From positions 15,734 through 79,733 of IMG/VR virus record IMGVR_UViG_3300046674_000485: a stretch of 64,000 bases of DNA; one strand, given 5' to 3'. The translations under genes were made by a program, and so were the position numbers. This DNA is from a virus (taxonomy: Duplodnaviria > Heunggongvirae > Uroviricota > Caudoviricetes). Position 1 is the stretch's first letter, and every line of letters begins with the position of its first letter. Shown piece after piece: positions 1 to 64,000 of the stretch. Under the pieces are notes generated by a model, which worked only from the letters and a program-made list of their open reading frames with translations, was not told the DNA's origin and did not search any database.

Positions 1-90
1 GAGAACGACGACTTCGACAAGGCCGACGTCGACGCAGCCGCCCGCCTGGGCAAGTCCTTCGACGTCCGCATCGTCGACAACGCATCATGA
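1..90 (+). CDS. C-terminal end of an upstream gene (partial; 5' end outside window)
   Basis: frame-1 is open from the window edge to TGA 88-90; GC3-rich codons; stop overlaps next start (ATGA). Confidence 0.4.
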   Translation, partial: ENDDFDKADVDAAARLGKSFDVRIVDNAS

Positions 91-347
91 GCAAGGCGCC
101 ACCCGTCAAGGACCGCCCGAAGTGCCCGGCGTGCAGCAGGCCGCTGAAGCCCAACATGACGCCGCGCTTCTGGAGCGACCCGGAGCGCCGCGCCATCGAG
201 CCGTCGAAGTGGACCGGCACCTACAAGCGCTACGGCGCCTTCTGCACGCTGACCTGTTGCGATGCCTACGCCAACGAGATGTACAAGCGCCACGGCACGA
301 CCTTCGTCGTCGCCAGGATCTCCCTTCAAACCAAGGAGCCTCAGTGA
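87..347 (+). CDS. small Cys-rich hypothetical protein (CPAC...CTLTCC), 86 aa
   Basis: ORF track 87..347; ATG overlaps upstream stop; high GC3; CxxC pairs suggest metal binding. Confidence 0.55.
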   Translation: MSKAPPVKDRPKCPACSRPLKPNMTPRFWSDPERRAIEPSKWTGTYKRYGAFCTLTCCDAYANEMYKRHGTTFVVARISLQTKEPQ

Positions 348-652
348 CCACAGCGACCCCCACCCTCTCCCCCTCGCGCGCCAGGGCGAAGCAGCGCTAC
401 CTCGACTGGCTGCGATCCGAGTCGGGCCTGAGCTTCGGCGACTGGCTGAAGAACGGCGGCGACCCGGAGCCGGACCACTACTGCACCAGCTGCGCCGGCA
501 CCGGCATGGGGCGCTACGAGGGCGGCCACTGCACCAGCTGCCACGGCACCGGCGACAGCAGCCATGTCCCGCGGATGCGGCGCTGCGACGACGAGGAGCC
601 GGCCAGCCACGAGGAGTACCTCGAGCGGCGCGGTCGGCGTTTTTTTGGCTGA
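344..652 (+). CDS. zinc-finger protein with two DnaJ-type CxxCxGxG motifs (CTSCAGTG, CTSCHGTG), 102 aa
   Basis: GTG 344 overlaps previous stop (GTGA); same frame as ORF 122..652; motifs read from translation. Confidence 0.55.
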   Translation: MTTATPTLSPSRARAKQRYLDWLRSESGLSFGDWLKNGGDPEPDHYCTSCAGTGMGRYEGGHCTSCHGTGDSSHVPRMRRCDDEEPASHEEYLERRGRRFFG

Positions 653-655
653 GCT

Positions 656-727
656 GCCAACATTTCTTTGTTTGGCTCGTTGCGCTGCGGTTGGATCTTG
701 TGCATAATCAAGCCTCAACAACAGGAG
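656..727 (+). promoter_or_regulatory. early promoter/operator copy 1
   Basis: GCCAACATTTCTTTGTTTGGC at 656-677, TTGGATCTTGTGCATAATCA at 691-710 and CTCAACAACAGGAG RBS box; near-identical copy sits at 1736-1780. Confidence 0.5.
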
Positions 728-735
728 ATCGCCGC

Positions 736-1188
736 ATGAAAGTCTCTCGCGCGCCCAACGGCATGCTGACCTACCGCTACTCGACCGGCCGGGGCGGCAT
801 GTCGTTCGCCTTCACCATGCTGTGCGAGGTGGGCCAGCCCTACCAGTCGGCAGCCAAGGCCCAGCTGGACGCCCTGCGCAGCCAGGGCTACGTCATCGAG
901 ACCCGCAACCTCGAGGCGAAGCCCTGGGTCGCCGACTTCGCGGTGAAGCCCAAGGTCGCCAGCCAGAGTGATCGCAACGCAAACCTGCTGGCCGCCCTGG
1001 GCGACCGCCTCGTGATGGTCTCGGTGGGCGAGCCCAAGCCCAAGGGCGCCATCGTCGCGCCGCTCTCGGTCATCTGCCCGGGCCACAAGTTCGGCCTGCT
1101 GGACGACGGCATGGGCGAGCTGGCCCGCGTGCCGGCCGATGCCTGGGCCGCCGCGCACTACCACGCAACCACCGGAGTCTCATCGTGA
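736..1188 (+). CDS. hypothetical protein, 150 aa
   Basis: in-frame ATG 736 of ORF 262..1188, preceded by AGGAG; the 262 start would run through the promoter element. Confidence 0.6.
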   Translation: MKVSRAPNGMLTYRYSTGRGGMSFAFTMLCEVGQPYQSAAKAQLDALRSQGYVIETRNLEAKPWVADFAVKPKVASQSDRNANLLAALGDRLVMVSVGEPKPKGAIVAPLSVICPGHKFGLLDDGMGELARVPADAWAAAHYHATTGVSS

Positions 1189-1400
1189 ACAAGTCCACCG
1201 CCCGCGAAGTGGCGACCATCAAGACGTTCGCCGCGTCCAAGGCCGCCGACCAGCGCACCTATGCAGCACGCACCCTGGCCGTGCTGCTGCGCGCCTGCAA
1301 GCGCAGCGACAAGCCCGTCCTCGAGGGGCTGATCGATTCCTGCGGCCTGCGCGGCCTGCTGCGCCAGGAGAACGGCGCCTGGGTGGCGGTCGACGTATGA
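1185..1400 (+). CDS. hypothetical protein, 71 aa
   Basis: ORF track; GTG overlaps upstream stop (GTGA); GC3-rich. Confidence 0.5.
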   Translation: MNKSTAREVATIKTFAASKAADQRTYAARTLAVLLRACKRSDKPVLEGLIDSCGLRGLLRQENGAWVAVDV

Positions 1401-1708
1401 GCAACATCGTCCTGACCCCGCACACCGCCCTGGTGAACGGCCGCATGACCGGCTTGGCCGGCTGCTCCCTGGTGCATCAGTCGCAGTGCCAGAGCGCCGC
1501 CACCTGCCTGCGCGCCGACCCGAAGCTGGCGCGCCCCGTCTACCCCGAGCCCGCCAAGCGGTCGATGGTGCAGCGCTGCTCGCAGTTCATCCCTGGGCCG
1601 ATTGGCCACGGAGCGCACGCCGCCAGCAAGAAGCTGGCCCGCCCCTGCAGCGCGCACGACCAGCTCGCCGGCGGCGTCTGCGGCAACTGCCTTTACCGCG
1701 AACCCTGA
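1397..1708 (+). CDS. Cys-rich hypothetical protein, 103 aa
   Basis: ATG 1397 overlaps stop (ATGA); frame of ORF 1139..1708; 8 Cys residues. Confidence 0.5.
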   Translation: MSNIVLTPHTALVNGRMTGLAGCSLVHQSQCQSAATCLRADPKLARPVYPEPAKRSMVQRCSQFIPGPIGHGAHAASKKLARPCSAHDQLAGGVCGNCLYREP

Positions 1709-1728
1709 CCGCTTTCGGTTGACTCGCC

Positions 1729-1800
1729 AACATTTCTTTGTTGTTATGCTTGCGAGTATGTTGGTTCTTGTGCATAATCAGGGGCTCGCAAATACCTCCA
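1729..1800 (+). promoter_or_regulatory. early promoter/operator copy 2
   Basis: TTGACT 1729-1734; GCCAACATTTCTTTGTTG 1736-1753; TTGGTTCTTGTGCATAATCA 1761-1780; AAGGAAA RBS before GTG 1811. Confidence 0.5.
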
Positions 1801-1810
1801 AGGAAACCCC

Positions 1811-2503
1811 GTGAACCGAGTTCTCAAACGATCCACCCTGGCCGCGCTGATCTCAGCCTGCCTGCTTGCCGCATGTGGCGGCGGTGGATCCCCTGCATCG
1901 AGCCTCCCCGCGGTCGCCACCTCGGCGCCGGCCAAGCCCACGGCGGCGAGGAGTGAGCCGCCGGCCAAGGCGGACGCCTGCTCGGTGTACTTCTGGGGCG
2001 ACTCGATCTCGGCCCTGACGGCGCCGCGCCTGGGCGCCACCCTGAAGCTGAAGACCCACGGCGTGGTCGGCGGCACCGCCCTGGCCGCGCAGACCGCTCT
2101 CCTGCAGGATGAGCTCGTGGCCCGGTTCGTCGTGATCGAGTACGGCACGAACGACGCCAACAGCCTCGCCCCCTTCGAGCCCGCGATGCGCGCGATGCTG
2201 GAGCGCATCAAGGCGGTCGGCCGCACGCCGGTGGTGGTCGGCCTGTCGAACGCGACGGTCGGCGAGCTGGCCGTGCATGCGAACTACAACCTGATCGCGA
2301 AGTCGCTGGCGAGTGAGTACGGCGCGCTGTTCGTCGACTGGGCCGCGGTGCCCTGGTCGCCGGCCGACCTGATGGCAGACGGCGTGCACCCGGCCGACGC
2401 CTACCAGCAGCGCCTCGCAGACCAGCTGACCCAGGTCATCGTCGACGCAGCGCCCGAGTGCGCGCCGGCCGCCCCCATCATCAACCCAGAGGATCCATCA
2501 TGA
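1811..2503 (+). CDS. SGNH/GDSL-family hydrolase lipoprotein
   Basis: signal peptide with lipobox LLAAC; FWGDSIS (GDS block), EYGTNDA (GxND) and DGVHP (DxxH) blocks in order. Confidence 0.75.
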   Translation: MNRVLKRSTLAALISACLLAACGGGGSPASSLPAVATSAPAKPTAARSEPPAKADACSVYFWGDSISALTAPRLGATLKLKTHGVVGGTALAAQTALLQDELVARFVVIEYGTNDANSLAPFEPAMRAMLERIKAVGRTPVVVGLSNATVGELAVHANYNLIAKSLASEYGALFVDWAAVPWSPADLMADGVHPADAYQQRLADQLTQVIVDAAPECAPAAPIINPEDPS

Positions 2504-2943
2504 CCAAGCACGTGTTCACCGTCGTCGGCCGCGGCGACTTCCCCATCGACATGCTGCGCTACGACGAGTGCAAGTTCGCCACTGACGCGGACGAGACCGC
2601 GGCCGGCATCGGCTACATCTCCGGCCGGCGCAGCGTCACCGTGATCAGCGAGACGAAGCGCCCCACCCCCGCCCGGTGGGAGTCGTACGGCTGGATCGTC
2701 CAGGGCCACACGGGTCGCATCGATGCGGCGCCCAAGTACCCAGGCCTGAAGGTCCGCGTCCTCGTCGGCGCCCAGGCGGCCTACGCCTGCATCAGCACGA
2801 CCACCATCAGCCTGGACGTCATGCTGCACGGCGCCATGGGTGCACCCGCCTCACTGCGCCGCAGCGCCCAGGAGATGCGCGACAAGGCTGCCCAGCTGGT
2901 CGCGCGCGCCGAGCTGATCGAAGCCGCGGAGCGCCTTCTGTGA
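2500..2943 (+). CDS. hypothetical protein, 147 aa
   Basis: ATG 2500 after GAGGA; overlaps upstream stop; frame of ORF 2458..2943. Confidence 0.55.
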   Translation: MTKHVFTVVGRGDFPIDMLRYDECKFATDADETAAGIGYISGRRSVTVISETKRPTPARWESYGWIVQGHTGRIDAAPKYPGLKVRVLVGAQAAYACISTTTISLDVMLHGAMGAPASLRRSAQEMRDKAAQLVARAELIEAAERLL

Positions 2944-3179
2944 GCAAGTCAGACGCAGCCGGCGACGTCATCGAGCTCGCGCTCGAGATCGCCTGCTGGC
3001 CACCAGCCAGCCCAGACAAGTACGCCCGCTATGCCTACGTCGACTGGGAGCTGATCCGCCGACTGCGCGCCCGGCTCGAGCTGGCCGGCATCGACTGGCG
3101 CAAGCTCAAGAAAGACATCGCGGCCGAGCGCCGCGGCATCCCCTTCCAACCCATCACCATCACCCCGGAGAAGCAGTGA
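2940..3179 (+). CDS. hypothetical protein, 79 aa
   Basis: GTG 2940 overlapping stop (GTGA); frame of ORF 2676..3179. Confidence 0.45.
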   Translation: MSKSDAAGDVIELALEIACWPPASPDKYARYAYVDWELIRRLRARLELAGIDWRKLKKDIAAERRGIPFQPITITPEKQ

Positions 3180-4009
3180 GCACCACCACCCCAACCCCGC
3201 CGGCGCTCGAGCCGCTGGAGGCCCAGATCATCGAGTTCGCCCGCAAGAACGACATGCTCGCCGAGGTCTGCCACTTCGTCGACTACGACCCCGACGTCGG
3301 CCGAGTGCCCGAGCACTGGCGCGTGCGCTATCAGGTCATGGCGATCGCGCGGGCCCTGGCCCGGCCGGATCCGTACCGCGAGCACTTGGCGAAGCAGGCC
3401 GAGGGCATCGAGCAGGAGCGCCTGCAGCGGTGCTTGACGCTGATGGGCAGCGCATCTGCCGGCGCCGGCCAGGAGGGCTTTGCAGCATGCCTCGCCGAGA
3501 ACGTGAACCGCCTGACGCGGGCCGTCGATTCGCACCTCGCCTCCTCCTTCGTGCAGCGCATGGCCACGGTTGCGCTCGATGCCAGTCGAGATCCCGTGCA
3601 GCCGCAACCCGCAGCGGTGCCGCTGTCCTCGATGCCAGAGCTGCAGGCCGCCGTCGCCGCGGGCTTGGCCGACGGGTCGCTGGTGCCGCAAGGTGCGCAG
3701 GCGATGAACCCCTGGAAGCCCGACGACAACGAGCTGCAGGCCCGCCGCATCGGCAAGTCGCTCGAGGAGCTCGGCGAACTGGTCGGCGTCCTGGCGCGCA
3801 TCAGCATCCAGGGCATGGATGCCATCGACCCGGCGAGCGGCAAGACCAACCGCGTCCGCATGGCCGAGGAGACGGCCGACGTCATGGCCCAGATCGAGTG
3901 CAACATCGTGGCGTTCGGCATGGACCGTCAGGTCTTGCACCTGCGCGAGCTGCGCAAGCGCCGGCAGATGGCCGAGTGGGAAGCGCTGCTCACGGGAGCC
4001 CAGGCATGA
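3176..4009 (+). CDS. protein with C-terminal MazG-like NTP-pyrophosphohydrolase domain
   Basis: C-terminus LEELGELVGVL...MAEETADVMAQIECNIVAFGMD matches MazG EExxE/EExxD helices; GTGA overlap start. Confidence 0.55.
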   Translation: MSTTTPTPPALEPLEAQIIEFARKNDMLAEVCHFVDYDPDVGRVPEHWRVRYQVMAIARALARPDPYREHLAKQAEGIEQERLQRCLTLMGSASAGAGQEGFAACLAENVNRLTRAVDSHLASSFVQRMATVALDASRDPVQPQPAAVPLSSMPELQAAVAAGLADGSLVPQGAQAMNPWKPDDNELQARRIGKSLEELGELVGVLARISIQGMDAIDPASGKTNRVRMAEETADVMAQIECNIVAFGMDRQVLHLRELRKRRQMAEWEALLTGAQA

Positions 4010-4827
4010 GCACCCCCAAGAACGTCGCGCTGCTGCGGCAGCTCATCGCCCGGTCGATCGCCGACAGCAACACCATCGGCGACTACGACACCTACCGCGA
4101 GACGGCCCGGCTGCAGGCCGAGCTCGAGGAGATCCTGGCGCCGGACATCAGCAAGCTCGAGGAGATCCGCCAAGTCCTGGCCGCGGTGCACTCCGAGCAC
4201 GAGCGCTTCGGCGGCCGGTTCCCCGATGGCTTCAACTCCCGTGTGTTCGTCTGGCTGCGCGACACCGTGTGCCAGCAGCCCGCCCCAGGCACGCCGGCCC
4301 CGGCCGTCGAGCTCGACACCTTCGAGTGCTACAGCACCAGCGGCGAGGACTACAGCCAGGACACCCTGGGCGAGGCGCTCGCCGATCTCGAACCCGGCGA
4401 CACCCTCCACATCGGCACGGCCGTGCGCCGCCTGCCGAGCGCCTTCTTCCACGTCGACACCCTGCTCGACAACATGGGAGATGCCGCGAGCGACGAGGCC
4501 GGAGAGCACGCCGACGGCTTCCCCAATCTGCCGAAGGACAAGATCGCCGACCTCAAGAGAATGGTCGGCAGCTGGCTCGACGCCAACCTGACCGTCGACT
4601 TCTGGACGGTGCGCAACACCCGCGAGGTGACCGTCACCCAGGCGATGATCGACAGCGGCGACCTCCAAGATCAGGATCTGCCCGAGGGCGTCTTCGATCG
4701 CGACGGCAAGCACTTCGCAACCTGCGTCGGCTGCGAACGCGACACCGAGATCCTGTGCGACATCCGCGAGATCCCGGCCACCGATTACCGACACTACTGC
4801 GGCGGCGGCCCACGCTGCTGCCCCTGA
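4006..4827 (+). CDS. hypothetical protein with Cys-rich C-terminus, 273 aa
   Basis: ATG 4006 (ATGA overlap); frame of ORF 3430..4827; ends CVGCERD...CGGGPRCCP. Confidence 0.55.
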   Translation: MSTPKNVALLRQLIARSIADSNTIGDYDTYRETARLQAELEEILAPDISKLEEIRQVLAAVHSEHERFGGRFPDGFNSRVFVWLRDTVCQQPAPGTPAPAVELDTFECYSTSGEDYSQDTLGEALADLEPGDTLHIGTAVRRLPSAFFHVDTLLDNMGDAASDEAGEHADGFPNLPKDKIADLKRMVGSWLDANLTVDFWTVRNTREVTVTQAMIDSGDLQDQDLPEGVFDRDGKHFATCVGCERDTEILCDIREIPATDYRHYCGGGPRCCP

Positions 4828-4832
4828 TCATC

Positions 4833-5540
4833 ATGACAATCATCCACAGACTCAAGACCGACCCCACCCCCTTCGAGGCCGTGCACACCGGCAAGAAGAC
4901 CTTCGAGATCCGCGCCAACGATCGCGGCTTCCAAGTCGGCGACGCGCTGCGCCTGCTCGAGACGAAGTACTCTGGCGCCCAGATGCGCGACGGCCTGCCG
5001 CTCGAATACACCGGCCGAGAGATGCTGCGCACCATCTCGCACGTGCTCGAGGGCTATGGCCTGCAGCCGGGCTGGTGCATCCTGTCGCTGGCCCCGTTGC
5101 CCCAGGTTCCCGCTGGCTGTCGCCTGCTGCCGCTCGAGCCGGTGGCCGAGATGATCGGCGCCATGGCCTCGACCGATGCAACCGGCAACATCAACGGCGT
5201 GCCCAGCCTGGGCATCGTCGGCGCCACCCAGGCCTATGCCCAGCTGATGGAGCTGGCCATCGAGGCGACCGAGTACCAGCCCAGGATGACACTCGATGCA
5301 TGCCAGCTGCGGCATGCGGCCGAGTTTGCAGCGGCGGACTACGAGATGGAAGAGGACCAGCGCGGCACCGAGATGACGTTCCAGCGCCTGCCGGTCCCGG
5401 CCATCGGCACCGACGGCGACGAGATGCCGGCCGGCATGTACTGCTGGTACACCGAGTATCCCGAGGAGGGTGCGCTGCACCTCGAGACCTACGACGAGAT
5501 CCAGGCACGCTTGGCATCGGCCTCCGCCCCACAATTCTGA
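4833..5540 (+). CDS. DUF3850/ASCH-like N-terminal domain fused to unknown C-terminal region
   Basis: MTIIHRLKTDPTPFEAVHTGKKTFEIRANDRGFQVGD matches DUF3850 signature; in-frame ATG 4833 of ORF 3819..5540. Confidence 0.55.
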   Translation: MTIIHRLKTDPTPFEAVHTGKKTFEIRANDRGFQVGDALRLLETKYSGAQMRDGLPLEYTGREMLRTISHVLEGYGLQPGWCILSLAPLPQVPAGCRLLPLEPVAEMIGAMASTDATGNINGVPSLGIVGATQAYAQLMELAIEATEYQPRMTLDACQLRHAAEFAAADYEMEEDQRGTEMTFQRLPVPAIGTDGDEMPAGMYCWYTEYPEEGALHLETYDEIQARLASASAPQF

Positions 5541-5545
5541 CCACC

Positions 5546-6310
5546 ATGGCACACCTCAAGTCCCAAACTTTTCAGCGCGCCAACAAGGCCGGCGAGCAGC
5601 TGGTGTTCAACAGCACGGTCACCGTCGACAGCGATGGCATCTTCGCCTGGACGATCCCCGACGAGCTGGCCGAGAGTGCCGAGAAGATGGCGCGTGCGCG
5701 CCCCTCGTCGGCGCCCTGCGTGCGGGTCTGGAAACCGAAGACCCACTGGCGGGTGACGTGCGCCACGCTGGACGGCGGCGACGGCTTCATCCGCGCTGCG
5801 ATGGACGACTACCTCGCGGTCGAGATCCACACCGAGCGAGTGATCGTCTACGCTCACGACTGCAAGGTCTGCTATTCGGAGGCGCTCGATGGATCGCTGC
5901 ACCCGAACGGATACTTCGCCGAGAAGGAGCCCGGCAAGGCCAAGCACGGCGGCAAGCTGCACGCCACCGAGCACTCGCGCTATTTCTGCGTCGGCATCTT
6001 TGCGCGCGTCTACGACCGGGTCACCTACATCCGCCCGGCCAGCCAGAAGATCGAACTGAAGCGCGTCGGCTTTGACATCTACGACAAGAGCCCTGCAGCC
6101 CGGCTCAACGCCTTCATCGGGCTGTCGCTCGATGCCAACGAGCGCACGCCCTACATGCCCTACACCGACGAGGCCGCCGACTTCTTCACGAACATGATGA
6201 CCGGCATGTGCGAGCTCGCGCGAAAGCTGGATGACTTCCTGGGCGATCGCGAGAAGCTCGAGCTGGCCATCAGCCGGCAGGCCCTGCTCCTGGGCGCGCC
6301 GGCTGCATGA
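5546..6310 (+). CDS. hypothetical protein, 254 aa
   Basis: ATG 5546 in frame of ORF 5075..6310; GC3-rich. Confidence 0.55.
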   Translation: MAHLKSQTFQRANKAGEQLVFNSTVTVDSDGIFAWTIPDELAESAEKMARARPSSAPCVRVWKPKTHWRVTCATLDGGDGFIRAAMDDYLAVEIHTERVIVYAHDCKVCYSEALDGSLHPNGYFAEKEPGKAKHGGKLHATEHSRYFCVGIFARVYDRVTYIRPASQKIELKRVGFDIYDKSPAARLNAFIGLSLDANERTPYMPYTDEAADFFTNMMTGMCELARKLDDFLGDREKLELAISRQALLLGAPAA

Positions 6311-6600
6311 TGCCGACCGACGCCGAGATCATTGCGCTGCGCAAGGAGTGCTTCGGCGGCCGCTTCGGGGCGCCGGCGCGCACGCCCTGGGGCGACACGC
6401 TGAAGTTCGCCAGGGCGCTGCTCGAGCGCTACGGCAGGACCGACCTGACGCCGGACCAGATCGACGCCATCCTCCTGGCCGCCGGCAGCACCGGGGAGAA
6501 GCAGGTGTGGTTCACCCGGCCGGAGGCGCGGCGCGCCGTGATCGCTGCTGCTAGGCCAGCAGATCCGCAGGCGTCTTGCCCGCAGCCAGCGCAGCCTTGA
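6307..6600 (+). CDS. hypothetical protein, 97 aa
   Basis: ORF track; ATGA overlap; 3' 50 nt overlap the convergent H-NS-like gene. Confidence 0.4.
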   Translation: MMPTDAEIIALRKECFGGRFGAPARTPWGDTLKFARALLERYGRTDLTPDQIDAILLAAGSTGEKQVWFTRPEARRAVIAAARPADPQASCPQPAQP

Positions 6601-6907
6601 ACCACTCGGGCCTCTTGCCCATCCCGCCCCAGGCATTGCCGCTCTCGTCGCGGTACTTGATGGGGCGGCCTGCCTTTGCCGGCGGCTTGGCGGACTTGGC
6701 CCGCTCGATGGCTGCCCTGGCGATCGCCGGCGCCGTGCCGCGCTTGGTCTTGCGCCCGAAGATGTCGACCTCCGTCAGCCCGTAGTGGGCGACGGCCTCC
6801 TTGATCTTGGCGATCACCTCCGCCGCCTCGCTCTTGCGCAGCACCTCGGCCTGGGCCTGCAGTTGCGCGATCTGTTTCTGAAGCTGGGCCAGGGTCGTCT
6901 GTGCCAT
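6551..6907 (-). CDS. H-NS-family nucleoid-associated protein (betaproteobacterial BpH3-like)
   Basis: 118 aa: N-terminal coiled coil MAQTTLAQLQKQIAQLQ; C-terminal RPIKYRDESGNAWGGMGKRPEWF DNA-binding motif; only the last 118 codons of ORF 6551..7624 are real. Confidence 0.8.
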   Translation of the reverse strand: MAQTTLAQLQKQIAQLQAQAEVLRKSEAAEVIAKIKEAVAHYGLTEVDIFGRKTKRGTAPAIARAAIERAKSAKPPAKAGRPIKYRDESGNAWGGMGKRPEWFKAALAAGKTPADLLA

Positions 6908-6944
6908 GGGAAAGTACCTATTACGTTGAAAGGCGCAGAGGATA

Positions 6945-6963
6945 CCAACATAAATCCGTTGGC
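6945..6963. promoter_or_regulatory. operator-like inverted repeat CCAACATAAATCCGTTGGC
   Basis: same GCCAAC...GTTGGC family as other early promoters; sits in the divergent region between the H-NS-like gene and the gene at 7004. Confidence 0.45.
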
Positions 6964-7003
6964 CTGCTAACATGACGTTACAACCACCATCGGAGAAGAC
7001 GCC

Positions 7004-7207
7004 ATGAAGAAGATCCTCGCCGCCGCCCTCCTGGCGCTCGCCGCCTCCCAGGCCTTCGCCGTCACGGCGTTCTGGAATGGGCAGATCCAGTTCGTGACGA
7101 CCGTCTCCTATCAGCAGGGCGTGCGCTGCGGCTACACCTACCCAGGCGGGACCGTCACCCAGGTCTTCATCGGCGGCACCTGCCCCAACCAGATCGAAGT
7201 CCAGTAG
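7004..7207 (+). CDS. small secreted protein, 67 aa
   Basis: ORF track; N-terminal signal peptide MKKILAAALLALAASQAFA; RBS GGAGAAG. Confidence 0.55.
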   Translation: MKKILAAALLALAASQAFAVTAFWNGQIQFVTTVSYQQGVRCGYTYPGGTVTQVFIGGTCPNQIEVQ

Positions 7208-7224
7208 CCCCGGCCACCCCAGCG

Positions 7225-7251
7225 AAGCGCCCACCCCGGGCGCTTTTTTTT
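7225..7251 (+). terminator. rho-independent terminator
   Basis: AAGCGCCC-ACCCC-GGGCGCTT hairpin followed by an 8-T run. Confidence 0.7.
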
Positions 7252-7260
7252 CGCGCGCTC

Positions 7261-7345
7261 GCAACTTTCTGTTGTTGCGCCAATGAAAAGTGTTGACTCC
7301 CATTTGGTTCATGTGCAGAATCAAACCCGTCAACAACTTGTTGGC
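7261..7345 (+). promoter_or_regulatory. early promoter/operator copy 3
   Basis: GCAACTTTCTGTTGTTGC palindrome; TTGACT 7293-7298, 17 nt spacer, CAGAAT; TGTGCAGAATCA box; GTCAACAACTTGTTGGCGCAACAACAGGAAG. Confidence 0.55.
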
Positions 7346-7363
7346 GCAACAACAGGAAGATTC

Positions 7364-7645
7364 ATGCAGGCCATCACCACCAAGTACTTCGGCCCGACCA
7401 ACACCCGGGGCGCGCGCATCAAGGCGAGCTGCCCAGCGGGTTCCGTATCGGTCCCCTACGACGACGAGCTGAACACCGAAGAGATGCACACCGCGGCCTT
7501 CAAGGTACTGGTCGCGAAGCTCGGCTGGACCACCCCGAGCTACGGCAACTGGTTCATCGGCGGCACCCAGGCCGGATACGTCTTCGTCGCCTCCGGCCGC
7601 GAAGGCATCGGCGCCGGCTCGCACTTCACCTATCAGGTCGCCTGA
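7364..7645 (+). CDS. hypothetical protein, 93 aa
   Basis: internal ATG 7364 of ORF 7283..7645 after AGGAAG; the upstream part of that ORF is the promoter region. Confidence 0.55.
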   Translation: MQAITTKYFGPTNTRGARIKASCPAGSVSVPYDDELNTEEMHTAAFKVLVAKLGWTTPSYGNWFIGGTQAGYVFVASGREGIGAGSHFTYQVA

Positions 7646-7647
7646 TC

Positions 7648-8043
7648 ATGGACTCCCTCAACGTCGGCCTGGACGACCGCGTCTCCGTCTTCGCCATCTG
7701 CCAAGCGCATCAACAGCTCGAGTCCGACTACAACCACGGCGGCTGGTTGCGCGAGCGGCCCAGCAACCAGCGCCGCAAGGAGTCCACCGGCTGCCAGCTG
7801 CTGCGCCTGAAGTTTGAGTCGCGCAGCTGGTGGGTGGAGATCTGCCAGGAGGTCGACCCCGACGTCGGCTGCGACCCAGACGACGATGCCGTGCGGGACA
7901 TCTACCTGTACAACGTGCTGAAGTGGGGCCTGCCAATCGACGCCGAGATGATGGCCTTCATCAAGGCCCGGTACGTCGAGTCGTTCTGGTCGAAGTACCC
8001 GCAGTGCCAAGGGATCGACTACCTCCAGGGTCGCGCGCCGTGA
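7648..8043 (+). CDS. hypothetical protein, 131 aa
   Basis: ORF track; 3-nt gap after upstream stop; GC3-rich. Confidence 0.55.
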   Translation: MDSLNVGLDDRVSVFAICQAHQQLESDYNHGGWLRERPSNQRRKESTGCQLLRLKFESRSWWVEICQEVDPDVGCDPDDDAVRDIYLYNVLKWGLPIDAEMMAFIKARYVESFWSKYPQCQGIDYLQGRAP

Positions 8044-8216
8044 CCACCGCCCAACTGGTGCACCACCTGCTGCACGACCTGATCGGCGATGCGCGCATGG
8101 CCAAGGGCTCGACCAGGGCGCACCTGCTGCGCCAGATCTGCCAGCTGTACAAGGCCCGCCACACCGTGCGCCTGGACCGATTCGGCTGGCCGATCCTCCC
8201 AGGCTGGAGCAGGTAG
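8040..8216 (+). CDS. hypothetical protein, 58 aa
   Basis: GTG 8040 (GTGA overlap); frame of ORF 7830..8216. Confidence 0.4.
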   Translation: MTTAQLVHHLLHDLIGDARMAKGSTRAHLLRQICQLYKARHTVRLDRFGWPILPGWSR

Positions 8217-8218
8217 CC

Positions 8219-8443
8219 ATGGCACGAGACAGAGGCATCCACCTCGCCAAGGAGCTGATCGCCGCCGCAGGCCTGACTGCCGACGAGATCAGCGTCACCA
8301 AGAAGAGCGCGGTGCGCGCCATCGTCCGAGCACCGGACGGCCGCACCGAGCTGCAGTTTTTCCCCGGCACCCCCAGCGATTGGCGGGGGCGCCACAACAA
8401 GCTGGCACTGCTTCGGCGGTTCCGCGAAGGCCCAACCCAATGA
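8219..8443 (+). CDS. hypothetical protein, 74 aa
   Basis: ORF track; GC3-rich. Confidence 0.5.
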   Translation: MARDRGIHLAKELIAAAGLTADEISVTKKSAVRAIVRAPDGRTELQFFPGTPSDWRGRHNKLALLRRFREGPTQ

Positions 8444-8820
8444 CCCTATCCCACGCCCAGATCATGAACGTCAACACCACCTTCCTCGCACCCGTCGCGG
8501 CGATGAGCGCGCCCCTTCCGCGCGACGCCCAGGCGCTGCAGCTCATCAACGTGCAGCGCCGCTATGCCGACAAGCCCGGCGCCCTGCCCGACCTCGAGGA
8601 GCGCGAGCAGCTGCAGCCCGGCAACTGGGTGCTGCTCGTGGTGCGCGACTACCCCGTCGAGAAGAACGTCGGCGTGCACATCACCGAGCGCCGCGGCGAC
8701 GGCAGCTACACCGGCATCACCCTGGCCTCGACGTACGCCGTCGGCCGCGGCACCCAGATCACCTTCGGCCCCGAGCACATCCTGCAGCTGGACACCCTGG
8801 TCGAGGAGCTCGCATCGTGA
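8440..8820 (+). CDS. hypothetical protein, 126 aa
   Basis: ATG 8440 (ATGA overlap); frame of ORF 8089..8820. Confidence 0.5.
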   Translation: MTLSHAQIMNVNTTFLAPVAAMSAPLPRDAQALQLINVQRRYADKPGALPDLEEREQLQPGNWVLLVVRDYPVEKNVGVHITERRGDGSYTGITLASTYAVGRGTQITFGPEHILQLDTLVEELAS

Positions 8821-9008
8821 CCGAGGTCCGCGTGAAAGTCGCCGGCCGCGAGTACGTAGTGACGAACTTCAACGGGCACCGGAAAGTGCTGGCGGTTTGC
8901 CGGCGCCGCTGCAACAACGGGCGCATCACCGAGTCCCTGCGCTTCATGCGCGCAGGGTCCGCGCTCTCGCTCGCCGCCATTGCCCAGGCCGACAGGAGTG
9001 CATCGTGA
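8817..9008 (+). CDS. hypothetical protein, 63 aa
   Basis: ORF track; GTGA overlap. Confidence 0.4.
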   Translation: MTEVRVKVAGREYVVTNFNGHRKVLAVCRRRCNNGRITESLRFMRAGSALSLAAIAQADRSAS

Positions 9009-9352
9009 ACCTCGACATGTTCAGCGAGCTCGATGCCCTCTTCGGCGGGCCGCCCGCGGCACCTGCTGCAGCACCGACCCCGGCCCCTGCGCCGGCGCCC
9101 GCCCCCGTGGCTGCGCCCGTCGCTGCGCCGAAGCCGAAGCCGGCCGCACCGCCGGCCATCGAGTACCTCATGCAGCCCTGCGGCACCAACCGCTGGAGCT
9201 ACAAGAGCCAGATCATCGCCTACGACTCGCGCAAGGAGACCGTCGCCGGCCGCGGCCGGTGGTCGTGCATCGAGGGCATCGGCAAGCCCGAGGTGCGTGG
9301 CCACAGCCACCGCGAGATCTGCGCAGCCATCGACGCCAGGAGCCAGTCATGA
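9005..9352 (+). CDS. hypothetical protein with Pro/Ala-rich linker, 115 aa
   Basis: GTG 9005 (GTGA overlap); frame of ORF 8564..9352. Confidence 0.45.
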   Translation: MNLDMFSELDALFGGPPAAPAAAPTPAPAPAPAPVAAPVAAPKPKPAAPPAIEYLMQPCGTNRWSYKSQIIAYDSRKETVAGRGRWSCIEGIGKPEVRGHSHREICAAIDARSQS

Positions 9353-9600
9353 AAGCGAAGATGCGCCCGCGCTCGATCAAGCCATTCAACCTGCTGCGCA
9401 AGCCGCCGGTGTCGCGCATCCCTGGCGGCTACCCCGGGATCGTCGGCTGCACGCTCGGCCCCCTGCACGACAAGCACATCCCGATGCGCTTCGAGAGCGG
9501 CACCCTGGTGATCACGCTGCGCGGCGAGACCGGCCACTACACCCGCAAGGGCGAGTGGATCCAATTCAACGGCGCCGTTAACAATCAGTTGGCCGCTTAA
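9349..9600 (+). CDS. hypothetical protein, 83 aa
   Basis: ATG 9349 (ATGA overlap); frame of ORF 8980..9600. Confidence 0.45.
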   Translation: MKAKMRPRSIKPFNLLRKPPVSRIPGGYPGIVGCTLGPLHDKHIPMRFESGTLVITLRGETGHYTRKGEWIQFNGAVNNQLAA

Positions 9601-9648
9601 CATTCACTTGGTTTTAGAGCACAATCAACCATCACCACAGAGGCACAC

Positions 9649-9957
9649 ATGAAAAAGCTCCTCCTCCTGGCCGCGCTCCTGGCAGCGGCCGCCGCCCAGG
9701 CCGAGATCCTGGCCGTCATCCCCAACAAGGAAGGCGGCAAGATCTCGTTCACCACCACGAAGGGCGACTGCTCGGCTGGCAAGGTGGCCATGACGTACGG
9801 GACCAGCAACGACACCTCCCTCGGCTGCTGGCTCTGGCAGCCCGAGCTCGAGGCGGCCGTTGTCCGCTGGTCGGACGGCAGCCTGTCCACCTACCCGCTC
9901 AGCATGATGGAGAAGCCCAAGGCCCCGGCCGCCAAGAGCGGAGGGCCCAGCCTGTGA
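9649..9957 (+). CDS. secreted hypothetical protein, 102 aa
   Basis: signal peptide MKKLLLLAALLAAAAAQA; ORF track. Confidence 0.55.
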   Translation: MKKLLLLAALLAAAAAQAEILAVIPNKEGGKISFTTTKGDCSAGKVAMTYGTSNDTSLGCWLWQPELEAAVVRWSDGSLSTYPLSMMEKPKAPAAKSGGPSL

Positions 9958-10244
9958 GCCACGCCACCACCCCCAACCTCGAGCACCTGCACGCCTGCTA
10001 CCGCAGCGGGCAGATCGAGATCTCCGACTGGGTCAAGCTGAAGGCCGAGCATCCCGAGCTGTCCGACTACGCCATCGAGGCGAACCTCAACGAGAAGACG
10101 GTCGTCGTGCCGCGCATCGAGCTCGAGCGCGCCGAGCAGCAGACCCTCAAGGAGTTGGGCTTCGACGACGTCTTCGAACTGGCCGCAGCGTACCGCACGC
10201 TGAGCCGCTTTTCTGAAACCGCAACGGCAATCGCATGCATCTGA
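9954..10244 (+). CDS. hypothetical protein, 96 aa
   Basis: ORF track; GTGA overlap. Confidence 0.5.
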   Translation: MSHATTPNLEHLHACYRSGQIEISDWVKLKAEHPELSDYAIEANLNEKTVVVPRIELERAEQQTLKELGFDDVFELAAAYRTLSRFSETATAIACI

Positions 10245-10438
10245 CCAACCTCCTCCGCCCCCGCGGCCCCGCCATCTCCGACGCCGAGCTCAAGGCCCTG
10301 GCCGAACGCAACCTCGCGCGCGCCGCCCAGGCACGCGAGCGCATGGGCATCCGCCTGTGCATCCACCCGGCGAACGCGCCGACCAAGAACCGCCGGACCC
10401 CCGTCCTGGCCAGCTTCCACCACGGTCTCTTCTCGTGA
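10235..10438 (+). CDS. hypothetical protein, 67 aa
   Basis: ORF track. Confidence 0.4.
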   Translation: MHLTNLLRPRGPAISDAELKALAERNLARAAQARERMGIRLCIHPANAPTKNRRTPVLASFHHGLFS

Positions 10439-10452
10439 CAAACTCCCGCCCC

Positions 10453-10668
10453 ATGAACACCGACAAACCCAAGCAAGGCGGCGTCCGCCCCAACTCCGGA
10501 CGGCCCGCGCCGGACGGCGCCAAGAACGTGAAGAACGTGAGCATCGCCCTGACCCCGGCCCAGATCGAATGGCTGGACCAAGGCGGCAGCAAGTCTGCCA
10601 AGGTGCGCGCGCTGATCGACAAGGAGATCGCGGCCGAGGCCAAGAAGGCGGCGAAGCGGGCTGCCTAG
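10453..10668 (+). CDS. small basic DNA-binding-like protein (possible ribbon-helix-helix), 71 aa
   Basis: internal ATG 10453 of ORF 10357..10668; GGVRPNSGRP plus NVSIALTPAQIEWLD pattern. Confidence 0.4.
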   Translation: MNTDKPKQGGVRPNSGRPAPDGAKNVKNVSIALTPAQIEWLDQGGSKSAKVRALIDKEIAAEAKKAAKRAA

Positions 10669-11048
10669 TGCAGCGTCTCGCCGAGCTGCTGCAGCGCCCA
10701 CAGGGCGGCGCGGCGGCGCGGCTCCTTGCGGTCTGACGCCGCGATCTCTCGCCACCGTGCGATCTGCCTGGGCCGAGCCTCTGCAAAGAGCTCGGCCTTT
10801 TCTTCGGCCGACGCATCCTTGGCCTGATCGGTGAAAAAGTTGCAGGCGTGGCAGCCCCACACCGAGTATTCGTCGCCGGCCTTGTAGTGGCCGCCGGTGC
10901 CGTAGTCCGACACGCCTCGAGGATGGCAGGCCACCACCGTGGCCGGGTCGTGGTTGCACATCGGCGACTGCAGCAGGCAGTCCTGGCCGCGCGCCAGATC
11001 CAGCAGCTGGCGGTTGGCCCCGCGCGGCTGCTTCAGGAATGACCGCAT
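10665..11048 (-). CDS. DUF1364/YbcO-like putative nuclease (Cys/His cluster)
   Basis: last 127 codons of ORF 10665..11393; CNHDPATVVACHPRGVSDYGTGGHYKAGDEYSVWGCHACN resembles prophage YbcO. Confidence 0.55.
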   Translation of the reverse strand: MRSFLKQPRGANRQLLDLARGQDCLLQSPMCNHDPATVVACHPRGVSDYGTGGHYKAGDEYSVWGCHACNFFTDQAKDASAEEKAELFAEARPRQIARWREIAASDRKEPRRRAALWALQQLGETLH

Positions 11049-11422
11049 CAGTGGATGGTGGGTCGGATGAACTGGAACGCCAGCGCCGGCGTGGTGTCGC
11101 TCATGCTGACGGCCTGGGCCATCTCGTAGTCGGTGGCCTGGGCGATCGCGCGGCGCTCGTCGCGCTGCTGCTGCTCGTAGCGCACGACCGGCTGCGCGCT
11201 GGCCAGGGCGTTCATGAAGGCGCGGCGATCGGCGATCGTCTCGAGGCTGGCCAGCCGCTTTTGCAGGTGCTTCAGCAGCTTCGCCTGGGCCTTGTCCTTG
11301 CCGGCGTTGCGCACGACCACCAGCTGGACGTCGCCGCCGTTGAAGGTGAAGTGCAGGGTGCGGATCCCGCACTTCTCGACGGCATTCACCCACTGGGTGA
11401 GCTCTTCATGGGTGACGATCAA
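11048..11422 (-). CDS. hypothetical protein, 124 aa
   Basis: ORF track; stop overlaps next start. Confidence 0.5.
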   Translation of the reverse strand: MIVTHEELTQWVNAVEKCGIRTLHFTFNGGDVQLVVVRNAGKDKAQAKLLKHLQKRLASLETIADRRAFMNALASAQPVVRYEQQQRDERRAIAQATDYEMAQAVSMSDTTPALAFQFIRPTIH

Positions 11423-11937
11423 TGGAGTCTCCTGGCGACCGAGCTCTCGGTCGTGCGATCCAGGCGCGCGAGGGCCTCGATCAGTTCGGTGATCTCGCGG
11501 TGCAGCTTGCGCTGGACGCGACGCTTGCCCGTGCCGTGGCAGTGCTTGCAGAGGTTGGCCGTGAGGAAGGGGGTGCCCTCGGCCACCAGCTTGCCGCGGC
11601 CATGGCAGTGCGGGCAGGCCGGGTTCACGTGGTGCGCCAGGGCCAGCTCGGCGGCGCGGTGCGTGTTGGCCGCGTTGAGCCGCCAGTTGCGCACGCCGTT
11701 CATCTTCCTGGCCAACCCCAGCACCGCATCCCTGGCGCGCCTGTAGCCCGTCTGCGTGCCGCCGATGTGCAGGAACATCAGCTCGCCGGCCGCGGCCCCC
11801 GCCTCCTTGGCAGCAAGGCCCAGGGCAACGAGGTGGTCGGCATCGCCCACGCCACGCGGGCGCAGGGTCAGGTCGGAGGATTGAATCGCGCTGTGCAGGC
11901 GCTCGAGCACCGTCGGCTTGTCGTTCGGATCGATCAT
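11419..11937 (-). CDS. zinc-finger protein (CPHCHGRGK...CKHCHGTGK, DnaJ-type CxxCxGxG), 172 aa
   Basis: in-frame ATG 11937 of ORF 11419..12300. Confidence 0.55.
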   Translation of the reverse strand: MIDPNDKPTVLERLHSAIQSSDLTLRPRGVGDADHLVALGLAAKEAGAAAGELMFLHIGGTQTGYRRARDAVLGLARKMNGVRNWRLNAANTHRAAELALAHHVNPACPHCHGRGKLVAEGTPFLTANLCKHCHGTGKRRVQRKLHREITELIEALARLDRTTESSVARRLH

Positions 11938-12365
11938 GCTGCGAGGTAGTCCTTGATGATCTGCATGGCGTCGTCCCAGCCGTAGGCCACGTGTGCGGCG
12001 TAGCCGTGCAGTCGGTAGTGGGCGAGCCACTCGTCCTGAAGTTCGGTGGTGCTCCCTGCCGCCTTGCTCAGGCGCACGCCCTTGATGGCCGGAATGCGCG
12101 GCGTCTTGAGCTCGATGCGCAGGCCATGGAAGCCCTTGCGCGGGACGTCGAGGAAAACGTCCGGCACGCCGGCCTTCAGGCCCTCGGCCACCATGACGGC
12201 GGCCGTGATCTTGTCGCGCAGCCCGCCGTTCGGGACCGAGTGCAGCCAGTGCAGCTCGGGCATCGTGCCCTTGGCCATCTCGGCCCAGCGGAACAGACAC
12301 TTCTGGTGGCCGCTCTCGGTCATGTGGCGGCCGCTCTGTTTGCGCACGAGCTCATCGACGGTCAT
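11934..12365 (-). CDS. VRR-NUC domain nuclease
   Basis: in-frame ATG 12365 of ORF 11934..12491; ESGHQKCLFRWA...LHSVPNGG...KAGVPDVFL...GLRIELK match VRR-NUC PD-(D/E)xK motifs. Confidence 0.8.
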   Translation of the reverse strand: MTVDELVRKQSGRHMTESGHQKCLFRWAEMAKGTMPELHWLHSVPNGGLRDKITAAVMVAEGLKAGVPDVFLDVPRKGFHGLRIELKTPRIPAIKGVRLSKAAGSTTELQDEWLAHYRLHGYAAHVAYGWDDAMQIIKDYLAA

Positions 12366-12645
12366 TGCTCGTCCGCGCCATCGGGCCGCGGCCTTCCTTG
12401 CGTGCGACCGCGCCCTTCGAGGTCTGGCTCTCGCCGATGGGCTTGGCCAGCTCGACCTCCAGGCGCTTCTCCGCGCCGGCCGCCCAGGCACGCACGTCGC
12501 CCACCCGCCAGCGCGTGCGGTTGGTGAAGTGGCCGTTGCTCGAGGTGCCGAAGCGCGGCTTGGGGAAGTCGTTGCCCAGCACCATCGCGCGCAGCTCGCT
12601 GCCCGTGATCCGGATCCACTCGAGCACCTCGTCCTTGGTGATCAT
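12352..12645 (-). CDS. AlpA-like phage transcriptional regulator (HTH)
   Basis: MITKDEVLEWIRITGSELRAMVLGNDFPKPRFG...WRVGDVRAW pattern; alternative GTG start at 12690. Confidence 0.5.
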   Translation of the reverse strand: MITKDEVLEWIRITGSELRAMVLGNDFPKPRFGTSSNGHFTNRTRWRVGDVRAWAAGAEKRLEVELAKPIGESQTSKGAVARKEGRGPMARTSNDRR

Positions 12646-12693
12646 GGCGTGCGGTGAGGCGATGCCCACCCAGGAAGGGATCGCGGTCACGGC

Positions 12694-12969
12694 TCAGGCG
12701 TTGAGGGCGTTGCGGATGGTGGCGCTGGGGCGGAACAGCGCAGCGCGGCGGGCCGGCACGATCACGGTCTCGCCGGTGTGCAGGTTGCGCGCCTTCTTGG
12801 CGGGCCGGTCGCTCACCGAGAACTTGCCCAGGCCGAGCACCGAGACTGGGTTGCCCAGGACGATCTCGCTGTGGAGCACGTCCTGGGTGGCGTCGAGAAC
12901 TTCGCGGATGGCCTGCTTCGTATAGCCCGAAGACTCCGCCACCGCATCAATCAAAACATTCTTTTTCAT
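12694..12969 (-). CDS. hup: HU/IHF-family histone-like DNA-binding protein
   Basis: 91 aa: MKKNVLIDAVAESSGYTKQAIREVLDA...VLGLGKFSVSDRPAKKARNLHTGETVIVPARRAALFRPS; last 91 codons of ORF 12694..13167. Confidence 0.85.
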   Translation of the reverse strand: MKKNVLIDAVAESSGYTKQAIREVLDATQDVLHSEIVLGNPVSVLGLGKFSVSDRPAKKARNLHTGETVIVPARRAALFRPSATIRNALNA

Positions 12970-13023
12970 GGCCAACAGTTTGTTGTGTTGGCTTGATTCT
13001 AAATGTTGGTTTGCTGCTGTCGA
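12970..13023 (-). promoter_or_regulatory. promoter with operator for the HU-to-YbcO sub-operon
   Basis: minus strand TCGACA, 16 nt spacer, TAGAAT, then GCCAACACAACAAACTGTTGGC operator before the HU ATG. Confidence 0.5.
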
Positions 13024-13033
13024 ACAGTGACCC

Positions 13034-13528
13034 CTACCGCCTGCCGTACTCGAAGGCCAGCAGCTGCTCGATGGTGTTGCGCAGCCACTCCTCGCTGCGC
13101 GAGTTCTTGTACACGTGGCGCAGCGCGGCGTTGAGCACGTCGGAGAAGATGCGCTCCTTCTCCTCATCGGTGCGGTTGCCGTAGGCGATCGACTTCGCGC
13201 GCAGCCGGGTCGTGCCGTCGATGCTGAAGGTCGCCTCGAAGTGCCCGGCCAGGATCGTCAGCTGCTCGCGGAACGTGTCGAACGAGGGCTTCACCAGCTG
13301 GCCGCGGTACTCCACGCCGGCGTCGAGCGTCTCCTCGAAGGCCTCGAAGCAGAACTTGAACAGCATGATCAGCTTCTGGTGGAACTTGAGGTTGTGCTCG
13401 GTCATCTTCGTGGCCTTGACCCGCACGCCGGCGCCGAGCTTCAGCTTCTGGATGACTGCCGCGTCCTCCTCGGTGGACGGGATGAGCGTGTTGTTGGCGC
13501 CCTTGATGAGGATGATCTCCTCGGCCAT
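13034..13528 (-). CDS. hypothetical phage protein, 164 aa
   Basis: in-frame ATG 13528 of ORF 13034..13729. Confidence 0.5.
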   Translation of the reverse strand: MAEEIILIKGANNTLIPSTEEDAAVIQKLKLGAGVRVKATKMTEHNLKFHQKLIMLFKFCFEAFEETLDAGVEYRGQLVKPSFDTFREQLTILAGHFEATFSIDGTTRLRAKSIAYGNRTDEEKERIFSDVLNAALRHVYKNSRSEEWLRNTIEQLLAFEYGRR

Positions 13529-13929
13529 CAGTCCACCTTCGTGAACGTGCGGACCACCACCATCTCCTCCCGCTCCTTGCAGTCGAGCTGGTAGGCCGCG
13601 CCCATCCAGTCGATCGCCTCGGGCTCGGCGTGCTTGCCGCCGCCGTACCAGTAGGTCCAGCCCACCCAGGTGCCATCGGGCATCTGCGCGGCCACCGACT
13701 TGGCTTCGTAGTGGCGCGACCAGTCGCACGGCAGCTTGGTCTCGACGGTGCCGGAGCGCATCTCGTTGCGGGCATCCTGAAGGTTGCAGTCGTCGCCGTC
13801 GATGGCTTCGTAGATCTGGTCCACGTTCTCGGCAGTCAGCGGGGTCTTCGGCACATCCACGCTGCCGTGCCGCATGGCGACCATGATGATGGCGGTCTTG
13901 ATTTTTTGCTCGGGGGTCATTGGGGTCAT
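13528..13929 (-). CDS. hypothetical protein, 133 aa
   Basis: ORF track; stop overlaps next start. Confidence 0.5.
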   Translation of the reverse strand: MTPMTPEQKIKTAIIMVAMRHGSVDVPKTPLTAENVDQIYEAIDGDDCNLQDARNEMRSGTVETKLPCDWSRHYEAKSVAAQMPDGTWVGWTYWYGGGKHAEPEAIDWMGAAYQLDCKEREEMVVVRTFTKVD

Positions 13930-14183
13930 GCTGCTTTTTTCGGTTGGTCGATGATGCCGAGCAGGATCAGGCGGTCCTGCACGAGTGAGGAAATTTCAGG
14001 GACGAAGCACGGCACCTCCGCCAGGAACGCGCGCATCTCGACGCGCATCGCCGGCGGATCCTTCTGGTACAGCCGCACGAAGCGCACGACGTGGTGCTCG
14101 GGCAGCGCCTCGTCGAGCGCGGCCGAGGCTGCCGCCAGCCTGGGCGACAGCGGCTCCTTGGTGAGGAGGCGGGCCTTGATCAT
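13926..14183 (-). CDS. hypothetical protein, 85 aa
   Basis: in-frame ATG 14183 of ORF 13926..14477. Confidence 0.45.
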   Translation of the reverse strand: MIKARLLTKEPLSPRLAAASAALDEALPEHHVVRFVRLYQKDPPAMRVEMRAFLAEVPCFVPEISSLVQDRLILLGIIDQPKKAA

Positions 14184-14500
14184 GCTGGCTCGAGCTCGAG
14201 CTCGCGCACCCGGGCCGGGGCCGGCTCGTCGATGTAGACGCCGCCGTCGGCATCCGGGTCGCGGATGGGCACGAGGTAGCGGCCGGGAATCGTGGACTGG
14301 CGGTCTTCGTTGTCCGTCATCCGAACAATGCCATCTTCGTCGCTGCAGGCAATCAGTCGCGAGGCATCCTTCCACACCCAGGCAGGCCGATCGCTGATGT
14401 CCTCGCTCAGCTCGACAACCGTCAGGGTGGCGCCGATGTTGGCCTCGCAGTCGTGGTCCTCGCCGACGATGACGCACATGTCTCCGGGTTCGATCTTCAT
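14180..14500 (-). CDS. hypothetical protein, 106 aa
   Basis: ORF track. Confidence 0.5.
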   Translation of the reverse strand: MKIEPGDMCVIVGEDHDCEANIGATLTVVELSEDISDRPAWVWKDASRLIACSDEDGIVRMTDNEDRQSTIPGRYLVPIRDPDADGGVYIDEPAPARVRELELEPA

Positions 14501-15078
14501 GCCTGGGGCTCCAGTGCGTCGAGCGCCACGAGGCGGGCCTTCTTCTCCTCGACCTCGGCGCGGATCGCCGCGCAGAACTCCGGCCAGATCTGATCGTAGA
14601 AGCCGGCGAACTGGGGGTCTTCCTTCTTCACGATGTAGGCGCCGGTGCCGAGCAGTTCGTGGTCAACGAAGTCAGGCACGCTGTGCATCTGCAGATAGAG
14701 CCCGTGCTCCGAGTCGACTTCCTCGAGGCTGTCGATCCACTCGCCCAGCTCCTCGTGCTGCTCGGCAGTGAGCTCGCCCTGGCTGTGCGCCTCGTTCGAG
14801 ATGTCGTGCGCCTTGATGATCGACTTGTCGAAGTCGAGCACCTGATAGCCGGTGCCGAGCAGCTTGGTGCCCAGGTAGTCGCGGTTGATCCGCAGCAGGA
14901 ACTCGCGCAGCGGGGAGCCCATCGCGCCCCACTGCATGGCCCAGCTGCCGAAGCTGCTGTTGATGAAGATCTCACCCACGTAGCTCTCGCCGTTGCGCCA
15001 CTCATCGAGGATGATCCCGGCGTACTCGCCGTCCTTGCGCACGGTGTACCGCGCCGCCACGTCCTTGCTCACGCTCAT
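14497..15078 (-). CDS. hypothetical protein, 193 aa
   Basis: ORF track; ATGA overlap with DnaC-like gene. Confidence 0.55.
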   Translation of the reverse strand: MSVSKDVAARYTVRKDGEYAGIILDEWRNGESYVGEIFINSSFGSWAMQWGAMGSPLREFLLRINRDYLGTKLLGTGYQVLDFDKSIIKAHDISNEAHSQGELTAEQHEELGEWIDSLEEVDSEHGLYLQMHSVPDFVDHELLGTGAYIVKKEDPQFAGFYDQIWPEFCAAIRAEVEEKKARLVALDALEPQA

Positions 15079-16079
15079 GCCCTTGCTCCTGCTTCCTTGC
15101 GATACGAGTCCCAGGTGAAGCTCACCCAGGGTGATGTCTCGAGCAGCCGGTCTTGGACCCGCTCGCCGACGAATGTCTTCAGTCCCTCGATGTCCTGATT
15201 CGTGATCAGGATCACCGGCAGCATGCGGCGGTAGCGGCGGTCCATCACCTCGAAGAGCATCAGCAGCTCCTCGTTCGTGCCGCGCTGCGCACCCACCTCA
15301 TCGAGCACCAGCAGCGGGACCGAGCTCAGCTCCTCGATCACCTCGCCCTCGGTGCGCCCGCCCTTCTTTCCGTACGTGTCGCGGATCGCGAACAGCATGC
15401 CCATCAGCGTGGTGTAGACGCCGACGTGCTTCGGGAAGATGGCCTGCAGGATGCCGCCGGCGAGGTGGCTCTTGCCCGTGCCTGGGCCGCCGCCGAAGAT
15501 CAGGCCCTTGCCCTTGTCCAGCAGCTCGTCGAAGCGCCCGGCGTAGGCCCTGGCGATGGCCTGGGCGCGGCGCTGCTCCGGCGTCGTGGCGATGAAGCTC
15601 TCGATGGTCCGGCCGATGAAGCGCTTGGGGATCGCGGTCTGGCCCAGCAGATCGGTGAGCTGGGTCATGCGCGCATCGGCGGCGCGCGAGTGCTCGGCCG
15701 CCTGCACCTCGTCGACCTCGGCCTGGGCGCAGCCAGGGCACCGGGTCCACACGGTGTGCGGCGTCTTGCCCAGGCGGTACTCGGTGCCGCGGGCGGCGTA
15801 GAAGCCGTGCGTTTCGCAGTTGCGCGGCGATTCGCCCAGGTCGACGGACAGCGGACCCGTCGGCAGCGACGCCGCGATCGGCTTCAGCGGCTGCTCGGCA
15901 GGCACGATGGAGGCGAAGCATGCCGGGCAGCTGGTCCAGCGCTCGATGGCATCCCGGCCCGGCAGGTGGTAGCGGGTGCCCTTGGCCTGGAAGGCGCCGT
16001 GCGCGGGGCAGCGCTGCTCGCGCTCGCCCAGGTCGGTCTTCAGGTCGTCGTCGCGCATCGGCTCAGTGGACTGGGGCAT
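15075..16079 (-). CDS. DnaC/IstB-like AAA+ helicase loader with duplicated N-terminal zinc-ribbon
   Basis: Walker A GGPGTGKSHLA and Walker B LLVLDEVG; N-terminus has two RCPAHG...CPAC / NCETHG...CPGC units. Confidence 0.8.
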   Translation of the reverse strand: MPQSTEPMRDDDLKTDLGEREQRCPAHGAFQAKGTRYHLPGRDAIERWTSCPACFASIVPAEQPLKPIAASLPTGPLSVDLGESPRNCETHGFYAARGTEYRLGKTPHTVWTRCPGCAQAEVDEVQAAEHSRAADARMTQLTDLLGQTAIPKRFIGRTIESFIATTPEQRRAQAIARAYAGRFDELLDKGKGLIFGGGPGTGKSHLAGGILQAIFPKHVGVYTTLMGMLFAIRDTYGKKGGRTEGEVIEELSSVPLLVLDEVGAQRGTNEELLMLFEVMDRRYRRMLPVILITNQDIEGLKTFVGERVQDRLLETSPWVSFTWDSYRKEAGARA

Positions 16080-16869
16080 GGTCGCCTCCGTCGTCAGAGC
16101 CCAGGTCGAACGACTGGAAGTCGCCGGTCTTCGAGTAGTCCTTGCCGGTCAGGTCATGCGGGTTGGATGCCTGGGCGCCGCCCGGCACGCGGATGCCCTT
16201 GTCGCTGCGGTCCCAGCTGGCCTTGAAGCCGGCCCAGCCGCGGTGGCAGCACTCGGTCAGCGCCTGCTCGAGGGTCAGGTTGGCCTTCAGGGCTTCGGCC
16301 TTGATGCCGTCCAGCGCGGTCTCGGTGAGCGGCAGCTTCTTGGCCTTGCGGAGTTTCAGGAAGTCGGCAGCCAGCTTGGCCGGCAAGTCGGCGAGCAGGG
16401 CCGCCTGAGCGGCCGCATCTCCTGAACGAAGTGAAGGAGATTTATCTTCTCTTCTCTTCTCTTCTCTAGACCGCTTTTTGTCCGCATCGGATGCGGACGC
16501 AGTGCGGGCAGCTTCGGCGGCCTCTTCCTCGCGCTCTCGGCGCTTGCGCTGGGTCTCGGTGGCGCGGCGCTTGGCACTCTGTCCGTTGTGCTCATCGAAC
16601 TCTGGAAGGGCCACGCCATCGGGGTCCGCGCTGAGCCAGTCGACCTTGCACATGGCCTCCGAAAAGCCGGCGAATCCAATCAGCTCGTCGATCGCGTCGA
16701 GCGTGTAGCCGGACAGGGATCCGTCTTCGGAGTGGGCGTCGAACAGACACCAGACCGCATGCAGTCCGCCGACGATACGCAATCTGTCCGCTTTCAATGC
16801 GGACGAGATACGGACAACCTTCGGGTGTGTGTGAAGGTCGGCCCGCATTTTGATCCAGTCGCCTGCCAT
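16063..16869 (-). CDS. phage replisome organizer (DUF1376-like replication initiator)
   Basis: N-terminus MAGDWIKMRADLHTHPKVVRIS typical of DUF1376; sits just upstream of the DnaC-like gene; holds the origin-like repeats. Confidence 0.6.
   Translation of the reverse strand: MAGDWIKMRADLHTHPKVVRISSALKADRLRIVGGLHAVWCLFDAHSEDGSLSGYTLDAIDELIGFAGFSEAMCKVDWLSADPDGVALPEFDEHNGQSAKRRATETQRKRREREEEAAEAARTASASDADKKRSREEKRREDKSPSLRSGDAAAQAALLADLPAKLAADFLKLRKAKKLPLTETALDGIKAEALKANLTLEQALTECCHRGWAGFKASWDRSDKGIRVPGGAQASNPHDLTGKDYSKTGDFQSFDLGSDDGGDHAPVH
16445..16819. other. putative phage replication origin inside the organizer gene
   Basis: (TCTTC)x4 run 16445-16467 (AT-rich for this genome); 19-nt palindrome GTCCGCATCGGATGCGGAC 16480-16498; GTCCGC-TTTCAAT-GCGGAC 16786-16804; further GTCCGC half-sites. 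Confidence 0.5.
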
Positions 16870-16931
16870 CAGCGGGCTCCTGGGGTGGGGGTGGAACGGG
16901 AGGTCATGCTTTCCTTGATTGAAGGGGTGGG

Positions 16932-16973
16932 ACTATACCAACAGTTGGCTTAGTGAGCCAACGGTTTGTTGGC
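16932..16973 (-). promoter_or_regulatory. promoter with two operator copies upstream of the replication genes
   Basis: minus strand TTGGCT, spacer, TATAGT; operators CCAACAGTTGGC 16938-16949 and GCCAACGGTTTGTTGGC 16957-16973. Confidence 0.5.
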
Positions 16974-17252
16974 TTCCTTGATAAAAAAGGGGCGCACCTT
17001 CACGGCCTGGACGGTCTTGCCGGTGATGCGGCACACGCGGTTCTCGACCCGCTCCAGGCGGACGTTCATCAGGCGGTTGCGGTCGCCCGACACGGTGGAC
17101 TTCTGCAGGCCCAGGCCGTCGGCCATCTCGGCGATGGTGGCCGTGCCGTGCTGGCGGACGTACTCGACGAGCATGTTCTGGATGCGGCTGAAGTGGCGCA
17201 CAGGCAGGGAGTGGAAGGCTTCGATGGAAGTCTCTGCGACGTTGGTTTTCAT
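16950..17252 (-). CDS. HTH DNA-binding protein (CII-position regulator), 100 aa
   Basis: in-frame ATG 17252 of ORF 16950..17486; TIAEMADGLGLQKSTVSGDRNRL helix-turn-helix. Confidence 0.5.
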   Translation of the reverse strand: MKTNVAETSIEAFHSLPVRHFSRIQNMLVEYVRQHGTATIAEMADGLGLQKSTVSGDRNRLMNVRLERVENRVCRITGKTVQAVKVRPFFIKEANKPLAH

Positions 17253-17509
17253 GATGTCTTGATGTTGAGGAAGAGGCGATCGCCGGAGCTGTACTCGCAG
17301 CAGGCGGGGAACAGTCGGCCGGTGAAGTAGCTGTAGCCGTCCTGTGCGTGGATGGCGTTGCAGCTCGGGCACATCCAGCGGCCCTCGAGAGCTCGGTAGG
17401 TGTGCCGATCGTTGAAGGTCTTGGCGATGTTGGCCAGCTCCTGCTTTCGGCGGAGCTTGGCCTGCTCCTCGCGGTGCAGGCGCCATGCGCGGCGGAGGAA
17501 GGTGATCAT
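17249..17509 (-). CDS. hypothetical Cys-containing protein, 86 aa
   Basis: ORF track; ATGA overlap; GC3-rich. Confidence 0.5.
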   Translation of the reverse strand: MITFLRRAWRLHREEQAKLRRKQELANIAKTFNDRHTYRALEGRWMCPSCNAIHAQDGYSYFTGRLFPACCEYSSGDRLFLNIKTS

Positions 17510-18021
17510 CCGATGGTGCTCATCTTGACGACGCTCTCCGGCGGCATCACGCGCACGGCACTGAAGCCATAGGTGATGGCGTCGAGCAGGTGGTCGCGGT
17601 GCGTGTAGCGGCGGAAGCGGATCTTCTTCGGGCGCCCGACCATCCTGGCCTGGACGATGCGGCGGCGCTTTCTGGCGGCGGCGCTGCGGCGAGCCGGCGG
17701 CTTCGGGCCCAGGCCGGGCAGCGGGAGCCGGCGGCTGAAGTGCGGCATCTTGATCAGCGGCATCGACTCCTTGAGGAGCTTCGACGTCAGGTCCGACGCG
17801 CGCTGCTGGAGGACTGCCTTGGCCTGCTGCTCCAGCTGCATCTCGGCCAGCGTCATGTTCTGGATGAGGATCCGCTCGCCGCTACGGAGGCGCATGTTGT
17901 GCAGCAGCTCGGCGAAGCGCCCTGGCGTCGAGGACGGATTGCCGATGACCATGATGGTCATGGTGTCGCCGGCCGGGTCGCCCAGGTCGACGCCGATGTT
18001 CGGTGGTGTCGGCGCGTTCAT
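17506..18021 (-). CDS. hypothetical protein, 171 aa
   Basis: last 171 codons of ORF 17506..18744, which is otherwise Arg/Pro-rich off-frame translation. Confidence 0.5.
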   Translation of the reverse strand: MNAPTPPNIGVDLGDPAGDTMTIMVIGNPSSTPGRFAELLHNMRLRSGERILIQNMTLAEMQLEQQAKAVLQQRASDLTSKLLKESMPLIKMPHFSRRLPLPGLGPKPPARRSAAARKRRRIVQARMVGRPKKIRFRRYTHRDHLLDAITYGFSAVRVMPPESVVKMSTIG

Positions 18022-18551
18022 CGGCGGAGCTCCCTCTTCAGCTCGGCGGCGATCATGTAGCCGAGCTCCTCGGAGATCATCCTCGTGAGATCCTCGAGCG
18101 GCGTCATGTGGATCGCTTCGCGCGTGATGCCGTAGCCCCAGGCGCCATTGCCGTACCTGAGGCGCACGTGCATTGCGCCGTCGATCAGGCTCCTCTGCGC
18201 ATCGGCCAGAAGCAGAGGGATTGGGATGTCTTGGATCGTGGACTGCACTGACGACAGGCGGCCGTCGGCATCCATCATCCTGGCGAGGGAGTGCTTGAGC
18301 TGCGGCACCTTGCGGACCATGAAATCTCGCTCGCCGTGATGACGCGCGCGCGCCATGCTCAGGACGCGAGGCGACAACAGCGAGCTGTTCTCGCCAAGGA
18401 TGCGGCGCGTCCGGTCGAGCTCGTCCTCGATCCTGGCCTTGCGGTCGACGGCGTACTTGGCCAAGCCCTCGGCCATCACGCGCGCCGCGTTGGCGTTGGC
18501 TGCGGCCTCGCGCAGGTGGCGCTTCTGGTTGCGTCCGAAACGGCGGGCCAT
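18018..18551 (-). CDS. hypothetical protein, 177 aa
   Basis: in-frame ATG 18551 of ORF 18018..19001. Confidence 0.5.
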   Translation of the reverse strand: MARRFGRNQKRHLREAAANANAARVMAEGLAKYAVDRKARIEDELDRTRRILGENSSLLSPRVLSMARARHHGERDFMVRKVPQLKHSLARMMDADGRLSSVQSTIQDIPIPLLLADAQRSLIDGAMHVRLRYGNGAWGYGITREAIHMTPLEDLTRMISEELGYMIAAELKRELRR

Positions 18552-18751
18552 CAGCGTGCCGCCTCGGAGTTGTACGACTCGCGTCGGCGGGCCACGAGGT
18601 CGTGCTGCTCGCGGGCCGCGGCATCCAGGCGGTCGAAGTGGTGCAGCAGCTCCTCGACGTCGCTCGCCTGGACGGCGATGCGCTCGAACTTGCGCTTGTG
18701 CGCGGTGGCCACGTCGGCGCGCAGGCGCTCGAGTGCTTTGGCAAAACTCAC
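18551..18751 (-). CDS. hypothetical protein, 66 aa
   Basis: GTG 18751 preceded by GGAG; frame of ORF 18551..18808. Confidence 0.4.
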   Translation of the reverse strand: MSFAKALERLRADVATAHKRKFERIAVQASDVEELLHHFDRLDAAAREQHDLVARRRESYNSEAAR

Positions 18752-19170
18752 AGGGGTGCTCCAAAAAATGCGGACTGCAGCGGATCCCTGGCAGGGGTGC
18801 TGGTCCACGAGGTGACGATGCGTTGGGTGACGGCGTCGATGGGTTCATCGAACCGCGAGTTGTCGCGTGCGCGGTAGGCGCGCATCTGCATCCGCCGGCG
18901 GTCGCGGATGGCCTGCAGCGCATCGGCGTTCTTCGACTTCGGCGGCATGGGTGCATTCGTGCCTGGGCCCTTGGCGTAGAAGGCGGTGGGTCTGCCGCCA
19001 TGGGGCACGGCCTCCCAGTGGCCGATGTGCACTTCGCCCAGGTGCTCGAGGTGCTTGAGCCAGACGAGCGCCGTCTTGGCGCTGCATCCGCTGCGCTTGC
19101 TGATGTCGTTCGCCGTTCCTGGCAGAGCTGCGCGGACGAGGTCGATCTTCGATTTGGTGGGGTTGAACAT
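18748..19170 (-). CDS. HTH-containing hypothetical regulator, 140 aa
   Basis: ORF track; ANDISKRSGCSAKTALVWLKHL helix-turn-helix. Confidence 0.5.
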   Translation of the reverse strand: MFNPTKSKIDLVRAALPGTANDISKRSGCSAKTALVWLKHLEHLGEVHIGHWEAVPHGGRPTAFYAKGPGTNAPMPPKSKNADALQAIRDRRRMQMRAYRARDNSRFDEPIDAVTQRIVTSWTSTPARDPLQSAFFGAPL

Positions 19171-19175
19171 GGTGG

Positions 19176-19478
19176 TCAGCGGCGCAGGCGCGCCAGATCA
19201 AAAACGCTGTTGGGTTGGGTGGACTTTGCGTGGGCAACGATGGAGCCGTTCTCGGCCTGGAGCTCCTGGCCCACCTGCGGGGAGGTGGTCCGGATGTAGC
19301 GCGCCGGGCGGCCCGACGCGACGTTCATCAGGTTCTGGCGGCGCAGGTGCACGCCGATTGCCTTGCGCACCGAGCGGCGCTCCAGGCTGGTCCGCTCGAT
19401 GATCTGGTCGACGGTGAGGCAGGCGCCGTCATCGAAGAGCTCGATGAGGCGGATGGGTGAGGTGATCTTCGGGGTCAT
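19176..19478 (-). CDS. hypothetical protein, 100 aa
   Basis: ORF track. Confidence 0.5.
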   Translation of the reverse strand: MTPKITSPIRLIELFDDGACLTVDQIIERTSLERRSVRKAIGVHLRRQNLMNVASGRPARYIRTTSPQVGQELQAENGSIVAHAKSTQPNSVFDLARLRR

Positions 19479-19481
19479 GGC

Positions 19482-19757
19482 TTACCAGAGGTCTTCGCTG
19501 AACAGGCCGAGTCGGTGGTTGATGTGGCTCGAGCGCAGCGGCTGCCCGCACTTGACGACGTGCAGCGCGGCCTGCTTGCGCGACAGGAAGTTGCCCTCGT
19601 GATCGATGAAGCCCTGCTCGTCTTCCAGGCCGGGCATCACGCCGATGGGCGTTGGCATGCCGGACTTCGCGCACGCGCGGATCACGTCGTGATGCCGGCC
19701 AGGACGAGGCACCGAGCACACCAGCTTGCCGATGCGGATGGCTGCTGCGACGATCAT
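19482..19757 (-). CDS. hypothetical protein, 91 aa
   Basis: in-frame ATG 19757 of ORF 19482..20156. Confidence 0.5.
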   Translation of the reverse strand: MIVAAAIRIGKLVCSVPRPGRHHDVIRACAKSGMPTPIGVMPGLEDEQGFIDHEGNFLSRKQAALHVVKCGQPLRSSHINHRLGLFSEDLW

Positions 19758-20218
19758 GCTGCCACCTCGGTGACCGACAGGCGCCCTGCTTCGGCCAGCT
19801 TGTCGGCGATCTCGTTGTAGTGGTTGCCGTCGTGGCCGCGCACCCAGGCGATGGTCTGCCCAGGCTTGCGCAGCGGGAGCATCTGCTGCCAGAGGTCGGC
19901 GTTCGGGATCGGCACCTGCACGCCGTGCTCCATGCGACGCCATCCCTTGCGGATCCAGCCCTGCCACCACGTGTTCATGCCATTCATCACGTACTGGCTG
20001 TCGGTGAAGATCTCGGCGGGGCAGCCCTGCAGCCACTCGAGCGCGCGCAGCATGGCCATCATCTCGGCGCGGTTGTTGCTGTTGCCGGGCGCCGCGGGCG
20101 TGCCGCCGTTGCGCTCGGTGATCTCGCCCCAGCGGTCGACCGCGACGAAGGCCCAACCCTCAGGGCCGCCTGGGTTCGGGAAGATCGACCCATCGGTGTA
20201 GACGGTGGCGAGGATCAT
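19754..20218 (-). CDS. rnhA: ribonuclease HI
   Basis: TDGS...NNRAEM...TDSQYV...W...KGW...VRGHDGNHYNEIAD: DEDD catalytic residues in order. Confidence 0.85.
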   Translation of the reverse strand: MILATVYTDGSIFPNPGGPEGWAFVAVDRWGEITERNGGTPAAPGNSNNRAEMMAMLRALEWLQGCPAEIFTDSQYVMNGMNTWWQGWIRKGWRRMEHGVQVPIPNADLWQQMLPLRKPGQTIAWVRGHDGNHYNEIADKLAEAGRLSVTEVAA

Positions 20219-20508
20219 GGCTTGCGATACCCCGCCAGCAGCGACTCGAGCACGTGGCCGATGTAGAACTCGTGCACGTAGACGACGGCGTCCTTGCCGC
20301 CCAGGGTGATGTCTTTGCGAACGTAGAAGTGCTTCCGCGGCACATCGAGCGTGGCATCGTTGCGCCGGATGCTGCCGACGAGCTGGAGCGTGATCTCTGG
20401 CTTCGCGGAAAGATCGAACATCGGGATCGTGTCCGGATCTGCCTGATCGGTGTCGACGCGCGCGCCGTCGTGCGGGCCGCCGATGAGGAGGTGGGTGTGC
20501 TTAGGCAT
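20215..20508 (-). CDS. hypothetical protein, 97 aa
   Basis: ORF track; ATGA overlap. Confidence 0.5.
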   Translation of the reverse strand: MPKHTHLLIGGPHDGARVDTDQADPDTIPMFDLSAKPEITLQLVGSIRRNDATLDVPRKHFYVRKDITLGGKDAVVYVHEFYIGHVLESLLAGYRKP

Positions 20509-20836
20509 GACCGCCCTTCACCACTGGCCGCGTGTGCGTGTTGAGCCAGCCCGAGCGCTCGGCCAGGGCGCACGCCTGTTGGGCGGCCTCCTGGCTGAAG
20601 TACGGCTGCACGCGGATCTTCGTCGGCGTGGCCTTGCGCATGTACGAGTCCTGGCTGAAGGGCTCGTCGCCGCCGCTCTTGCGGTGGTGCGCGCGAGCGT
20701 CGTCGATCTGCTTCGGGCTGAAGCCGACAGCGAGCCAGCCCTTATGGGTTGCGACGACGTCGGCCTTGGCCTTCTTCGTCTTGGGCGGCGCCGCCTTCGT
20801 CAGGTCGATCGGGTCGCCATGAATGTTGAAGAACAT
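20501..20836 (-). CDS. hypothetical protein, first gene of the early operon divergent from the repressor (Cro position), 111 aa
   Basis: in-frame ATG 20836 of ORF 20501..20923, directly downstream of the operator-bearing promoter. Confidence 0.45.
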   Translation of the reverse strand: MFFNIHGDPIDLTKAAPPKTKKAKADVVATHKGWLAVGFSPKQIDDARAHHRKSGGDEPFSQDSYMRKATPTKIRVQPYFSQEAAQQACALAERSGWLNTHTRPVVKGGHA

Positions 20837-20868
20837 GTGGTAGAGCTGTGGTCTGAGTGAAGCCCACG

Positions 20869-20939
20869 ACTCTACCAACATTCTGTTGGCTGGGCAACAT
20901 AAACAGGTTGTCCACCTCAACACAAATCCCGTGTATCAT
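20869..20939. promoter_or_regulatory. divergent promoter/operator region between the early operon and the repressor gene
   Basis: minus TTGCCC, 17 nt spacer, TAGAGT with palindromic operator CCAACAGAATGTTGG (20875-20889) in the spacer; plus-strand TATCAT 20934-20939 before the repressor RBS GGAG. Confidence 0.6.
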
Positions 20940-20996
20940 CTGGTTTCCGAGCAAGTCGAAACGAAGTTTTTTCGCAGTCAACGGAGTTAGCGAACC

Positions 20997-21434
20997 ATGA
21001 AAATCAAAGACCAGATCCGCGCCCGCCGAGAACAGCTCGACATCAGCGTCGTCCAGCTGGCCGAGCGACTGGGCACTAGCGACCAGACCGTGCGCTACTG
21101 GGAGAGCGGCCGCAGCCGCCCGAACAAGCACATGATCCAGCCGCTGGAGCAAGCCCTGTCGTTCACGATTGACTTTCATGAGGGCGAGTCGCCGACCAAC
21201 CCCTTCACAGCACAGACGCTGAACGAAGAGGGGGTCGAGATGGCCATTCAGTTCGCCAAGCTTCCTGTTGACGTGCGGCGTCTCTTCAAGGATCTCGCGA
21301 GCCGATACCAGCCCCACGAGGGCGAAGTTGCTGGCTCGGGTTCGACTGCGAAGAAGCAGGCCTCTCAACAAGACAAAACCCGCAGCCAGAAAGCCACGAA
21401 TGTCGCAAGCCGCCACCTCGCCAGCCACAAATGA
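20997..21434 (+). CDS. XRE-family (CI/Cro-like) transcriptional repressor
   Basis: HTH LDISVVQLAERLGTSDQTVRYWESGRSRP; divergent from the early operon. Confidence 0.8.
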   Translation: MKIKDQIRARREQLDISVVQLAERLGTSDQTVRYWESGRSRPNKHMIQPLEQALSFTIDFHEGESPTNPFTAQTLNEEGVEMAIQFAKLPVDVRRLFKDLASRYQPHEGEVAGSGSTAKKQASQQDKTRSQKATNVASRHLASHK

Positions 21435-21690
21435 ACTCGCCCTCCTGGGTATCAAGGAGCCGGATCTCGCCAACGAGATTGACTGGGAGGCGGCGCGAAT
21501 GTGCATCGAAGCACTCAACCTCGTCCTCTCGGGTGAGGCCCAGGCCTTCGAGGCGAGAGTGCACTGCTACAGCGGTGACGTCGTGGAGATGAAGTCCATC
21601 GCCGGCGCCGAGACGCAAGAAAAAGAAGCAGCCAACGTGGCCGTTTTTTTTGCTCGACGAGCCAACAAAATTTTGTCGAACCAACAATAA
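21400..21690 (+). CDS. possible small protein overlapping the repressor 3' end (uncertain)
   Basis: in-frame ATG 21400 of ORF 21268..21690; GC3-rich but no clear RBS; 3' end runs through a T-run and an operator-like element. Confidence 0.3.
   Translation: MSQAATSPATNELALLGIKEPDLANEIDWEAARMCIEALNLVLSGEAQAFEARVHCYSGDVVEMKSIAGAETQEKEAANVAVFFARRANKILSNQQ
21659..21687. promoter_or_regulatory. operator-like palindromes (ACAAAATTTTGT, GAACCAACAA)
   Basis: GAGCCAACAAAATTTTGTCGAACCAACAA, same CCAACA family. Confidence 0.35.
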
Positions 21691-22077
21691 GTAAGGTGTT
21701 AGACTTACATCGCCGACGCAAGAAGAGGTCGGCGAATTGACCCAGAAGATGGGTCAAGAAGGAGTCCCTGGTCAGTGATTGGTCAGGGCTTTCGAGAAAG
21801 GCAAGAGTGTAGCGGCCGGTAACCAGTTGTAGGGATTGTCCTACTGATGCAACTGGGAATTTGTCACACACCAGACGCCTTTCTCGAAAGTGTCATACGA
21901 AAGTAACAGAGCGTGATGCCGCCCTCGGGCGGGTCTTCAAGAGAGCCAGTCGGTCTGGGTTCCATCTTTTCAGGGTGTAGCCAAAGTGCCAGATCAGCGG
22001 GCTCTCTTGAGGGTGATCAATCCGGGCCCATCCATTCATAGCTGGTTGGCATGAACCCGGTGCGATCACTCCCTTGA

Positions 22078-22153
22078 TGGGGGCTCGCCAAGTGGGAAGG
22101 CACGTGGTTTTGATCCATGCATTGAGAAGGTTCGATTCCTTCGCCCTCTGCCA
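22078..22153 (+). tRNA. tRNA-Gln (anticodon TTG), slightly non-canonical
   Basis: TGGGGGC TC GCC..GGC A CGTGG TTTTGAT CCATG CATTGA GAAGG TTCGATT CCTTC GCCCTCT G CCA; very close to E. coli tRNA-Gln; U1:U72 mismatch and 6-nt variable loop. Confidence 0.7.
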
Positions 22154-22168
22154 GGATGGATAGTTTTT

Positions 22169-22244
22169 TGCGGGATAGCTCAGGCGGTAGAGCAGGGGTC
22201 TCATACGCCTCGTGTCGCTGGTTCGAGTCCAGCTCCCGCAACCA
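22169..22244 (+). tRNA. tRNA with CAT anticodon (Met elongator or Ile2/lysidine type)
   Basis: TGCGGGA TA GCTC AGGCGGTA GAGC A GGGGT CTCATAC GCCTC GTGTC GCTGG TTCGAGT CCAGC TCCCGCA A CCA; perfect 7-bp acceptor stem; encoded CCA; T-arm resembles Ile2. Confidence 0.85.
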
Positions 22245-23245
22245 GAGTGCGAGTGTGTCGTGAAGCAGGTATGCCGGCCCGAAGCTGGATCAGTCCTGTA
22301 AGCGACACCAGAGCACGCCAGTAAGGCCCAAGGCAGATGGGGCGCATCGAGGTTCAAGCCCTTGAGACAACGGCCTCGCCACGGGCCGGTGCTGCAGCAC
22401 GAAGGAGATACGCAGTGGACATGATGTGTCTTGCTTCGGCAGGGCCATCATGAGAGACAGCAGGCCGACGAGCGAACCGTCGGTCGCAGAGCCAGGGCGT
22501 CGCTGCCTGGGTGATGCGCGAGAGGATGCAGGGCCACCGCGGCCCGGCGGCCTGGACCGGATGGATTTCCGCCCAGGCGAATCGAAGCAGCTGCCTCCCA
22601 TGATGGAAGTCAGCCCAGAACTCCGGCATCGCATGCCGGCCGCCCAGGGTTAAGTGTGGTGGGATTGTTGACCTGACGCCGGCTCAGGTATGCGAAGCCG
22701 GCACCATCATGACTGCAGCCTGCGAGGTTCGATTCCTCGGGGACGGGGGAAAGTCCAAACGGGTAACGCCCGCCCTATCTCGATGTGCTCCAGGCCGCAG
22801 CCATGATGGTGGCGCACCGCTGGGTGCACCTTGAAGTAGTGAAACGACACATCGTCCCGGTGGCCACCGCGGGCGGTTGAGGGAAGCGAACTTGCGTCGG
22901 GTCAGATCCGGCCACTGTCAACCATCATTGAAGCGGGTTGCGTCTTTAACCGGCTCCCGACGGTAGGCATACCGAGGGCTGCGCGATGTCGACGTCCAGG
23001 CCTGGACAGCCCGCTTCAATGATGGTCAACCGATGCGCGATAGACACGCGCCCCGGCGGGTTGAGGTTTCTCGGCCGCCATCAATCATCAAGAGAGCTGC
23101 AACTGAACAGGGCTTCGGCCCGGCGGGACCATGGCCGTGCTCGAGCCACCCTGCAGTAGGCGGCAGCTCTCTTGATGGTGTTGCGCAGCAATGCGTGAGC
23201 GCTGGGCCAGTAGCCGGGGGTGACGTCACCGGCGGCCGTCCAGCG

Positions 23246-23319
23246 ATCGCTGTAGCTCAGTTGGTAGAGCAGCGGCCGCAAGCCGTGTGTCGGTGGTTCG
23301 AATCCACTCAGCAGCACCA
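23246..23319 (+). pseudogene. tRNA-like element (pseudo-tRNA)
   Basis: canonical D-arm TAGCTCAGTTGGTAGAGC and T-arm GGTGGTTCGAATCCACT with CCA end; anticodon arm has a 5-nt loop (GCGGC-CGCAA-GCCGT) and a 4-5 bp acceptor stem. Confidence 0.6.
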
Positions 23320-23629
23320 TCAACCATCATTGAACCGCTTTCGTGCTGGTGCACCAGCAACGCTAGACGATGCTCAGACCCCGGTCGAACGGGGCCCGGT
23401 CATTCGAGACAGGCCTTTCGAAGGCGCGGCGAGAGCGGTTCAATGATGGTGAAGGCGAGAGCCTGACGGAGATCCCGCCCAGCGCGCGCGAGCGCCTGGA
23501 CCGATGCGCCCGCAAGGGCTGGCAGAGCGCGGGCACCATCAATGCAAATGCTTGCACCCTGGCTACAACAGGGCGCAGAGGCGACTCGATAAAGGAAGTC
23601 GTCGCAGCTGGTGTGAGCCCCGCAACTTC

Positions 23630-23669
23630 GCCAACTATCTGTTGGCAGTCCAACGATCCGTTGTATACT
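23630..23669 (+). promoter_or_regulatory. sigma70-type promoter with overlapping operator for the leftward-like operon
   Basis: TTGGCA 23642-23647, 16 nt spacer, TATACT 23664-23669; palindrome GCCAACTATCTGTTGGC 23630-23646 overlaps the -35. Confidence 0.65.
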
Positions 23670-23696
23670 GTTGAGCTCTTCAAAACGAGTCTCGAC

Positions 23697-23852
23697 ATGA
23701 TCGCTTGGTACTGGCTTCTCCCCGTCTTCTTCGCCGGCATCGCGGCCACCCTGGCCGTCATCGCCCTCCTCCGCTGCAGCGACAACGCCTCCGCCATGGA
23801 GTGCGAGCAGGACTGCGATCAGCACTCCACCCCGTACTTCCTGCCCCTGTGA
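23697..23852 (+). CDS. small membrane protein, 51 aa
   Basis: in-frame ATG 23697 of ORF 23370..23852; hydrophobic stretch WYWLLPVFFAGIAATLAVIALL. Confidence 0.5.
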   Translation: MIAWYWLLPVFFAGIAATLAVIALLRCSDNASAMECEQDCDQHSTPYFLPL

Positions 23853-24241
23853 AGTGCCCGATCTGCGGCGGCGAGTCGCGCGTGCTCGACACGCGTGATG
23901 GCGCCAACCTCACCACGCGCCGCCGGCGCCGCTGCCTGGACGTCGACACCCACACGTTCACGACCATCGAGGGCCACGCCACGATCATCGACCGCTCGAG
24001 CAAGGTCAAGCGCGCAGCCGACACGATCCTGGCCAGGATCGAGCTCTGGCACCGCGACATCGAGATCGCGCGACAGCTCTACACCGGGTACAAGCCGCTC
24101 GCCGAGCGCTTCGGCCTGACGCATGACGGCCTCTATGCGGCGGCACAGCGCGGCCGCGCGCACATCCGCGCGATGGCCCCGAAAAAGATTTTGCTTAAGA
24201 ACCAACAAAAACTTGTTGACGCAAACGAAGTGCGTGCATAA
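23849..24241 (+). CDS. zinc-finger protein with Ogr/Delta-like C-x2-C-x22-C spacing
   Basis: GTG 23849 (GTGA overlap); VKCPICGGESRVLDTRDGANLTTRRRRRCLD; 3' end overlaps the next promoter. Confidence 0.5.
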   Translation: MKCPICGGESRVLDTRDGANLTTRRRRRCLDVDTHTFTTIEGHATIIDRSSKVKRAADTILARIELWHRDIEIARQLYTGYKPLAERFGLTHDGLYAAAQRGRAHIRAMAPKKILLKNQQKLVDANEVRA

Positions 24242-24246
24242 GATTC
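24201..24246 (+). promoter_or_regulatory. promoter/operator for the recombination genes
   Basis: ACCAACAAAAACTTGTTGAC; TTGACG 24216-24221, 17 nt spacer, TAAGAT; GTGCATAAGATTCA box; GTCAACAACACAGGAG RBS box. Confidence 0.55.
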
Positions 24247-24275
24247 AACCCGTCAACAACACAGGAGTTCAGGAA

Positions 24276-25751
24276 ATGGAAGTTCTCGAGAAGCCGCAGG
24301 GGCTGGCCCTGCTTGATGTCGAGCCGAAGCCGGACGCGCTTGCGCTGATGGTTTCGCAGGCGCTCGCCACGTACGACCCGCTGGTCGCCGAGATCGATGA
24401 GCTGCGCGACGCCGTGCAGAACACCGTCTTCGATCTGACCAAGACGAAGGAGCGCAAGGAAGCGATCCGCATCCGCGCCGCGATCAACGCGATCCCCGGC
24501 AAGCTGGACGGCGCCTACAAGGCGTGGAACCAGCCGCGCCTGAAGGCCGCCGAATCGATGCGCGACAAGGCCGCCGAGCTGAAGGCCTTGGTGCCCGGCA
24601 TCGTCGAGCCCCTGGACAAGCAGATCAAGCTGGACGACGAGCGCCGCGAGCAAGACCGTATCGCCGAGATCGCCCGCGTCGACGGCATCCGCACGAAGCT
24701 GTCGGGCATCACCGCGCTGCCGATCAAGCTGGCTGCGGCCTCGGCCGACCAGCTGGCCCAGACCATCGCCTACCTCCGCTCCCAAGAGGTCAAGGCCGAG
24801 ACCTTCGCCGAGTTCCTGGCGGAAGCCACCCAGGCTGTGGCCGACGTCCTGGCGGCGCTCGAGGTGCTGCGCGTCGCTGCCGTGAAGCGCGAAGAGGATG
24901 CCGCCGAGCTGGTGCGCCTGCGTGAGCAGCAGGCCCTGCGCGACAAGGAGGAAGCCGACCGCCGCGAGAAGGAGCGCCTCGAGAACGAAGCGCGCCTGGA
25001 GCAGCAGCGCCAGGACGAGGAGGCTGCACGCCAGCGCAAGATCCTGGCCGACGCTGAAGAGCAGGCCCGGGTGGACGCTCACAACCAAGCGATCGCCGAC
25101 TCGGCGCGTGCCCTGGCGGCCCAGCGCGACGCGTTCGCCAACGAGCTGGCCATCGCCAAGTTCGCCGAGGGCATGCGCTCGAAGCTGACCGATGCCGCCA
25201 TGAACCAGACCTCGGCGTTCGTCAACCAGTGCATGCAGGAAGTGGCGGCCGCGGACTTCCGCGCGCTGTTCGAGGCGGACACCAAGGGCATCCTGGGCGA
25301 CGTCAAGGAGGAGGTGCTGTCGAAGCTGTCGACCCTGCTCGAGACGGTGACCACCCGCGAGGTGCGCGAAGCCGACGCTGCAGCCCAGGCCGCCGCGGCC
25401 ATCGAGACGGCCAAGGCGCCGGCGCCGCAGCAGGCCGCCGCGCTGAGCGCCGACCAGCAGCTCTACAGGGACTCCGGCGGCGCGCTCGGCACCGCAGACG
25501 CTCCGCAGGCTGCCGCCAGCGTGGACGTGAACGACGCCCTGCTCGAGCTCAACACCCAGGCCCAGGCCGACGCGAACGACGTCGCGCTCGAGGCTCTGCT
25601 GCCGGACGACGCCATCGTGCGCCCCGACGACAAGACCATCCTGCACATGGTCGCCACCACCTTCGGCGTGTCCGAAGCCATCGCCCTGGACTGGTTCTCG
25701 TCCATGGACCTCTCTGCCCTCGAAAACCACGTGGAGTACGGCAATGTCTAA
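24276..25751 (+). CDS. coiled-coil protein of unknown function, 491 aa
   Basis: in-frame ATG 24276 of ORF 24123..25751 after AGGAG; central EEDAAELVRLREQQALRDKEEADRREKERLENEARLEQQRQDEE coiled coil. Confidence 0.6.
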   Translation: MEVLEKPQGLALLDVEPKPDALALMVSQALATYDPLVAEIDELRDAVQNTVFDLTKTKERKEAIRIRAAINAIPGKLDGAYKAWNQPRLKAAESMRDKAAELKALVPGIVEPLDKQIKLDDERREQDRIAEIARVDGIRTKLSGITALPIKLAAASADQLAQTIAYLRSQEVKAETFAEFLAEATQAVADVLAALEVLRVAAVKREEDAAELVRLREQQALRDKEEADRREKERLENEARLEQQRQDEEAARQRKILADAEEQARVDAHNQAIADSARALAAQRDAFANELAIAKFAEGMRSKLTDAAMNQTSAFVNQCMQEVAAADFRALFEADTKGILGDVKEEVLSKLSTLLETVTTREVREADAAAQAAAAIETAKAPAPQQAAALSADQQLYRDSGGALGTADAPQAAASVDVNDALLELNTQAQADANDVALEALLPDDAIVRPDDKTILHMVATTFGVSEAIALDWFSSMDLSALENHVEYGNV

Positions 25752-26748
25752 CACCCAACTCGCGACGGTCGACAAGATCGTCTACGACGTCCGCGACCAG
25801 TTCGCGTCCATGGTCGCCGACCCCTCGATCAAGTTCGAGGCGGAGGCTGAGTTCGCGATCCAGCAGATCACGAAGAACGACTACAGCATCAAGCTGGCCC
25901 GGGGCAACCCGGCGGCCGTGCAGGATGCCGTGCGCAGCGTGGCGGCCATCGGCGTGACGCTGAACCCGGCGATGGCGCACGCCTATCTGGCGCCGCGCGA
26001 CAACAAGATCCAGCTGATCATCGGCTACCGCGGCTTCATCCACATGGCGCTGTCCAGCGGACAGATCTCCCTGGTGCACGCCGAGCTCGTCTACTCGAAC
26101 GACGTCTACACGCCGCAGGGCCACGACAAGCAGCCGCTGCACGAGTACAGCCCGTTCGCGAAGCTCGAGTCGCGCGGCGAGCTGGTGGGCGTCTACGTCA
26201 CTGCCAAGCGCACCAACGGCGACTGGATCACCGACGTCATGTCGGCCGAGGATGTGATGCGGATCCGCGACCGCAGCGAGAGCTGGAAGGCGCACGTCGC
26301 GAGCAAGCACCAGAAGAAGACGCCCTGGGTCACCGACATGGCCGAGATGTGGAAGAAGACGGTGATCCGCCGCGCCTACAAGAGCTGGCCGCTCGAGGGC
26401 CCGGCTGCCGAGCGCATGGCCAAGGCCGTCGAGCACAGCAACCAAGTCGGCGAGGGCATCAACTTCGAAGCCGAGCAGCAGCAGTCCGCGGGCCAGGGTG
26501 CGCCGGCCGCGGCTGCCAAGCCGGAGAAGAAGCCGTTCCAGCTGCGTGAGTACCTCAAGCAGATCGCTGCGTGCAACTCGCCCGCCGAGGTCAAGAAGCT
26601 GCGCCGCGACGGTCAGGCGATCGCCAGCGCGAACGAGGACAAGTACGCCTACGACGAGATCACCCGCTGCTCTCGCGTGCGGGAGGCGTTCCTCACCAAC
26701 AACCAGGGCGTCAGCGACGCCGTCGTCAAGGAGAAAGCAAATGTCTGA
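25744..26748 (+). CDS. recT: RecT-family single-strand annealing recombinase
   Basis: AHAYLAPRDNKIQLIIGYRGFIHMALSSGQIS and DMAEMWKKTVIRRAYKSWP match the RecT core. Confidence 0.85.
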   Translation: MSNTQLATVDKIVYDVRDQFASMVADPSIKFEAEAEFAIQQITKNDYSIKLARGNPAAVQDAVRSVAAIGVTLNPAMAHAYLAPRDNKIQLIIGYRGFIHMALSSGQISLVHAELVYSNDVYTPQGHDKQPLHEYSPFAKLESRGELVGVYVTAKRTNGDWITDVMSAEDVMRIRDRSESWKAHVASKHQKKTPWVTDMAEMWKKTVIRRAYKSWPLEGPAAERMAKAVEHSNQVGEGINFEAEQQQSAGQGAPAAAAKPEKKPFQLREYLKQIAACNSPAEVKKLRRDGQAIASANEDKYAYDEITRCSRVREAFLTNNQGVSDAVVKEKANV

Positions 26749-27598
26749 AGTCATCGACACCGCACCGAAGCTCATCGTCTGCGAGGGCGGCTCGCCCGAG
26801 TGGCATCAGGCGCGCTGCGGCGCGACTACCGCCAGCCTGTTCAGCACCGCCGTCGAGGTGATGCAGAAGGACAGCCCGAAGAAGGACGCCGAGGGCAAGC
26901 CCGTGCGCGTGAAGGGAGACCTCACCGCGGCGAACGAGGAGCTGGCTGCGGCCACCGCCTTCGAGCTCATCAGCGAGGAGCCCTACGACGAGGGCATGTT
27001 CGACAACTTCTACATGAAGCGCGGCCGCGAGGAAGAGTGGAAGGCGCGCGCGGCCTATGTCCAGCGCTATGACGTCGAGGTCTACGAGGGCGGCGTGCTG
27101 CTCACCTACGACCGCCAGTTCGGCTACAGCACCGACGGCGCCGTCGAGGGCCAGAAGGGTGGCGTCGAGATCAAGACGCCCTACAACTGCTCGAAGATCA
27201 TGGACATGCTCAACAGCGGCAGCACCGCCGAGTACGACCACCAGATCCAGGGCGGCATGTGGATCGCCGGCTGGGAGTGGGTCGACTTCATCATGTGGAT
27301 GCCGCAGCTGCGCAAGGTCGGCAACGAGCTCTACGTGAAGCGGATCTACCGCAACGACAAGTTCATCGACGAGATGGTCAAGGGCCTGCTGCAGCACCGC
27401 GCGCGCGTGCTCGAGCTGGTCGACTTCTTCAAGATCCCGCACGCCGAGCGCCCAGGAATGATCCTGCCGCCGTCGTTCACCGACGTCGTGTCGCGCCCTG
27501 TCGCGGCGCCGGCGCCCGCCACCCAGGCGGAAGCCGTCGAGGACATCAAGGTTCTCGACATCCCCGAGCCCATCCCGGGCCTTGCCAACCTGTTCTGA
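26741..27598 (+). CDS. YqaJ-like viral recombinase exonuclease (PD-(D/E)xK)
   Basis: in-frame ATG 26741 of ORF 26498..27598 after AAGGAGAAAG; GYSTDGAVEG...GGVEIKTPYNCSK motif; typical RecT partner. Confidence 0.8.
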   Translation: MSEVIDTAPKLIVCEGGSPEWHQARCGATTASLFSTAVEVMQKDSPKKDAEGKPVRVKGDLTAANEELAAATAFELISEEPYDEGMFDNFYMKRGREEEWKARAAYVQRYDVEVYEGGVLLTYDRQFGYSTDGAVEGQKGGVEIKTPYNCSKIMDMLNSGSTAEYDHQIQGGMWIAGWEWVDFIMWMPQLRKVGNELYVKRIYRNDKFIDEMVKGLLQHRARVLELVDFFKIPHAERPGMILPPSFTDVVSRPVAAPAPATQAEAVEDIKVLDIPEPIPGLANLF

Positions 27599-27600
27599 AA

Positions 27601-28026
27601 ATGATCGAAGCACCACAACGCGCAGAGATGCGCGGCCGCACGCAGCAGCTCGCACTGCAGAGCGCCCTCAAGTACCTCGCGGTGGCGGGGGCGCAGTTCG
27701 CCGTCATCGATGCCGAGGGCGGCCGCCACGGCGAGCTGCAGGTGATGCCGCCCCCGACGGGCCGCACGCGCGTCTCTCTGCCGCCCATCAACCCGGCGTA
27801 CCGCCACATCGAGAAGTGCAAGAGCCTGAAGGCCCTGGGCAATTCGTTCGAGATCTTGTGCAACGAGGGCGAGGATGTTCAGCGCATCGTCCAGGCCATC
27901 GAGACCCTGCTGCGGCAGCACATCCGCAACGACCAGATCGAGCTCATGGGTGCGCCGGCACCGCTGAAGGATGCCTTCAGCATCATGGTCGAGGGAACCT
28001 TTATCTACGTCACGAGGATGCTCTGA
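27601..28026 (+). CDS. hypothetical protein, 141 aa
   Basis: in-frame ATG 27601 of ORF 27259..28026. Confidence 0.5.
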   Translation: MIEAPQRAEMRGRTQQLALQSALKYLAVAGAQFAVIDAEGGRHGELQVMPPPTGRTRVSLPPINPAYRHIEKCKSLKALGNSFEILCNEGEDVQRIVQAIETLLRQHIRNDQIELMGAPAPLKDAFSIMVEGTFIYVTRML

Positions 28027-28027
28027 G

Positions 28028-28249
28028 ATGAACGCCAAGAAGGCAAAAGCGATGCGCAAGGTCGCGCGCGAAGAGATGGTCGGCAACATCGACCGAGAGC
28101 TGATCCTCGTGCGTCGACGCAACAAGCTCGGCAAGGTGAGCGGCCGCGTGGCCAACGAGCCGCTGTCGGTGCGCGCCATGTACCAGCAGCTGAAGGGTAA
28201 GTACAAGGAGGCGATGAGCGGCCGCCTCCAGCTGGGCAACGCCCAGTAA
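28028..28249 (+). CDS. hypothetical basic protein, 73 aa
   Basis: in-frame ATG 28028 of ORF 27971..28249. Confidence 0.5.
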   Translation: MNAKKAKAMRKVAREEMVGNIDRELILVRRRNKLGKVSGRVANEPLSVRAMYQQLKGKYKEAMSGRLQLGNAQ

Positions 28250-28300
28250 TTCCGCCGTCTCACAACCAACCGGCGATAGAACTTCGCCTGAAAGCAAACC

Positions 28301-28990
28301 ATGTCCTCACTCAATAAAGTCCAACTTATCGGCCACCTGGGCCGCGACCCTGAAGGCCGCACCATGCCCAGCGGCGACCGCGTCTGCAACATCAGCCTTG
28401 CCACCACCGACACGTGGAAGGACAAGCAGAGCGGCGAGAAGATGGAGGCCACCGAGTGGCACCGCATCAGCTTCTTCGGCCGCCTCGCCGAGGTGGTCGA
28501 GGAGTACACCCGCACGGGCTCCCAGATCTATGTCGAGGGCAAGCTCCAGACGCGCAAGTACACCGACAAGGACGGCGTCGAGCGGTACTCGACCGAGATC
28601 CGCGCCGACTCGATGCAGCTGCTCGGCAGCCCGCGTGGCGAAGGCGGCGGCGGTGGCGAGCGCGGCGGCAATGACCGCGGCGGCCAGCAGCGCAACCAGG
28701 GCGACAACGGCCGCGGCCAGCAGCGCCAGGACACCCGCGGCCAGGGCAACGGCAACAGCCAGGGCAACCAGGGCGGCGGCCGCAACAGCTACGCCGACCA
28801 GCGCGGTGGCGGCGGCCAGCGTCAGGCGGCGCCGCAGCAGCAGCGCAGCCAGGGCAACACCACTCAGCAGCGCAGCGGCGCGGCCGGCTCGTCGGGCTTC
28901 GACGACATGGATGACGACATCCCGTTCGTTACGTCGGTGGGCGTCGAGCCGTCGAAGTCGAAGCGCCTGCGTCGCGCCGATTTCCGCTGA
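28301..28990 (+). CDS. ssb: single-stranded DNA-binding protein with 20-aa extension beyond the DDDIPF tip
   Basis: OB-fold N-terminus [18 protein letters not shown]...[12 protein letters not shown]; Gly/Gln-rich linker; acidic DMDDDIPF followed by [20 protein letters not shown]. Confidence 0.9.
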
Positions 28991-29007
28991 GTTTTTTTCT
29001 CGAGGGT

Positions 29008-29048
29008 GCCAACAACTTGTTGGCCTTATGGGCTACACTCTGTTGGCA
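29008..29048 (+). promoter_or_regulatory. operator palindrome GCCAACAACTTGTTGGC with putative -10 TACACT
   Basis: 17-bp perfect palindrome 29008-29024; TACACT 29034-29039; second TGTTGGCA half-site 29041-29048; AGGAG RBS. Confidence 0.5.
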
Positions 29049-29072
29049 CCTCAACACTTTCAGGAGTTTTTC

Positions 29073-29537
29073 ATGAGCATTCAAGGTCAAGTTTTCGAGC
29101 AAGTCGCCGACGTTGCGGCGCCCACCTTCCCCGAGTTCCGCATCTTCGGCGGCGATAGCGATGCCAGCACCAGTGGCGCCGGCAAGTTCGTCGTGCTGTT
29201 CACCAACGAAACCACGGGCGTCGTGGTGAGCTCGCTCAACCGATTCAATCCAGTCGGCCTGCACTCGAGCACCTGGGAGCCAAAGTCCTTCTCGCGCTTC
29301 GACGGCTTCCTGTTGCTGCACAACACCACGACCGATGTGCCGCCCGACGAGGCAATCGCCGAGATGCTGAGCATGACCGGCGAAGCGCGGGCCCAGGACG
29401 AGCTCGCGGCGTCGATGCCCGAGTTCAAGTTCGACGCCCCCGTCGAGATCACCCCCGAGCTGGGCTCCTTCATGCAAGCCCTCCGGGCCGCTGCGATCCA
29501 CGCCTTCCCTGGCGCCGTGGTCTCGATCAAGGCCTGA
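29073..29537 (+). CDS. hypothetical protein, 154 aa
   Basis: in-frame ATG 29073 of ORF 28398..29537. Confidence 0.5.
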   Translation: MSIQGQVFEQVADVAAPTFPEFRIFGGDSDASTSGAGKFVVLFTNETTGVVVSSLNRFNPVGLHSSTWEPKSFSRFDGFLLLHNTTTDVPPDEAIAEMLSMTGEARAQDELAASMPEFKFDAPVEITPELGSFMQALRAAAIHAFPGAVVSIKA

Positions 29538-29596
29538 TCGCAGCCCTCCCCCGCCGGCCCCGCGCCGGCGGCTCTCATTCCCCACTGGAGTCCATC

Positions 29597-30295
29597 GTGA
29601 CCACCACCATTTCCAATTTCCAGCGCACGGCCAACTGGCTGGCCACGTGCGGCAAGAAGCCCAACGGCCTGACCATGAGCGTCCAGGCCGGCGTGATGCT
29701 CGAGGAGGTCTGCGAGCTCCTCGACTCGATGACCCTGGGCTCGCCGAGCGGCATCGCTTCCAACCTCGTGAGCGAGGCCTCGCGCGTGCTCAAGGAGGTC
29801 GGCCTGCAGATGAAGAGCGGCGACTGCCACGTCTACTTCCACGACCGCAAGGCCGCCGTCGATGCCTTCGCCGACATCAAGGTGACCGTCGACGGCACGG
29901 CCTACCTGGGCGGCTTCCTGATGGATGTCGCGGACAAGAAGGTGCTCGACGCGAACGATGACAAGTTCGAAGAGGATGGACGCCCCGTGATCCTGCCGGG
30001 CGGCAAGATCGGCAAGCGCCAGGGATGGGTCGGCCCAGACCACACGGACAGCGTGGGCGAGCTGCCGCCGGTCGACGAAGAGTCGACACCCTTCCACCAG
30101 ACGACCGACGCAGCGAAGTGGGCCCGGGCCATCAAGCGCATGCACCCAGGCCTGGACGAGGGTGAGATGCTCGCGTGGTTCGCCAACGCGATCATGAGCG
30201 GTCGCGACGAAGGCAGGCAGGCAGTGTCGCCCGCGTCTGACACTGCCGCCGAGAATGCCGTCGAGGCTGGTCAGCGAGTGCTCCAGACTGCCTGA
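29597..30295 (+). CDS. hypothetical protein, 232 aa (weak MazG-like helix at N-terminus)
   Basis: ORF track; VMLEEVCELLDSM...RVLKEVG. Confidence 0.5.
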   Translation: MTTTISNFQRTANWLATCGKKPNGLTMSVQAGVMLEEVCELLDSMTLGSPSGIASNLVSEASRVLKEVGLQMKSGDCHVYFHDRKAAVDAFADIKVTVDGTAYLGGFLMDVADKKVLDANDDKFEEDGRPVILPGGKIGKRQGWVGPDHTDSVGELPPVDEESTPFHQTTDAAKWARAIKRMHPGLDEGEMLAWFANAIMSGRDEGRQAVSPASDTAAENAVEAGQRVLQTA

Positions 30296-30322
30296 GTAGG
30301 AACAACAGCGAGGAGAAGAATC

Positions 30323-30685
30323 ATGCGTCGTCGTTTTTCTGATCACCTGCCAGAGTCCACCGTCGAGATCATCCGATCGATGGAGAAGCTCAAGGGTAAG
30401 ACCTTCGCGGTGCGACTCGCTGTTTTCCTCGAGGTCATTCAGATGCGAGAGCTCGTGCACGCGTGCCGAGCCAACCCGCACGATGACCTCATCGACTATC
30501 GCGCCGATGCGATCACCGAGAGCATCGTGGCCAAGATCCTGGCCGGCATCCGTCAGGCCGATCGCGGCGACTTCGTTCGAATCGCCTCCCACCTCAATCA
30601 GCGCCGCGGCTCCCGCTTCGTGCGTGTGGATCGCTCCGGCAGCTACGCACCCAAGTACCGCAAGAGCAAGAAGAAAAAGGACTAG
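30323..30685 (+). CDS. hypothetical protein, 120 aa
   Basis: ORF track; RBS GAGGAG. Confidence 0.5.
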   Translation: MRRRFSDHLPESTVEIIRSMEKLKGKTFAVRLAVFLEVIQMRELVHACRANPHDDLIDYRADAITESIVAKILAGIRQADRGDFVRIASHLNQRRGSRFVRVDRSGSYAPKYRKSKKKKD

Positions 30686-31153
30686 ATGTCAGACCCCAAG
30701 CATCCGACCAACCCCGCCTGGGTGATGGAGGATCCACTCATCAATCCGCCGCCCCGCGGCGAAGAGCTGCTGATGGTGAACAGCGGCGGCTCCCTCATCA
30801 AGGGCCTCTGGGATCCGACGTGCATCGCCTGGAGCCGCAAGCCCAAGGTGCCGCAGAGCGTCAAGGACCGGATGACTGCTGCCGTCCTGGCGCGTCAGCT
30901 GCGCCAGGATGTCTCGCTGTTCAAGGTGGGCGACGTCCTCGAGACCGACTACCACAGCCCGTGCGGCGCGAGCGCGCACATGCAGCTCACCCAGCACACG
31001 CTGCTCGAGATCCGCCAGGGCCAGAGTCAGACTGGCCTCATGTTCCGCGTGCACCCGCCGCTGAACAAGGACTACCTCTACCCCTCCGGCGTCGCGCCCG
31101 AGGACCGCGGCTGGATCGACGCCGCGTGGTTCCGCCGGGTGCTGCCGGCATGA
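30686..31153 (+). CDS. hypothetical protein, 155 aa
   Basis: ORF track. Confidence 0.5.
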   Translation: MSDPKHPTNPAWVMEDPLINPPPRGEELLMVNSGGSLIKGLWDPTCIAWSRKPKVPQSVKDRMTAAVLARQLRQDVSLFKVGDVLETDYHSPCGASAHMQLTQHTLLEIRQGQSQTGLMFRVHPPLNKDYLYPSGVAPEDRGWIDAAWFRRVLPA

Positions 31154-31341
31154 GCCTCAACTACGAAGTCGTCACCTCGCTGGGCGACCAGATGATCCTG
31201 CAAGAGGTGTTTGCCCCAGGCATCGAGGAGAAGAGCTACGCGCTGTCCCGCGCGATCACCAACCTCCGCGATCAGCAGGTGCGCGAGGCCCTGATCGCGT
31301 TGGGCTGGACCCCTCCCCCGCCGGGCTGGAGGCCGGCATGA
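31150..31341 (+). CDS. hypothetical protein, 63 aa
   Basis: in-frame ATG 31150 (ATGA overlap) of ORF 30820..31341. Confidence 0.4.
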   Translation: MSLNYEVVTSLGDQMILQEVFAPGIEEKSYALSRAITNLRDQQVREALIALGWTPPPPGWRPA

Positions 31342-31541
31342 AGGTCGCCCTGGTCGTCCTGGCTCTGCTCCTGGCAGGGTGTGGCAAGAGCGGCGGCAAC
31401 GAGCACGCCGTCTTGCTCGACAAGGGCTGCGTCTTCAAGTCGCGTGGCGCCGTCGGCAAGGCGTGCAGCCGCTACGGCTGCCGCGATGTCATCGGCACCA
31501 CCTACAGCTGCCCGGCCTACGAGGCCTCGGTCGCTGACTGA
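31338..31541 (+). CDS. small lipoprotein, 67 aa
   Basis: signal peptide with lipobox LLAGC; ATGA overlap. Confidence 0.5.
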   Translation: MKVALVVLALLLAGCGKSGGNEHAVLLDKGCVFKSRGAVGKACSRYGCRDVIGTTYSCPAYEASVAD

Positions 31542-31576
31542 GCGAAATTTTTTCCCGCAACCACAACCATAACCAA

Positions 31577-32467
31577 ATGAACTTCTCTTTCCTCAAGCCC
31601 AAACACATCATCAGCATGGTCGGCGCGCTCATCGCGCTCATCTTCCTGCTGGCCGTCAATCCACTGCACACGGTGCCCACCGGCTACCGCGGCGTGATCA
31701 CCCAGGGCGGCCGGATCCTGGGCGTCGAGCCCGAGGGCTTCGTGCTGGTGGCGCCCTGGCAGAAGCTGACGATCTTCAATGTGCGCGCCGAGGCGGCCAA
31801 CGTCCAGAACGCCGACGGCGCGACGAGCGACACGCAGCCCGTGACCACGAGCCTGACCGTGCGCTACAGCATCTCGCCCGACAAGGTGGCCACGGTCTTC
31901 GAGCAATACAGCCGCGACGGCAACCTCGACAGCTACATCATCACGGCCACGAACGAGACGTTCAAGTCGGTCACCGCGCGCTTCACGGCCACCGAGCTGA
32001 TCAGCAAGCGGCAGATGGTGTCGAACGAGATTGCCGGCCTGCTGCGCACCAAGGTTTCGATCTACGGCGCCCAGGTCATCAACATCGACATGACCGAGTT
32101 CAAGTTCTCGCCGGACTACATGAAGGCGATCAACGAGAAGGTGACCCAGGAGCAGCTCAAGCAGGCCGCCGACAACAAGTACCTGACGGTGCAGTCCGAG
32201 CAGAAGCAGAAGGTCGCCATCGCCCGGGCCGAGGCTGATGCCGTGCAGGCGCGCGCCGATGGCGAGGCCTATGCCCTGACCAAGGTGGCCACCGCCCAGG
32301 CCGACGCACTGAAGATCCAGAACGCCGCCCTGGCCCAGAACAAGGACGTGCTCGAGCTGCGCCGCATCGAGGTCGCCATGGAGCAGGCGAAGCGCTGGAA
32401 GGGTGATGTGCCGACCAGCGTCTACGCCGGCGCCCCGATCCCCTTCCTGAGCGTCGACAAGAAATGA
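31577..32467 (+). CDS. SPFH/band-7 (prohibitin/HflC-like) membrane protein
   Basis: N-terminal TM helix; YRGVITQGGRILGVEPEGFVLVAPWQKLTIFNVRAE SPFH core; C-terminal coiled coil. Confidence 0.8.
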   Translation: MNFSFLKPKHIISMVGALIALIFLLAVNPLHTVPTGYRGVITQGGRILGVEPEGFVLVAPWQKLTIFNVRAEAANVQNADGATSDTQPVTTSLTVRYSISPDKVATVFEQYSRDGNLDSYIITATNETFKSVTARFTATELISKRQMVSNEIAGLLRTKVSIYGAQVINIDMTEFKFSPDYMKAINEKVTQEQLKQAADNKYLTVQSEQKQKVAIARAEADAVQARADGEAYALTKVATAQADALKIQNAALAQNKDVLELRRIEVAMEQAKRWKGDVPTSVYAGAPIPFLSVDKK

Positions 32468-32721
32468 TGGAGCTCGGGCGTTCGAGGGGGAGCGGCGCCC
32501 GCCTGGGGCTGATGCTGGCCGCCCTGGCCATGGCCGGCACGGCTCCGGCCATGGTCTCCAACATGCCCTCACTCCGCAGCGCGGGGCCGCGCCGCCGCCG
32601 ACCGCCGACGCCAGCAGCGGTGGTCCAGCGCCGTCGCGAGACCAACGCCGAGATCGCCGCCTGGAACGCCTCCGTCCAGGCGCGGCGCGACGCCAAGCTC
32701 GCGGCCCGGCGCGGTCGGTGA
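32464..32721 (+). CDS. small Arg-rich membrane-associated protein, 85 aa
   Basis: ORF track; ATGA overlap with the SPFH stop. Confidence 0.4.
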   Translation: MMELGRSRGSGARLGLMLAALAMAGTAPAMVSNMPSLRSAGPRRRRPPTPAAVVQRRRETNAEIAAWNASVQARRDAKLAARRGR

Positions 32722-32763
32722 GAATGGGCGCTCGCTGCCGGCGCCCGCAATAGACCACCTACC

Positions 32764-33085
32764 CTAGATACCCTATCTAGGGTAGCTACTCGAGATAGTC
32801 TAGATACCCTAGATAGGTTATCTAGCCAATGTATTGGATGTATTGACGATACATTGAATAGCTATCACGCCGTCGCTCCGGACAGGCCTCAACCCCCGGT
32901 GTTACCCCGGGGCCGATGTGGCGGCGGCGTGATGGATCCTGTTGGCTCTCCAATACATTTCATACATACGATACATCGTGTAGCTACGATAGGTATCCTA
33001 TGAATTAATGCTCCTCTATGTATCGTATCTGTTGGATGGTCAATAGATAGTGTTGACAGGCTATGGATTGCATGTATCCTATGCA
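32764..33085. repeat. iteron/centromere-like repeat field upstream of parA
   Basis: five CTAGATA/TATCTAG half-sites at 32764-32825, including CCCTAGATACCCTATCTAGGG; ATACAT x3 at 32953-32976; GTATCCTATG x2; AT-rich for this genome. Confidence 0.6.
33053..33080 (+). promoter_or_regulatory. parA promoter
   Basis: TTGACA 33053-33058, 16 nt spacer, TATCCT 33075-33080, overlapped by a GTATCCTATG repeat; AGGAG RBS. Confidence 0.6.
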
Positions 33086-33113
33086 GCGTCTAAACGTTAC
33101 ATACAGGAGCGCC

Positions 33114-33806
33114 ATGGCCAACAAGATCATCCTCGTCGGCAGCGAGAAGGGCGGGGTGGGCAAGACCACCGTCGCCTTCAACCTCGCCACCATGCGGGTC
33201 AAGCAGGGCAGGAGCGTCCTGCTGCTGGACGCCGACAGCCAGGGCAGCTCCGCCATGTGGGCCGGGCTGCGCAGCGACGCCGAGTTCCAGCCGACCCTGG
33301 TGTGCGTGCAGAAGTCGGGGAAGATCGGCCGCGATCTGCTCGAGCTGAGCAAGACCTACGAGATCATCATCGACGCCGGCGGCCGCGACTCCGTCGAGCT
33401 GCGGCAGGCGATCGCCGTCGCGGACCAGTGGATCATCCCGGTGAAGGCTGGCCAGCTGGACCTGTTGTCGATCACCAAGATGCGCAACCTGAAGCGCGAG
33501 GTCTACGAGCGGGTCGAGCAGACCCCCGAGACGCGCGTGCTGCTGAACGCCATCGCGCCGTCGACCAGGGAGGGCGAGGACGCCCGGGCCGCGCTGCTGC
33601 AGCAGAACGAGGGCGAGGAGGCTGGCGGGGCAGGGGACATGCCGGTCATGTCCGCCATGCTGACCGACCGCGTGGCGGTGCGCCGCTCGATCACGCACGG
33701 CTGCGCGGTGGTCGAGCTGCCAGCCAGGGAGAACGCCGGCGCCGCGGTGGCCGAGTTCAAGAGCGTGTTCGAAGAAGTCTTTGGAGAGAGCTATGTCGAG
33801 GCCTAA
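33114..33806 (+). CDS. parA: ParA/MinD-family partition ATPase
   Basis: deviant Walker A KGGVGKTT; LLLDADSQGS; IIIDAGG; in-frame ATG 33114 of ORF 33063..33806. Confidence 0.85.
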   Translation: MANKIILVGSEKGGVGKTTVAFNLATMRVKQGRSVLLLDADSQGSSAMWAGLRSDAEFQPTLVCVQKSGKIGRDLLELSKTYEIIIDAGGRDSVELRQAIAVADQWIIPVKAGQLDLLSITKMRNLKREVYERVEQTPETRVLLNAIAPSTREGEDARAALLQQNEGEEAGGAGDMPVMSAMLTDRVAVRRSITHGCAVVELPARENAGAAVAEFKSVFEEVFGESYVEA

Positions 33807-34251
33807 GCTGACTGTCCAGGCGCCGAGCGCCGAGGAGATGGCGCGCCGCCAGCAGAGCGCGCTCCAGGCCGTCGCCGTGGCCACTGGCAAGAGCGAGGTG
33901 CTCGACAAGCTGGAGCAGTGGACCGAGGAGCCGGCCGCCGCCCTGGCGCCCGCGGAGCCGGCCCCGGTAGCCGCCAAACCGCGCCGGGCGAAGACGGTGA
34001 AGGGTGGGGCAGGGGAGGTCGCTGCGGAGGCGCCTGCGGCCCCGGAGCCGCCGCCCAGGCCGAAGCGCCCCTGGGAGGAGCCGAGCCCTGACGCGACGCA
34101 CCCCTACCACGTGATCCTGTCGGAGCGCCTGTTCCGGAAAATGGACTTCGCCTGGAAGCGCAAGGGCTACAAGAGCGCGCGCGAGTTCACCCTCATGGCG
34201 CTCGAGGCGGCCGCCGATCAGGCGCTGAAGGAGCTCGGGGAGGCGCCATGA
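33793..34251 (+). CDS. ParG/ParB-like small partition protein (C-terminal ribbon-helix-helix)
   Basis: ATG 33793 overlaps the parA 3' end; Pro/Ala-rich linker; C-terminal YHVILSERLFRKMDFAWKRKGYKSAREFTLMALEAAADQ. Confidence 0.5.
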   Translation: MSRPKLTVQAPSAEEMARRQQSALQAVAVATGKSEVLDKLEQWTEEPAAALAPAEPAPVAAKPRRAKTVKGGAGEVAAEAPAAPEPPPRPKRPWEEPSPDATHPYHVILSERLFRKMDFAWKRKGYKSAREFTLMALEAAADQALKELGEAP

Positions 34252-34814
34252 CCGAAGGCGAGCAGCAGGAGCTGGACCTCCAGGCTGAATACGGGTGGTT
34301 CCACGTCATGCGGCCCAGGATCCTGAAGGGGCTCCTGGCCGAGGTCGGCGAGACCGCCTGGGCCGTCTACACCGTGATCAAGTGCCACGCCAACCACCAC
34401 ACCGGCGTGGCCCACCCGAGCCAGGAGACGATCGGCCGGCTGATCGGGAAGTCCACCGAGACCGTCAGCCGGGCGACGAAGGCCCTCATCAAGGCCAAGC
34501 TGCTGACCGAGACGGTCAGAGGCAGGCACAAGGAGTACACCATGCTCGAGTCCGCGCCGGTCGTTGAACGCACCTCTGGCACCCCGCACGGGGCCGCCGA
34601 GTGGCAGTACGTGCCGAAGGAGTTCGGCGCCCAGGTGGCCGCGCTGAAGTCGTTCATCGAGAACGGCATCGATCTGCCGAGCGGCATCACCCTGAACCTG
34701 AACGTCACTCTGATCCAGCAGCGCGACCATGGGTCGGTCACGGTGAACATCGACCCCGGCGTGGCCCAGCGCGCCGACATGCAGGCCCTGGTGGCCAAGC
34801 TCAAAGGCCTCTGA
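34248..34814 (+). CDS. winged-helix DNA-binding protein (possible plasmid-type Rep/regulator)
   Basis: ORF track; HTH IGRLIGKSTETVSRATKALIKAKLL; lies between the par genes and the DnaA-box region. Confidence 0.5.
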   Translation: MTEGEQQELDLQAEYGWFHVMRPRILKGLLAEVGETAWAVYTVIKCHANHHTGVAHPSQETIGRLIGKSTETVSRATKALIKAKLLTETVRGRHKEYTMLESAPVVERTSGTPHGAAEWQYVPKEFGAQVAALKSFIENGIDLPSGITLNLNVTLIQQRDHGSVTVNIDPGVAQRADMQALVAKLKGL

Positions 34815-34854
34815 TCTCGCACTGCCTAATTAACGGGCATCCTGAAAAGCGGCT

Positions 34855-34995
34855 TTCTTCTTTCTTTAATTCTTATACCTCTCGTTGTTCCCACATGGAC
34901 GAGGGGTATTTATCCACAATCACCCGCACCCGTGCGGTGTATTGAATTTTCGGCCGTCGAATTGTGAACATGTAATCCACTGTTTCTGTGGATAA
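34855..34995. other. putative DnaA-dependent (plasmid-type) replication origin
   Basis: perfect DnaA boxes TTATCCACA 34910-34918 and TGTGGATAA 34987-34995 in inverted orientation; AT-rich TTTCTTTAATTCTTATACC 34861-34880; GCACCCGTGC palindrome. Confidence 0.55.
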
Positions 34996-35054
34996 CTTTT
35001 CGCAACACAATAACTGTTATGTCAAATTGGACCCGGAGAAGCTGTTGAATCGCC

Positions 35055-35100
35055 AATGAAAAAAGAGGGTCGCTTTTACCCCTTTCGGGAAGCGACCCTC
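35055..35100 (-). terminator. rho-independent terminator of the virion operon (minus strand)
   Basis: 11-bp stem GAGGGTCGCTT/AAGCGACCCTC; on the minus strand the hairpin is followed by TTTTTTCATT. Confidence 0.65.
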
Positions 35101-35116
35101 CATAAACTCTAACCCA

Positions 35117-35311
35117 ATGCTATTGCTCACCGTCGCCCTGGTCGCCTTCATCGGGTTCTTCGCCCTGTTCCCCGACAAGGTGCGGGCCATCAAGGATGGC
35201 TCCGGCACCGTCGTCGGGTGGCTGGTGGCGATCGGGGCGGCAGGCTGGGTGATCGGCGCGCTGCTGCAGCTGGCCCGCTACGGCACGATCACCACCCCCT
35301 GCTGCGGCTAA
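35117..35311 (+). CDS. possible small two-TM membrane protein, 64 aa (uncertain)
   Basis: ORF track; GC3-rich; weak RBS; convergent and stop-overlapping with the giant gene. Confidence 0.3.
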   Translation: MLLLTVALVAFIGFFALFPDKVRAIKDGSGTVVGWLVAIGAAGWVIGALLQLARYGTITTPCCG

Positions 35312-38300
35312 TAGATCGCCTTGGCGTTGTCGCTCTGCCGGTCGCGGATCGCCTGGATGCGGTCACGCTTCTCGGCCGGCGACGCGGCGCTGCGCTCGAT
35401 GTCGTGGATCGACTGGTTCGCCTTGGCCTGGGCCTGCTTGACGTGCTCCACCTTGGTGTAGCGCGCGAGCTCCTCGGCGTGGTCCTTGGCGAACGCCTTG
35501 GCGTCCTCGGCCTTCCCCTCCTTCATCAGCTGGCGGTGCGTGGCGTAGGCCTGCTCGAGCGCCTTGGCCTGCTCGTAGACCGAGCTCACGTACTTGGAGC
35601 TGGGCTCCGGCAGGCTGCGCACGATACCCTGGGTCACGACCCGCAGGTAGTCCGCCTCCGGCCGGGTCGGCTCGTTGGTCATCGGGCGGATGGCCATGTC
35701 CGCGCCCGACACCACGAAGGTGCCGAGCCAGCCGAAGTAGCCCTTCAGCAGTGAGTCGATCTGCACCGGGCTCAGGCCCTCGGCGCCGACCGTGCTGGTC
35801 ACCGAGTTGAGCGCCGTGCTCGCCGCGCGCGCCACCATGCTGGTGCCCGAGTTGTAGCGATACTCCGACTTCAGCTTCTCCATGCCGGCCGTCTCGATCG
35901 GGCGGCCGGTGAAGGCGTCCTTGTTCGAGTAGACGTCGATGATCGGCTTGACCGCCTGGGGGATCGGGTTCATCGACAGGTTGTCGCTGGCGATGTGCAG
36001 CAGCCGGTCGCGGAAGCGCGTGGCCGTGAACTCCTTGTTCGTGAACAGCTCCACGCCGCGCTCGGCCAGCGTCGCGATGGCGCCGATCTCGAATGGCTTG
36101 GGGATGCGGAACGCGGTGCCGCCCAGCTTGAACCACCAGAAGCCATCGCGGTCGAAGTCCTCGCGCTTCTTCCAGTCCTCGTCGTCGCCGTACGCGGCCA
36201 TCAGGGCGACCGACACCAGGGCGACGGCGCCCGTCACCATGGCGAAGCGGCGCGGATCCTCCTGGGCTGCACGGCCCAGCTTGTACAAGCCCTGCAGCCG
36301 GGCGTTCATGAACGGCACGACCTGGGTCAGGAACCGGATGCTGGCCCAGGTGCCCTGCATCGAGAAGTCCATCAGGTCGCGCGCCATCAGCGACGCCTCG
36401 GCGTGGCCGACGCCCTGCTTGCGCAGCTGGCTGTAGAGCGCCGAGCGGTTGATCTCTTCGCCGCGGTTGCCGATCTCGTGATAGGCCTGGACCGCCGGGT
36501 CGACGAACTTGTCGTAGAAGGCCTTCACCTTCTCCGGGTTGTTCAGGATCGTCGACTCCTTGACGCCGCGCTTCACCAGCTGGCGGATGCGCTCGGAAGC
36601 GTTGCCGTCCATCATGGTGCCGAATCGGATCAGACCGCCGCTGGCCAGCGCGGAGACGTACTCCTGGCTGTCGCGGGCCGAGTGCTTCAGGCCGTCGGCG
36701 ATGTTCTTCACCGGGTTGTAGGAAAGGCCGCTCGTGCCGATGGCCTGGATCGTGTCGCGGATCAGGTTGCGCACCTTGAACGCGGGCGACGCCGTCACGC
36801 CGGCGGTGAGCCAGTGCTTCATGGTCGACAGCGCGTCCATCAGCGGGCCCTTCAGGCCGGCGTATTCCAGGCTGTTGATCGCGGCCAGGACGTAGGGATC
36901 CTCGACCAAGAAGTGGCGCTGCTTGCCGCCATCCATGAACCAGACGACGCCGTTCTTGTTGCCGGTCGACTTGCCCATCTCGCGCACGGCATCCTCGCTC
37001 GCCTCGATGGCGACGCCGACGTTCTGCGCTGCCTCGAGGGTCGCGCGCGCGGCGCGGTTCTTGGCCGCCGCGTCGATCAGGTGGGACCAGTTCTGCAGCG
37101 TGTTGGACAGCAGATCGGAGCTGAGCTTGTCCTTGCCGCCCTTGAGCTTCTTGAAGGCCTGCTGGCGTGCGATGCCGCCCTTGATCTTCGAGCCCATGAA
37201 GGCGCCATCCTCTTCGCTCACGCGGTAGAAGGGCACGTAGAACTCGCTCTCCCAGAACTTGCGCGCCTCGCCGTCGATCAGGCCGCTCTGCTCGGCCATG
37301 TCCATCGTGTTCTTGTTGAACTCGTTGAACTTCTCCAGGCTGTCGCGGTAGGCCGCGGCGCGGTCGGTGGTCGTGCTGCCATCCTGCATCGTGTACGGGC
37401 GGGCCAGCTGGCCGTCGGCGAGCGACTTGCCGGCTGCGATGTCCTCGGCCGTGAAGAGGTGCTCGCGGTCTTCCTTGGACAGCTTCTCGGCGCGGTTGGC
37501 CGCGATCCACTGCATGAAGTCCTCGAGCTCGGCGCCCAGCGGGTTGCCGACCTTTTCGATGAAGCCGCCCGTCATGTCGGCGTCGTAGGCGTTGTCCACC
37601 AGCTTCAGCTTGCCGTGGTGCAGCAGCGCCTCGAACGCGCCGGCCGCACCCTTGGACAGGCGCGCCAGGGTGTAGGCCTCGCCGCCGAGATCCTTCAGCG
37701 GGCGGAATTGGTCGACGAGGCCCTGGGCCATCTTCTTGCCGATGTCCTGGCGCGCCTCCTTCAGGCGCTCCTTCAGGCTCTTCTCTTCGGTCGTGCGGCC
37801 GATGTTGCGGAACATCGCCTCCTGCTCTGGCGTGTAGGCGCGGCCGCTGTGGCCGGTCGTGCGCTCCTTCGAGAACAGCGGCGCGCCGCCCTCGAGCTGC
37901 TCGCGCATGGCTGGGGTGATGTCGATGGCGAGCTGATTGGCTGCTGCAGCTGCAGAGTCTTCAACCTCCTCTGCAATCCTGTAGGTGCTCTCGCCATAGT
38001 CGTCATCCTCCTCGATGGCTGACAACTTGGCTTCGGCGGCGGCGCGGCTGTCGACCTCGGCAACCCAGTCGACATTGCCCGTGTCGTTCCAAACCTCTTC
38101 GATGATGTACTTGGTCTTTTTTGCGCCGACGCTTGTCTCGCCCACCTTCCCGCCCAGCTTTTTCGCGAGGTCGCGTGCCACCTGGGGGACGATGCCATCG
38201 TAGAAGGCCTTCATGCCTTCACCGCCGACTTCGAGCTCGACGCCGCTCAGGATGCGCTGGCTGTTCATGTCGCGCTTGGTGTCGAGCAGCTTGCGGGCGA

Positions 38301-41300
38301 CTTCCTTGCCGATGATGTCATCGAGCTCGCTGTCGCTTTCAACCTGCTTCTTGAACACGTTGGCGCCATCCTTGCGGGCGACCAGCGTCTTGTCATCGTA
38401 GTAGACGACCTGATCAATCTGCTTGCGCAGGCTGTACAGGTCGGCCGCCTGCTTGCCGTTGATGAAGGCCACCTTGTCGTAGTCGCCGCGCGCGGCCTCG
38501 ACCAGGGCGCGCTTCATGGCCAGGGCGACCCAGCTCTTGGTGTCGGCGACGAAGGGGCCGGCTGGCGCGCCTTTGGTGAGTTCCGATTCGCCATACGTGC
38601 GGTGCGCTTTCTTCAGCGCCAGGGCGTCGTCGTCTGCGTGCACGAAGCCGATGACGTTTCCGGCCACCACCACCTCGTAGGTGTCCTCGTCGTCCGTCTC
38701 GTCAGTGCTCTTGCGCACGGTGACATCGAGCTTCTTGGCGAAGCCGATCCTCTTGGCCTGCTGCCCCCAGTCGGACTGGATCTCGTTGACGAACAGCACC
38801 TTGTTGCCGTCGGCATCGGTGCGGTCGTCCAGGCGCAGATGCGCCAGGATGTTCTTCTGGTCCCAGTGGCCGGAGGTGTAGGGCTTTGGCCGGTCTGGCA
38901 GGCTCTTCATTTCCTTCACCGCGGCGACGTTCTCTTCGTCGGTGAGATCAACCCACCGCTTGCCGAAGAGGCGCTTGGCAATCGCGTCGGTCGTCGAGTC
39001 GTCCGGCAGCGTGATCAGCACCTCGCGGTAGTTGTCGCCGCCGGGCACGGTGTACGTGGCGTACTTGGTCTCGACGGTCTCGGGGCCGTACTTATTGACG
39101 GCGTCCTTCAGATGTTGCGGCAGATCGCGGTAGTCGATGTCCTCGCCATCGGGGTCGATGAAGTGGGCGGCATCGCCATAGTCATCCACGGCGATCTTGT
39201 AGCCGGTGCCGGCGAAGGCTTCGCGCATGGCTGCGTCCTTGCTTGGGTCGCGACCCAGCACGGTCTCGCCAACCTGCACGCCGTTCTCGTCGACCCAGGT
39301 GGCGAGCTCGTCCTTCGAGATCTTGTCGCGGCCGCGCATCTTGAGCATGTCGAAGACGCCCGACCACTCGAGCTCGTCGGCCTTCACGCCCATCTTGCCG
39401 GCGTTGGCCTTGAGCCACTGGGCCCAGGCCGGCGCGGCCTGCGTCGCGAGGCGCTCGGGCACGGCGGCCAGGGCGCTCGAGAGCTGGCTGTAGTAGATGC
39501 CGCGGTCGGCGCTGCGCTTGGCATCGCCCGCCTGCAGTCGCTCCCACGCCAAAGCAGCCGGGCCCGTCAGCGTTTTGGGGTCGACCTTTTCCTGCGTGCC
39601 CCACTTGCGAAGCCCGTACACATCAGGGCGACCCAGGCTCGGCACTCCCTGCGTCTTGTCCAGCGCGATGCCACCCTTCTTCAGGATGGCGGCCGCCCGA
39701 TCGAAGTCCATCTCGCCGCCGGCGGCGCTGTCATCGATCATGGTGCGCAGATCGGAGGCGATCTTCTTGTCGTCCGTTTCCGCGGGCCACTTGCCGGCGC
39801 GCTCCAGGCGCGACAGGTCGTTGGCCGCAATCTCGATCAGGTTGGGGCCCGACAGCACCTCGGTGCGGAATGGGCGCGTCGGCGCCAACCGGCTTCGCGG
39901 GTACTTCTTGTCGAGAGCTTCGAACGCGGCGAGGCGCTCTGGGCCCGCCGGGATCTCGTTGGCCGCGGCCCAGTCGGCACGCGACTCGCGGTCGGCGGCG
40001 GTCTGCAGCTCGTCGTCCCAGACTTGGCCGAACTGCACGTCGCCAGCCCCCAGCTTCACCCGGAACGCGTGGATCGCGCGCTCCTTGGTGGGGGCGTACT
40101 TGAGGTACGCGCGCGCCTGCTTGACGGCGCGCTCGGCCTCCTCGGCATCGCGTGCCAGATAGCCGTACAGGCCATTGCCCAGCGGGCGGATCTGCATGCC
40201 GCCGGCGCCCTCGCCCTTGCCGAGGTAGCCCGCATCGAGCTGATCGAAGTCGCTGCCGGCGTGGATGATGAGGTGCTCGCGCTCGGCGCTGAACTTCACG
40301 CTGGCGTCGGGGCGCATGAACTTCTCTTTCAGCTCGGCGCGGTGGGCCCACGAGATGGGCGTCAGCGTGCCGGTGAGGAAGCCCTGCTCGGCCTTGTCGT
40401 GCGCCCAGCGCTGCGGGGTCGCGAACAGGCTCGTGAGCGGCTTGGCGTCGTCGGTGGTGCCCACGTAGTAGACGACCGGCACGCGCTCGACGCCGGCCTT
40501 GGCCAGGGCCATCATGCGGTGGCGGCCCTCGTGGCCGGTGACCTTGAACGAGCCGCGCATCGGCGAGTCATCCTCGATCTTGCCCTCGAGGAAGATCTCC
40601 TGGCTCTGCTTCTTCAGCTCGGCCGCATCCAGGGGCGTCGCCTCGCTCTCCAGGCGCGCGCGCTCGGCCGCCGGGGTGGTGGCCGCCAGGAAGTCCTTCG
40701 GGCTCACCCAGCCGGCGTAGGCCTTGGTGCGGTTGTCGTCCTGGGTGTAGGCGTACTTCGACATCAGCTGGTCGATGCGGTCGCCATCCCAGGCGGCGCG
40801 GTCACGGCTGCGGGTGATGTCTTTCTTCGACGGGTCGAAGCCGCCGTCGTTGCCGATGGCCGACTTCACCTGGGCCGACTCGAAGGCGACGAAGACATCG
40901 CCATGCGTCGCGTCGCGGAAGACGACGCCGTCGTGCCCGGCGCGCTTGAGCTGCTCCCACAGGGCGCCCTGGGCCTTCTTGTAGTTGGACGCGTACTTGA
41001 TGACGTCCGGCCACTCCGCGTAGACCTTGGGATTCTGGATCGACAGGTAGACCGGGATGACCCGGCTGGCCGTGTTCTTGGGGACGTACTTGCCGCCCTC
41101 GAAGATGTGGCCCATGCTGTCGTTTTCGACGGCGTACTGGGATGCGCCCTCGGTGCTGTCGGTGAACCAGATGCCGTTCTTCGGCGCCTTGAAGGACTTG
41201 AAGTCGACGTCGGCCGAGGTGCCGGTGTAGACGACCTTGGGCTTGCCGTCAGCGTCGACGATCTTCGATTCGCGGAACCACGCCTTGAAGGCGGGCGTGC

Positions 41301-44300
41301 CAGTGCGATCGGCCGAGCGCGTAATGTCGGCCTGGGCCGGATCGAAGGCGCCGCTGTTGCCGGTGGCGCTCTTGATCTGGGTCGGATCGAAGGCGATGAA
41401 CTCGTTGCGACCGTGGTTCATCAGGCCGTCGTAGCCCAGGGCCTTCAGCTCGGCGACGTCATCCTCGGTCAGGAAGGCCGAGGACGTCTTGTCCGAGAGC
41501 ATCTTGTTCAGGCGGTCGAGCCGCTTGCCCATGCCGAGCACGCGAGCCACCACAGCCTTCACCTTGCCGACCGGGTCTTGGTCGATCACCAGCGGGTGCT
41601 TCAGGGACAGGTAGACCGGCATGACGTTCGCACCGTCGCGGCCACCGTAGACGGCTGCATAGCCGGGCGATGGGCTGAAGTAGAAGCCGTGCGTGTAGGT
41701 CGGCTCGCCCTTCTTCGCATCCAGGCTGAACTGCGAGAAGTCGCCGCTGGTGCCGTGATAGACGACGAGCGGCTTGCCCTGGTCGTCGACAACCTTGCTG
41801 TCGCCGAACCAGCGCTTGAACTCGGGGGTGCCGGTTACTCGGTCGCGGGAGAGGCGAGCTTCGCTGCCTGGACCTTGATCCTGGCCAGCTTCTCCGGATG
41901 CTCCCGGTTCACCTTGTCGAAGTGCGCCCGGGCCGCGGCCATCCGCTGCTCGCGCTCGGCCGGCGTCGGCGGCGGCACGCGTGGCCGCGAAGGTGTTCCA
42001 GTCGAGTTTTCCGTCATACGCTGCTCCGTCTTCGAGGTTCTGTTGAGGAATGCCCACCCGCTCCCAGAAGCCGCGGGCCTCGGTCACGATGTTGGACACA
42101 TCCAGGGTAACATTTTGTTGGCTGGCCAGCAAGGTTTTGATGGCGCGGACGCCGACGCCCTTGGAGCGCCCTTCCTTGTTGACCTCGATGTCGTAGAGCG
42201 CCTTGAGCTTTCCGTCCACGAACAGCAGATCGGTGTAGCCCAGGAACTCGCCGGTGGTCGGCTCGACCAGCTGCAGCTGGTACATCTTCTCGCGGCTCGG
42301 GTCCGCGGGGATGTAGTCGAAGCGCTCGGTCGGGTTGCCGTAGCCGATGAAGAGGTCGTGGCTGGAGAACTCCGGCGCGCCGGCCTCGTCGATCTGGGTG
42401 TCCACCTGGGGGCGCTCGATGGAGCGCTTGGCCGCCGGCAGGCTGCCCTGGCGCGCCTTCTCCGGCATGGCTGCGATGAAGTCCTTCATCGGCTTGTCGA
42501 CCTTGCGGTCGCCGGTGAGCGAGAACTCGACCGGCAGCAGCGCGGCCTTCTGGCGCGCGAAGCCGCGCTCCTTGGCCGACAGGGACTGGTCCAGGCCGCT
42601 GCGGAAATTGACCCAGCTGTTCTGGCCGCGGGTCTCCGACGTCAGCGCCCAGCGCGCCCAGGGGTTGGACGTGGTGGCCATGTGGTTCTTCCAGGCGGCC
42701 TCCTCCCCCTTCGGGCCGAACTGGGTCTCGCTCATGCCGTGCGCGAAGTAGTCGTGCACCGTGCGCAGCAGATCGTTCATCAGCAGCGGCGTGCCGTTGA
42801 CGTCCTCCAGGCCGGTCTGCTCGAGCAGCGGGTGGCCGGTGAAGTCGACGCCCTCGGGCCCGAACGACTCGGGGCCGGTGCCGTAGACGAACATGTGGTT
42901 GTTGTCGAGGATGTCCTGGCGCATGCCCTTGGAGTTGGCATAGGGCTCGCCGTCGCCCTTCCAGATCTCGACCTTGATCGGCAGCGCCTTGAACTGGGTG
43001 ACCAGCTCCTTGGCCAGCTCGGTGTAGGCGCGCTTGACCTGGGGGCGCTTCAGGTCGTTGTCGGGCAGCGCCTCGTAGGCGTCGCCGATCTCGCGCTGCA
43101 GGGCGGCCTGCTCGGGCGAGACCTCCGCGGCCTGTTCGAAGGCCTTGACCTTCTCCTGGCCGTTGAGGTACTCGGCTACTCGGCGCGCGGTTTGGCTTGC
43201 GGCCGACGGCCCTGGGGCAACGTCGCCACGAATTCGTTCGTATCCGATTGTTCCTTCACCGTGACCGTATGGCCAGAGGCGCGCAACCGACTGTTCAGAT
43301 CCAGAGCTGCTTTTTCCAAGGCGTTCAGCGGCTCGCTCGATGGCTTGCTTGAAGGCACTGATTTGTTCGTCATTGTTGACATCTCCAACGTAGTAAGCCT
43401 CGACGAAATCATCGCCGAACGTGAGCCCGTAGAGACCCGACTCGTCGATCACCTTCTGGATCTGCTTGGCGGTCAGCGCCTGCTTCAGATCCCAGCGATA
43501 CGACAGCGTCGCGTACGAGCCATCCTCGAACACGGTGCCCAGCTTGGCCGTCGTCGGCTTGCGCACATGCACCTGCTCTTGATTGAAATTATCCGCGAAC
43601 TTCGCCAGAGCCGCCAACACTTTGTTGGAGTCGTTGTCGGTGAACGTCACGGTCATGCCCAGCGACGGCTCCGAGGCGCCGCCGTACAGGCCGGTGCTGC
43701 GGTCGACCACCAGCTTGGCGGAGGTGCCGGCCATCAGGTGGCGCAGGCTGTCCGCGGCGATGTCCTGCAGCAGCGCGTGGGCGAACTTGTCGCCCTTGCC
43801 AGCCTTGACGTACAGCTCGGCGATGCCGGGGATGCTGTTGGTGGCGGCCGACAGGGTGACCGAGATTCGGTCCTTGGTGTCGGCGTTGGCCAGGATCCGC
43901 GCCTCGCGGTCGGCCGGGTTGTCGGCGATGGCCGAGTTGAACGACGTCGCGCCATCGGCGGCGAACGAGCCGGCGTCGGATCCCTCCCAGGCCATCGGCT
44001 CCATGCCGCCGGCCATGTTGAAGATCTCGTTGCGGGCCTCTGCGCGCGAGAGCTCGCCGGCCTTCACGCGGTCCCAGACGGCGCTGACCTTGGGGGCCAG
44101 CTGGCTCTTGCGGGCCGCCGGGAACAGTGCGCGCACCGCCTCCCAGGTGATCGACTGCATCTCGCGCGGCAGCACGTTGCGCTTGGCCGCCGCGTCGCGG
44201 TAGGCGTCGGCGAACAGGCCATAGCTGCCGCCGGCGCCGGTCTCGGCATTGCTGCCGGCCGTGCCGAAGTTGTCCTTGACCTCGGGCGTGTTGCCCGACA

Positions 44301-47300
44301 GCGCCTTCACCAGCGCCGCGGCGATCGCGTGCGTGTCGATGGTGACGTGGCCCTGCTCGCTCTGCGGCGCCACGATGTTGTTGTAGAAGTTGCGCACCTT
44401 GTGCTCGCCGCCGAGCATCTTGTCGATGTTCTTGACGGAGCCGCTGCGCAGGATCGAGACGGCCTTGCCGATGGTGCTGAAGCCGCCCCAGGTGATCGAG
44501 CTCTCGCCGTCGTCGTTCTTGGTGACGTAGTCGCCGAAGCCGCCCTCGGGCGTGATCAGGCGGTAGCGGCGCTCGAAGTAGGTCTCGTCGAAGATCCGCG
44601 TGAAGCGCGCGGCATCCTCGAGGTCCATGCTCTCGAGCGTCTCGCCCTCCAGGCGCTTCGCATCGGCGATCAGGCGCGCGCGGTCGTCGCGGTCCTTGAC
44701 CGTCTTGGCGGCGCCGACGTAGCTCTGCACCCAGGCGGTCATGTCCTTGGTCCACACCTCGCGGCCGCGGTTGCGGTTGATGTCGATGACGCGCTCGCCC
44801 AGGCTGACGTTCTTGAACCAGTCCATCTGCGGGCTGAGCACGGCCAGGACGCCGGCGGCTTGGCGCTCGGTGATGTCGTACTTCGTGGTCCAGTCGTTGG
44901 CGATGCGGTTGGCACCGTCGTACCAGAGGCGCGCGCGCTTGGAGATGTCGGCCGGCACGAGGTCGTGCAGCCACAGCAGGTTGTCGACGACGACCTCGTG
45001 GAGCTCGGCCATCAGCTTCTTCGGGTTGCCCTTGCCCGACAGCGTGTTGTAGGTGCGCAGGGCCTTGGCGATCGCGTCGACGTGGCGCTCGGAGGCGCGG
45101 ATGTCGTCGCCGTCGATGACCCAGTTCTCGGTGTAGCTCTTGTCCTCGGAGCCCTTCGCGCGCGGCACCGTGGTGCTGAGTTCGATGCGCGACTCGGGGT
45201 CGGTGAAGTCTTCGCGCTGGCGGGACTGGGTGATGTCGCCGGACGCGCCGTCGAACTCGCCGTTGTTTCCGGTGGCGCTCTTGATCTGCTCCGGATTGAA
45301 GGCAACCCAGTCGTCGCGGAGGTCGCCGAAATCCGTGTCGCTGTCTCGGATGACGATGCCATCGTTGCCGGCTGCCTGCAGCGCCTTGCGCAGGGCGGTG
45401 GCCGAGCCGGCCTTCTTCAGCGCACTCTCGAACGCGTCGTGACCCTGGTATTCCTTGGGGGACTTGATGGACAGGAAGACATCCATGACGCGCGCTTCGC
45501 CACCGCTTTCCTCGGCAGCATCCACCGAGAAACTGATCGCGGCGCTGCGTGCGTCGGAGTCGGCAAGTTCATGCTCGTCGCTGCTGGCTGCGGCGGCTGT
45601 GAACCATGCGCCGATGTCGCCAGGGTAGTCGGTGCCCTCGCGCCCGGTGCGGAACTCGGAGAGATCCACGGCGGTCCCGTGGTAAGCCACCAGCGGCTTG
45701 CCGTTGGCGCCCACCGCCTTCGAGTCGCCGAACCACTTGTCGAACTCGGCAGGGGTCTCGCGCTCGGCGCTGCGGCGCACGGCCATGCCCTCGGGGACGA
45801 CGGGCTCGCTGCCGGCCGCCACGAGCGCCTTGTTGATGTCGTCGCGGCCCACCAGGGTCGCGGTCGTGCCTGGGCCCTGCGGGTGGTCGTCGAAGGTGAG
45901 CGTCGCGCCGCGGCCGCTGGCCTTCGTGATCATGCCCTCATTGTCGCCCTTCTTGGCGCGCTGGCCAACGAGCTGGTCCTTGATGTGGCGGAGGTCGCCG
46001 GCCACCGCTTCAGGGCGATAGCGCTTCCAGAACTCGAAGGCGTCGTCGCTCAGCGAGATGGCGGGCTTGAGCTGCTTGCCGGCCTTCTCCTCGATCTGCG
46101 CGTACATCTGGCGCGCGATGCCGCGCTGGCGGTAGTCTGGATGGACGGCCGACTCCATGATGACGAAGTCGCCGTTCGAGTCGTTCCAGGCGTGGGCACG
46201 ACCGACGACGCGCTTGCCGACCTTGGCCACCGCGGAGTCTTTCATGCCGCCCTGCTCGACGACAACCGCCTTGCGCGCGGCGCTCTGCTTGGCCTGCTCG
46301 ATCTGCGCCTGCATCTCCGGCTGGCTCAGACCCTGGTCACGCACGTAGTCGGCCACCGCGGTGGTGAACGCGGCGCGGATCTCGGCCATGTTGTCGACCA
46401 GCTCGGCCGACTTGTAGTTGCCCTGGCGGATCGTCTTCGTCAGGCGCTCGAGCGCGCCGTTGATGAAGGCGGCCAGCTGGGCGATGATGCCCTGCGCCTG
46501 GGCGCCGTTGTCCTGGCGGATCTTGGCGAAGACGTCGTTCCAGAACGAGCCGTCGGTCATCAGGTCGCCGCCCAGGTCGGAGGTGACCTCCTCGAGGACG
46601 GAGCCCTGGTCGTAGCCCAGGTCGGTGTAGACCTTGCGGGCGCCGGTCTTCAGGCGCGCAGCCACGACCGCCTCGAGCGCAGCGTGCGCCTTCGGGTTGT
46701 CGGCCTTCAGCTGGTGCATGAGTTCGTGCCCGAACACGGCCAGCGGCGAGATGCCGGTCGCTTCGTTCAGGTAGATCAGGCCCGACGCGCCAGGGACGAC
46801 GAAGCCGTCGCCCACAGTGTTGCTCGGGTCGCTGAAGAACTCAACCTTCTTGCCGAAGAGCGCGCCGATGCCGCGCAGCATGGCGGCCTGGGCCTTGGTC
46901 ACGCGCAGCGCCTTGCCGCCGCGGGCAGCCGATGCGGTCTCGGGCAGCTCGCTGGCGCGCACGCGCTGGAGCTCGAGCTGCTTGCCGTTGACGTTGATGG
47001 TGAAGTGCTGGGCGCCCGGGGCGATCGGCTCCGGCGCAGTCATCACCACCGGCGCGGCCGGCTTCTTCGAGGTCTTCGGGTTCTTGGCCCAGGCCTTGAA
47101 CTCCTCGACCGTCATCTGGGTCACGGCGCGGCGGCGGCGCGGGCCCGAGCCATCGCTGAAGTGGGCGTCGTAGATCTTCTCGGCCTGGGCCTGGGTGGTC
47201 ACGCCGACCACAGCCTTCACCTCGTCGAACGAGCCGTCGTCGTTGTACTGGTCGAAGACGAACACCGGCGCGCCGTGGCGCGGGTTCGGCGCGACGTAGA

Positions 47301-50300
47301 GGTCGACCGGGTCGCCGTCGGCGCCTTCGGTGTGCAGCAGCTCGCCGTAGTCGGCCGTCATCTTGACGGACCAGGGCTTGCCGCCAGGATCCTCGCCGCT
47401 GCGGGTGGTGCCGATCGGGTTCTCGATCTTGAGGTCCATGCCGTCGTGGCGGGCCTTGACCGCATCGCCCTCCTCGCCCGACGACTTGTCGGCGCGCTCG
47501 CGGTACTCGGCGGCGATCTGTGCGCGCGCAAGCACGGCGTCGGCCGCGCCGTCCAGGCGGAAGCGCTGGCGGTGGGCGTTGACCATGTCGAAGGTGCCGT
47601 CGTCGTTGCGCACGACGTGGCGGTAGCCGTTGTCCACCAGCTGCCGCAGGGTCGCCTTGCGCTTGCGGTGCACGGCGGTGCCTGGGCCCGCGGGGATGGC
47701 CACGCGCGGCGCCGGGACGCTCTCGCCGGCGCGCTCGGCGGACTGCTTGACCTCGGCCTCGCGCAGGCTGGCCAGCTCGGTCTTGTCGGCGGCCGACAGG
47801 TTGAACGGGCTCGAGGCTGCGTTCTGCAGGATCGCCATCTGCGCGGCGGTGTAGCGGGCGCGCGCGGCGTCCGCGACGGCCTTCTGCTCGGCGGTGCGCA
47901 GCGCGGGGATGGTCTTCAGCGCAGCCAGCGTGGAGTCGACGCTCGGCGCGACGGCAGCGCGCGGCGCCGGTGCGGCGGCGGGCGGGCCCTGGCGGGTGCC
48001 CTGGCCAACCTCGACGGACGAGCTCGGGCTGCGGGCATGCGCGGCCTCGCGCTCGGCGGTCTCGCTGAGCACCGGCGTCTGCGGGTTGTAGCGCGTGGAC
48101 TCGCGCGGCTTATTGCCGAGGGCGATGCCCGTGGCCTGCGTCAGCTTTTCGTCGGTCGACAGCGGCGCGGCGAGCGTCGGGTCGATGCGGTCGTAGGGCT
48201 TGCCCAGGCCTGCCTCGTGGAAGATCTGCGCTTCCGCGGGCGAGGCGACGCCACCGCGCTCGGCGACAGCCTTGTGGGCGGCGGTGATGACGGCCTGACG
48301 CGGGGCGTCCTCGGCCTTGCGGCTGGCCTCGCTGCCGGCCAGGGCGGCACCCTCGAGGCGCTCCTGTTCGCCGGCCGCAAGGGGTTGCGCAACGGGGGTT
48401 GCGGGGGTTGCTTCAGGGGTTGCGACCGGCGCGCCCAGGCGCTGCTCGCGGTTGGTCTGGGCCTGGGCCTGGGCGGAGGCCTTGTCGGCTGCCGTCGAGG
48501 CGCCGTTGATCTGGTCCTGCAGATCCTTGTCGCGGTCGGCGCCGGCGCGGCGCTCGGACGGCGTGGTGGGCGCGCTGCGCGGCACGTCGGTGGCGGCTGC
48601 CGTCTCGGTCGGCGCGACGGTCGGAGCCACCTGCTGGCCAGCCCACTCCATGGCGAACTCCAGGCGCGACAGGGCCTGCTCGCGCGCGGCGGCCGGCGTG
48701 CTCGGGCTCTGGGCGATCGCGAGGTCGTTGACGAACTTCGTGGCCCCGGCCTTGTCCTCGGCCTGCAGCTTGGCGATGACGCCACCCTCGCGCGCGCTGG
48801 ACGCGATGGCGCGGGCCTTGTCCATGATCGGATCGGCCTGGGGCGCGTTGGCGGCAGCCTCCTGGGCCGCGGCAGCCTGCTCCTGGCCAACCTGCTGCGC
48901 GATGGCGTCGGGCGTGTTGCCGGCCATGGCGGCCTTCGACAGCGAGCCGCCGGCGGCCGCAGCATCGGCCACGGGGGCCAGCGCTGCGGTGCGCTGGTGG
49001 AGCGCGGTGCCGGCGCCGCCGGCTGCGCCACCGAAGGCGCCCACGGCGGCGGAGTCGATCCGCTCCTTCTCAGCTTCGGGCGTGAAGAGATCCTTCTTCG
49101 CGCCGAACTGCTCGATGCCGGTCTGCACGTACTCGGTGCCGCCCTGGGTCACGACGCCCTTCGGCGCTTCGGTGGCGAGGCGCTTGGCGTAGCTGCCGGC
49201 GGTCGAGCCTTCCTTCATGCCCAGCAGGCCCTTGGCCATCATCAGGTCGGCAGCCGTGTCAACGCCGGCGGCGGCCAGCGCGGAGGCCCACACGCGGCCG
49301 ATGTCGACCTGTTCGCCGGTCTTGCCGGCCTGCTCGACGGCGTCGCCGTAGATCGAGCCGCCTTCCTGGCGGATGTTGTTCGCGAAGATGGACGACGCGG
49401 CACCCATCTGGCCAGCGACCTTGCCGGCGGCAGCGGCGCCGATCTGCTCCTTCGTCATGGCCTTGCCGGCCTCGCTGGCGGAGAGCTTGGCCATCTCCTT
49501 CTCGACCAAGCCCTCGGCCAGGGTCTTGACGGCTGCCTTGCCGATGCTCTTGCCGATGATCGCGCCGACGCCGCCGGTCACGACCGACTCGGCCACCTGA
49601 TAGCCCAGGTAGCCGATGGCGTAGGCGGCCCACTGCGACAGGTCGCCGTCCTTGCCGATGGCGTCGGTGAACGAGGAGTGCTCGCCGAACAGCTTGCCGG
49701 CTTCCTTGTTCTTGCCCTCGGCGAACGCCATCAGGTTCTGCTGCACGGCCGGCGCGATGCCGGCGGTGTTCAGGATCAGTGAGCCGACCTGGGCGGCCAG
49801 CGCCTGGGAGCTCTTGGCGCCGCCGAGCGCGGAGTTTTTCAGCGTGCCGAGGAACGTCTTTTCGTCGGGCAGCGCATCGCGCGAGTAGGGATCCACCCCG
49901 GGCTGCTGCTGTGCCTGGGCGCCACCGCCGTCGACCGCGGCCGCACCGGGCTGCACGCCGGCCTTGCGCGCGGCGGCAATGATGGATGGCACGTAGTTCT
50001 GGGTCTCGGCCGGGAGGAAGCGCAGCCACGCGTCGGGCGTGCCGGCCATCTTCGCGCGAGAGAGCGCGGAGGTCATGGCGCCGGGGCCGGCGTTGTAGGC
50101 GGCCAGGGCCTTGAGCTCGTCGCCACCGAAGTCGGCGAGCTGCTTGTTGAAGTAGGCCGAGCCGAGCGCGGCGTTGTAGGCCTTGTCGGTGCGGTAGCGC
50201 AGCTCATCGTACGGCAGGCCAGCAAGGCGAGCGGCCTCGGGCGCCGTCCCCGGCATGACCTGGGCAACGCCGATGGCACCCTTGGGGCTGGTGATGACCT

Positions 50301-50532
50301 TGCCGGCGGCATCGAACTGCTTGTTGCCAGACTCCTGGCCGAGCAGATAGTTGAACAGCGGGTGATCAGCGCCCGCGCGCGGCTGTGCGGCGGGCGCGGC
50401 CGACTGGCCTGCCAGCTCGAACTGGAAGTCGGCAGCCGGGGCTGGTGCCGCCGTCGACTGTGCGGCGGGCGACGCGGCGATTGCGGGGGCTGCTGCGGCG
50501 CCGGGCGCCAGTTCGAATTGGAAATCGCTCAT
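35308..50532 (-). CDS. giant 5074-aa multi-domain polyvalent (DarB-like) virion protein with N-terminal lytic transglycosylase
   Basis: single uninterrupted ORF; residues 55-190 are an SLT domain (ESGN...AIGVAQVMP...AYNAGPG); HELMH zincin motif at 46714-46728; GNAT-like segment near 46003-46215; ParB/Srx-like GHEGRHR near 40453-40665; three repeated modules. Confidence 0.85.
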   Translation of the reverse strand: MSDFQFELAPGAAAAPAIAASPAAQSTAAPAPAADFQFELAGQSAAPAAQPRAGADHPLFNYLLGQESGNKQFDAAGKVITSPKGAIGVAQVMPGTAPEAARLAGLPYDELRYRTDKAYNAALGSAYFNKQLADFGGDELKALAAYNAGPGAMTSALSRAKMAGTPDAWLRFLPAETQNYVPSIIAAARKAGVQPGAAAVDGGGAQAQQQPGVDPYSRDALPDEKTFLGTLKNSALGGAKSSQALAAQVGSLILNTAGIAPAVQQNLMAFAEGKNKEAGKLFGEHSSFTDAIGKDGDLSQWAAYAIGYLGYQVAESVVTGGVGAIIGKSIGKAAVKTLAEGLVEKEMAKLSASEAGKAMTKEQIGAAAAGKVAGQMGAASSIFANNIRQEGGSIYGDAVEQAGKTGEQVDIGRVWASALAAAGVDTAADLMMAKGLLGMKEGSTAGSYAKRLATEAPKGVVTQGGTEYVQTGIEQFGAKKDLFTPEAEKERIDSAAVGAFGGAAGGAGTALHQRTAALAPVADAAAAGGSLSKAAMAGNTPDAIAQQVGQEQAAAAQEAAANAPQADPIMDKARAIASSAREGGVIAKLQAEDKAGATKFVNDLAIAQSPSTPAAAREQALSRLEFAMEWAGQQVAPTVAPTETAAATDVPRSAPTTPSERRAGADRDKDLQDQINGASTAADKASAQAQAQTNREQRLGAPVATPEATPATPVAQPLAAGEQERLEGAALAGSEASRKAEDAPRQAVITAAHKAVAERGGVASPAEAQIFHEAGLGKPYDRIDPTLAAPLSTDEKLTQATGIALGNKPRESTRYNPQTPVLSETAEREAAHARSPSSSVEVGQGTRQGPPAAAPAPRAAVAPSVDSTLAALKTIPALRTAEQKAVADAARARYTAAQMAILQNAASSPFNLSAADKTELASLREAEVKQSAERAGESVPAPRVAIPAGPGTAVHRKRKATLRQLVDNGYRHVVRNDDGTFDMVNAHRQRFRLDGAADAVLARAQIAAEYRERADKSSGEEGDAVKARHDGMDLKIENPIGTTRSGEDPGGKPWSVKMTADYGELLHTEGADGDPVDLYVAPNPRHGAPVFVFDQYNDDGSFDEVKAVVGVTTQAQAEKIYDAHFSDGSGPRRRRAVTQMTVEEFKAWAKNPKTSKKPAAPVVMTAPEPIAPGAQHFTINVNGKQLELQRVRASELPETASAARGGKALRVTKAQAAMLRGIGALFGKKVEFFSDPSNTVGDGFVVPGASGLIYLNEATGISPLAVFGHELMHQLKADNPKAHAALEAVVAARLKTGARKVYTDLGYDQGSVLEEVTSDLGGDLMTDGSFWNDVFAKIRQDNGAQAQGIIAQLAAFINGALERLTKTIRQGNYKSAELVDNMAEIRAAFTTAVADYVRDQGLSQPEMQAQIEQAKQSAARKAVVVEQGGMKDSAVAKVGKRVVGRAHAWNDSNGDFVIMESAVHPDYRQRGIARQMYAQIEEKAGKQLKPAISLSDDAFEFWKRYRPEAVAGDLRHIKDQLVGQRAKKGDNEGMITKASGRGATLTFDDHPQGPGTTATLVGRDDINKALVAAGSEPVVPEGMAVRRSAERETPAEFDKWFGDSKAVGANGKPLVAYHGTAVDLSEFRTGREGTDYPGDIGAWFTAAAASSDEHELADSDARSAAISFSVDAAEESGGEARVMDVFLSIKSPKEYQGHDAFESALKKAGSATALRKALQAAGNDGIVIRDSDTDFGDLRDDWVAFNPEQIKSATGNNGEFDGASGDITQSRQREDFTDPESRIELSTTVPRAKGSEDKSYTENWVIDGDDIRASERHVDAIAKALRTYNTLSGKGNPKKLMAELHEVVVDNLLWLHDLVPADISKRARLWYDGANRIANDWTTKYDITERQAAGVLAVLSPQMDWFKNVSLGERVIDINRNRGREVWTKDMTAWVQSYVGAAKTVKDRDDRARLIADAKRLEGETLESMDLEDAARFTRIFDETYFERRYRLITPEGGFGDYVTKNDDGESSITWGGFSTIGKAVSILRSGSVKNIDKMLGGEHKVRNFYNNIVAPQSEQGHVTIDTHAIAAALVKALSGNTPEVKDNFGTAGSNAETGAGGSYGLFADAYRDAAAKRNVLPREMQSITWEAVRALFPAARKSQLAPKVSAVWDRVKAGELSRAEARNEIFNMAGGMEPMAWEGSDAGSFAADGATSFNSAIADNPADREARILANADTKDRISVTLSAATNSIPGIAELYVKAGKGDKFAHALLQDIAADSLRHLMAGTSAKLVVDRSTGLYGGASEPSLGMTVTFTDNDSNKVLAALAKFADNFNQEQVHVRKPTTAKLGTVFEDGSYATLSYRWDLKQALTAKQIQKVIDESGLYGLTFGDDFVEAYYVGDVNNDEQISAFKQAIERAAERLGKSSSGSEQSVARLWPYGHGEGTIGYERIRGDVAPGPSAASQTARRVAEYLNGQEKVKAFEQAAEVSPEQAALQREIGDAYEALPDNDLKRPQVKRAYTELAKELVTQFKALPIKVEIWKGDGEPYANSKGMRQDILDNNHMFVYGTGPESFGPEGVDFTGHPLLEQTGLEDVNGTPLLMNDLLRTVHDYFAHGMSETQFGPKGEEAAWKNHMATTSNPWARWALTSETRGQNSWVNFRSGLDQSLSAKERGFARQKAALLPVEFSLTGDRKVDKPMKDFIAAMPEKARQGSLPAAKRSIERPQVDTQIDEAGAPEFSSHDLFIGYGNPTERFDYIPADPSREKMYQLQLVEPTTGEFLGYTDLLFVDGKLKALYDIEVNKEGRSKGVGVRAIKTLLASQQNVTLDVSNIVTEARGFWERVGIPQQNLEDGAAYDGKLDWNTFAATRAAADAGRARAADGRGPGALRQGEPGASGEAGQDQGPGSEARLSRDRVTGTPEFKRWFGDSKVVDDQGKPLVVYHGTSGDFSQFSLDAKKGEPTYTHGFYFSPSPGYAAVYGGRDGANVMPVYLSLKHPLVIDQDPVGKVKAVVARVLGMGKRLDRLNKMLSDKTSSAFLTEDDVAELKALGYDGLMNHGRNEFIAFDPTQIKSATGNSGAFDPAQADITRSADRTGTPAFKAWFRESKIVDADGKPKVVYTGTSADVDFKSFKAPKNGIWFTDSTEGASQYAVENDSMGHIFEGGKYVPKNTASRVIPVYLSIQNPKVYAEWPDVIKYASNYKKAQGALWEQLKRAGHDGVVFRDATHGDVFVAFESAQVKSAIGNDGGFDPSKKDITRSRDRAAWDGDRIDQLMSKYAYTQDDNRTKAYAGWVSPKDFLAATTPAAERARLESEATPLDAAELKKQSQEIFLEGKIEDDSPMRGSFKVTGHEGRHRMMALAKAGVERVPVVYYVGTTDDAKPLTSLFATPQRWAHDKAEQGFLTGTLTPISWAHRAELKEKFMRPDASVKFSAEREHLIIHAGSDFDQLDAGYLGKGEGAGGMQIRPLGNGLYGYLARDAEEAERAVKQARAYLKYAPTKERAIHAFRVKLGAGDVQFGQVWDDELQTAADRESRADWAAANEIPAGPERLAAFEALDKKYPRSRLAPTRPFRTEVLSGPNLIEIAANDLSRLERAGKWPAETDDKKIASDLRTMIDDSAAGGEMDFDRAAAILKKGGIALDKTQGVPSLGRPDVYGLRKWGTQEKVDPKTLTGPAALAWERLQAGDAKRSADRGIYYSQLSSALAAVPERLATQAAPAWAQWLKANAGKMGVKADELEWSGVFDMLKMRGRDKISKDELATWVDENGVQVGETVLGRDPSKDAAMREAFAGTGYKIAVDDYGDAAHFIDPDGEDIDYRDLPQHLKDAVNKYGPETVETKYATYTVPGGDNYREVLITLPDDSTTDAIAKRLFGKRWVDLTDEENVAAVKEMKSLPDRPKPYTSGHWDQKNILAHLRLDDRTDADGNKVLFVNEIQSDWGQQAKRIGFAKKLDVTVRKSTDETDDEDTYEVVVAGNVIGFVHADDDALALKKAHRTYGESELTKGAPAGPFVADTKSWVALAMKRALVEAARGDYDKVAFINGKQAADLYSLRKQIDQVVYYDDKTLVARKDGANVFKKQVESDSELDDIIGKEVARKLLDTKRDMNSQRILSGVELEVGGEGMKAFYDGIVPQVARDLAKKLGGKVGETSVGAKKTKYIIEEVWNDTGNVDWVAEVDSRAAAEAKLSAIEEDDDYGESTYRIAEEVEDSAAAAANQLAIDITPAMREQLEGGAPLFSKERTTGHSGRAYTPEQEAMFRNIGRTTEEKSLKERLKEARQDIGKKMAQGLVDQFRPLKDLGGEAYTLARLSKGAAGAFEALLHHGKLKLVDNAYDADMTGGFIEKVGNPLGAELEDFMQWIAANRAEKLSKEDREHLFTAEDIAAGKSLADGQLARPYTMQDGSTTTDRAAAYRDSLEKFNEFNKNTMDMAEQSGLIDGEARKFWESEFYVPFYRVSEEDGAFMGSKIKGGIARQQAFKKLKGGKDKLSSDLLSNTLQNWSHLIDAAAKNRAARATLEAAQNVGVAIEASEDAVREMGKSTGNKNGVVWFMDGGKQRHFLVEDPYVLAAINSLEYAGLKGPLMDALSTMKHWLTAGVTASPAFKVRNLIRDTIQAIGTSGLSYNPVKNIADGLKHSARDSQEYVSALASGGLIRFGTMMDGNASERIRQLVKRGVKESTILNNPEKVKAFYDKFVDPAVQAYHEIGNRGEEINRSALYSQLRKQGVGHAEASLMARDLMDFSMQGTWASIRFLTQVVPFMNARLQGLYKLGRAAQEDPRRFAMVTGAVALVSVALMAAYGDDEDWKKREDFDRDGFWWFKLGGTAFRIPKPFEIGAIATLAERGVELFTNKEFTATRFRDRLLHIASDNLSMNPIPQAVKPIIDVYSNKDAFTGRPIETAGMEKLKSEYRYNSGTSMVARAASTALNSVTSTVGAEGLSPVQIDSLLKGYFGWLGTFVVSGADMAIRPMTNEPTRPEADYLRVVTQGIVRSLPEPSSKYVSSVYEQAKALEQAYATHRQLMKEGKAEDAKAFAKDHAEELARYTKVEHVKQAQAKANQSIHDIERSAASPAEKRDRIQAIRDRQSDNAKAIY

Positions 50533-50543
50533 CGGCTCTTTTC

Positions 50544-52208
50544 TTAGATGTTGTTGACGCGCTTGTAGATCTGCATCTGGGTCGCCTTGTCGACTGCATC
50601 GAAGTCGGGGGACGCCTGGAACTTCGCGAGATCTGCGCGGCTGCCAGTCTTCAGGAGCTCGGCTGCCTTGGCGGGCGCGGCTGCCTTGCGCTCGGCGTCG
50701 GCGGCCTTGTTGTCGGCGGCCATCTTTTCGGCGGCCACGCGGCGCTCGGGAATGGTCAGATTCAGGCCGCCGGCCGGGCGAATGGCGGGCGCCGCGCCGG
50801 GTGCCGAGCCGGGCGCGGTCGCGGGCTTGGCGGCGTCGGGCTTGCCGCCGGGCGCCTTGGTGTAGGTGCGGATCAGGTCGAGCTTGTTGTCGATGATCTG
50901 CATCTGCCGCTGGAACGTCGCGTCGTCCTTGATCGCGCCCTTGGCCTGGGCCTTGAGCTCGTCGTACTTGACAGGGTCGAAGGCGGCGTCGACCAGCGTC
51001 TGGCGGTTGGCCTCGGGCTGCAGCTGCAGCATGCGGCCGACCTCCTGCTGCATGAAGGCCTTGCCGTCCTTGCCCTTCATGTTGGTCTCGACGAACTTCT
51101 CGACCTGACCCGGCTTCATGTAGCCCGAGCCCAGGTTGAAGGTGCGGCCGCCGGCGATGCCGGAGGTGTCCTTGAACGTCTGGTCGATCGTGCCGGTGAG
51201 CGGGTTCACGCGCGGCTCGAGACTCGCCGGATTGGCGGCCGCCTCGAAGGCGATGCGCGTGGCCACGCCAGGATCCAGATTCGGATCGGTGCGCAGGATC
51301 GACGGCAGGTAGGAGTTGGCGCGAGCGCGGGCCTCCGGCGGCTGGTCCTTGCCGTTCTTCTCGAACAGGTCGTCGAGCATGGACTGGGCGACGGTCTGCG
51401 GCGTCGCCGGGCCCTTCCCGCCTTTGCCCGTGCCGCCAGCCCCGCCGGCCGTGCGCGGGCGCATGTCGATCCAGTTGCCTTCGGCGTCTTGCACGAGGCC
51501 GCCGTACGGGCGATCGTTGCCTTCGGCGATGGTCGCGCCGGTCGCGACGTTGATCGCGCGCTCCCCTGGCTTGAGCACCTTCATGTTGGCCTTGTCGATG
51601 GCCGCCCGGTAGCGCTGGTACGGGCCCTCGATGGACTGGGCATTCAGGAAGGTCTCGCTGCCGTCCGGATGCTTCAGGCGGATCGCGGCCTTGGTGATCG
51701 GGTTGCCGCCGACATCGACCATGCCCTCCTGGGCCGGCACGACGTCGGCCGAGACGATCTTCGGCACCTTGTTGAGCGCCGGCATCAGCGGCGTGCGCGC
51801 AGCCTGCTCGATGGAGGCGGCGAGCGCAGTCGGGTCACCGGCCGCGGCGACGGCGCCGATCTGCCCCAGGACCGTGTCGGTGATGGCGGCCGCCTTCTGC
51901 GGATGCGTCATCGCCTCGAGCGCGGTCTGGTGGATCATGCTCTGCGTCTCGTAGGCGCTCTTGGCCTTCGTGACGTCGAGCAGCAGCGGGCGCAGCTCCT
52001 CCTTGTCGGCGAGGTCTGCGGACTGCGAGGCCAGCGCCTGCTGGGCGACGGTCGTCTGGTCCGGCAGCAGCTGCTTCTGCGCGTCGATGCGCTGGCTCTC
52101 CAGGGAGTTGCGCTCCTGCTGGATGTTGTCGGCTTCCTGCTGACGCACGCCAGCCTGAAAACCAACCCCTGCAGCGCCCAGGCCGCCTGCGAATGCACCA
52201 AGTCCCAT
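50544..52208 (-). CDS. virion structural/internal protein, 554 aa
   Basis: ORF track; strong RBS AAGGAAAAG; sits between the Gly-rich protein and the giant gene (T7 gp15-like position). Confidence 0.6.
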   Translation of the reverse strand: MGLGAFAGGLGAAGVGFQAGVRQQEADNIQQERNSLESQRIDAQKQLLPDQTTVAQQALASQSADLADKEELRPLLLDVTKAKSAYETQSMIHQTALEAMTHPQKAAAITDTVLGQIGAVAAAGDPTALAASIEQAARTPLMPALNKVPKIVSADVVPAQEGMVDVGGNPITKAAIRLKHPDGSETFLNAQSIEGPYQRYRAAIDKANMKVLKPGERAINVATGATIAEGNDRPYGGLVQDAEGNWIDMRPRTAGGAGGTGKGGKGPATPQTVAQSMLDDLFEKNGKDQPPEARARANSYLPSILRTDPNLDPGVATRIAFEAAANPASLEPRVNPLTGTIDQTFKDTSGIAGGRTFNLGSGYMKPGQVEKFVETNMKGKDGKAFMQQEVGRMLQLQPEANRQTLVDAAFDPVKYDELKAQAKGAIKDDATFQRQMQIIDNKLDLIRTYTKAPGGKPDAAKPATAPGSAPGAAPAIRPAGGLNLTIPERRVAAEKMAADNKAADAERKAAAPAKAAELLKTGSRADLAKFQASPDFDAVDKATQMQIYKRVNNI

Positions 52209-52217
52209 GTCTTTTCC

Positions 52218-53000
52218 TTAGTCGCCGATGCCGCCGCTGCCGGAGAACATTGGCGTGTACGCCGCGGAGTTCGTGTCGGCCCCCACGTTCGAGTAGGTGA
52301 TGCCGCCACCGCCGCTGCCGATGCCGCCGCCGTTGGCCGCGCCGCCGCTGCCCGAGCCGAGCCAGCTCTGGAAGGCCTTGGACTGCGTGAGGCCACCCAG
52401 GGCTTGGCCGAACTGGCCGATGCCATTGGCCTCGTGGGCGTACTGGCTGTTGGCGGCAGCGATCTGCTGGCCCATCACGCCGGAGCCGGTGGCCGATGCG
52501 GCACCCAGGCCGCTCATGGCGGATGCCGGCATGCCCTTGCCCAGGCTCAGCGCGTTGGTCATCTTGGCGTCGCCGCGGGCGATCACCTTCTCGCGCGCAT
52601 CGTTCTGGCCGGTGGCGGAGCTGGCCGCCTCGGCGAGGTCGATGGCGCCCGATTGCTGCAGGTACTTTTGGCTCTGCGGGTTGACGCCCGACTTGGCCAG
52701 CTGCGAGCGGGCGTTGTTGAAGGCCGCGGCGTTCGCGGCATTCACCTGACCGGCGGCCTTGTTCTGGTTCGCGATCGAGCCGGCACCGCGGGCCTCGTCG
52801 ACGTACTCGTTCTCGAGCGGCGCGTACGTGTCGAGGTATCGCTGCCACTGCTGCTTGGCCATGTCGAGCTGCTGCGCCTCGATCATCTGCTGGCCGGCGG
52901 CGGCCTCCCTGGTGGCGGAGGCCTGCTTGCCTGCGGCGTTGTTGGCCATGACGCCGCCAACGACGGCTGCGCCAACGGCGCCTACTGCTGCAACACTCAT
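52218..53000 (-). CDS. Gly/Ala-rich virion protein, 260 aa
   Basis: in-frame ATG 53000 of ORF 52218..53144; ATGA overlap. Confidence 0.55.
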   Translation of the reverse strand: MSVAAVGAVGAAVVGGVMANNAAGKQASATREAAAGQQMIEAQQLDMAKQQWQRYLDTYAPLENEYVDEARGAGSIANQNKAAGQVNAANAAAFNNARSQLAKSGVNPQSQKYLQQSGAIDLAEAASSATGQNDAREKVIARGDAKMTNALSLGKGMPASAMSGLGAASATGSGVMGQQIAAANSQYAHEANGIGQFGQALGGLTQSKAFQSWLGSGSGGAANGGGIGSGGGGITYSNVGADTNSAAYTPMFSGSGGIGD

Positions 53001-53557
53001 GTGGATGCCTCTTCGAGTTGGAGCGTCTGCTGCAGCGGAGGCAGGGACGCGAGATAGCTGTCGACGGACTTGTAGGTGAGCAAGTCGCCGATCTGGTCGG
53101 AGGTCAGGCCCGACGGCACATCGACCGCCACGAAGGTGGTCCACTTGCAGCGGGTGTGCGCGTACGCCGCGCGCTTGGTGCCTGCGGGCGTCACGACCGT
53201 GAAGCCTGCGCTGACGCGCACCATGCCGTGCTCGCCGAGCATCGACATCTCGCCCTCACTGAGGACGTTGATCTGGGGGTGTCGGTGGATCTTGCCGATG
53301 ATGATGGTGTCGGCCGGCGCGATCATCTCGCGGGCCACCATCCCCGGCACGACGTAGTGCCGGACTGGCATGTCCTGCTGTGGGAACTTCAGGAGCTCCT
53401 GCTCGAGGAACTCGAGGTGCCGCAGCGTGTGGGCTTCCGGCAGGTAGCCGATCGACTCGTTGCCGTAGATCCGGGTGATCATGGCCTGGAGGATGGGCGT
53501 GACATCGCCCTGCTCCTGGGGCAGCTCGATCACTCCGTCATCGGCCAACACGATCAT
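52997..53557 (-). CDS. hypothetical virion-associated protein, 186 aa
   Basis: ORF track; downstream of an internal operator-bearing promoter. Confidence 0.5.
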   Translation of the reverse strand: MIVLADDGVIELPQEQGDVTPILQAMITRIYGNESIGYLPEAHTLRHLEFLEQELLKFPQQDMPVRHYVVPGMVAREMIAPADTIIIGKIHRHPQINVLSEGEMSMLGEHGMVRVSAGFTVVTPAGTKRAAYAHTRCKWTTFVAVDVPSGLTSDQIGDLLTYKSVDSYLASLPPLQQTLQLEEAST

Positions 53558-53593
53558 GAATAGAAGCCCTCTGCGCAGTGGTTGCGCGCGAGG

Positions 53594-53630
53594 ATTCTAC
53601 TTTTTGCGACGCCAACAACACCCCGTTGGG
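53594..53630 (-). promoter_or_regulatory. internal promoter with operator inside the structural module
   Basis: minus-strand -10 TAGAAT (plus ATTCTA 53594-53599) and operator GCCAACAACACCCCGTTGGG 53611-53630. Confidence 0.45.
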
Positions 53631-53671
53631 ATCACTCGCGCCAGAGGGAAACCTGGCTATTTGTTGACTGC

Positions 53672-54220
53672 TCAGGCGATCGTGATGGCTTCGACTTCGG
53701 CGGCCGTTTCGGCTGCGGCGACCAGGGCCTTCATCTGCCAGGACCAGCCGTACAGGAGCGTCCCCCGCTCGGTGATGGCGATGGCGAGGCGGCCGAGCCA
53801 GGACTGGTACTCGACCAGCGTGGCGAAGACGTGGTTGCTGTTGTCGTAGTCGCGCCAGACCATGAGCTCCGCGGGCATCGAGATGCCCATCCCGAGCCGC
53901 TGGGCGATCTCCTGCAGCTTGGCGCTGATGTTGGCCTGGGCCGTCTTGTCGGCGTCCAGCATGGCGCCCTCGTAGGCGATCGGGGCCTCGGTCTTGCGCC
54001 GGCGCGCCTCCTCGATCTCGCTCAGCTTGCGCAGCTTGACGATGTCGACGCTCTCGGGCGCCGGCACGACCGCGCCGTCGACCACCTGGGCGGGCCCCCA
54101 GATGATGTTGTCGGACTGGACGTAGGCCTCGCCGTCGCCCAGATTGATCTGCATGTCCTCTTCAGGGCACTCGACGAAGCGGCGCACGAGGCCGGTGGAG
54201 ATCTCGTAGACGGCGTTCAT
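53672..54220 (-). CDS. putative tail-fibre assembly chaperone, 182 aa
   Basis: in-frame ATG 54220 of ORF 53672..54505; immediately downstream of a tail-fibre gene; size typical. Confidence 0.45.
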   Translation of the reverse strand: MNAVYEISTGLVRRFVECPEEDMQINLGDGEAYVQSDNIIWGPAQVVDGAVVPAPESVDIVKLRKLSEIEEARRRKTEAPIAYEGAMLDADKTAQANISAKLQEIAQRLGMGISMPAELMVWRDYDNSNHVFATLVEYQSWLGRLAIAITERGTLLYGWSWQMKALVAAAETAAEVEAITIA

Positions 54221-55689
54221 CGCTTGCACCCCAGGGCCACAATGTTGGCGTTGAAAAAAGTAAAGCCGCCGGTGGAGCCGACGTTCAGGACGTAGTTGCC
54301 GCCGGCGCCGGTGGAGTCGATCCACGACACGGCGCCGGTGACCATGTCGGGGTCGTTTGCGGTCATGTAGGACAGGGTCAGGAACGTCCCGTCCCGGTAC
54401 AGGCTCATCGTCACGTTGGAGCTCGTGCCCACGCCCAGGCTCTTCACGCTGACGCTGGCGGTCACGAAGACCTTGCTGATCCCGCCGGGAACTGGTGCAG
54501 AGCACAGGTTGGCCCCGCCCGACGCGACCGTCCCGCCGCCGTTGGCGCCCGAGCGCGGGACCATCACCGTCTCGTTGTCGAGCTTCAGCGTGTCGATCTC
54601 GGCGTTGCCGATCTTGGCCCGGGTGATCTGTGCGTCAGCGATCAGGGCGTTGGTGATCTGCGCGGTGCCGATCTTCGCCGTCGTGATCTGCGCGTCGCCG
54701 ATCTTCGCATTGGTGATCGCGGCGTCGCCGATCTGCGCGGTGCCGATGGTGGCCTCGCCGATCACGGCCTTCTTGATGTAGACGCCGGCCGGGTACACCA
54801 CGCCGTTGACCCACTGGGGGTAGGTCAGGACCATGAAGGGGATCGAGGAGCCCTGCCCGATCTGCGTGGCCGCGTCGGGCGTCGAGCTGGTGGCGGCGAT
54901 GAAGAACGTGTCCGCACGCACGCCGAAGTCGATGGTGCCGCCTCCGCTGCTGCCGGCGCCGCTGGTGGCCGACAGGCCGAAGCCGCCGACGACGGTGCGC
55001 CCGTACACATCGATCTGCGCGCGCACGCTGTAGATCGAGTTGAAGGTGCCGTTGGCCGCGCTGGCGTAGCTGTTCAGATCCTGCTTGATCGAGGTGCTGT
55101 TCACCACCCCGGTGTTCGGGTCGGTGACGGCCGCGATGACCTGGGTCCACTTCGTGGCGCTCACGCCCGAGGGCGACACCGCAGCCAGGGCGCCGTCCTG
55201 AATGACCGCCGAGGCGCCGCCGATGGATGCCCAGATGGTGTTCACCGCGGAGGCGAGCGCGTCGTCCTTCTGGGCCCGGGTCAGGGTCTCCTGCGCGATG
55301 GCCGCGCGCGAGCCGTCCAGGGCGGCATTGATCTGGGCCTCGATGGCGCTGGTGTTGATCGCGCCGATGTTCTGCTCGAGCGCCTGGAAGATCAGGCTCT
55401 TGCGGACGTTGTCCTGCAGCGCGGCGATGGTGGCGTCCACCTGCATGGCCAGATCGCTGACGCCGACCGAGCCGCCGATGCCCGGGGTGAAGGTGGCCGC
55501 GATGGCGTCGAACGACGTCTGCAGCACCTGATCGCGCGTGAGGAACTGCTTGCCGCCCGGGCCGCTCAGGCCGTTGCGCTCGTTCCAGGCGGCGGTCATC
55601 GCGTCGATCCACGACTGGACCGCGGGGTCCGCCACGCCGAGCGCCGGCGGCAGCGCGCCGAGCTGGGCGTCTGGCCGCGCCTTAAACAT
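54217..55689 (-). CDS. tail fibre protein
   Basis: tandem AQIGDAAITNAKIGDAQITTAKIGTAQITNALIADAQITRAKIGNAEIDTLKLD repeats typical of phage fibre shafts; Gly/Ser-rich distal domain. Confidence 0.7.
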   Translation of the reverse strand: MFKARPDAQLGALPPALGVADPAVQSWIDAMTAAWNERNGLSGPGGKQFLTRDQVLQTSFDAIAATFTPGIGGSVGVSDLAMQVDATIAALQDNVRKSLIFQALEQNIGAINTSAIEAQINAALDGSRAAIAQETLTRAQKDDALASAVNTIWASIGGASAVIQDGALAAVSPSGVSATKWTQVIAAVTDPNTGVVNSTSIKQDLNSYASAANGTFNSIYSVRAQIDVYGRTVVGGFGLSATSGAGSSGGGTIDFGVRADTFFIAATSSTPDAATQIGQGSSIPFMVLTYPQWVNGVVYPAGVYIKKAVIGEATIGTAQIGDAAITNAKIGDAQITTAKIGTAQITNALIADAQITRAKIGNAEIDTLKLDNETVMVPRSGANGGGTVASGGANLCSAPVPGGISKVFVTASVSVKSLGVGTSSNVTMSLYRDGTFLTLSYMTANDPDMVTGAVSWIDSTGAGGNYVLNVGSTGGFTFFNANIVALGCKR

Positions 55690-57610
55690 GCTGCAGCTCC
55701 TCGAAGGTGCGCGCGATCGTGAACTCGGTGACCTTGGCCGCCGACTGCAGGCGCACGGCCCAGCGCAGCGCGAGGTTCATGTCCGGCAGGCGGAAGTGCC
55801 CGGCGCTGGCCAGGACCACCTGATAGGCCTGCACGTTGTCGGCGTAGAGCGTCAGCGTGACCGGGCCCTCGCACACGATGTAGCCGCAGCCGAAGGTGGT
55901 GTGCCGCGGGAAGATGAAGTCCTTGCTGCGCCAGTCGAAGGTGTTCACCGCGCCCTCGTTGAAGCGGTAGACCTTGTTGGCCAGGGTGTAGTAGAGCGTG
56001 TCGTTCACCGGCAGCGGGAACAGCGCGTCGACCCGGCGGTTGTTGCGCACGAACGATCCCGCGTCGTCGTCGAAGCGGAACATGAAGCCTTTGGCCTGGG
56101 TGGTCGAGTTGGCCACCAGCACGCCGTCGTAGTAGCCGAAGATCAGGCTGGCATCGAGCAGCACGTCGGCATACTCGGCGCGCCACTTCTTGCGGAAGAA
56201 GAGCTTCTGGCTCACCTCCATGGTGCCGTTGCTGCCGATGACCATCGGGATGCCGTCGTTCGACGCATAGGCGACGCCGTCGTCCATCTGGACCATGCTG
56301 CGCTGCGCGATGCCCGGCTGCGGCAGGCGGATCTTCGTCTGCTGCAGCGACGCCGGCACGGTGCCGATCATCACGTAGACGCCGTCAGTGGTGGTCACCA
56401 CCAGCGACTGCTGCGTCGCCTTGATGCCGCGGATGGCCGTCTTGAAGGTCGAGCTGTAGGGCCACGCGTGCATCTTCCAGGGCTCGCTCATGTACAACGT
56501 CGTGCCCTTGAACGCGGCGGCCCAGCCGTTGGGCGCCATCTCGAAGCCCTCCATGCCCAGGCCGCTCGGCAGCCACTCCTGGCTCTCGAGCGCGGTGCCG
56601 GCGCTGGTCGGCTTGGTGGCCCCGTCGTAGAAGCGCGTGGGCACGCCGCCGTCCTGCACGGCAGCCGTCTTGATGTAGGAGGCGACCGAGCCGAAGGTGC
56701 GGTAGATGTTGGACTTCAGGAAGGGCCGGAAGCCCGTGAAGTCCGGCGGGGTCACGTCGATCTGGACGTCCTGCACGTAGGTCAGGGAGACCGTGTCCGG
56801 CGGTGCCGCGGCGCTCTCCTCGTTCCACGTGTTCTCCATGGTGTACGTGTAGGCCCGGGTCTCCGCAACGCCCCAGGTGAGGTACATCACGCCGCGCACC
56901 GAGTCCTCCTCGAGCTTGCCCTCGACCGTGCCAGGAACGGCCGACGACTTGGTCGTGCTGCCGGTGGTGGTCGACAGCGAGAAGATCTCCTTGCCCGCCG
57001 ACGTGTCGGTGAAGATCAGCCGCGCGCCCATGCGGCGGCTCGCCGGCGCGCCGGAGGCCGATGGCTTGGCGATCTGGTAGACCCGCAGCGCCTGGATGGG
57101 CGTGACGACCGCGGAGGCCTTGTTCACGATGGAGCTGTCGGCGAGGTTCACCCACCACGACTCCGCGGTGATCGCCACCGACGGGTAGTCGGGCAGCGTG
57201 GTGCGGTCGCGCACGGTGAGCGTCGGCTTGACGATGGGATTGGGTGTCCCCGCGCGCACGCCACCCGTGGGTGTCGGGCCGTTGTTGGCCATTCCCAGCT
57301 TGCTCACCGCCTTGATGATCCCCTCGCTCGGCGAGAGGTAGTAGATGCGGCGGAACGAGTCGTCGTCCAGCGGGCTGTTGAAGGCCACCGTCTCGACCGG
57401 CCAGCTGTAGAACAGGATGCCGTCTTCGGTGTAGACCCCCTTGGCCGGGTTGTTCGCCATGGTGGCGATCTCCATGCCGTCCTGGGAGGGGACGAGCGCG
57501 CCTGAGTCGAAGAAGCAATCCTTCGCGGAGGCGGCGTTGTTCGGCGGCAGCAGGTGCGGCTCGCTTCGGGGGATCTCCCCCTTGAAGCCCTTCAAGACAA
57601 TCGTCGGCAT
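55682..57610 (-). CDS. large tail/baseplate structural protein, 642 aa
   Basis: ORF track; position between fibre genes. Confidence 0.5.
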   Translation of the reverse strand: MPTIVLKGFKGEIPRSEPHLLPPNNAASAKDCFFDSGALVPSQDGMEIATMANNPAKGVYTEDGILFYSWPVETVAFNSPLDDDSFRRIYYLSPSEGIIKAVSKLGMANNGPTPTGGVRAGTPNPIVKPTLTVRDRTTLPDYPSVAITAESWWVNLADSSIVNKASAVVTPIQALRVYQIAKPSASGAPASRRMGARLIFTDTSAGKEIFSLSTTTGSTTKSSAVPGTVEGKLEEDSVRGVMYLTWGVAETRAYTYTMENTWNEESAAAPPDTVSLTYVQDVQIDVTPPDFTGFRPFLKSNIYRTFGSVASYIKTAAVQDGGVPTRFYDGATKPTSAGTALESQEWLPSGLGMEGFEMAPNGWAAAFKGTTLYMSEPWKMHAWPYSSTFKTAIRGIKATQQSLVVTTTDGVYVMIGTVPASLQQTKIRLPQPGIAQRSMVQMDDGVAYASNDGIPMVIGSNGTMEVSQKLFFRKKWRAEYADVLLDASLIFGYYDGVLVANSTTQAKGFMFRFDDDAGSFVRNNRRVDALFPLPVNDTLYYTLANKVYRFNEGAVNTFDWRSKDFIFPRHTTFGCGYIVCEGPVTLTLYADNVQAYQVVLASAGHFRLPDMNLALRWAVRLQSAAKVTEFTIARTFEELQHV

Positions 57611-57611
57611 C

Positions 57612-58040
57612 TCAGGCGGTCGTCTCGACCGTGTTGAGGTACTCGCACAGCTCGAGCAGGCTGCGTGGACTGTACGAGGTCGGTGCTGGCAGGCCGAGTG
57701 CGGCCGCGCACCACTCCGAGCAGAACGACGCCTTCGACTGATCGAAGGGTCGGTTGAAGATCTGAGCTCGGATCAGGTCCAGCCAGCTGTACGGCTGGCG
57801 AAACGTGCGGACATAGTAGTCCCACACCGTGCCCTGGTCGGCCCATGGGAGCACTACGATGTCCCAGTCGGGCGTGTCGAAGTTGATCATCTTGCCGCGC
57901 ACGCCACCGTCCAGCAGGCTCGAGCTCATGCCCATGCCGTTGACGATGAGCTCGCAGTGGCTGTAGGGGCTGCGCGTCCACATGCGGATGAGCGCGTTGC
58001 CGATGCGGCCCTTGCCCTTGTACATCGCGAGTTTGACCAT
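57612..58040 (-). CDS. hypothetical protein with Cys/His pair (SPYSHCELIV), 142 aa
   Basis: in-frame ATG 58040 of ORF 57612..58097. Confidence 0.45.
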   Translation of the reverse strand: MVKLAMYKGKGRIGNALIRMWTRSPYSHCELIVNGMGMSSSLLDGGVRGKMINFDTPDWDIVVLPWADQGTVWDYYVRTFRQPYSWLDLIRAQIFNRPFDQSKASFCSEWCAAALGLPAPTSYSPRSLLELCEYLNTVETTA

Positions 58041-58050
58041 GTCGTGTTCC

Positions 58051-58635
58051 TTAGACCAGGGTGTCGCTGAAGGAGGTTGGCCATCCGGCCAGGACATTGA
58101 AGGACGCCGGATCCTCGGAGGCCTGCAGCTGCGCGTTGAGCGCCTCGGCGTGCGCGAAGAGCGCGATGTCGCTCGCCGCCTCGGCCTGGAAGATCTGGGC
58201 TGCGAGCTGCGGCGTCATGGTCGTGAAGGCGCCGCTGAGCGTCTTCCATGCGATGCCGGCTGGCATGTTGGCGCCCATCATCACCAGGGCCAGCTGCTGG
58301 ATGCGGCTGTCGCTGTCGGAGTGGAACCAGAACTCGCCGACCTTCACGCCATCCTTCTGGCGGCGGTCGCGCTCGATCTTGATGGCCTCCCAGAGGACGA
58401 CGCGAGGGTCCAGCGACGGAGGCGCCTGCGGCGGCCCCGGGGGCGTGAAGGTGATGGGCGGCGGCACCGGCGCAGCGGGCACGGGCGTCGCGTTCACCAT
58501 CCGCAAGTTGTCGCCGACCGCGTACTTGGACGCATCGGGGACCAGCAGCTTCTGAGAGAACTCGGCCGGCGGCGGCGCGGAGAGCGACTGGATCGCAAGG
58601 ATGACGCCCACGGCGTCGAGGTAGATCAGGTTCAT
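58051..58635 (-). CDS. putative tail-fibre assembly protein (DUF4376-like)
   Basis: ORF track; VVLWEAIKIERDRRQKDGVKVGEFWFHSDSDSRIQ pattern; downstream of a fibre gene. Confidence 0.45.
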   Translation of the reverse strand: MNLIYLDAVGVILAIQSLSAPPPAEFSQKLLVPDASKYAVGDNLRMVNATPVPAAPVPPPITFTPPGPPQAPPSLDPRVVLWEAIKIERDRRQKDGVKVGEFWFHSDSDSRIQQLALVMMGANMPAGIAWKTLSGAFTTMTPQLAAQIFQAEAASDIALFAHAEALNAQLQASEDPASFNVLAGWPTSFSDTLV

Positions 58636-60410
58636 GCTGCTTCCAATGCGGCCACGCGGGCCTTCAGTTCATCGATGATCTCGGCCTGCTGCGAGATCGC
58701 ATGCATCGCGGCCATCAACATCGGGTATTGATTCGGCTGGAGCCATGTCGATTCGTCGTGCACCCACTCGGGATCGATGGCATGGAATTGCTGGGCGATG
58801 CCGCCGAGCTTGTGCAGGCGGCCGTCGTCGACGCGGAAGCCGCTCTCCAGCAGGCGGTAGTTGAACTGCTTCCAGTCGATCTGCCGGATCTTCGCCAGGG
58901 AGTCCTCGGCGGTCGGGGCGATGTTCTCCTTGAGGCGCTCGTCGGACCCGAGGACGCCCCACGACACGTCGCCATAGCCACCGATGGCGATGATCATCTG
59001 GCTCGCCCCGCTGTTGCGCAGGTTGACAACCGCCGAGCCGGCGTTGTTGACGAAGTAGTTGATGCCCTGGCCCGAGAGTGCACCGCTGTTAGCGACGTGG
59101 AGGGAGCCGGGCTGCGTCAGATGCTGCGCCTGTCCGTCGCCCTCGGTGCACCAGATGTAGGCCGGGTTGTTGCCCCAGTTGTTGTAGGCCCAGCCGCCCA
59201 CGCCGCTGACCTGACCCGAGTTGGTCGAGTAGCCGGAGGCGCCGCTGATGGCGATCGGCCACGTCGCGCCGAAGTAGGTGCCGTCCACTTGGACATCGAG
59301 GTTGGCGCCGGTCCAGCCCATGTACAGCTGGGCCCCGTGGGGTCGCAGCGAAAACACCTGCTCGCGGTTGCCGACGTCACTGAGACCCACCATGGCCTTG
59401 GTGAGGCCGGTGGCGCCGCCGTTGAAGGTCACGCCGCTGTTGATGACGAAGCTGCCATCGCTGTTCAGGACGTAGAACGGGGTGCTCAGGTAGGCGCCGC
59501 TGGAGTTGTAGCGAATCAGGGCAAAGTTGTTGCCGGCGTCGCCCATCTGCAGGCCCCAGCGGAAATTGCCGGTCTCGTCTTGCCCGTAGTACACCGCCGA
59601 ATCGCCGGAGGTCGCCTTCCTCGTGGCGATCCACGACTGGAACGTCGGGGTGTATGCGGCGGCCTTGAGGTTCAGCGCGGTCTGCGTGGCCGTGCTGACG
59701 GGCTTGCTCGCATCGCTCGTGTTGTCGACGTTGCCCAGGCCGATCGCGGCCTTGGTCGGCGCGATGACAGGAAGGCCGGTGGCGCGCATGTACGACCGGC
59801 ACACCCAGACCCCGCCGCCGGAGGAGATGAACTCCGCAGCGTCGCCCGCGCCGACGACGATGTTGGCGCCGGATGGCAGGGACAGCGAGGCGCTGTGAGT
59901 CAGCGTCGGCGTCGACGCGAAGATGAGGTTGCGCACGGCACCGGATGCCACCGTGCCCAGGCCGGTGATGGGGCCGCCGGCGCCGGTCACGTAGACGTTG
60001 TTCGATGGGACCGTCGCGAGGTCGACCGTCGCCGCGGCAGCGATGGACACCATGGGCGCGAGGTTCAGTGCGCCCGACATGTCGTCGCCGGCGGACTGCA
60101 GCATGTCAGCGAAGCCGGCCGCGGTGCCGACAGCTGCGATGGTGGCGCCCGCGCTCCAGGCGAGCGCCGAGCTGCCCTCCTGGGCCCGGGTGATCGTGAA
60201 GGTGTCGGTGGCGCGCGCCGTCACCAGCACGTACTCGCGCGCGTCGGTGTCGAGGTCGCCCGCCTGGATGACGGCGCGGAACGACTGGCCCGCCGCGAGC
60301 ACGGGGAACTTGGCGCCCGCGCCGGCGAAGACCGACAGCGAGGTGGCGGCCCCCGTGATGCCGGCCGCCAGCGTCGTGACGGCTCGATTCGAAAAGCGAC
60401 GGTTTCCCAT
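58632..60410 (-). CDS. tail fibre/spike with C-terminal intramolecular chaperone (peptidase S74) domain
   Basis: C-terminal GSDERLKENI autoproteolytic motif followed by a coiled coil; Gly/Ser-rich beta-rich body. Confidence 0.75.
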   Translation of the reverse strand: MGNRRFSNRAVTTLAAGITGAATSLSVFAGAGAKFPVLAAGQSFRAVIQAGDLDTDAREYVLVTARATDTFTITRAQEGSSALAWSAGATIAAVGTAAGFADMLQSAGDDMSGALNLAPMVSIAAAATVDLATVPSNNVYVTGAGGPITGLGTVASGAVRNLIFASTPTLTHSASLSLPSGANIVVGAGDAAEFISSGGGVWVCRSYMRATGLPVIAPTKAAIGLGNVDNTSDASKPVSTATQTALNLKAAAYTPTFQSWIATRKATSGDSAVYYGQDETGNFRWGLQMGDAGNNFALIRYNSSGAYLSTPFYVLNSDGSFVINSGVTFNGGATGLTKAMVGLSDVGNREQVFSLRPHGAQLYMGWTGANLDVQVDGTYFGATWPIAISGASGYSTNSGQVSGVGGWAYNNWGNNPAYIWCTEGDGQAQHLTQPGSLHVANSGALSGQGINYFVNNAGSAVVNLRNSGASQMIIAIGGYGDVSWGVLGSDERLKENIAPTAEDSLAKIRQIDWKQFNYRLLESGFRVDDGRLHKLGGIAQQFHAIDPEWVHDESTWLQPNQYPMLMAAMHAISQQAEIIDELKARVAALEAA

Positions 60411-60413
60411 TGC

Positions 60414-60914
60414 TTAGCTGATCGTGATGGTCCAGGTGAACTGGAGCCCCAGGCCTGCCGGCTTGGTGATCGAGCCCGTCAGTGCGCGCGCAACCATGGT
60501 GCCGGCGGCCGCGGCGTTGAACAGGCCCACCTCCTCCACGGCGCCGGTGCCGGTGCCGGCCGGCACGGTGGCGATGTAGGTGGCGACGTTGGCCACCGGC
60601 GTGGCCGAGCTGATGGCCACGCGTGCGGTCTCGGTCACGAGCGCCGTCTGGCCCGCGGCGGCCGCGGTGGTGCCGCTGCCGATGGCCACGTGCGAGATCG
60701 CGTTCATGGCGACGCCGCAGATGCGGCTGGCGATGTAGGCCTTGCCGGCATCGACCACCAGATTGCAGAAGCCGCCCGTGCCATCGATGGGCATGCCGCC
60801 CGCGTCGACGTACTGCCAGCGCACCATGCCGCTGGGCATGACGCCGTCGTTGGTCGCCAGGATGGCGGCAGCTGCGATCTGGTCGAGCGCGAAGGCCTTG
60901 TCTTTGGTGTTCAT
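60414..60914 (-). CDS. virion structural protein, 166 aa
   Basis: in-frame ATG 60914 of ORF 60414..61061. Confidence 0.5.
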   Translation of the reverse strand: MNTKDKAFALDQIAAAAILATNDGVMPSGMVRWQYVDAGGMPIDGTGGFCNLVVDAGKAYIASRICGVAMNAISHVAIGSGTTAAAAGQTALVTETARVAISSATPVANVATYIATVPAGTGTGAVEEVGLFNAAAAGTMVARALTGSITKPAGLGLQFTWTITIS

Positions 60915-60997
60915 GGGGATCCTTTCGAGGGTGGCAATGAAGAGGAGCGCGCACACCGGCGGCCAGCCTGGGCGGCTGGGTCGGGTGCTGCGGGGGA

Positions 60998-62443
60998 TCA
61001 GGGGGCGGCGGTCTTGTACGGGTGGCCTGCTGGCAGGCTTGCCTGCATGCCCCATCGCCATGCGAGGTAGCCCTCGACGTTCTGTCGGTCAGCGACGCTG
61101 AGTGCGCCGACGATCATCAGCACCTCGGCCTGATCGCCGACGAGGGTGCCGGCGATGCCGCCGCCCGTGCCGTAGGCGCCGACCAGGGCGATCTGGCTGT
61201 CGGTCGCGGAGGTGTTGCCCGATGTCTGCCAGGAGCTCGAGGAGAACTTCTGGGTGCCGTTGATCCACGTGGACAGCGACCTGTTGACGAAGTCGCCGAT
61301 GCCCGCGGCAATCATCCAGCCGGTGCCCTGGTCGCTCGCGTCGCCGGTGCCCTGGTAGCCGTCGCCGTCCAGGCGCCGGCCGCCGGCCTCGAGGTCGCCG
61401 CCGCTGGTCTGCGATCGGCCCAGCGTGAAGCGCGCACGCCCGAAGTCGCCGTTCTTGGTCCACAGGCCGAGCACGCCGTCGGCGCCGCCGGTCTTGCGGT
61501 GGACGGAGAAGATCGTCGCGCCGCTCGCGTTGTTGAGCATCGCGTTCGCTGCGCCGCCCAGCTGGAATGCCGCGAGCTTGCTCGAGCCGTCTCCGCCCCA
61601 CACTGCGCGGCCGTTGAGCGTGTTGGCCAGGGTGGCGCGATTGGTCGCGCTGCCGCCGTACGCGCTGGCATGGAAGCCGCCGCCAGAGAGGTCGGCCAGG
61701 ATGCTGAGCTCGCCGCTGACCAGCGTGTTCGACGGGCTGTCGGAGATGAACCACGCCTTGGCGTTCGGCAGCATGGCCGGGGTCCAGGGCACCGGCGCCG
61801 GCGGGGTCTTGGCGGCGCCCATGATCGAGGCGCCGATGCTGAACTCGCCAGGGCGCGAGAACACGAGGATGGTGTTCAGGTCGATGATGCCCAGGACATC
61901 CGTCGCGGTCGCCGACTCGGTGCGCGCCATGTTTGCGAACGGGGTCATCTGGTCGACCGCCGTCACGCTTTCGGCCCGGCTGAAGTCGCTGATCATCGCG
62001 ATGGCGTCCGCCACCGCGACCGAGTCGGCGATGGTGTTCAGCACGCCCAGCTGCACGATGGTGTCGAGCGCCGTCTGCGCCTCGGCCAGCTGCCGCACGC
62101 CCAGCTGGGTCATCGCGTCGGCCACGCCGGCGCTGTCGGCCACCACGCCCTTGAAGATGATGGCCAGCTGATCGGCCACGTTGGTGACGTCGTCGGTGAA
62201 GTTGCCGGTGCGGCTGATCACGTCGTCGTCCACCGAGACGGAGTCGGCGACGGACCACAGCATGGTGATGCTGGTGATCACGTCCGCCGCGACGGCGGGA
62301 TCGGCCAGGACGAAGCGCCCGAGCTGCGTCAGTGCGTCGACGACGGCGGGGGCATCGGCGATGCTGGCCCGCGGATCTGGCACGCGGTTCGGGACGCCCG
62401 AGACCGTCAGCAGGCCGGTGCCTGCGTCGACGTGGATCGGCAT
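60998..62443 (-). CDS. tail fibre/receptor-binding protein with C-terminal lectin-like domain
   Basis: ORF track; N-terminal repetitive Ala/Asp/Val segments; C-terminus ends ADRQNVEGYLAWRWG as in ConA-like fibre tips. Confidence 0.55.
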   Translation of the reverse strand: MPIHVDAGTGLLTVSGVPNRVPDPRASIADAPAVVDALTQLGRFVLADPAVAADVITSITMLWSVADSVSVDDDVISRTGNFTDDVTNVADQLAIIFKGVVADSAGVADAMTQLGVRQLAEAQTALDTIVQLGVLNTIADSVAVADAIAMISDFSRAESVTAVDQMTPFANMARTESATATDVLGIIDLNTILVFSRPGEFSIGASIMGAAKTPPAPVPWTPAMLPNAKAWFISDSPSNTLVSGELSILADLSGGGFHASAYGGSATNRATLANTLNGRAVWGGDGSSKLAAFQLGGAANAMLNNASGATIFSVHRKTGGADGVLGLWTKNGDFGRARFTLGRSQTSGGDLEAGGRRLDGDGYQGTGDASDQGTGWMIAAGIGDFVNRSLSTWINGTQKFSSSSWQTSGNTSATDSQIALVGAYGTGGGIAGTLVGDQAEVLMIVGALSVADRQNVEGYLAWRWGMQASLPAGHPYKTAAP

Positions 62444-62610
62444 CGCTTAGCCGCCGGCCCGGGCAGCGTCGAGCAGCGGCGCGTCGAGGGCGCTCGGCTC
62501 GCTGTCGGAGAGCGCGGCGACTTGCACCTTCACCTGCTGCGCGGCGACAGCGAGGCGGGGAGCCTCCTGCGCCTCAACGACGAGCAGGCTCTGGCGTGCC
62601 ATCGGCAGGC

Positions 62611-63018
62611 TCAAGCGAAGTCCTCACGCACGGCGAACTGCAGGAGGTCGAGCCACGTCTGCTTGCGGCCGTCCGGATAGGTGACCTCGATCTCGCCCTC
62701 GAAGTTGCCGGCGGTGTCCAGCGAGGTGGCCGACCACTGGATCGCGCAGCGCCCGCCCTTGCCGGCAACGTTGTAGGGCGCAGCGGCGTCGATGGTCTGG
62801 GCGCCGGTCTCCTCGTCGATGGCGGTCACGCGCCCGTAGAGCTTCGGCAGCAGGAGCGTCTCCTTCAGCGTCTTGCTGCCGACGGTGCGCAGGTACATGC
62901 GGACGGCGGTCGCCGGGTCCGACAGGTCGATGGGCAGGCCGGTGACCTCGTCGGTCAGCGACAGGCTGATGTCCGGCATGCGGTCGTGCTGGACGAGCTT
63001 GAACTTGATGTTGGCCAT
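62611..63018 (-). CDS. hypothetical virion protein, 135 aa
   Basis: ORF track. Confidence 0.5.
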   Translation of the reverse strand: MANIKFKLVQHDRMPDISLSLTDEVTGLPIDLSDPATAVRMYLRTVGSKTLKETLLLPKLYGRVTAIDEETGAQTIDAAAPYNVAGKGGRCAIQWSATSLDTAGNFEGEIEVTYPDGRKQTWLDLLQFAVREDFA

Positions 63019-63022
63019 GGGC

Positions 63023-63649
63023 TTATCCGAAGGCGCGCGGGCGCACGAAGGTGGATGCGGGCACGTTGCCGTGCTCGGTGTCGATGGAGGCCGCCTCGAC
63101 GCCGGTGTTGAAGATGCCAGTCCAGTAGGCGCCGAGCTGCGGGTCGGACCAGGGCTTCTTCGGCTGCAGCATCAGCGCGCCTTTCGCGCCCGCCTCGAGC
63201 AGCGCGCCGTGGTACAGCGCGATGTCGTCAGGGATCGAGGTGGCGGCGAGCACGGGCTGGAACACGGCCTTCACGCGCAGCGAGTCGGTGGGCGCGTCGG
63301 GCGTCGGGTAGACGGTGACCGTCTGCCGCGCGCCGGTGTTGAAGAAGAGCGGCGCCTGGGCGGTGGCGCCCGGCTCGAACGTGCGCTCGAGGTAGGTCTG
63401 GTCCTGGCCGGTGAGCTGCCGACCGCCGCACCACACCTCGCGCACGAACAGCGTCAGCGCGCCCTGCGGCGGGTCGATGTCGTAGGTCGGGTTGCCGTCC
63501 TGCAACAGGATCGGATCCACCCAGGCGGCCCAGGCCTTCGAACGCTCGCACAGGCGCTGCAGCGCACGCACGACGGCGATGCGCGCAGTCTCATCGGGGC
63601 AGCTGGGCAGATCCCCCATGATGTTCGGCAGGAAGTCGGAGATCTTCAT
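63023..63649 (-). CDS. hypothetical virion protein, 208 aa
   Basis: ORF track. Confidence 0.5.
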   Translation of the reverse strand: MKISDFLPNIMGDLPSCPDETARIAVVRALQRLCERSKAWAAWVDPILLQDGNPTYDIDPPQGALTLFVREVWCGGRQLTGQDQTYLERTFEPGATAQAPLFFNTGARQTVTVYPTPDAPTDSLRVKAVFQPVLAATSIPDDIALYHGALLEAGAKGALMLQPKKPWSDPQLGAYWTGIFNTGVEAASIDTEHGNVPASTFVRPRAFG

Positions 63650-63653
63650 TCGC

Positions 63654-64000
63654 TCAGCTCGAGGTGGCCGGAGCCGTGCCCGTCATGGGCAGCGACTTCA
63701 GGTTGGGGTTGACGCCGGTCATGGCGTGGGCCTGGGCGTTGATCGAGTCGACGAACAGCTTGCTGTGCGCAGCCACGAGGTTCAGGTTGCCCTGGGCCTC
63801 GGCGTCCTTCATGTAGGCGCGTGCCAGGACGTAGTTCAGGAGGTCGTCCACGAACTTGTCGTCGACCGACAGCGTGGTGGTCAGCGGCGCGCCGGCGGTG
63901 TAGTCGAGCGTGCTGTCCAGCTTCTTCGGGTCGAACAGCCCGGCGAGCTCCACCCAGACGGTGGCGCTGGAGGCGATGCCTGGGCAGACCCAGAACTGCT
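63654..64000 (-). CDS. structural-module gene, probably partial (frame stays open to the window edge)
   Basis: ORF track gives GTG 63953, but the same frame has no stop up to 64000, so the 5' end may lie outside the window. Confidence 0.4.
   Translation of the reverse strand, partial: QFWVCPGIASSATVWVELAGLFDPKKLDSTLDYTAGAPLTTTLSVDDKFVDDLLNYVLARAYMKDAEAQGNLNLVAAHSKLFVDSINAQAHAMTGVNPNLKSLPMTGTAPATSS

Follow-up and report, generated by a model that had tools for sequence, protein, structure and literature searches.

In the 64,000-nt window analysed here, taken from IMG/VR record IMGVR_UViG_3300046674_000485 (an 85.5-kb contig; Caudoviricetes), a 17-bp palindrome, GCCAACA-N3-TGTTGGC, lies on or beside the promoters of almost all early transcription units, as it does in the relatives of this phage. 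Judging from the sequences, these repeats are probably (at about 65%) operators belonging to a single regulator that the phage itself encodes, the XRE protein of 145 aa at 20997-21434. Such a candidate switch would most likely be of an ordinary kind for a phage, with the number and scatter of its sites being the unusual part.

Abundance and geometry of the palindrome

The top hexamer in the roughly 4.2 kb of intergenic DNA is CCAACA, at 8 times its density in coding sequence. The initial annotation had proposed this comparison as a check of its operator family, and the enrichment survives a null model of intergenic composition (GC 56%): regulatory DNA holds 23 copies of CCAACA/TGTTGG where 3.4 are expected, 9 of CAAC-N5-GTTG (0.09 expected), and 5 of CAAC-N8-GTTG (0.11 expected), counts that none of 1,000 shuffles matched. 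Across the whole window, CCAAC-N0-30-GTTGG occurs 11 times (1.03 expected), and the only enriched half-site spacings are N5 (10 observed, 0.53 expected) and N8 (6 observed, 0.62 expected), with N28 marginal (4 observed, 0.55 expected).

All twelve loci originally listed do contain the half-sites. Their spacing had been described as variable; it is essentially fixed at N5, which gives a 17-bp dyad with degenerate arms and the symmetric consensus GCCAACAwwwTGTTGGC, with an invariant CAAC-N5-GTTG core and an A/T-rich center. The N8 dyads form a minor class seen in this window only, and since most of them can also be read as perfect or near-perfect N5 sites, binding in two geometries is not required. 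A weight-matrix (PWM) scan, with strong sites defined as those scoring at least 14 bits, returned 16 sites (0.34 expected) between positions 656 and 43629, and a weaker site of 13.1 bits at 53614-53630. The proposed tie between operators and promoters proved genuine, as 13 of the 16 strong sites fall in regulatory DNA; two lie deep within a gene. Four sites found by the scan were absent from the earlier list (9577-9593, 23649-23665, 42106-42122, and 43613-43629). Between 1 and 36 kb, seven of the eight sigma-70-like promoter matches are accompanied by a dyad no more than about 60 bp away; only the ParA promoter at 33053 is not.

Sites and promoters across the window

The sites around the XRE gene and along the rightward arm were as follows.

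20869-20897, minus strand: inferred leftward early promoter, TTGCCC (20897-20892), 17-nt spacer, TAGAGT (20874-20869) (sequence reading)
20874-20890: operator ACCAACATTCTGTTGGC, N5 dyad (PWM 21.4 bits; sequence reading)
20894-20911: N8-class dyad GCAACATAAACAGGTTGT, adjoining the main operator, upstream of the XRE gene (N8 spacing list)
20997-21434, plus strand: XRE-family (HTH_3) regulator gene, 145 aa, candidate operator-binding repressor (Pfam HTH_3)
21661-21677: operator-like site GCCAACAAAATTTTGTC (PWM 20.0 bits)
23630-23646: operator O1, GCCAACTATCTGTTGGC, over the -35 of the rightward promoter (PWM 21.3 bits)
23642-23669, plus strand: sigma-70-like rightward promoter TTGGCA-N16-TATACT (promoter scan, 10/12 match)
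23649-23665: operator O2, TCCAACGATCCGTTGTA, in the spacer and overlapping the -10 (PWM 16.3 bits; perfect CAAC-N5-GTTG core)
24201-24220: dyad ACCAACAAAAACTTGTTGAC, perfect at N8, one mismatch at N5 (spacing list, PWM)
29008-29024: best operator, GCCAACAACTTGTTGGC, 8+1+8 palindrome (PWM 22.5 bits)
29031-29047: weaker second site, GGCTACACTCTGTTGGC (PWM 13.9 bits)

The leftward early promoter matches the consensus at 8 of 12 positions, which is under the threshold of the promoter scan; homologous promoters in relatives read TTGGCA-N18-TACAAT. Its 17-nt spacer contains the operator at 20874-20890, which touches the -10, and the sequence originally quoted for 20875-20889 is that of the reverse strand. 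The XRE gene stands as a unit by itself, with a terminator behind it at about 21629-21651, and no promoter of its own was identified in the window sequence. Directly after this terminator, the site at 21661-21677 heads a block of tRNA and structured-RNA genes. The rightward promoter lies upstream of a Zn-ribbon gene (23705-24241) and the recombination operon, and the dyad at 24201-24220 overlaps the -35 of a further promoter from the scan (TTGACG-N17-TAAGAT, 24216-24244). As had been noted, 29008-29024 is a perfect palindrome; it sits immediately 3' of a T-run, upstream of the gene at 29073-29537, while its weaker neighbor overlaps a -10-like hexamer, TACACT (29034-29039).

Further sites were found at the replication, HU-like, H-NS-like, and virion genes, and inside one very long open reading frame.

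6945-6963: N8-class dyad CCAACATAAATCCGTTGGC (half-site search, spacing list)
12971-12987: operator GCCAACAGTTTGTTGTG (PWM 21.0 bits)
16938-16950: short N1 dyad ACCAACAGTTGGC (half-site search, spacing list)
16957-16973: operator GCCAACGGTTTGTTGGC, over the -35 of the replication-operon promoter (PWM 20.1 bits)
42106-42122: strong operator-like site GGTAACATTTTGTTGGC inside the 5074-aa ORF (PWM 18.6 bits)
43613-43629: strong operator-like site GCCAACACTTTGTTGGA inside the same ORF (PWM 21.5 bits; codon context)
53611-53630: dyad GCCAACAACACCCCGTTGGG, N8 with a nested N5 core at 53616 (half-site search, spacing list, PWM)

The replication-operon promoter (TTGGCT-N18-TATAGT, 16961-16932, minus strand; promoter scan) precedes a gene for a replication initiator (16063-16869), and the short dyad at 16938-16950 fills its spacer and abuts its -10. 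The promoter of the HU-like gene was read by the scan as TCGACA-N16-TAGAAT (13023-12996, minus strand). The operator at 12971-12987 lies between this -10 and the ATG of the gene (12969) and therefore covers the start site and leader; relatives carry a dyad at the equivalent position before their HU gene. The dyad at 6945-6963 occupies the divergent region between a gene with an H-NS C-terminal domain (6551-6907, minus strand) and the gene at 7004-7207. In the virion block, the dyad at 53611-53630 falls in an intergenic gap, 11 nt upstream of a -10-like TAGAAT (53599-53594, minus strand) that the promoter scan did not flag. The intragenic site at 42106-42122 is encoded by A/T-ending codons (CAA CAA AAT GTT), in an ORF with a third-position GC of 0.88. 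The window also carries plasmid-type maintenance functions, namely a ParA gene (33063-33806) and DnaA boxes at 34910 and 34987.

Four plus-strand accessory promoters share a different arrangement.

656-672: operator-like site GCCAACATTTCTTTGTT, perfect left arm, degenerate right arm (PWM 16.3 bits; alignment)
680-710, plus strand: promoter cassette copy 1, TTGCGC, 17-nt spacer, CATAAT, with the 20-nt box TTGGATCTTGTGCATAATCA at 691-710
715-727, plus strand: leader element TCAACAACAGGAG, half-site-like CAAC followed by a Shine-Dalgarno sequence (alignment, sequence reading)
1726-1745: operator-like site GCCAACATTTCTTTGTTGTT, paralogue of 656-672, perfect N8 dyad (spacing list, PWM, alignment)
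1750-1780, plus strand: promoter cassette copy 2, TTGCGA-N17-CATAAT, box at 1761-1780 (promoter scan)
7260-7276: upstream operator CGCAACTTTCTGTTGTT (PWM 16.4 bits)
7293-7323, plus strand: promoter cassette copy 3, TTGACT-N17-CAGAAT, box at 7304-7323 (promoter scan)
7329-7345: downstream operator GTCAACAACTTGTTGGC, centered about 9 bp downstream of the inferred start (PWM 21.4 bits)
9577-9593: operator GTTAACAATCAGTTGGC, just upstream of the -35 (PWM 16.7 bits)
9597-9627, plus strand: promoter cassette copy 4, TTAACA-N17-CACAAT, box at 9608-9627 with 3 mismatches (promoter scan)

The initial annotation had counted a second box, TGTGCATAATCA, as part of the operator family. This TGTGCA(T/G)AATCA box is instead the spacer and -10 of a promoter cassette that was duplicated within the phage, and it is confined to four copies in this phage: the 20-nt form TTGGWTYWTGTGCAKAATCA occurs at 691, 1761, 7304, and 9608 (0.01 expected), and the 11-nt core GTGCAKAATCA gave a single match among 56 loci. 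Four promoters do share the box, as had been claimed; the one listed as the fourth, at 24230-24246, is only loosely similar. Likewise, the reported duplication of the cassette is real (656-712 and 1726-1782, 44 of 57 positions identical without gaps), with the second copy starting at 1726 and not at 1736. The element that had been noticed at the ribosome-binding site, (T/G)CAACAAC(A)AGGAG, was found in the leaders at 715-727, 7346-7359, and 24252-24267. Taking transcription starts as inferred from the hexamers, the centers of the cassette dyads lie about 51 (656), 51 (1726), 60 (7260), and 47 bp (9577) upstream. Such positions do not readily suggest simple occlusion at these four promoters, where the dyads may instead serve activation or looping.

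The XRE protein, its relatives, and competing explanations

The initial annotation had named the XRE protein as the probable repressor, and it emerges from sequence comparison as the best candidate binder: it is the sole sequence-specific regulator common to all syntenic relatives, its HTH domain is nearly invariant, the dyad tracks its subfamily in about 35 loci, and in the relative L014 (described below) predicted base-contacting residues and operators differ together. The HTH proteins encoded at 16950, 18748, and 34248 are not conserved in these relatives, and no other repressor-like gene was found within 1-36 kb of the window. The protein matches Pfam HTH_3 (PF01381) with 45.4 bits (cut-off 23). 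The solved structures nearest to its N-terminal domain are the DNA-binding domains of the 434 repressor and P22 C2, which a profile of the family matched in the PDB with E-values of 2e-8 to 4e-6. Among relatives, residues 1-62 are nearly invariant, including Q30, R33, W35, E36, G38, R39, and S40 of the recognition helix, and the C-terminal half comprises a short, conserved stretch that looks helical and, after it, a basic tail. In 434-operator structures, Q28, Q29, and Q33 of the repressor contact bases; these align with family positions 29, 30, and 34.

Two other regulator types were considered and rejected. A lambda CI/LexA-type repressor cleaved in the SOS response was ruled out, as Pfam finds only HTH families and no S24 autocleavage domain in the 145-aa protein. 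A MerR-type activator that binds promoter spacers was discarded, as the spacers are 16-18 nt and not 19-20 nt, and the MerR Pfam score of 20 bits is below the cut-off of 28.2.

Relatives recruited through XRE homologues (42-51% identity) share a common gene order, and the same dyad lies beside the same XRE gene in about 35 of them, comprising metagenomic phages and Burkholderiales prophages, some of them integrated. The dyad is absent from unrelated control loci. In six relatives only N5 was enriched (21 observed, 1.6 expected), with no enrichment of N8. Thirteen further IMG/VR loci, 183 kb in all, held 51 cores; control loci totalling 497 kb held a single one, and the control phage RPZH6 none. 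Around the XRE gene, even short metagenome contigs (1.9-2.1 kb) show 1-4 sites, and a Polynucleobacter prophage (51% GC) has 6 cores, at least 3 of which read TTGTTG...dyad...ATAAT. At 36 of 78 distinct family sites, a -10-like hexamer begins 0-3 nt past the core, and secondary peaks place the dyad over the -35 or just downstream of the -10. The family dyads thus abut the -10, cover the -35, or cover the start site, which fits repression by occlusion.

We propose that the XRE protein, through its 434/P22 C2-like domain, would bind GCCAACA-www-TGTTGGC, probably as a dimer. Most sites map to sigma-70-type promoters, where they occupy the -35/-10 spacer right next to the -10, cover the -35, or cover the start; in the window, with starts inferred, operators overlap core elements of the promoters at 20869-20897, 16932-16961, 23642-23669, 24216-24244, and 12996-13023. 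A protein occupying such a position would thus keep host RNA polymerase out. Almost all early units carry a site and would come under this control, including the leftward early, replication, and rightward recombination operons, as would the HU-like gene, the tRNA/structured-RNA block, the operon downstream of SSB, the four paralogous accessory promoters, and one virion-block promoter. Terminators insulate several of these units from their neighbors, and the ParA partition promoter lacks a site, as would suit a prophage that leaves its maintenance genes active and holds lytic units off directly, without a cascade.

More tentatively, and at somewhat less than even odds, a single small 434-like XRE protein without a cleavage domain may directly gate almost every lytic transcription unit in an undescribed family of Burkholderiales temperate phages, giving distributed immunity with no antitermination cascade. 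If so, its control would extend to at least 12 promoters, to an array of tRNA and structured-RNA genes, and to a virion-block promoter, several units would be terminator-operator-promoter cassettes, and P1-style distributed immunity would be built on a symmetric 434-type operator, in phages of which some are integrated and the present one is probably plasmid-like. The many operators would also keep the HTH domain near constant, and in one lineage (L014) Q30T and Y34W would have reset specificity along with all of its operators.

It is unlikely, if far from negligible, that the dyads are operators of an XRE protein acting as a dual regulator or chiefly as a lytic-phase, Cro-like one. It would then repress at core-promoter dyads and activate or loop at those 47-60 bp upstream of the start, that is, at the four cassette promoters and possibly at its own promoter via 20894-20911. 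The cassette dyads indeed lie beyond the polymerase footprint at a typical activator position, and the cassette -10s begin with a non-canonical C (CATAAT, CAGAAT, CACAAT), as expected of weak, activator-dependent promoters. Their spacers contain an orphan GTTGG 33 bp from the distal half-site, matching the N28 count given above, and the XRE gene, whose product has no detected S24 domain, is the first of the rightward arm, the place of Cro in lambdoid phages. However, occlusion positions dominate the registers across the family, the XRE gene is a separately terminated unit with flanking operators, and integrated prophage relatives together with the lack of another repressor-like gene in 1-36 kb favor a maintenance repressor.

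Quite improbable is a binder other than the XRE protein, such as a host global regulator shared among Burkholderiales or an unannotated small protein of the phage, with the XRE gene merely traveling with the phage backbone. The link between protein and site is indirect, and the motif core is near constant among relatives whose XRE proteins share just 40-50% identity over their full length; that divergence, however, lies in the C-terminal half. There is no second specific DNA-binding protein common to all relatives, and the motif is kept across a GC range of 51-68%, in phages that probably infect different hosts. An apparent correspondence between E29 and AAAC half-sites (L006, L010, L012) failed, as L017 and L025 have E29 with CAAC sites, and this failure would suit another binder. 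Against it stands the syntenic relative L014, whose XRE protein has E29, T30, and W34 and thus differs at two positions aligned with base-contacting residues of the 434 repressor. It has no CAAC-N5-GTTG, and instead 12 (T/G/A)AAC-N5-GTT(A/C/T) sites (0.38 expected), including those before the HU gene and the homologue of the 491-aa gene. In this one lineage, changes in predicted base-contacting residues and in the outer base of syntenic operators coincide.

That the palindromes act as RNA hairpins (boxB/nut, processing, or stability elements in leaders) is highly improbable. GCCAAC-N5-GUUGGC would fold into a small, stable pentaloop hairpin with a 6-bp stem, some sites do lie in leaders (7329-7345, 12971-12987, and before the HU gene in relatives), and several follow terminators, where read-through transcripts would include them. 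Many others, however, fall within promoter spacers or on the -35, ahead of where transcription could plausibly start, and loops vary freely beyond their A/T-richness. Half-site sequence is kept rather than pairing, with 36 one-sided and no compensatory mismatches at core positions 3-6 of 66 sites, a count biased by the use of the weight matrix to pick them. The N-type nut/boxB class was rejected on the same features: sites upstream of inferred starts, variable loops, and no compensatory changes in this biased test.

Finally, the enrichment could be a by-product, requiring no dedicated binder, of the duplicated cassettes and of strings resembling a -35 (TTGGC/TTGAC) in intergenic DNA that is richer in A/T. 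This would account for the four paralogous promoters and for right arms overlapping TTGGCA (23642) and TTGGCT (16961), but is effectively refuted by the intergenic-composition null, the six-relative spacing test, and the core counts in IMG/VR and control loci, as most sites lie outside the cassette, the geometry is fixed, and about 35 independent relatives have this dyad within unrelated flanking sequence.

Comparison with known repressor systems

The closest likeness is to phage 434 cI/Cro and P22 C2, which have the same HTH_3-type domain and gave the best structural matches. Their operators are likewise dyad-symmetric, with 4-bp outer half-sites around an A/T-rich, non-contacted center, and overlap core promoter elements. 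The 434 operator is ACAA-N6-TTGT and that of P22 spans 18 bp, whereas here the half-site is CAAC with a 5-bp center, and the core is therefore 13 bp and not the 14 of 434. Moreover, the XRE protein has no S24 autocleavage domain, no Cro-like second HTH protein was identified here, and in place of two tripartite operators at least 13 regulatory regions carry sites across 53 kb. The 434-like C repressor of Rhizobium phage 16-3 binds both ACAA-N4-TTGT and ACAA-N6-TTGT; its tolerance of two spacings is a precedent for N5 and N8 in this window, although N8 is not conserved in relatives. The c repressor of Streptomyces phage phiC31, also a high-GC temperate phage, recognizes conserved 17-bp inverted repeats, similarly placed at many intergenic sites beside early promoters and terminators; its family is unrelated, and phiC31 early promoters do not follow the sigma-70 consensus.

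More than 10 sites lie outside one immunity region here (PWM scan), as is typical of dispersed operators. Repressors of cluster A mycobacteriophages (L5 gp71 type) use stoperators spread genome-wide, also outside the immunity region, which are asymmetric, orientation-dependent, and monomer-bound, with many in transcribed regions where they block elongation (PMC9283540, PMC6550527). The present sites are also genome-wide, with two strong ones inside a 15-kb gene, but are symmetric and almost all at promoters. An asymmetric monomer site with intragenic roadblocks was rejected on this symmetry, with 2 of 16 strong sites deep intragenic. The C1 repressor of phage P1 has many dispersed operators, each silencing one lytic unit; these 17-bp sites are asymmetric, and C1 lies outside the HTH_3 family. 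The phage described here resembles P1 in its scattered operators for one candidate repressor and in carrying plasmid-type maintenance functions, and differs from it in that its sites are symmetric, no counterpart of Coi, Lxc, or immI/immT was noted, and its candidate repressor belongs to HTH_3.

Gene organization of an uncultivated phage

The window has a GC content of 65-70% and belongs to a JGI metagenome contig of 85.5 kb. No DNA match to the phage collection was obtained with two 12-kb stretches of the window, and the best match there for the XRE protein (a 145-aa HTH_3 regulator encoded at 20997-21434, plus strand) showed 44% identity across 43% of the protein. The lineage is uncultivated, with no near record in that collection. 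At the protein level, similarity to known phages was mosaic only: a 642-aa virion protein has similarity to proteins from Stx, Vibrio, Ralstonia, and Burkholderia phages, the tail fibre is similar to those of Achromobacter phages, and the match of the replication initiator to known phages is confined to its N-terminal 98 aa. A 491-aa early protein found no relatives when used as a query against viral and genome collections, its sole close database match being its own source contig. A gene map built from codon usage and annotated by Pfam and PHROG scans resolved into four blocks:

1-10.7 kb, plus strand: accessory block of small genes, including a GDSL-lipase lipoprotein
10.7-20.8 kb, minus strand: early-left arm with RNase H, replication initiator (16063-16869, minus), DnaC/IstB-like loader, DUF1367, and an HU-like protein
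21.0-35.3 kb, plus strand: in order, XRE/HTH_3, an ORF-free 2 kb, Zn-ribbon, 491-aa protein, RecT, YqaJ exonuclease, SSB, SPFH, ParA, and HTH_36
35.3-64 kb, minus strand: virion block, including a 5074-aa ORF

Downstream of the XRE gene, the 2-kb ORF-free block (21900-23500) contains just three tRNAs (Gln, Met, and Cys), together with at least 5 modules of 87-140 nt, each closed by a 14-20-bp stem, with folding z-scores of -3.9 to -6.8. Most modules have conserved ends, either CCAUCA...UGAUGG or AUCAAGAG...CUCUUGAU, and one carries a T-arm-like GGTTCGATTCC. None matched an Rfam family, while comparable boxed stems occur at ~10800-11100 of L004, a locus found through its XRE homologue. These modules may form an undescribed structured-RNA or tRNA-processing array.

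Plasmid-type features were found at the far end of the third block. Two perfect DnaA boxes (TTATCCACA; 34910-34918 and 34987-34995), inverted and 77 bp apart, lie in the A/T-rich gap that follows HTH_36, a replication-initiator-like gene; this gap is likely a plasmid-type origin. The gap at 32755-33060, 5' of ParA (33063-33806), contains many short repeats and palindromes (TACCCTAGATA / TATCTAGGGTA; GATACAT / ATGTATC), whose resemblance to a partition site or iterons suggests that the element is kept as a plasmid prophage. In the virion block, the 5074-aa reading frame (35308-50532, minus) is a single ORF, of which residues 57-186 show ~65% identity to lysozyme/transglycosylase domains of Delftia and Bordetella BPP-1 phage virion proteins, so that it probably encodes an ejected giant virion protein.

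A 17-bp dyad at the early promoters

The initial annotation had proposed a promoter-linked operator family of CCAACA/TGTTGG half-sites with variable spacing. CCAACA is indeed the top hexamer of intergenic DNA, at 8 times its density in coding DNA, and 11 matches to CCAAC-N0-30-GTTGG were found (1.03 expected). Since intergenic DNA (56% GC) is A/T-richer than the window, enrichment was re-tested against a null made by shuffling the regulatory DNA. The counts were 9 for CAAC-N5-GTTG (0.09 expected) and 23 for CCAACA/TGTTGG (3.4 expected), with 0 of 1000 shuffles as high in either case. The intergenic enrichment, on which the proposal had been staked, therefore holds.

The freely variable spacing does not. 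In a scan of all distances between half-sites, 5 nt (N5; 10 versus 0.53 expected) and 8 nt (N8; 6 versus 0.62) alone stood out, N28 being marginal. With right arms of the form (C/T)TTGTTG, four of the 6 N8 sites can also be read as N5, perfectly or with one mismatch, and only those at 6946 and 20895 are purely N8. With no N8 enrichment in relatives either, a separate N8 class was mostly rejected. As for N28, an orphan GTTGG lies exactly 28 nt past the distal CCAAC at four promoters (690, 1760, 13005, and 29042), 33 bp or about three helical turns from centre to centre; this count (4 versus 0.55 expected) includes 2 paralogues, and the orphan half-sites may reflect cooperative or looped binding.

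From 29 distinct sites, a symmetrised weight matrix with the consensus GCCAACA-www-TGTTGGC was derived, and GCCAACAACTTGTTGGC is a candidate operator sequence for an XRE dimer. At a threshold of at least 14 bits, 16 sites were found against 0.34 expected: 13 in regulatory DNA, 2 inside the giant ORF, and 1 that is an overlapping second register of the dyad at 24201. Two sites (9577-9593 and 23649-23665) are additions to the initial annotation. In the literature, the half-site strings matched primer sequences only. The two high-scoring dyads in the giant ORF (42106-42122 and 43613-43629) lie 1.5 kb apart with no promoter visible beside them, and use A/T-ending codons (CAA CAA AAT GTT; AAC AAA GTG TTG) in a gene with a third-position GC of 0.88; they could be chance occurrences, roadblock sites, or internal regulatory sites.

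A consensus scan of the 1-36 kb region, with registers taken from hexamer coordinates, detected 8 sigma-70-like promoters, 7 of which have a dyad within ~60 bp. The sole dyad-free one is the ParA promoter (33053-33080). Dyads were placed as follows:

20897-20869, minus strand: early-left promoter TTGCCC-N17-TAGAGT, read by eye (8/12); spacer filled by a dyad
16961-16932, minus strand: replication promoter; one dyad over the -35, and a short N1 dyad filling the spacer
23642-23669, plus strand: rightward promoter; two tandem dyads, one at the -35 and one at the spacer/-10
24216-24244: promoter with a dyad overlapping the -35
HU promoter: dyad over the start region
7293-7321, plus strand: promoter with a dyad over the start region

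The HU-like gene (12694-12969, minus) has its N5 dyad at 12971-12987, and an H-NS-like gene (6551-6907, minus; H-NS C-terminal domain) has an N8 dyad at 6945-6963 in its promoter region. A terminator-like hairpin or T-run lies just before several units (~627-648, 7224-7252, 21629-21651, 28991-28997, and, on the minus strand, beside 16975). These units follow a repeated terminator-operator-promoter layout. MerR-like spacer activation was rejected because the promoter spacers are of normal length.

Four plus-strand promoters of the left block (680-708, 1750-1778, 7293-7321, and 9597-9625) share a longer unit. Their alignment revealed a common order of degenerate dyad, -35 (TTGCGC, TTGCGA, TTGACT, or TTAACA), 17-nt spacer with a 20-nt box (TTGGWTYWTGTGCAKAATCA), -10 (CA(T/G/C)AAT), and leader (CAACAAC-AGGAG). 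The box has four copies, all on the plus strand of the left block, and its 11-nt core had a single match among 56 loci. This box lies outside the operator and belongs to the spacer of a promoter cassette duplicated inside the window phage; the dyad, not the box, is the family-wide feature. In the reported ~55-nt duplication, 656-712 is 77% identical to the second copy, which spans 1726-1782. At the four cassette promoters, the dyad is centred ~47-60 bp 5' of the inferred start and thus outside the core promoter, on its upstream side. A dual or Cro-like role of the XRE protein is plausible at these promoters.

Conservation in relatives and the candidate binder

XRE homologues with 42-51% identity were found on contigs with the same gene order as the window; the homologues covered by the analysis are those that match the pattern [VI]R[YH]WE[SA]GRS. 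The XRE gene is oriented away from a replication arm that comprises the initiator, the DnaC-like loader, DUF1367, and HU. In most relatives, the XRE gene is followed by a 1-2 kb ORF-free gap, with tRNAs seen in some; beyond the gap lie genes for a ~400-aa protein, RecT or ERF, YqaJ, and SSB. Across six of these loci, N5 was the sole enriched spacing (21 versus 1.6 expected), and dyads were present at the promoters corresponding to those of the window, for example:

L004, 5' of the 400-aa gene: GCCAACAGTTTGTTGG followed by CATAAT
L001, 5' of the replication genes: GGCCAACAGAAAGTTGAAC followed by TAGAAT

In four loci (L003, L004, L007, and L008), the dyad of HU is placed past the -10 and before the ATG. 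Of 15 further IMG/VR relatives, 13 were counted, and their 183 kb contained 51 perfect cores; 1 core was found in 497 kb of control loci, which share a generic HTH alone and are of lower GC. Metagenome contigs down to 1.9 kb had 1-4 sites around the XRE gene. Among 78 distinct family sites, a -10-like hexamer starts 0-3 nt past the core at 36, and smaller peaks stem from dyads that cover the -35 or lie immediately 3' of the -10; each of these three positions is an occlusion register. XRE homologues were also present in GTDB prophages of Polynucleobacter (51% GC, six cores) and Rhizobacter and in a Burkholderiales MAG, indicating Burkholderiales hosts and a temperate lifestyle. Ralstonia phage RPZH6 was rejected as a relative and, being non-syntenic with zero dyads, taken as a negative control. 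A generic inverted-repeat search on the relatives mostly returned chance GC-rich palindromes.

When the early proteins of the window were compared to the relatives by tblastn, the XRE protein was the only DNA-binding protein with sequence specificity that every relative shared. HU and H-NS-type proteins lack such specificity, and the common set included neither the first leftward gene nor the Zn-ribbon protein nor any of the HTH proteins at 16950, 18748, and 34248. Residues 1-62 of the XRE protein are nearly invariant, including Q30, R33, W35, E36, G38, R39, and S40, in contrast to the divergent C-terminal half. The family profile matches the DNA-binding domains of 434 and P22 C2 repressors, aligning positions 29, 30, and 34 with Q28, Q29, and Q33, the base-contacting residues of the 434 repressor. 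Several relatives (P0021, P0023, P0016, and others) have basic, AT-hook-like C-terminal tails (KKRGRPRK, RPRAR), unlike the window XRE; tails of this kind could make contacts with the flanks of the operator or with its A/T-rich centre.

Variation at the aligned positions was found in several relatives. L006, L010, and L012 prefer AAAC/GTTT half-sites (e.g., GCAAACTGTTTGTTTGC) and encode an XRE with E29, yet L017 and L025 combine E29 with CAAC sites, so that the apparent link of E29 to AAAC in the first three loci did not extend to the loci added later. The fully syntenic L014, whose XRE has E29, T30, and W34, contains zero CAAC-N5-GTTG sites and 12 NAAC-N5-GTTN sites with A/T-rich centres (0.38 expected), some of them 5' of its HU gene and 491-aa homologue. 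C occupies the outer position in only 3 of 24 half-sites of L014, compared with 23 of 34 for the window. The L014 case is a single evolutionary event, yet a 434-like model predicts changes at just these residues and this base position. Recognition of the dyad by a different host or phage protein is disfavoured both by this case and by the spread of GC contents and hosts over which the dyad persists. The dyads might instead act as RNA hairpins or nut-like elements. This reading was rejected on site positions, many sites lying 5' of the inferred starts, and on the absence of compensatory changes, with 36 one-sided mismatches and 0 compensatory changes in the core, a count biased by site selection. 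A duplication or composition artefact is excluded by the N5 enrichment in six relatives, the contrast in core density with the control loci, and the shuffle null.

A proposed immunity circuit and known systems

From the enrichment and geometry of the dyad, its promoter registers, its conservation and association with this XRE subfamily, and one case of covariation, we infer that the XRE protein dimerizes, binds the dyad, acts as a repressor at the predicted transcription starts, and is expressed in the lysogen. An XRE dimer on the 17-bp dyad would exclude RNA polymerase from each lytic promoter, while the ParA promoter, having no site, would stay active. The XRE gene forms its own terminated unit with operators on both flanks. 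Pfam detected no S24 domain in the protein, so induction, if any, would be unlike lambda CI cleavage.

No new mechanism is revealed here. Rather, the analysis maps the regulation of an uncultivated phage lineage in testable form, giving its promoters, the operator position on each, and the protein to purify. The relatives additionally form a natural specificity series (most with CAAC, some with AAAC, and L014 with T/GAAC together with T30 and W34), usable for deriving 434-like recognition rules or orthogonal repressor-operator pairs for high-GC hosts. The closest likeness in domain, dyad, and promoter occlusion is to the 434 and P22 repressor-operator pairs. In genome-wide layout, the system resembles P1 C1, phiC31 c/CIR, and the stoperators of cluster-A mycobacteriophages (PMC9283540, PMC6550527), from which it differs in having a symmetric site with a 434-type domain. 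Compared to lambda-type repressors, the window XRE has no cleavage domain, and many dispersed single or double operators take the place of two triple operators. Among Betaproteobacterial phages, the system is a further instance of immunity based on numerous scattered operators instead of two operator clusters.

Follow-up and report, generated by a model that had tools for sequence, protein, structure and literature searches.

A non-coding array around three tRNA genes

The window, meaning the whole stretch of DNA analysed, is a 64-kb part of the Caudoviricetes record IMGVR_UViG_3300046674_000485, and coordinates are given as window positions. The phage carrying the array encodes tail genes, a RecT/SSB module and a ParA-like ATPase, and the ORFs from 18.7 to 29 kb contain HTH, NrdR-like, RecT, YqaJ and SSB domains. 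Approximately 1.7 kb of dense, structured and apparently non-coding sequence was found around three tRNA genes. The lack of a credible ORF in this stretch, which had been predicted, was borne out: the ORFs inside it gave 0 PHROG matches and all fell short of the third-position G+C cut-off of 0.78. The tRNA genes, and the promoter that forms the right-hand boundary of the array, are as follows:

22078-22153, + strand: tRNA-Gln(UUG), ARAGORN; Rfam 41.8 bits
22169-22244, + strand: tRNA-Met(CAU), ARAGORN; Rfam 60.1 bits
23246-23319, + strand: tRNA-Cys(GCA)-like gene, ARAGORN; Rfam 43.8 bits
23642-23669, + strand: sigma-70-like early-operon promoter, TTGGCA-16-TATACT, rightward

Two tRNAs and a pseudo-tRNA had been predicted here. 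The tRNA-Gln and tRNA-Met genes were recovered as such; the third, tRNA-Cys, was called as a tRNA by ARAGORN and Rfam but has a poor acceptor stem of 7 bp (from reading of the sequence), and it is enclosed by a longer, 13-bp helix formed by 23172-23184 with 23311-23323 (repeat search). The Rfam run that had been proposed for the window, performed at gathering thresholds and at E up to 10, matched only tRNAs and noise. Neither a promoter nor a terminator that could serve the array was detected in the window, and a scan of the + strand from 20800 to 24200 reported no intrinsic terminator (G+C-rich hairpin plus U-tract).

Seven long hairpins

A repeat search recovered all seven of the predicted long hairpins (designated U1 to U7), with each arm pair at its predicted place:

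21789-21890, + strand: U1, 14/14-bp stem CTTTCGAGAAAGGC/GCCTTTCTCGAAAG with a structured interior of 74 nt
21937-22010, + strand: U2, arms TCAAGAGAGCC.../...GGCTCTCTTGA, with two G-U pairs and one C-A mismatch on the + strand
22445-22606, + strand: U3, own stem UGAGAGACAGC/GCUGCCUCCCA with two A-C mismatches; extension CCAUC-A / U-GAUGG
22699-22814, + strand: U4, own stem UGACUGCAGCCUG/CAGGCCGCAGCCA with two A-C mismatches on the + strand
22906-23041, + strand: U5 (perfect core 22921-23026; unit borders 22920-23027), own stem UUGAAGCGGG/CCCGCUUCAA; extension ACCAUC-A / U-GAUGGU
23086-23177, + strand: U6, 15/15 bp, own stem AGAGAGCUGC/GCAGCUCUCU; extension AUCAUC-A / U-GAUGGU
23323-23450, + strand: U7, 20/21 bp, own stem UUGAACCGCUUUCG/CGAGAGCGGUUCAA with U-G wobbles on the + strand; extension ACCAUC-A / U-GAUGGU

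The fold of each hairpin was compared with 200 dinucleotide shuffles, and for every one of them 0 of 200 shuffles was as good (z-scores of -6.5, -4.9, -3.7, -5.2, -6.1, -5.3 and -7.3 for U1 to U7, respectively). The motif CCATCAT is present in 24 copies in the window, compared to an expectation of 6.2 (0 of 100 shuffles), and the eight copies within 22445-23449 (about 1 kb) alternate strictly between the + and - strands. The CCATCAT character that had been ascribed to the arms is upheld by this over-representation and by U3 to U7, which fit the frame; the arms of U1 are of another type.

Some details of the original prediction were amended. The 3' arm of U4, quoted as GGCTGCGGCC..., actually reads GGCCGCAGCCATGATGGTGG, the loops measure 30-128 nt rather than 50-125 nt, and the argument that all 5' arms lie on one strand, making the units direct repeats, is uninformative because an inverted repeat reads alike on both strands. 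Mismatches in the stems likewise single out no strand (A-C on the + strand in U3 and U4, G-U on the + strand in U2 and U7). None of the seven hairpins obtained a tRNA score with ARAGORN or Rfam RF00005, the threshold being passed by the three tRNA genes only.

Modules between the hairpins

Further elements were located between the hairpins (Z and Y3 to Y7; R2 is defined below), together with one extra hairpin which was not in the list of the original prediction:

22013-22069, + strand: extra hairpin, GTGATC(AAT)CCGGG ... CCCGG(TGC)GATCAC, just 5' of tRNA-Gln (sequence reading)
22245-22432, + strand: Z, conserved non-coding element beginning directly after the CCA of tRNA-Met
22600-22710, + strand: Y3, closed by GAUGG/CCAUC, with a 7-bp hairpin GCCGGCU..AGCCGGC adjoining the 3' closing strand (sequence reading)
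22804-22926, + strand: Y4, closed by GAUGGU/ACCAUC, with a hairpin GUCGG-GUCAGAU-CCGGC near the 3' end (sequence reading)
23021-23083, + strand: Y5, closed by GAUGG../..CCAUC, with a hairpin GCGCG-AUAGACA-CGCGC (sequence reading)
23172-23323, + strand: Y6, 13-bp helix TTGATGGTGTTGC/GCAGCACCATCAA around an R2-like 5' part and the tRNA-Cys(GCA)-like gene
23441-23545, + strand: Y7, conserved, closed by CAAUGAUGGUG/CACCAUCAAUG

The 5' closing strand of Y7 overlaps the 3' arm of U7. Of the two orphan T-arm motifs that had been placed at 22727 and 22349, both are present as T-arm-like motifs, with true starts at 22726 and 22351 (1-2 nt off), and the latter is held within Z.

Z and Y7, both of which lie between hairpins, were the only non-tRNA elements found to be conserved in sequence with a syntenic relative, locus L149; the hairpin interiors were not. 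Z shares 79% identity over 117 nt with L149 7891-8003, including approximately 37 consecutive identical bases, and has five compensatory pairs (two sequences), while Y7 shares 77% identity with L149 8828-8941 and has three compensatory pairs. There was no Rfam match to Z, and scans of viral and metagenome contigs with patterns of its conserved block found nothing. The conservation of Z and Y7, and the composite nature of the hairpin arms described below, had been missed by the original prediction. No homologues of the U1 to U7 interiors were found in any of the related loci fetched, and these interiors are lineage-specific.

A homologous array and two tRNA-like RNA families in related phages

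L149 carries a homologous array, consisting of tRNAs, Z, a U3 homologue, a canonical unit of the R1 family (see below) at the position of U7, and Y7, which is located upstream of the same 545-aa/RecT/YqaJ/SSB block as in the window. The positional homologue of U3 is at L149 8381-8520 (stem CCAUCAUGGGUG/CACCCAUGAUGG) and the R1 unit is at L149 8620-8835 (41 bits). When the 542-aa neighbour was used as an anchor, no relatives were found in viral contigs and one distant relative was found in the protein collection; BLAST of the whole stretch against isolated phages gave matches through tRNAs only. The predicted position beside a repressor recurred in 10 related loci, where units are located downstream of a CI-like repressor (HTH plus Peptidase_S24) and on the same strand, and the predicted position upstream of early genes recurred in several of these 10, where units lie 5' of RecT or ParB-like genes, as well as in L149.

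R1 is a tRNA-like phage RNA family which was defined in the present analysis. Its plan is an 8-9 bp stem, CG, a D-like hairpin (GCGUG-GAWGGA-CACGC), a variable arm and a T-like hairpin (GCCGG-UAUCAAGC-CCGGC); the T-arm has one inserted base and the variable arm is hypervariable. The exact frame CCATCATTGAA..TTCAATGATGG was found in 16 IMG/VR contigs and 5 Comamonadaceae genomes, and in most units with this frame CGGCGUGGAWGGACACGC follows the 5' arm, while a T-like hairpin precedes the 3' arm. This motif alone (17 specified bases) was found in at least 120 IMG/VR contigs, and a closing stem was present in 128 of 132 motif instances. The commonest stem is 8-9 bp (76 of 128 units), and stems of 15-21 bp are present in approximately one quarter of the units, including some outside the CCATCA kind.

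The stem was tested independently by comparing the 8 nt before the motif with the 8 nt that follow a T-like hairpin, which had been located separately; 7 or all 8 of the pairs were formed in 93 of 99 cases, compared to 7 of 99 for a control shifted by 3 nt. In the covariation analysis 98.3% of cells were paired and there were 162 double-change cells (0 of 500 shuffles as high), compared to 29-45% paired in slid controls. The invariance of the D-like hairpin is an artefact of the way the set was collected. On the strand that reads like a tRNA the ratio of G-U/U-G to A-C/C-A was 20:2, tRNA genes less than 1 kb from R1 units were on the same strand in 21 of 21 cases, and R1 units were found inside tRNA arrays at spacings of 0-20 nt. 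In locus L004 a three-unit array is bracketed by two + strand intrinsic terminators. An encoded 3' CCA is absent after R1 units (CCA within 6 nt in only 11 of 71), no conserved motif was found in the variable arm, and no conserved protein partner emerged, as no cluster was common to more than 6 of 117 loci.

R2, a second tRNA-like family defined in the present analysis, follows the pattern GAUGGUG-AA-UGCGCAG..UGCGCG ... GCCGG-(A)GAUCAGC-CCGGC-CACCAUC.

Comparison of the window array with R1 and R2

The R1 D-like hairpin, GCGUG-GAWGGA-CACGC at 2 nt after the 5' closing strand, is absent from the window. The best R1-model score in the array was that of U4 (12.4 bits, E about 1, - strand); U5 scored 8.6 and 9.3 bits on the two strands, values so alike that the stem alone accounts for them. 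A T-like hairpin of the R1 type (5-bp stem, loop U-N-UCRANY) was found beside an arm only in U4 on the - strand (CGAGG-AAUCGAAC-CUCG), and U5 and U7 have unrelated hairpins at this place. The interior of U4 contains CGAGGTTCGATTCCTCG and GGAAAGTCC..GGTAACGCC, the first of which, when read on the - strand, resembles the R1 T-like hairpin adjoining the 3' arm, and the strand of U4 is ambiguous. Over 16-17 nt, U5 has the same arm sequences as R1 units in other phages, around an unrelated interior, and U3 to U7 all parse according to the closing-stem frame of the Comamonadaceae subgroup of R1, CCAUC-A-(own stem).

With the R2 model, the best match in the region was Y7 (14.1 bits, E 0.009 in 3.2 kb, mainly through the closing stem) and Y6 scored 7.7 bits; the Y5 hairpin GCGCG-AUAGACA-CGCGC resembles the R2 D-like hairpin. 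The window hairpins include no detectable members of R1 or R2. R1 is like the window array in its arm frame (CCAUC-A-UUGAAGCGG in Comamonadaceae phages), in its genomic slot and in the presence of an R1 unit at the U7 position in L149, but the window units differ in lacking the D-like signature, the T-like signature (apart from the hairpin of U4 read on the - strand) and a supporting model score, and in having own stems of 10-14 bp compared to 8-9 bp. The original prediction is retained in part: the stretch is non-coding and the comparative evidence from related phage loci favours a structured, tRNA-derived RNA locus.

Composite arms and proposed architecture

The CCATCAT arms are composed of the hairpin's own closing stem of 10-14 bp, an A/U pair, and the acceptor strands (..CCAUC / GAUGG..) of both neighbouring modules. 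The arms of all CCATCA-type units can be divided into a stretch of up to 7 nt with CCAUC (or a form differing by one base) at its end, an A, and a 9-nt own stem, the last of which matches the usual R1 stem of 8-9 bp. On the 5' side of such units there is a small hairpin followed by ..CCAUC, and on the 3' side GAUGGUG begins a tRNA (L006/L024, 44.9 bits), a tRNA-like element (L012) or an R2 member. Where the shared strand varies (GAGGGUG in L047, GUUGGUG in L121) both partner strands vary together.

We consider it probable (roughly 60%) that the region from 21.8 to 23.55 kb is a phage stable-RNA gene cluster, in which three tRNA genes and approximately 12 tRNA-like or other structured modules are read rightward, head to tail. 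In this architecture, the long hairpins are the closing, acceptor-like helices of alternate modules (X), each flanked at 1 nt by Y modules closed by a common helix, GAUGG(UG)/(CA)CCAUC. The 3' closing strand of the upstream Y is complementary to the 5' closing strand of the downstream Y and, with an A/U spacer pair, these strands add 6-8 bp to the X helix; X helices look unusually long, and have CCATCAT/ATGATGG ends in common, because the Y neighbours 1 nt away share a closing helix. The array may be transcribed as one or a few precursors, which the tRNA-maturation machinery would cut into modules, with RNase P acting at the 5' side of each; with 1-nt spacers, the RNase P cut alone would leave a discriminator-like 3' nucleotide. 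The short native helices, and not the long composite ones, would be expected to form during transcription. The own stems in the window (10-14 bp) exceed a tRNA acceptor stem and RNase P cleavage is therefore not assured. Selection may also act on the long helix itself, since the 5' extension of L121 does not clearly form the terminus of a Y module.

Our favoured guess is that the non-tRNA modules might be tRNA mimics acting on host tRNA-handling or tRNA-targeting factors. It is possible, but doubtful, that R1, R2 and the array together constitute a new class of phage tRNA mimics, released by RNase P from zero-spacer concatemers, in which a conserved non-canonical elbow, formed by a D-like GGAAGGA loop together with a T-loop carrying one inserted base, is combined with a hypervariable, trans-acting arm. 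Such an arm would serve, for instance, as a decoy for tRNA-targeting defence nucleases or tRNA-handling enzymes of the host, or as their programmable partner, and would diversify under an arms race.

Alternative explanations and closest known systems

The long helices could themselves be functional, as dsRNA processing or stability elements (RNase III sites, for instance, or protectors of 3' ends or insulators between the repressor transcript and the early operon), in which case the interiors would matter little. Such a role would suit near-perfect stems with interiors that are unrelated among the window, L149 and other loci, arms of 15-17 nt that frame at least six unrelated interiors, the quarter of R1 units in which stems of 15-21 bp extend beyond the CCATCA kind, and the L121 extension, which complements the downstream strand although no upstream Y is obvious there. 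However, the commonest R1 stem is the short one, the extension parses exactly as the closing strands of the neighbours plus 1 nt, and no U-tract follows any of the seven hairpins on the + strand. In addition, the interiors of R1 units carry conserved D-like and T-like hairpins and are therefore not irrelevant. This explanation is regarded as unlikely.

Small RNAs of phage immunity regions offer another comparison. C4 of P1/P7 and the CI RNA of P4 are freed from a longer transcript by RNase P at an acceptor-like stem, and the modules might similarly be tRNA-scaffolded antisense immunity RNAs, released by RNase P, whose variable-arm loops pair with early-operon mRNA. The modules are found between the repressor and the early operon in at least 10 loci, a hypervariable arm is what would be expected of a specificity determinant, and in one R1 subgroup the outer stem and 3' tail have the same AUGGCGG..CCGCCACC ends as C4 and align weakly to the Rfam C4 model (12.4 bits, E 9.8). 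We nevertheless consider such a role quite improbable, given that the longest exact complement of the variable arms in the 1.2-kb flanks was no better than a sense-strand control, that RNAduplex comparison of the window modules with 30 translation-initiation regions gave the same result as shuffled targets (an uninformative comparison in sequence as G+C-rich as this), and that R1 is not confined to immunity regions, being present also in lytic-type phages and in replication or nucleotide-metabolism modules. As a class, C4 antisense RNA (RF01695) was rejected, with no match in the window at E up to 10, no excess complementarity in R1 units and no cis complementarity detected.

It is likewise rather improbable that the hairpins are inert palindromic DNA, either MITE-like insertions (a candidate of the original prediction) or decayed, silent tRNA-like relics. 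MITEs and bacterial palindromic repeats are similar in having units of 90-160 bp and terminal inverted repeats of 15-20 bp with a common terminal motif, and the window arms do look like terminal inverted repeats, around unique interiors without R1 or R2 signatures and, in U3 and U4, with A-C mismatches on the tRNA strand. There are, however, no target-site duplications; the units are preceded by (G)GG or CA and followed by TGA or TCA, and these flanks belong to neighbouring modules. The interiors are single-copy, the arms are unit-specific and confined to the array within the 64-kb window, with no unit copies dispersed elsewhere in it, and the modules are structured and abut one another. Moreover, the stems are still 15-21 bp with 0-2 mismatches, and in relatives the homologous frames are occupied by RNAs that show covariation of the RNA type.

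A function at the level of DNA, as recombinase or invertase sites (shufflon-like, or for cassette exchange) or as single-strand initiation sites near replication or recombination genes, is very improbable. The cassette-like arrangement of identical arms around unrelated interiors, the alternating orientation of CCATCAT, the resemblance of U4 to an inverted R1 unit and the neighbouring RecT, exonuclease and SSB genes are set against the absence of a recombinase, integrase or invertase among the ORFs scanned, arms that differ from unit to unit beyond 7 bp (as suits hairpins rather than a shared recombination site), the preserved orientation of the U3 interior in L149, and the free covariation of R1 stems in sequence.

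The bacterial Y RNAs (YrlA, RF02553) are also tRNA mimics with a long terminal stem, some of them phage-encoded and some cut by RNase P, and are characterised by a permuted module order, a GNCGAA Ro-binding motif and a location up to 4 kb from Ro60 (PMC4201824), none of which was seen in the window. That the modules are YrlA-type RNAs tethering a Ro60/Rsr protein is scarcely credible: although a long terminal stem with a tRNA-like domain is the YrlA plan (PMC4201824) and U4 on the + strand has the YrlA order of 5' stem then T-arm, the Rfam YrlA model matched only across true tRNAs (25.5 and 21.4 bits, compared to a gathering threshold of 69), the arms lack GNCGAA(N)G, R1 follows the order of a tRNA (D-like first, T-like second) and not the permuted one, and there is no TROVE domain among the ORFs scanned (18.7-29 kb and other long ORFs).

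Other candidate classes were also rejected. The retron suggested by the original prediction found no support, as no RT domain is present in the neighbouring or other long ORFs scanned, and the RNase P-like stretch gave no match to an RNase P model at E up to 10; the resemblance to CR-I and CR-II is limited to two 9-mers in U4, and the RNase P-like GGAAGTCC was not enriched (70 matches compared to approximately 56 expected). Integron attC sites were rejected since there are no R''/R' core sites (RYYYAAC / GTTRRRY), the arms read CCATCAT.../...ATGATGG and no cassette ORFs lie between the units. A twister-like reading of the T-like loop was rejected, with no ribozyme match in the Rfam scans; the loop reads as a T-loop with one inserted base.

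Returning to the stable-RNA cluster, a likeness was found in the rnaC and rnaD genes of phage T4 ('species 1 and 2' RNAs), which specify small structured RNAs (120-140 nt) and are aligned with tRNA genes on the same strand; rnaC ends in a T-arm-like hairpin. These RNAs are matured by tRNA-processing enzymes. They have no sequence similarity to the window array, however, and are two single genes, whereas the window has an alternating array with shared closing strands, located in the early/immunity region of a temperate-type phage.

R1 and phage tRNA clusters

R1 is absent from Rfam 15: searches with a canonical unit and five related loci, at gathering thresholds and at E up to 10, returned only tRNAs, noise and the weak C4 alignment. 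Literature searches with the exact arm and core-motif sequences gave nothing relevant, whereas keyword searches led to the YrlA papers and to a 2023 catalogue of approximately 10,000 unnamed viral candidate RNAs (PMC10690425). Phage tRNA clusters with extra stable RNAs are already known, and R1 is an abundant tRNA-like family at the same locus in relatives.

Annotation of phage tRNA clusters usually stops at what tRNA finders recognise, and the array described here contains dense structured sequence around its tRNA genes. If expressed, the R1 and array RNAs would represent a sizeable unexplored layer of phage-host interplay with the tRNA machinery, with processing, mimicry and counter-defence as candidate roles. 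A practical warning is that very long hairpins can arise simply from abutting modules which share an acceptor helix. R1 was also identified, unannotated, in isolated phages of Caulobacter, Pseudanabaena, Alcaligenes and Komagataeibacter, and a truncated unit is present in a Bordetella phage.

Confirmation and nature of the hairpin array

All seven arm pairs of the original prediction (hairpins U1-U7, 21789-23450, arm motif CCATCAT) were recovered by a repeat search of the window, and each hairpin folded better than its dinucleotide shuffles, by 3.7-7.3 standard deviations. CCATCAT was found 24 times in the window compared to 6.2 expected, with eight copies on alternating strands at 22445-23449. 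ARAGORN and Rfam gave three tRNAs, all on the + strand, and no other Rfam family matched the array even at E up to 10. The mechanical ORFs of the stretch had no PHROG match, and none attained the cut-off in third-position G+C (0.78). The hairpins stood as described, apart from one mis-transcribed arm and slight errors in loop range and motif positions; the argument that same-strand 5' arms make the units direct repeats was empty, because an inverted repeat reads alike on either strand. The feature is real, dense and of RNA type, and is best described as an array of tRNA and tRNA-like stable-RNA genes, comparable to YrlA, to C4 and to RNAs from phage tRNA clusters, for example T4 rnaC/rnaD.

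A tRNA-like RNA family in related loci

The arm frame CCATCATTGAA-N(75-105)-TTCAATGATGG (22 specified bases) gave hits in 16 IMG/VR contigs and, where each species was represented by a single genome, in five assemblies or bins of Comamonadaceae, besides three unrelated matches; it is not private to this phage. In most matches the 5' arm was followed by CGGCGTGGA(A/T)GGACACGC, which in a pattern scan was present on its own in at least 120 viral contigs, and the 3' arm was preceded by a hairpin such as GCTGG-AATCAAGC-CCAGC. The family defined in these relatives (R1) has the following parts, which stand in the same order as in the tRNA cloverleaf.

Parts of an R1 unit, 5' to 3'
1. Closing stem, 8-9 bp as a rule
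2. Dinucleotide CG
3. D-like hairpin, GCGUG-GAWGGA-CACGC
4. One or more variable arms, 26-250 nt
5. T-like hairpin, loop U-N-UCRANY (the canonical T-loop with one base added after U54)
6. 3' strand of the closing stem, abutting the T-like hairpin

The closing stem was paired in 128 of 132 motif instances among the matches listed. When the T-like hairpin was located independently, at least 7 of 8 pairs formed exactly at the abutting position in 93 of 99 units, compared to 7/99 after a 3-nt shift. In an alignment of 43 sequences 98.3% of stem cells were paired and all nine stem pairs covaried (162 double changes), a level which neither the shuffles nor the slid controls approached. The non-Watson-Crick cells were G-U/U-G (20) and A-C/C-A (2). 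The invariance of the D-like hairpin is an artefact of collection, as that hairpin was the search key. All 21 tRNA genes within 1 kb of R1 units lay on the same strand; units were seen inside tRNA arrays at tRNA-like spacing, one stood beside a permuted tmRNA, and in one contig (L004) two + strand terminators bracketed a three-unit array. R1 is shown in the relatives as a covarying RNA on the tRNA strand, embedded in tRNA arrays.

R1 was listed in IMG/VR loci L025-L144 and was also present, without annotation, in several isolated phages, e.g. Caulobacter phage DMCA (L145, 25557-25683) and Alcaligenes phage QDWS595 (L147). Certain units lay directly between protein genes, one of them (L140) 4 nt 3' of a stop codon and 10 nt 5' of a dCMP-deaminase-like ORF. 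No protein gene was common to more than 6 of 117 R1 loci among the matches listed, and no conserved motif was found in the variable arm. R1 had no match in Rfam, and its motifs occurred in no paper of the library searched. The family is large and, as far as checked, undescribed, and is a by-product of this analysis which deserves follow-up.

Composite arms and abutting modules

The sequence 3' of the ...AUGAUGG of each unit was found to be another module, starting GAUGG(UG) and ending (CA)CCAUC: an intron-like tRNA in L006 and L024 (Rfam, 44.9 bits), a short tRNA-like element in L012 and elsewhere a second family, R2 (GAUGGUG-AA-UGCGCAG..UGCGCG, a variable part, then GCCGG-(A)GAUCAGC-CCGGC-CACCAUC). 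The R2 helices were 96% paired with four covarying pairs (seven sequences), and R2 stood behind R1 units in Burkholderiales phage arrays (L003, L013, L016, L047, L049, L106, L121). Each unit was preceded by a small hairpin and then ..CCAUC, which probably represent the T-like hairpin and 3' closing strand of another module.

The arms are composite. Every CCATCA-type arm consisted of three parts: a strand of at most 7 nt that ends in CCAUC or differs from this by one base, then an A, then a 9-nt own stem (the module's closing helix), which is the usual R1 stem length. Neighbouring modules abutted with single-nucleotide spacers and shared one closing-helix consensus; the strands that they contribute on the two sides of a unit are therefore complementary to each other and add 6-8 bp to its hairpin. 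Where this shared strand differed (L047, L121), both partner strands differed with it. In the window, modules Y3-Y7 lie between the hairpins, Y6 being a 13-bp helix around a tRNA-Cys-like gene, and the CCATCAT copies alternate in strand because U and Y modules alternate with shared closing strands. This is the observed anatomy of the window array.

Own stems of the window hairpins, with A/U and CCAUC/GAUGG before or after
U3: UGAGAGACAGC
U4: UGACUGCAGCCUG
U5: UUGAAGCGGG
U6: AGAGAGCUGC
U7: UUGAACCGCUUUCG

A reading in which the long helix itself is an RNase III or stability element ranks lower than an array of separate tRNA-like genes. Such an array would be transcribed rightward together with the tRNAs, the short native helices forming co-transcriptionally, and tRNA-maturation enzymes would separate the modules; given spacers of one nucleotide, RNase P cleavage at a module's 5' end would also give the module before it a discriminator-like 3' base. 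A trans role as tRNA mimic or decoy is a guess.

Long-acceptor tRNA-like elements of a third type were noted in L149 (8050-8140), L006 (1658-1739) and L003 (152-242), with stems of 14-20 bp and a canonical T-arm directly 5' of the 3' arm; ARAGORN called two of these hairpins odd tRNAs.

Interiors of the window hairpins

Run unfiltered over the whole window, the R1 model found nothing above noise. U4 on the - strand scored 12.4 bits (E about 1), and U5 scored 8.6 and 9.3 bits on its two strands, so that its score comes from the stem only; Y7 scored 14 bits with the R2 model, mainly from the closing stem. BLAST of the array against all 149 retrieved loci returned tRNAs, element Z (which follows tRNA-Met), Y7 and arm fragments only. 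As neither models nor BLAST found relatives of them, the hairpin interiors are lineage-specific. By eye, U5 kept GCGG-NN-GCGU, and U7 kept ..ACGCUAGAC.. behind an enlarged first hairpin, in the manner of the R1 unit of L149. Stem mismatches read on the + strand (A-C in U3 and U4, G-U in U2 and U7) favoured no single strand.

On the - strand U4 resembles R1, with CGAGG-AAUCGAAC-CUCG adjoining the 3' arm. The previously reported orphan tRNA T-arm, which starts at 22726, is thus an R1-type T-like hairpin in reverse complement; U4 may be inverted or decaying. A relationship to RNase P RNA was not supported, as RNase P models gave no match. U4 does contain (22748-22777) GGAAAGTCC followed by GGTAACGCC, which resemble two 9-mers of that RNA (CR-I and CR-II), and a similar GGAAGTCC..CGTAACC lies 5' of units in L109 (about 6025) and L146 (about 3706); the 8-mer is not enriched overall.

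Conserved position

A CI-like repressor (HTH and Peptidase_S24) was encoded on the strand of the units, 0.5-3 kb upstream of them, in ten CCATCAT-subgroup loci, and in several of these RecT or ParB-like genes lay downstream of the units. That the modules are c4/CI-like antisense RNAs ranks lower than the tRNA-like gene reading. Of the loci found, L149 alone was a true relative of the window: its 545-aa protein and the 542-aa protein of the window share 34% identity, its gene order is that of the window, and a 2.2-kb array homologous in layout lies at the same place.

Members of the L149 array
tRNAs
Element Z (window 22245-22432; L149 7811-8003), beginning directly 3' of the tRNA-Met CCA; 79% identity over 117 nt
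U3 homologue, stem changed yet still paired
Canonical R1 unit (41 bits), exactly at the position of U7
Y7 (window 23441-23545; L149 8828-8941), 77% identity, three compensatory pairs

Inert palindromes or MITEs also rank lower as an account of these hairpins. The 79% identity of Z was observed between phages whose neighbouring proteins share only 34%, and its block CGGTGCTGCAGCACGAAGGAGATACGCAGTGGACATG has about 37 consecutive identical bases; Z had no Rfam match. The same block includes AAGGAG, similar to a Shine-Dalgarno sequence, and a mini-ORF that starts with GTG and runs for 12 codons in the window and 5 in L149. The Y7 core, GACCGAYGC-[GNRA-capped hairpin]-UGGCAGAGCG, also occurs inside an R1 variable arm of another phage (L095, 4830-4864).

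Genomic setting

The window is phage DNA of 65% G+C.

Features of the window around the array
6551-7624, -, protein with H-NS C-terminal domain
Left of the array, leftward genes including a DnaC-like loader
20997-21434, +, XRE-type HTH regulator
23642-23669, 3' of the array, sigma-70-like promoter (TTGGCA-16-TATACT)
After the promoter, rightward: small membrane ORF, NrdR-like zinc-ribbon protein, 542-aa protein, RecT, YqaJ exonuclease, SSB
31577-32467, +, Band_7/SPFH protein
33063-33806, +, ParA-like ATPase
35308-50532, -, ORF of 5074 aa
Farther along, with the ATPase and the 5074-aa ORF, tail genes

None of the window ORFs scanned was found to encode an integrase, a reverse transcriptase, a Ro60/TROVE protein or RtcB. 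DNA recombination or initiation sites, and Y RNAs, rank below the tRNA-like gene array as explanations of the hairpins and modules, respectively. As no integrase was seen in these ORFs, the phage may persist in the form of a plasmid prophage. CAAC-N5-GTTG operator-like repeats flank the promoter (23598-23680), and the similar CAACAAAATTTTGTCG lies 3' of the HTH gene (21655-21690). The 5074-aa ORF is predicted to be a 'polyvalent protein', of the type injected by phages and conjugative elements, on the basis of Glucosaminidase, InPase and ART-PolyVal domains in its L149 homologue.

In Bordetella phage vB_BbrM_PHB04 (L146, MF663786) a large unannotated gap (about 45.0-47.8 kb) appeared on visual inspection to contain several tRNAs and what looks like a permuted two-piece tmRNA, with an acceptor piece ending in GGCTCCACCA and a coding piece starting GGGGCCGACCGGTTTCGACGGG (tag ANDDYIRAAA), directly followed on its 3' side by a mini hairpin with ACCATCATCGAAGCGG arms.
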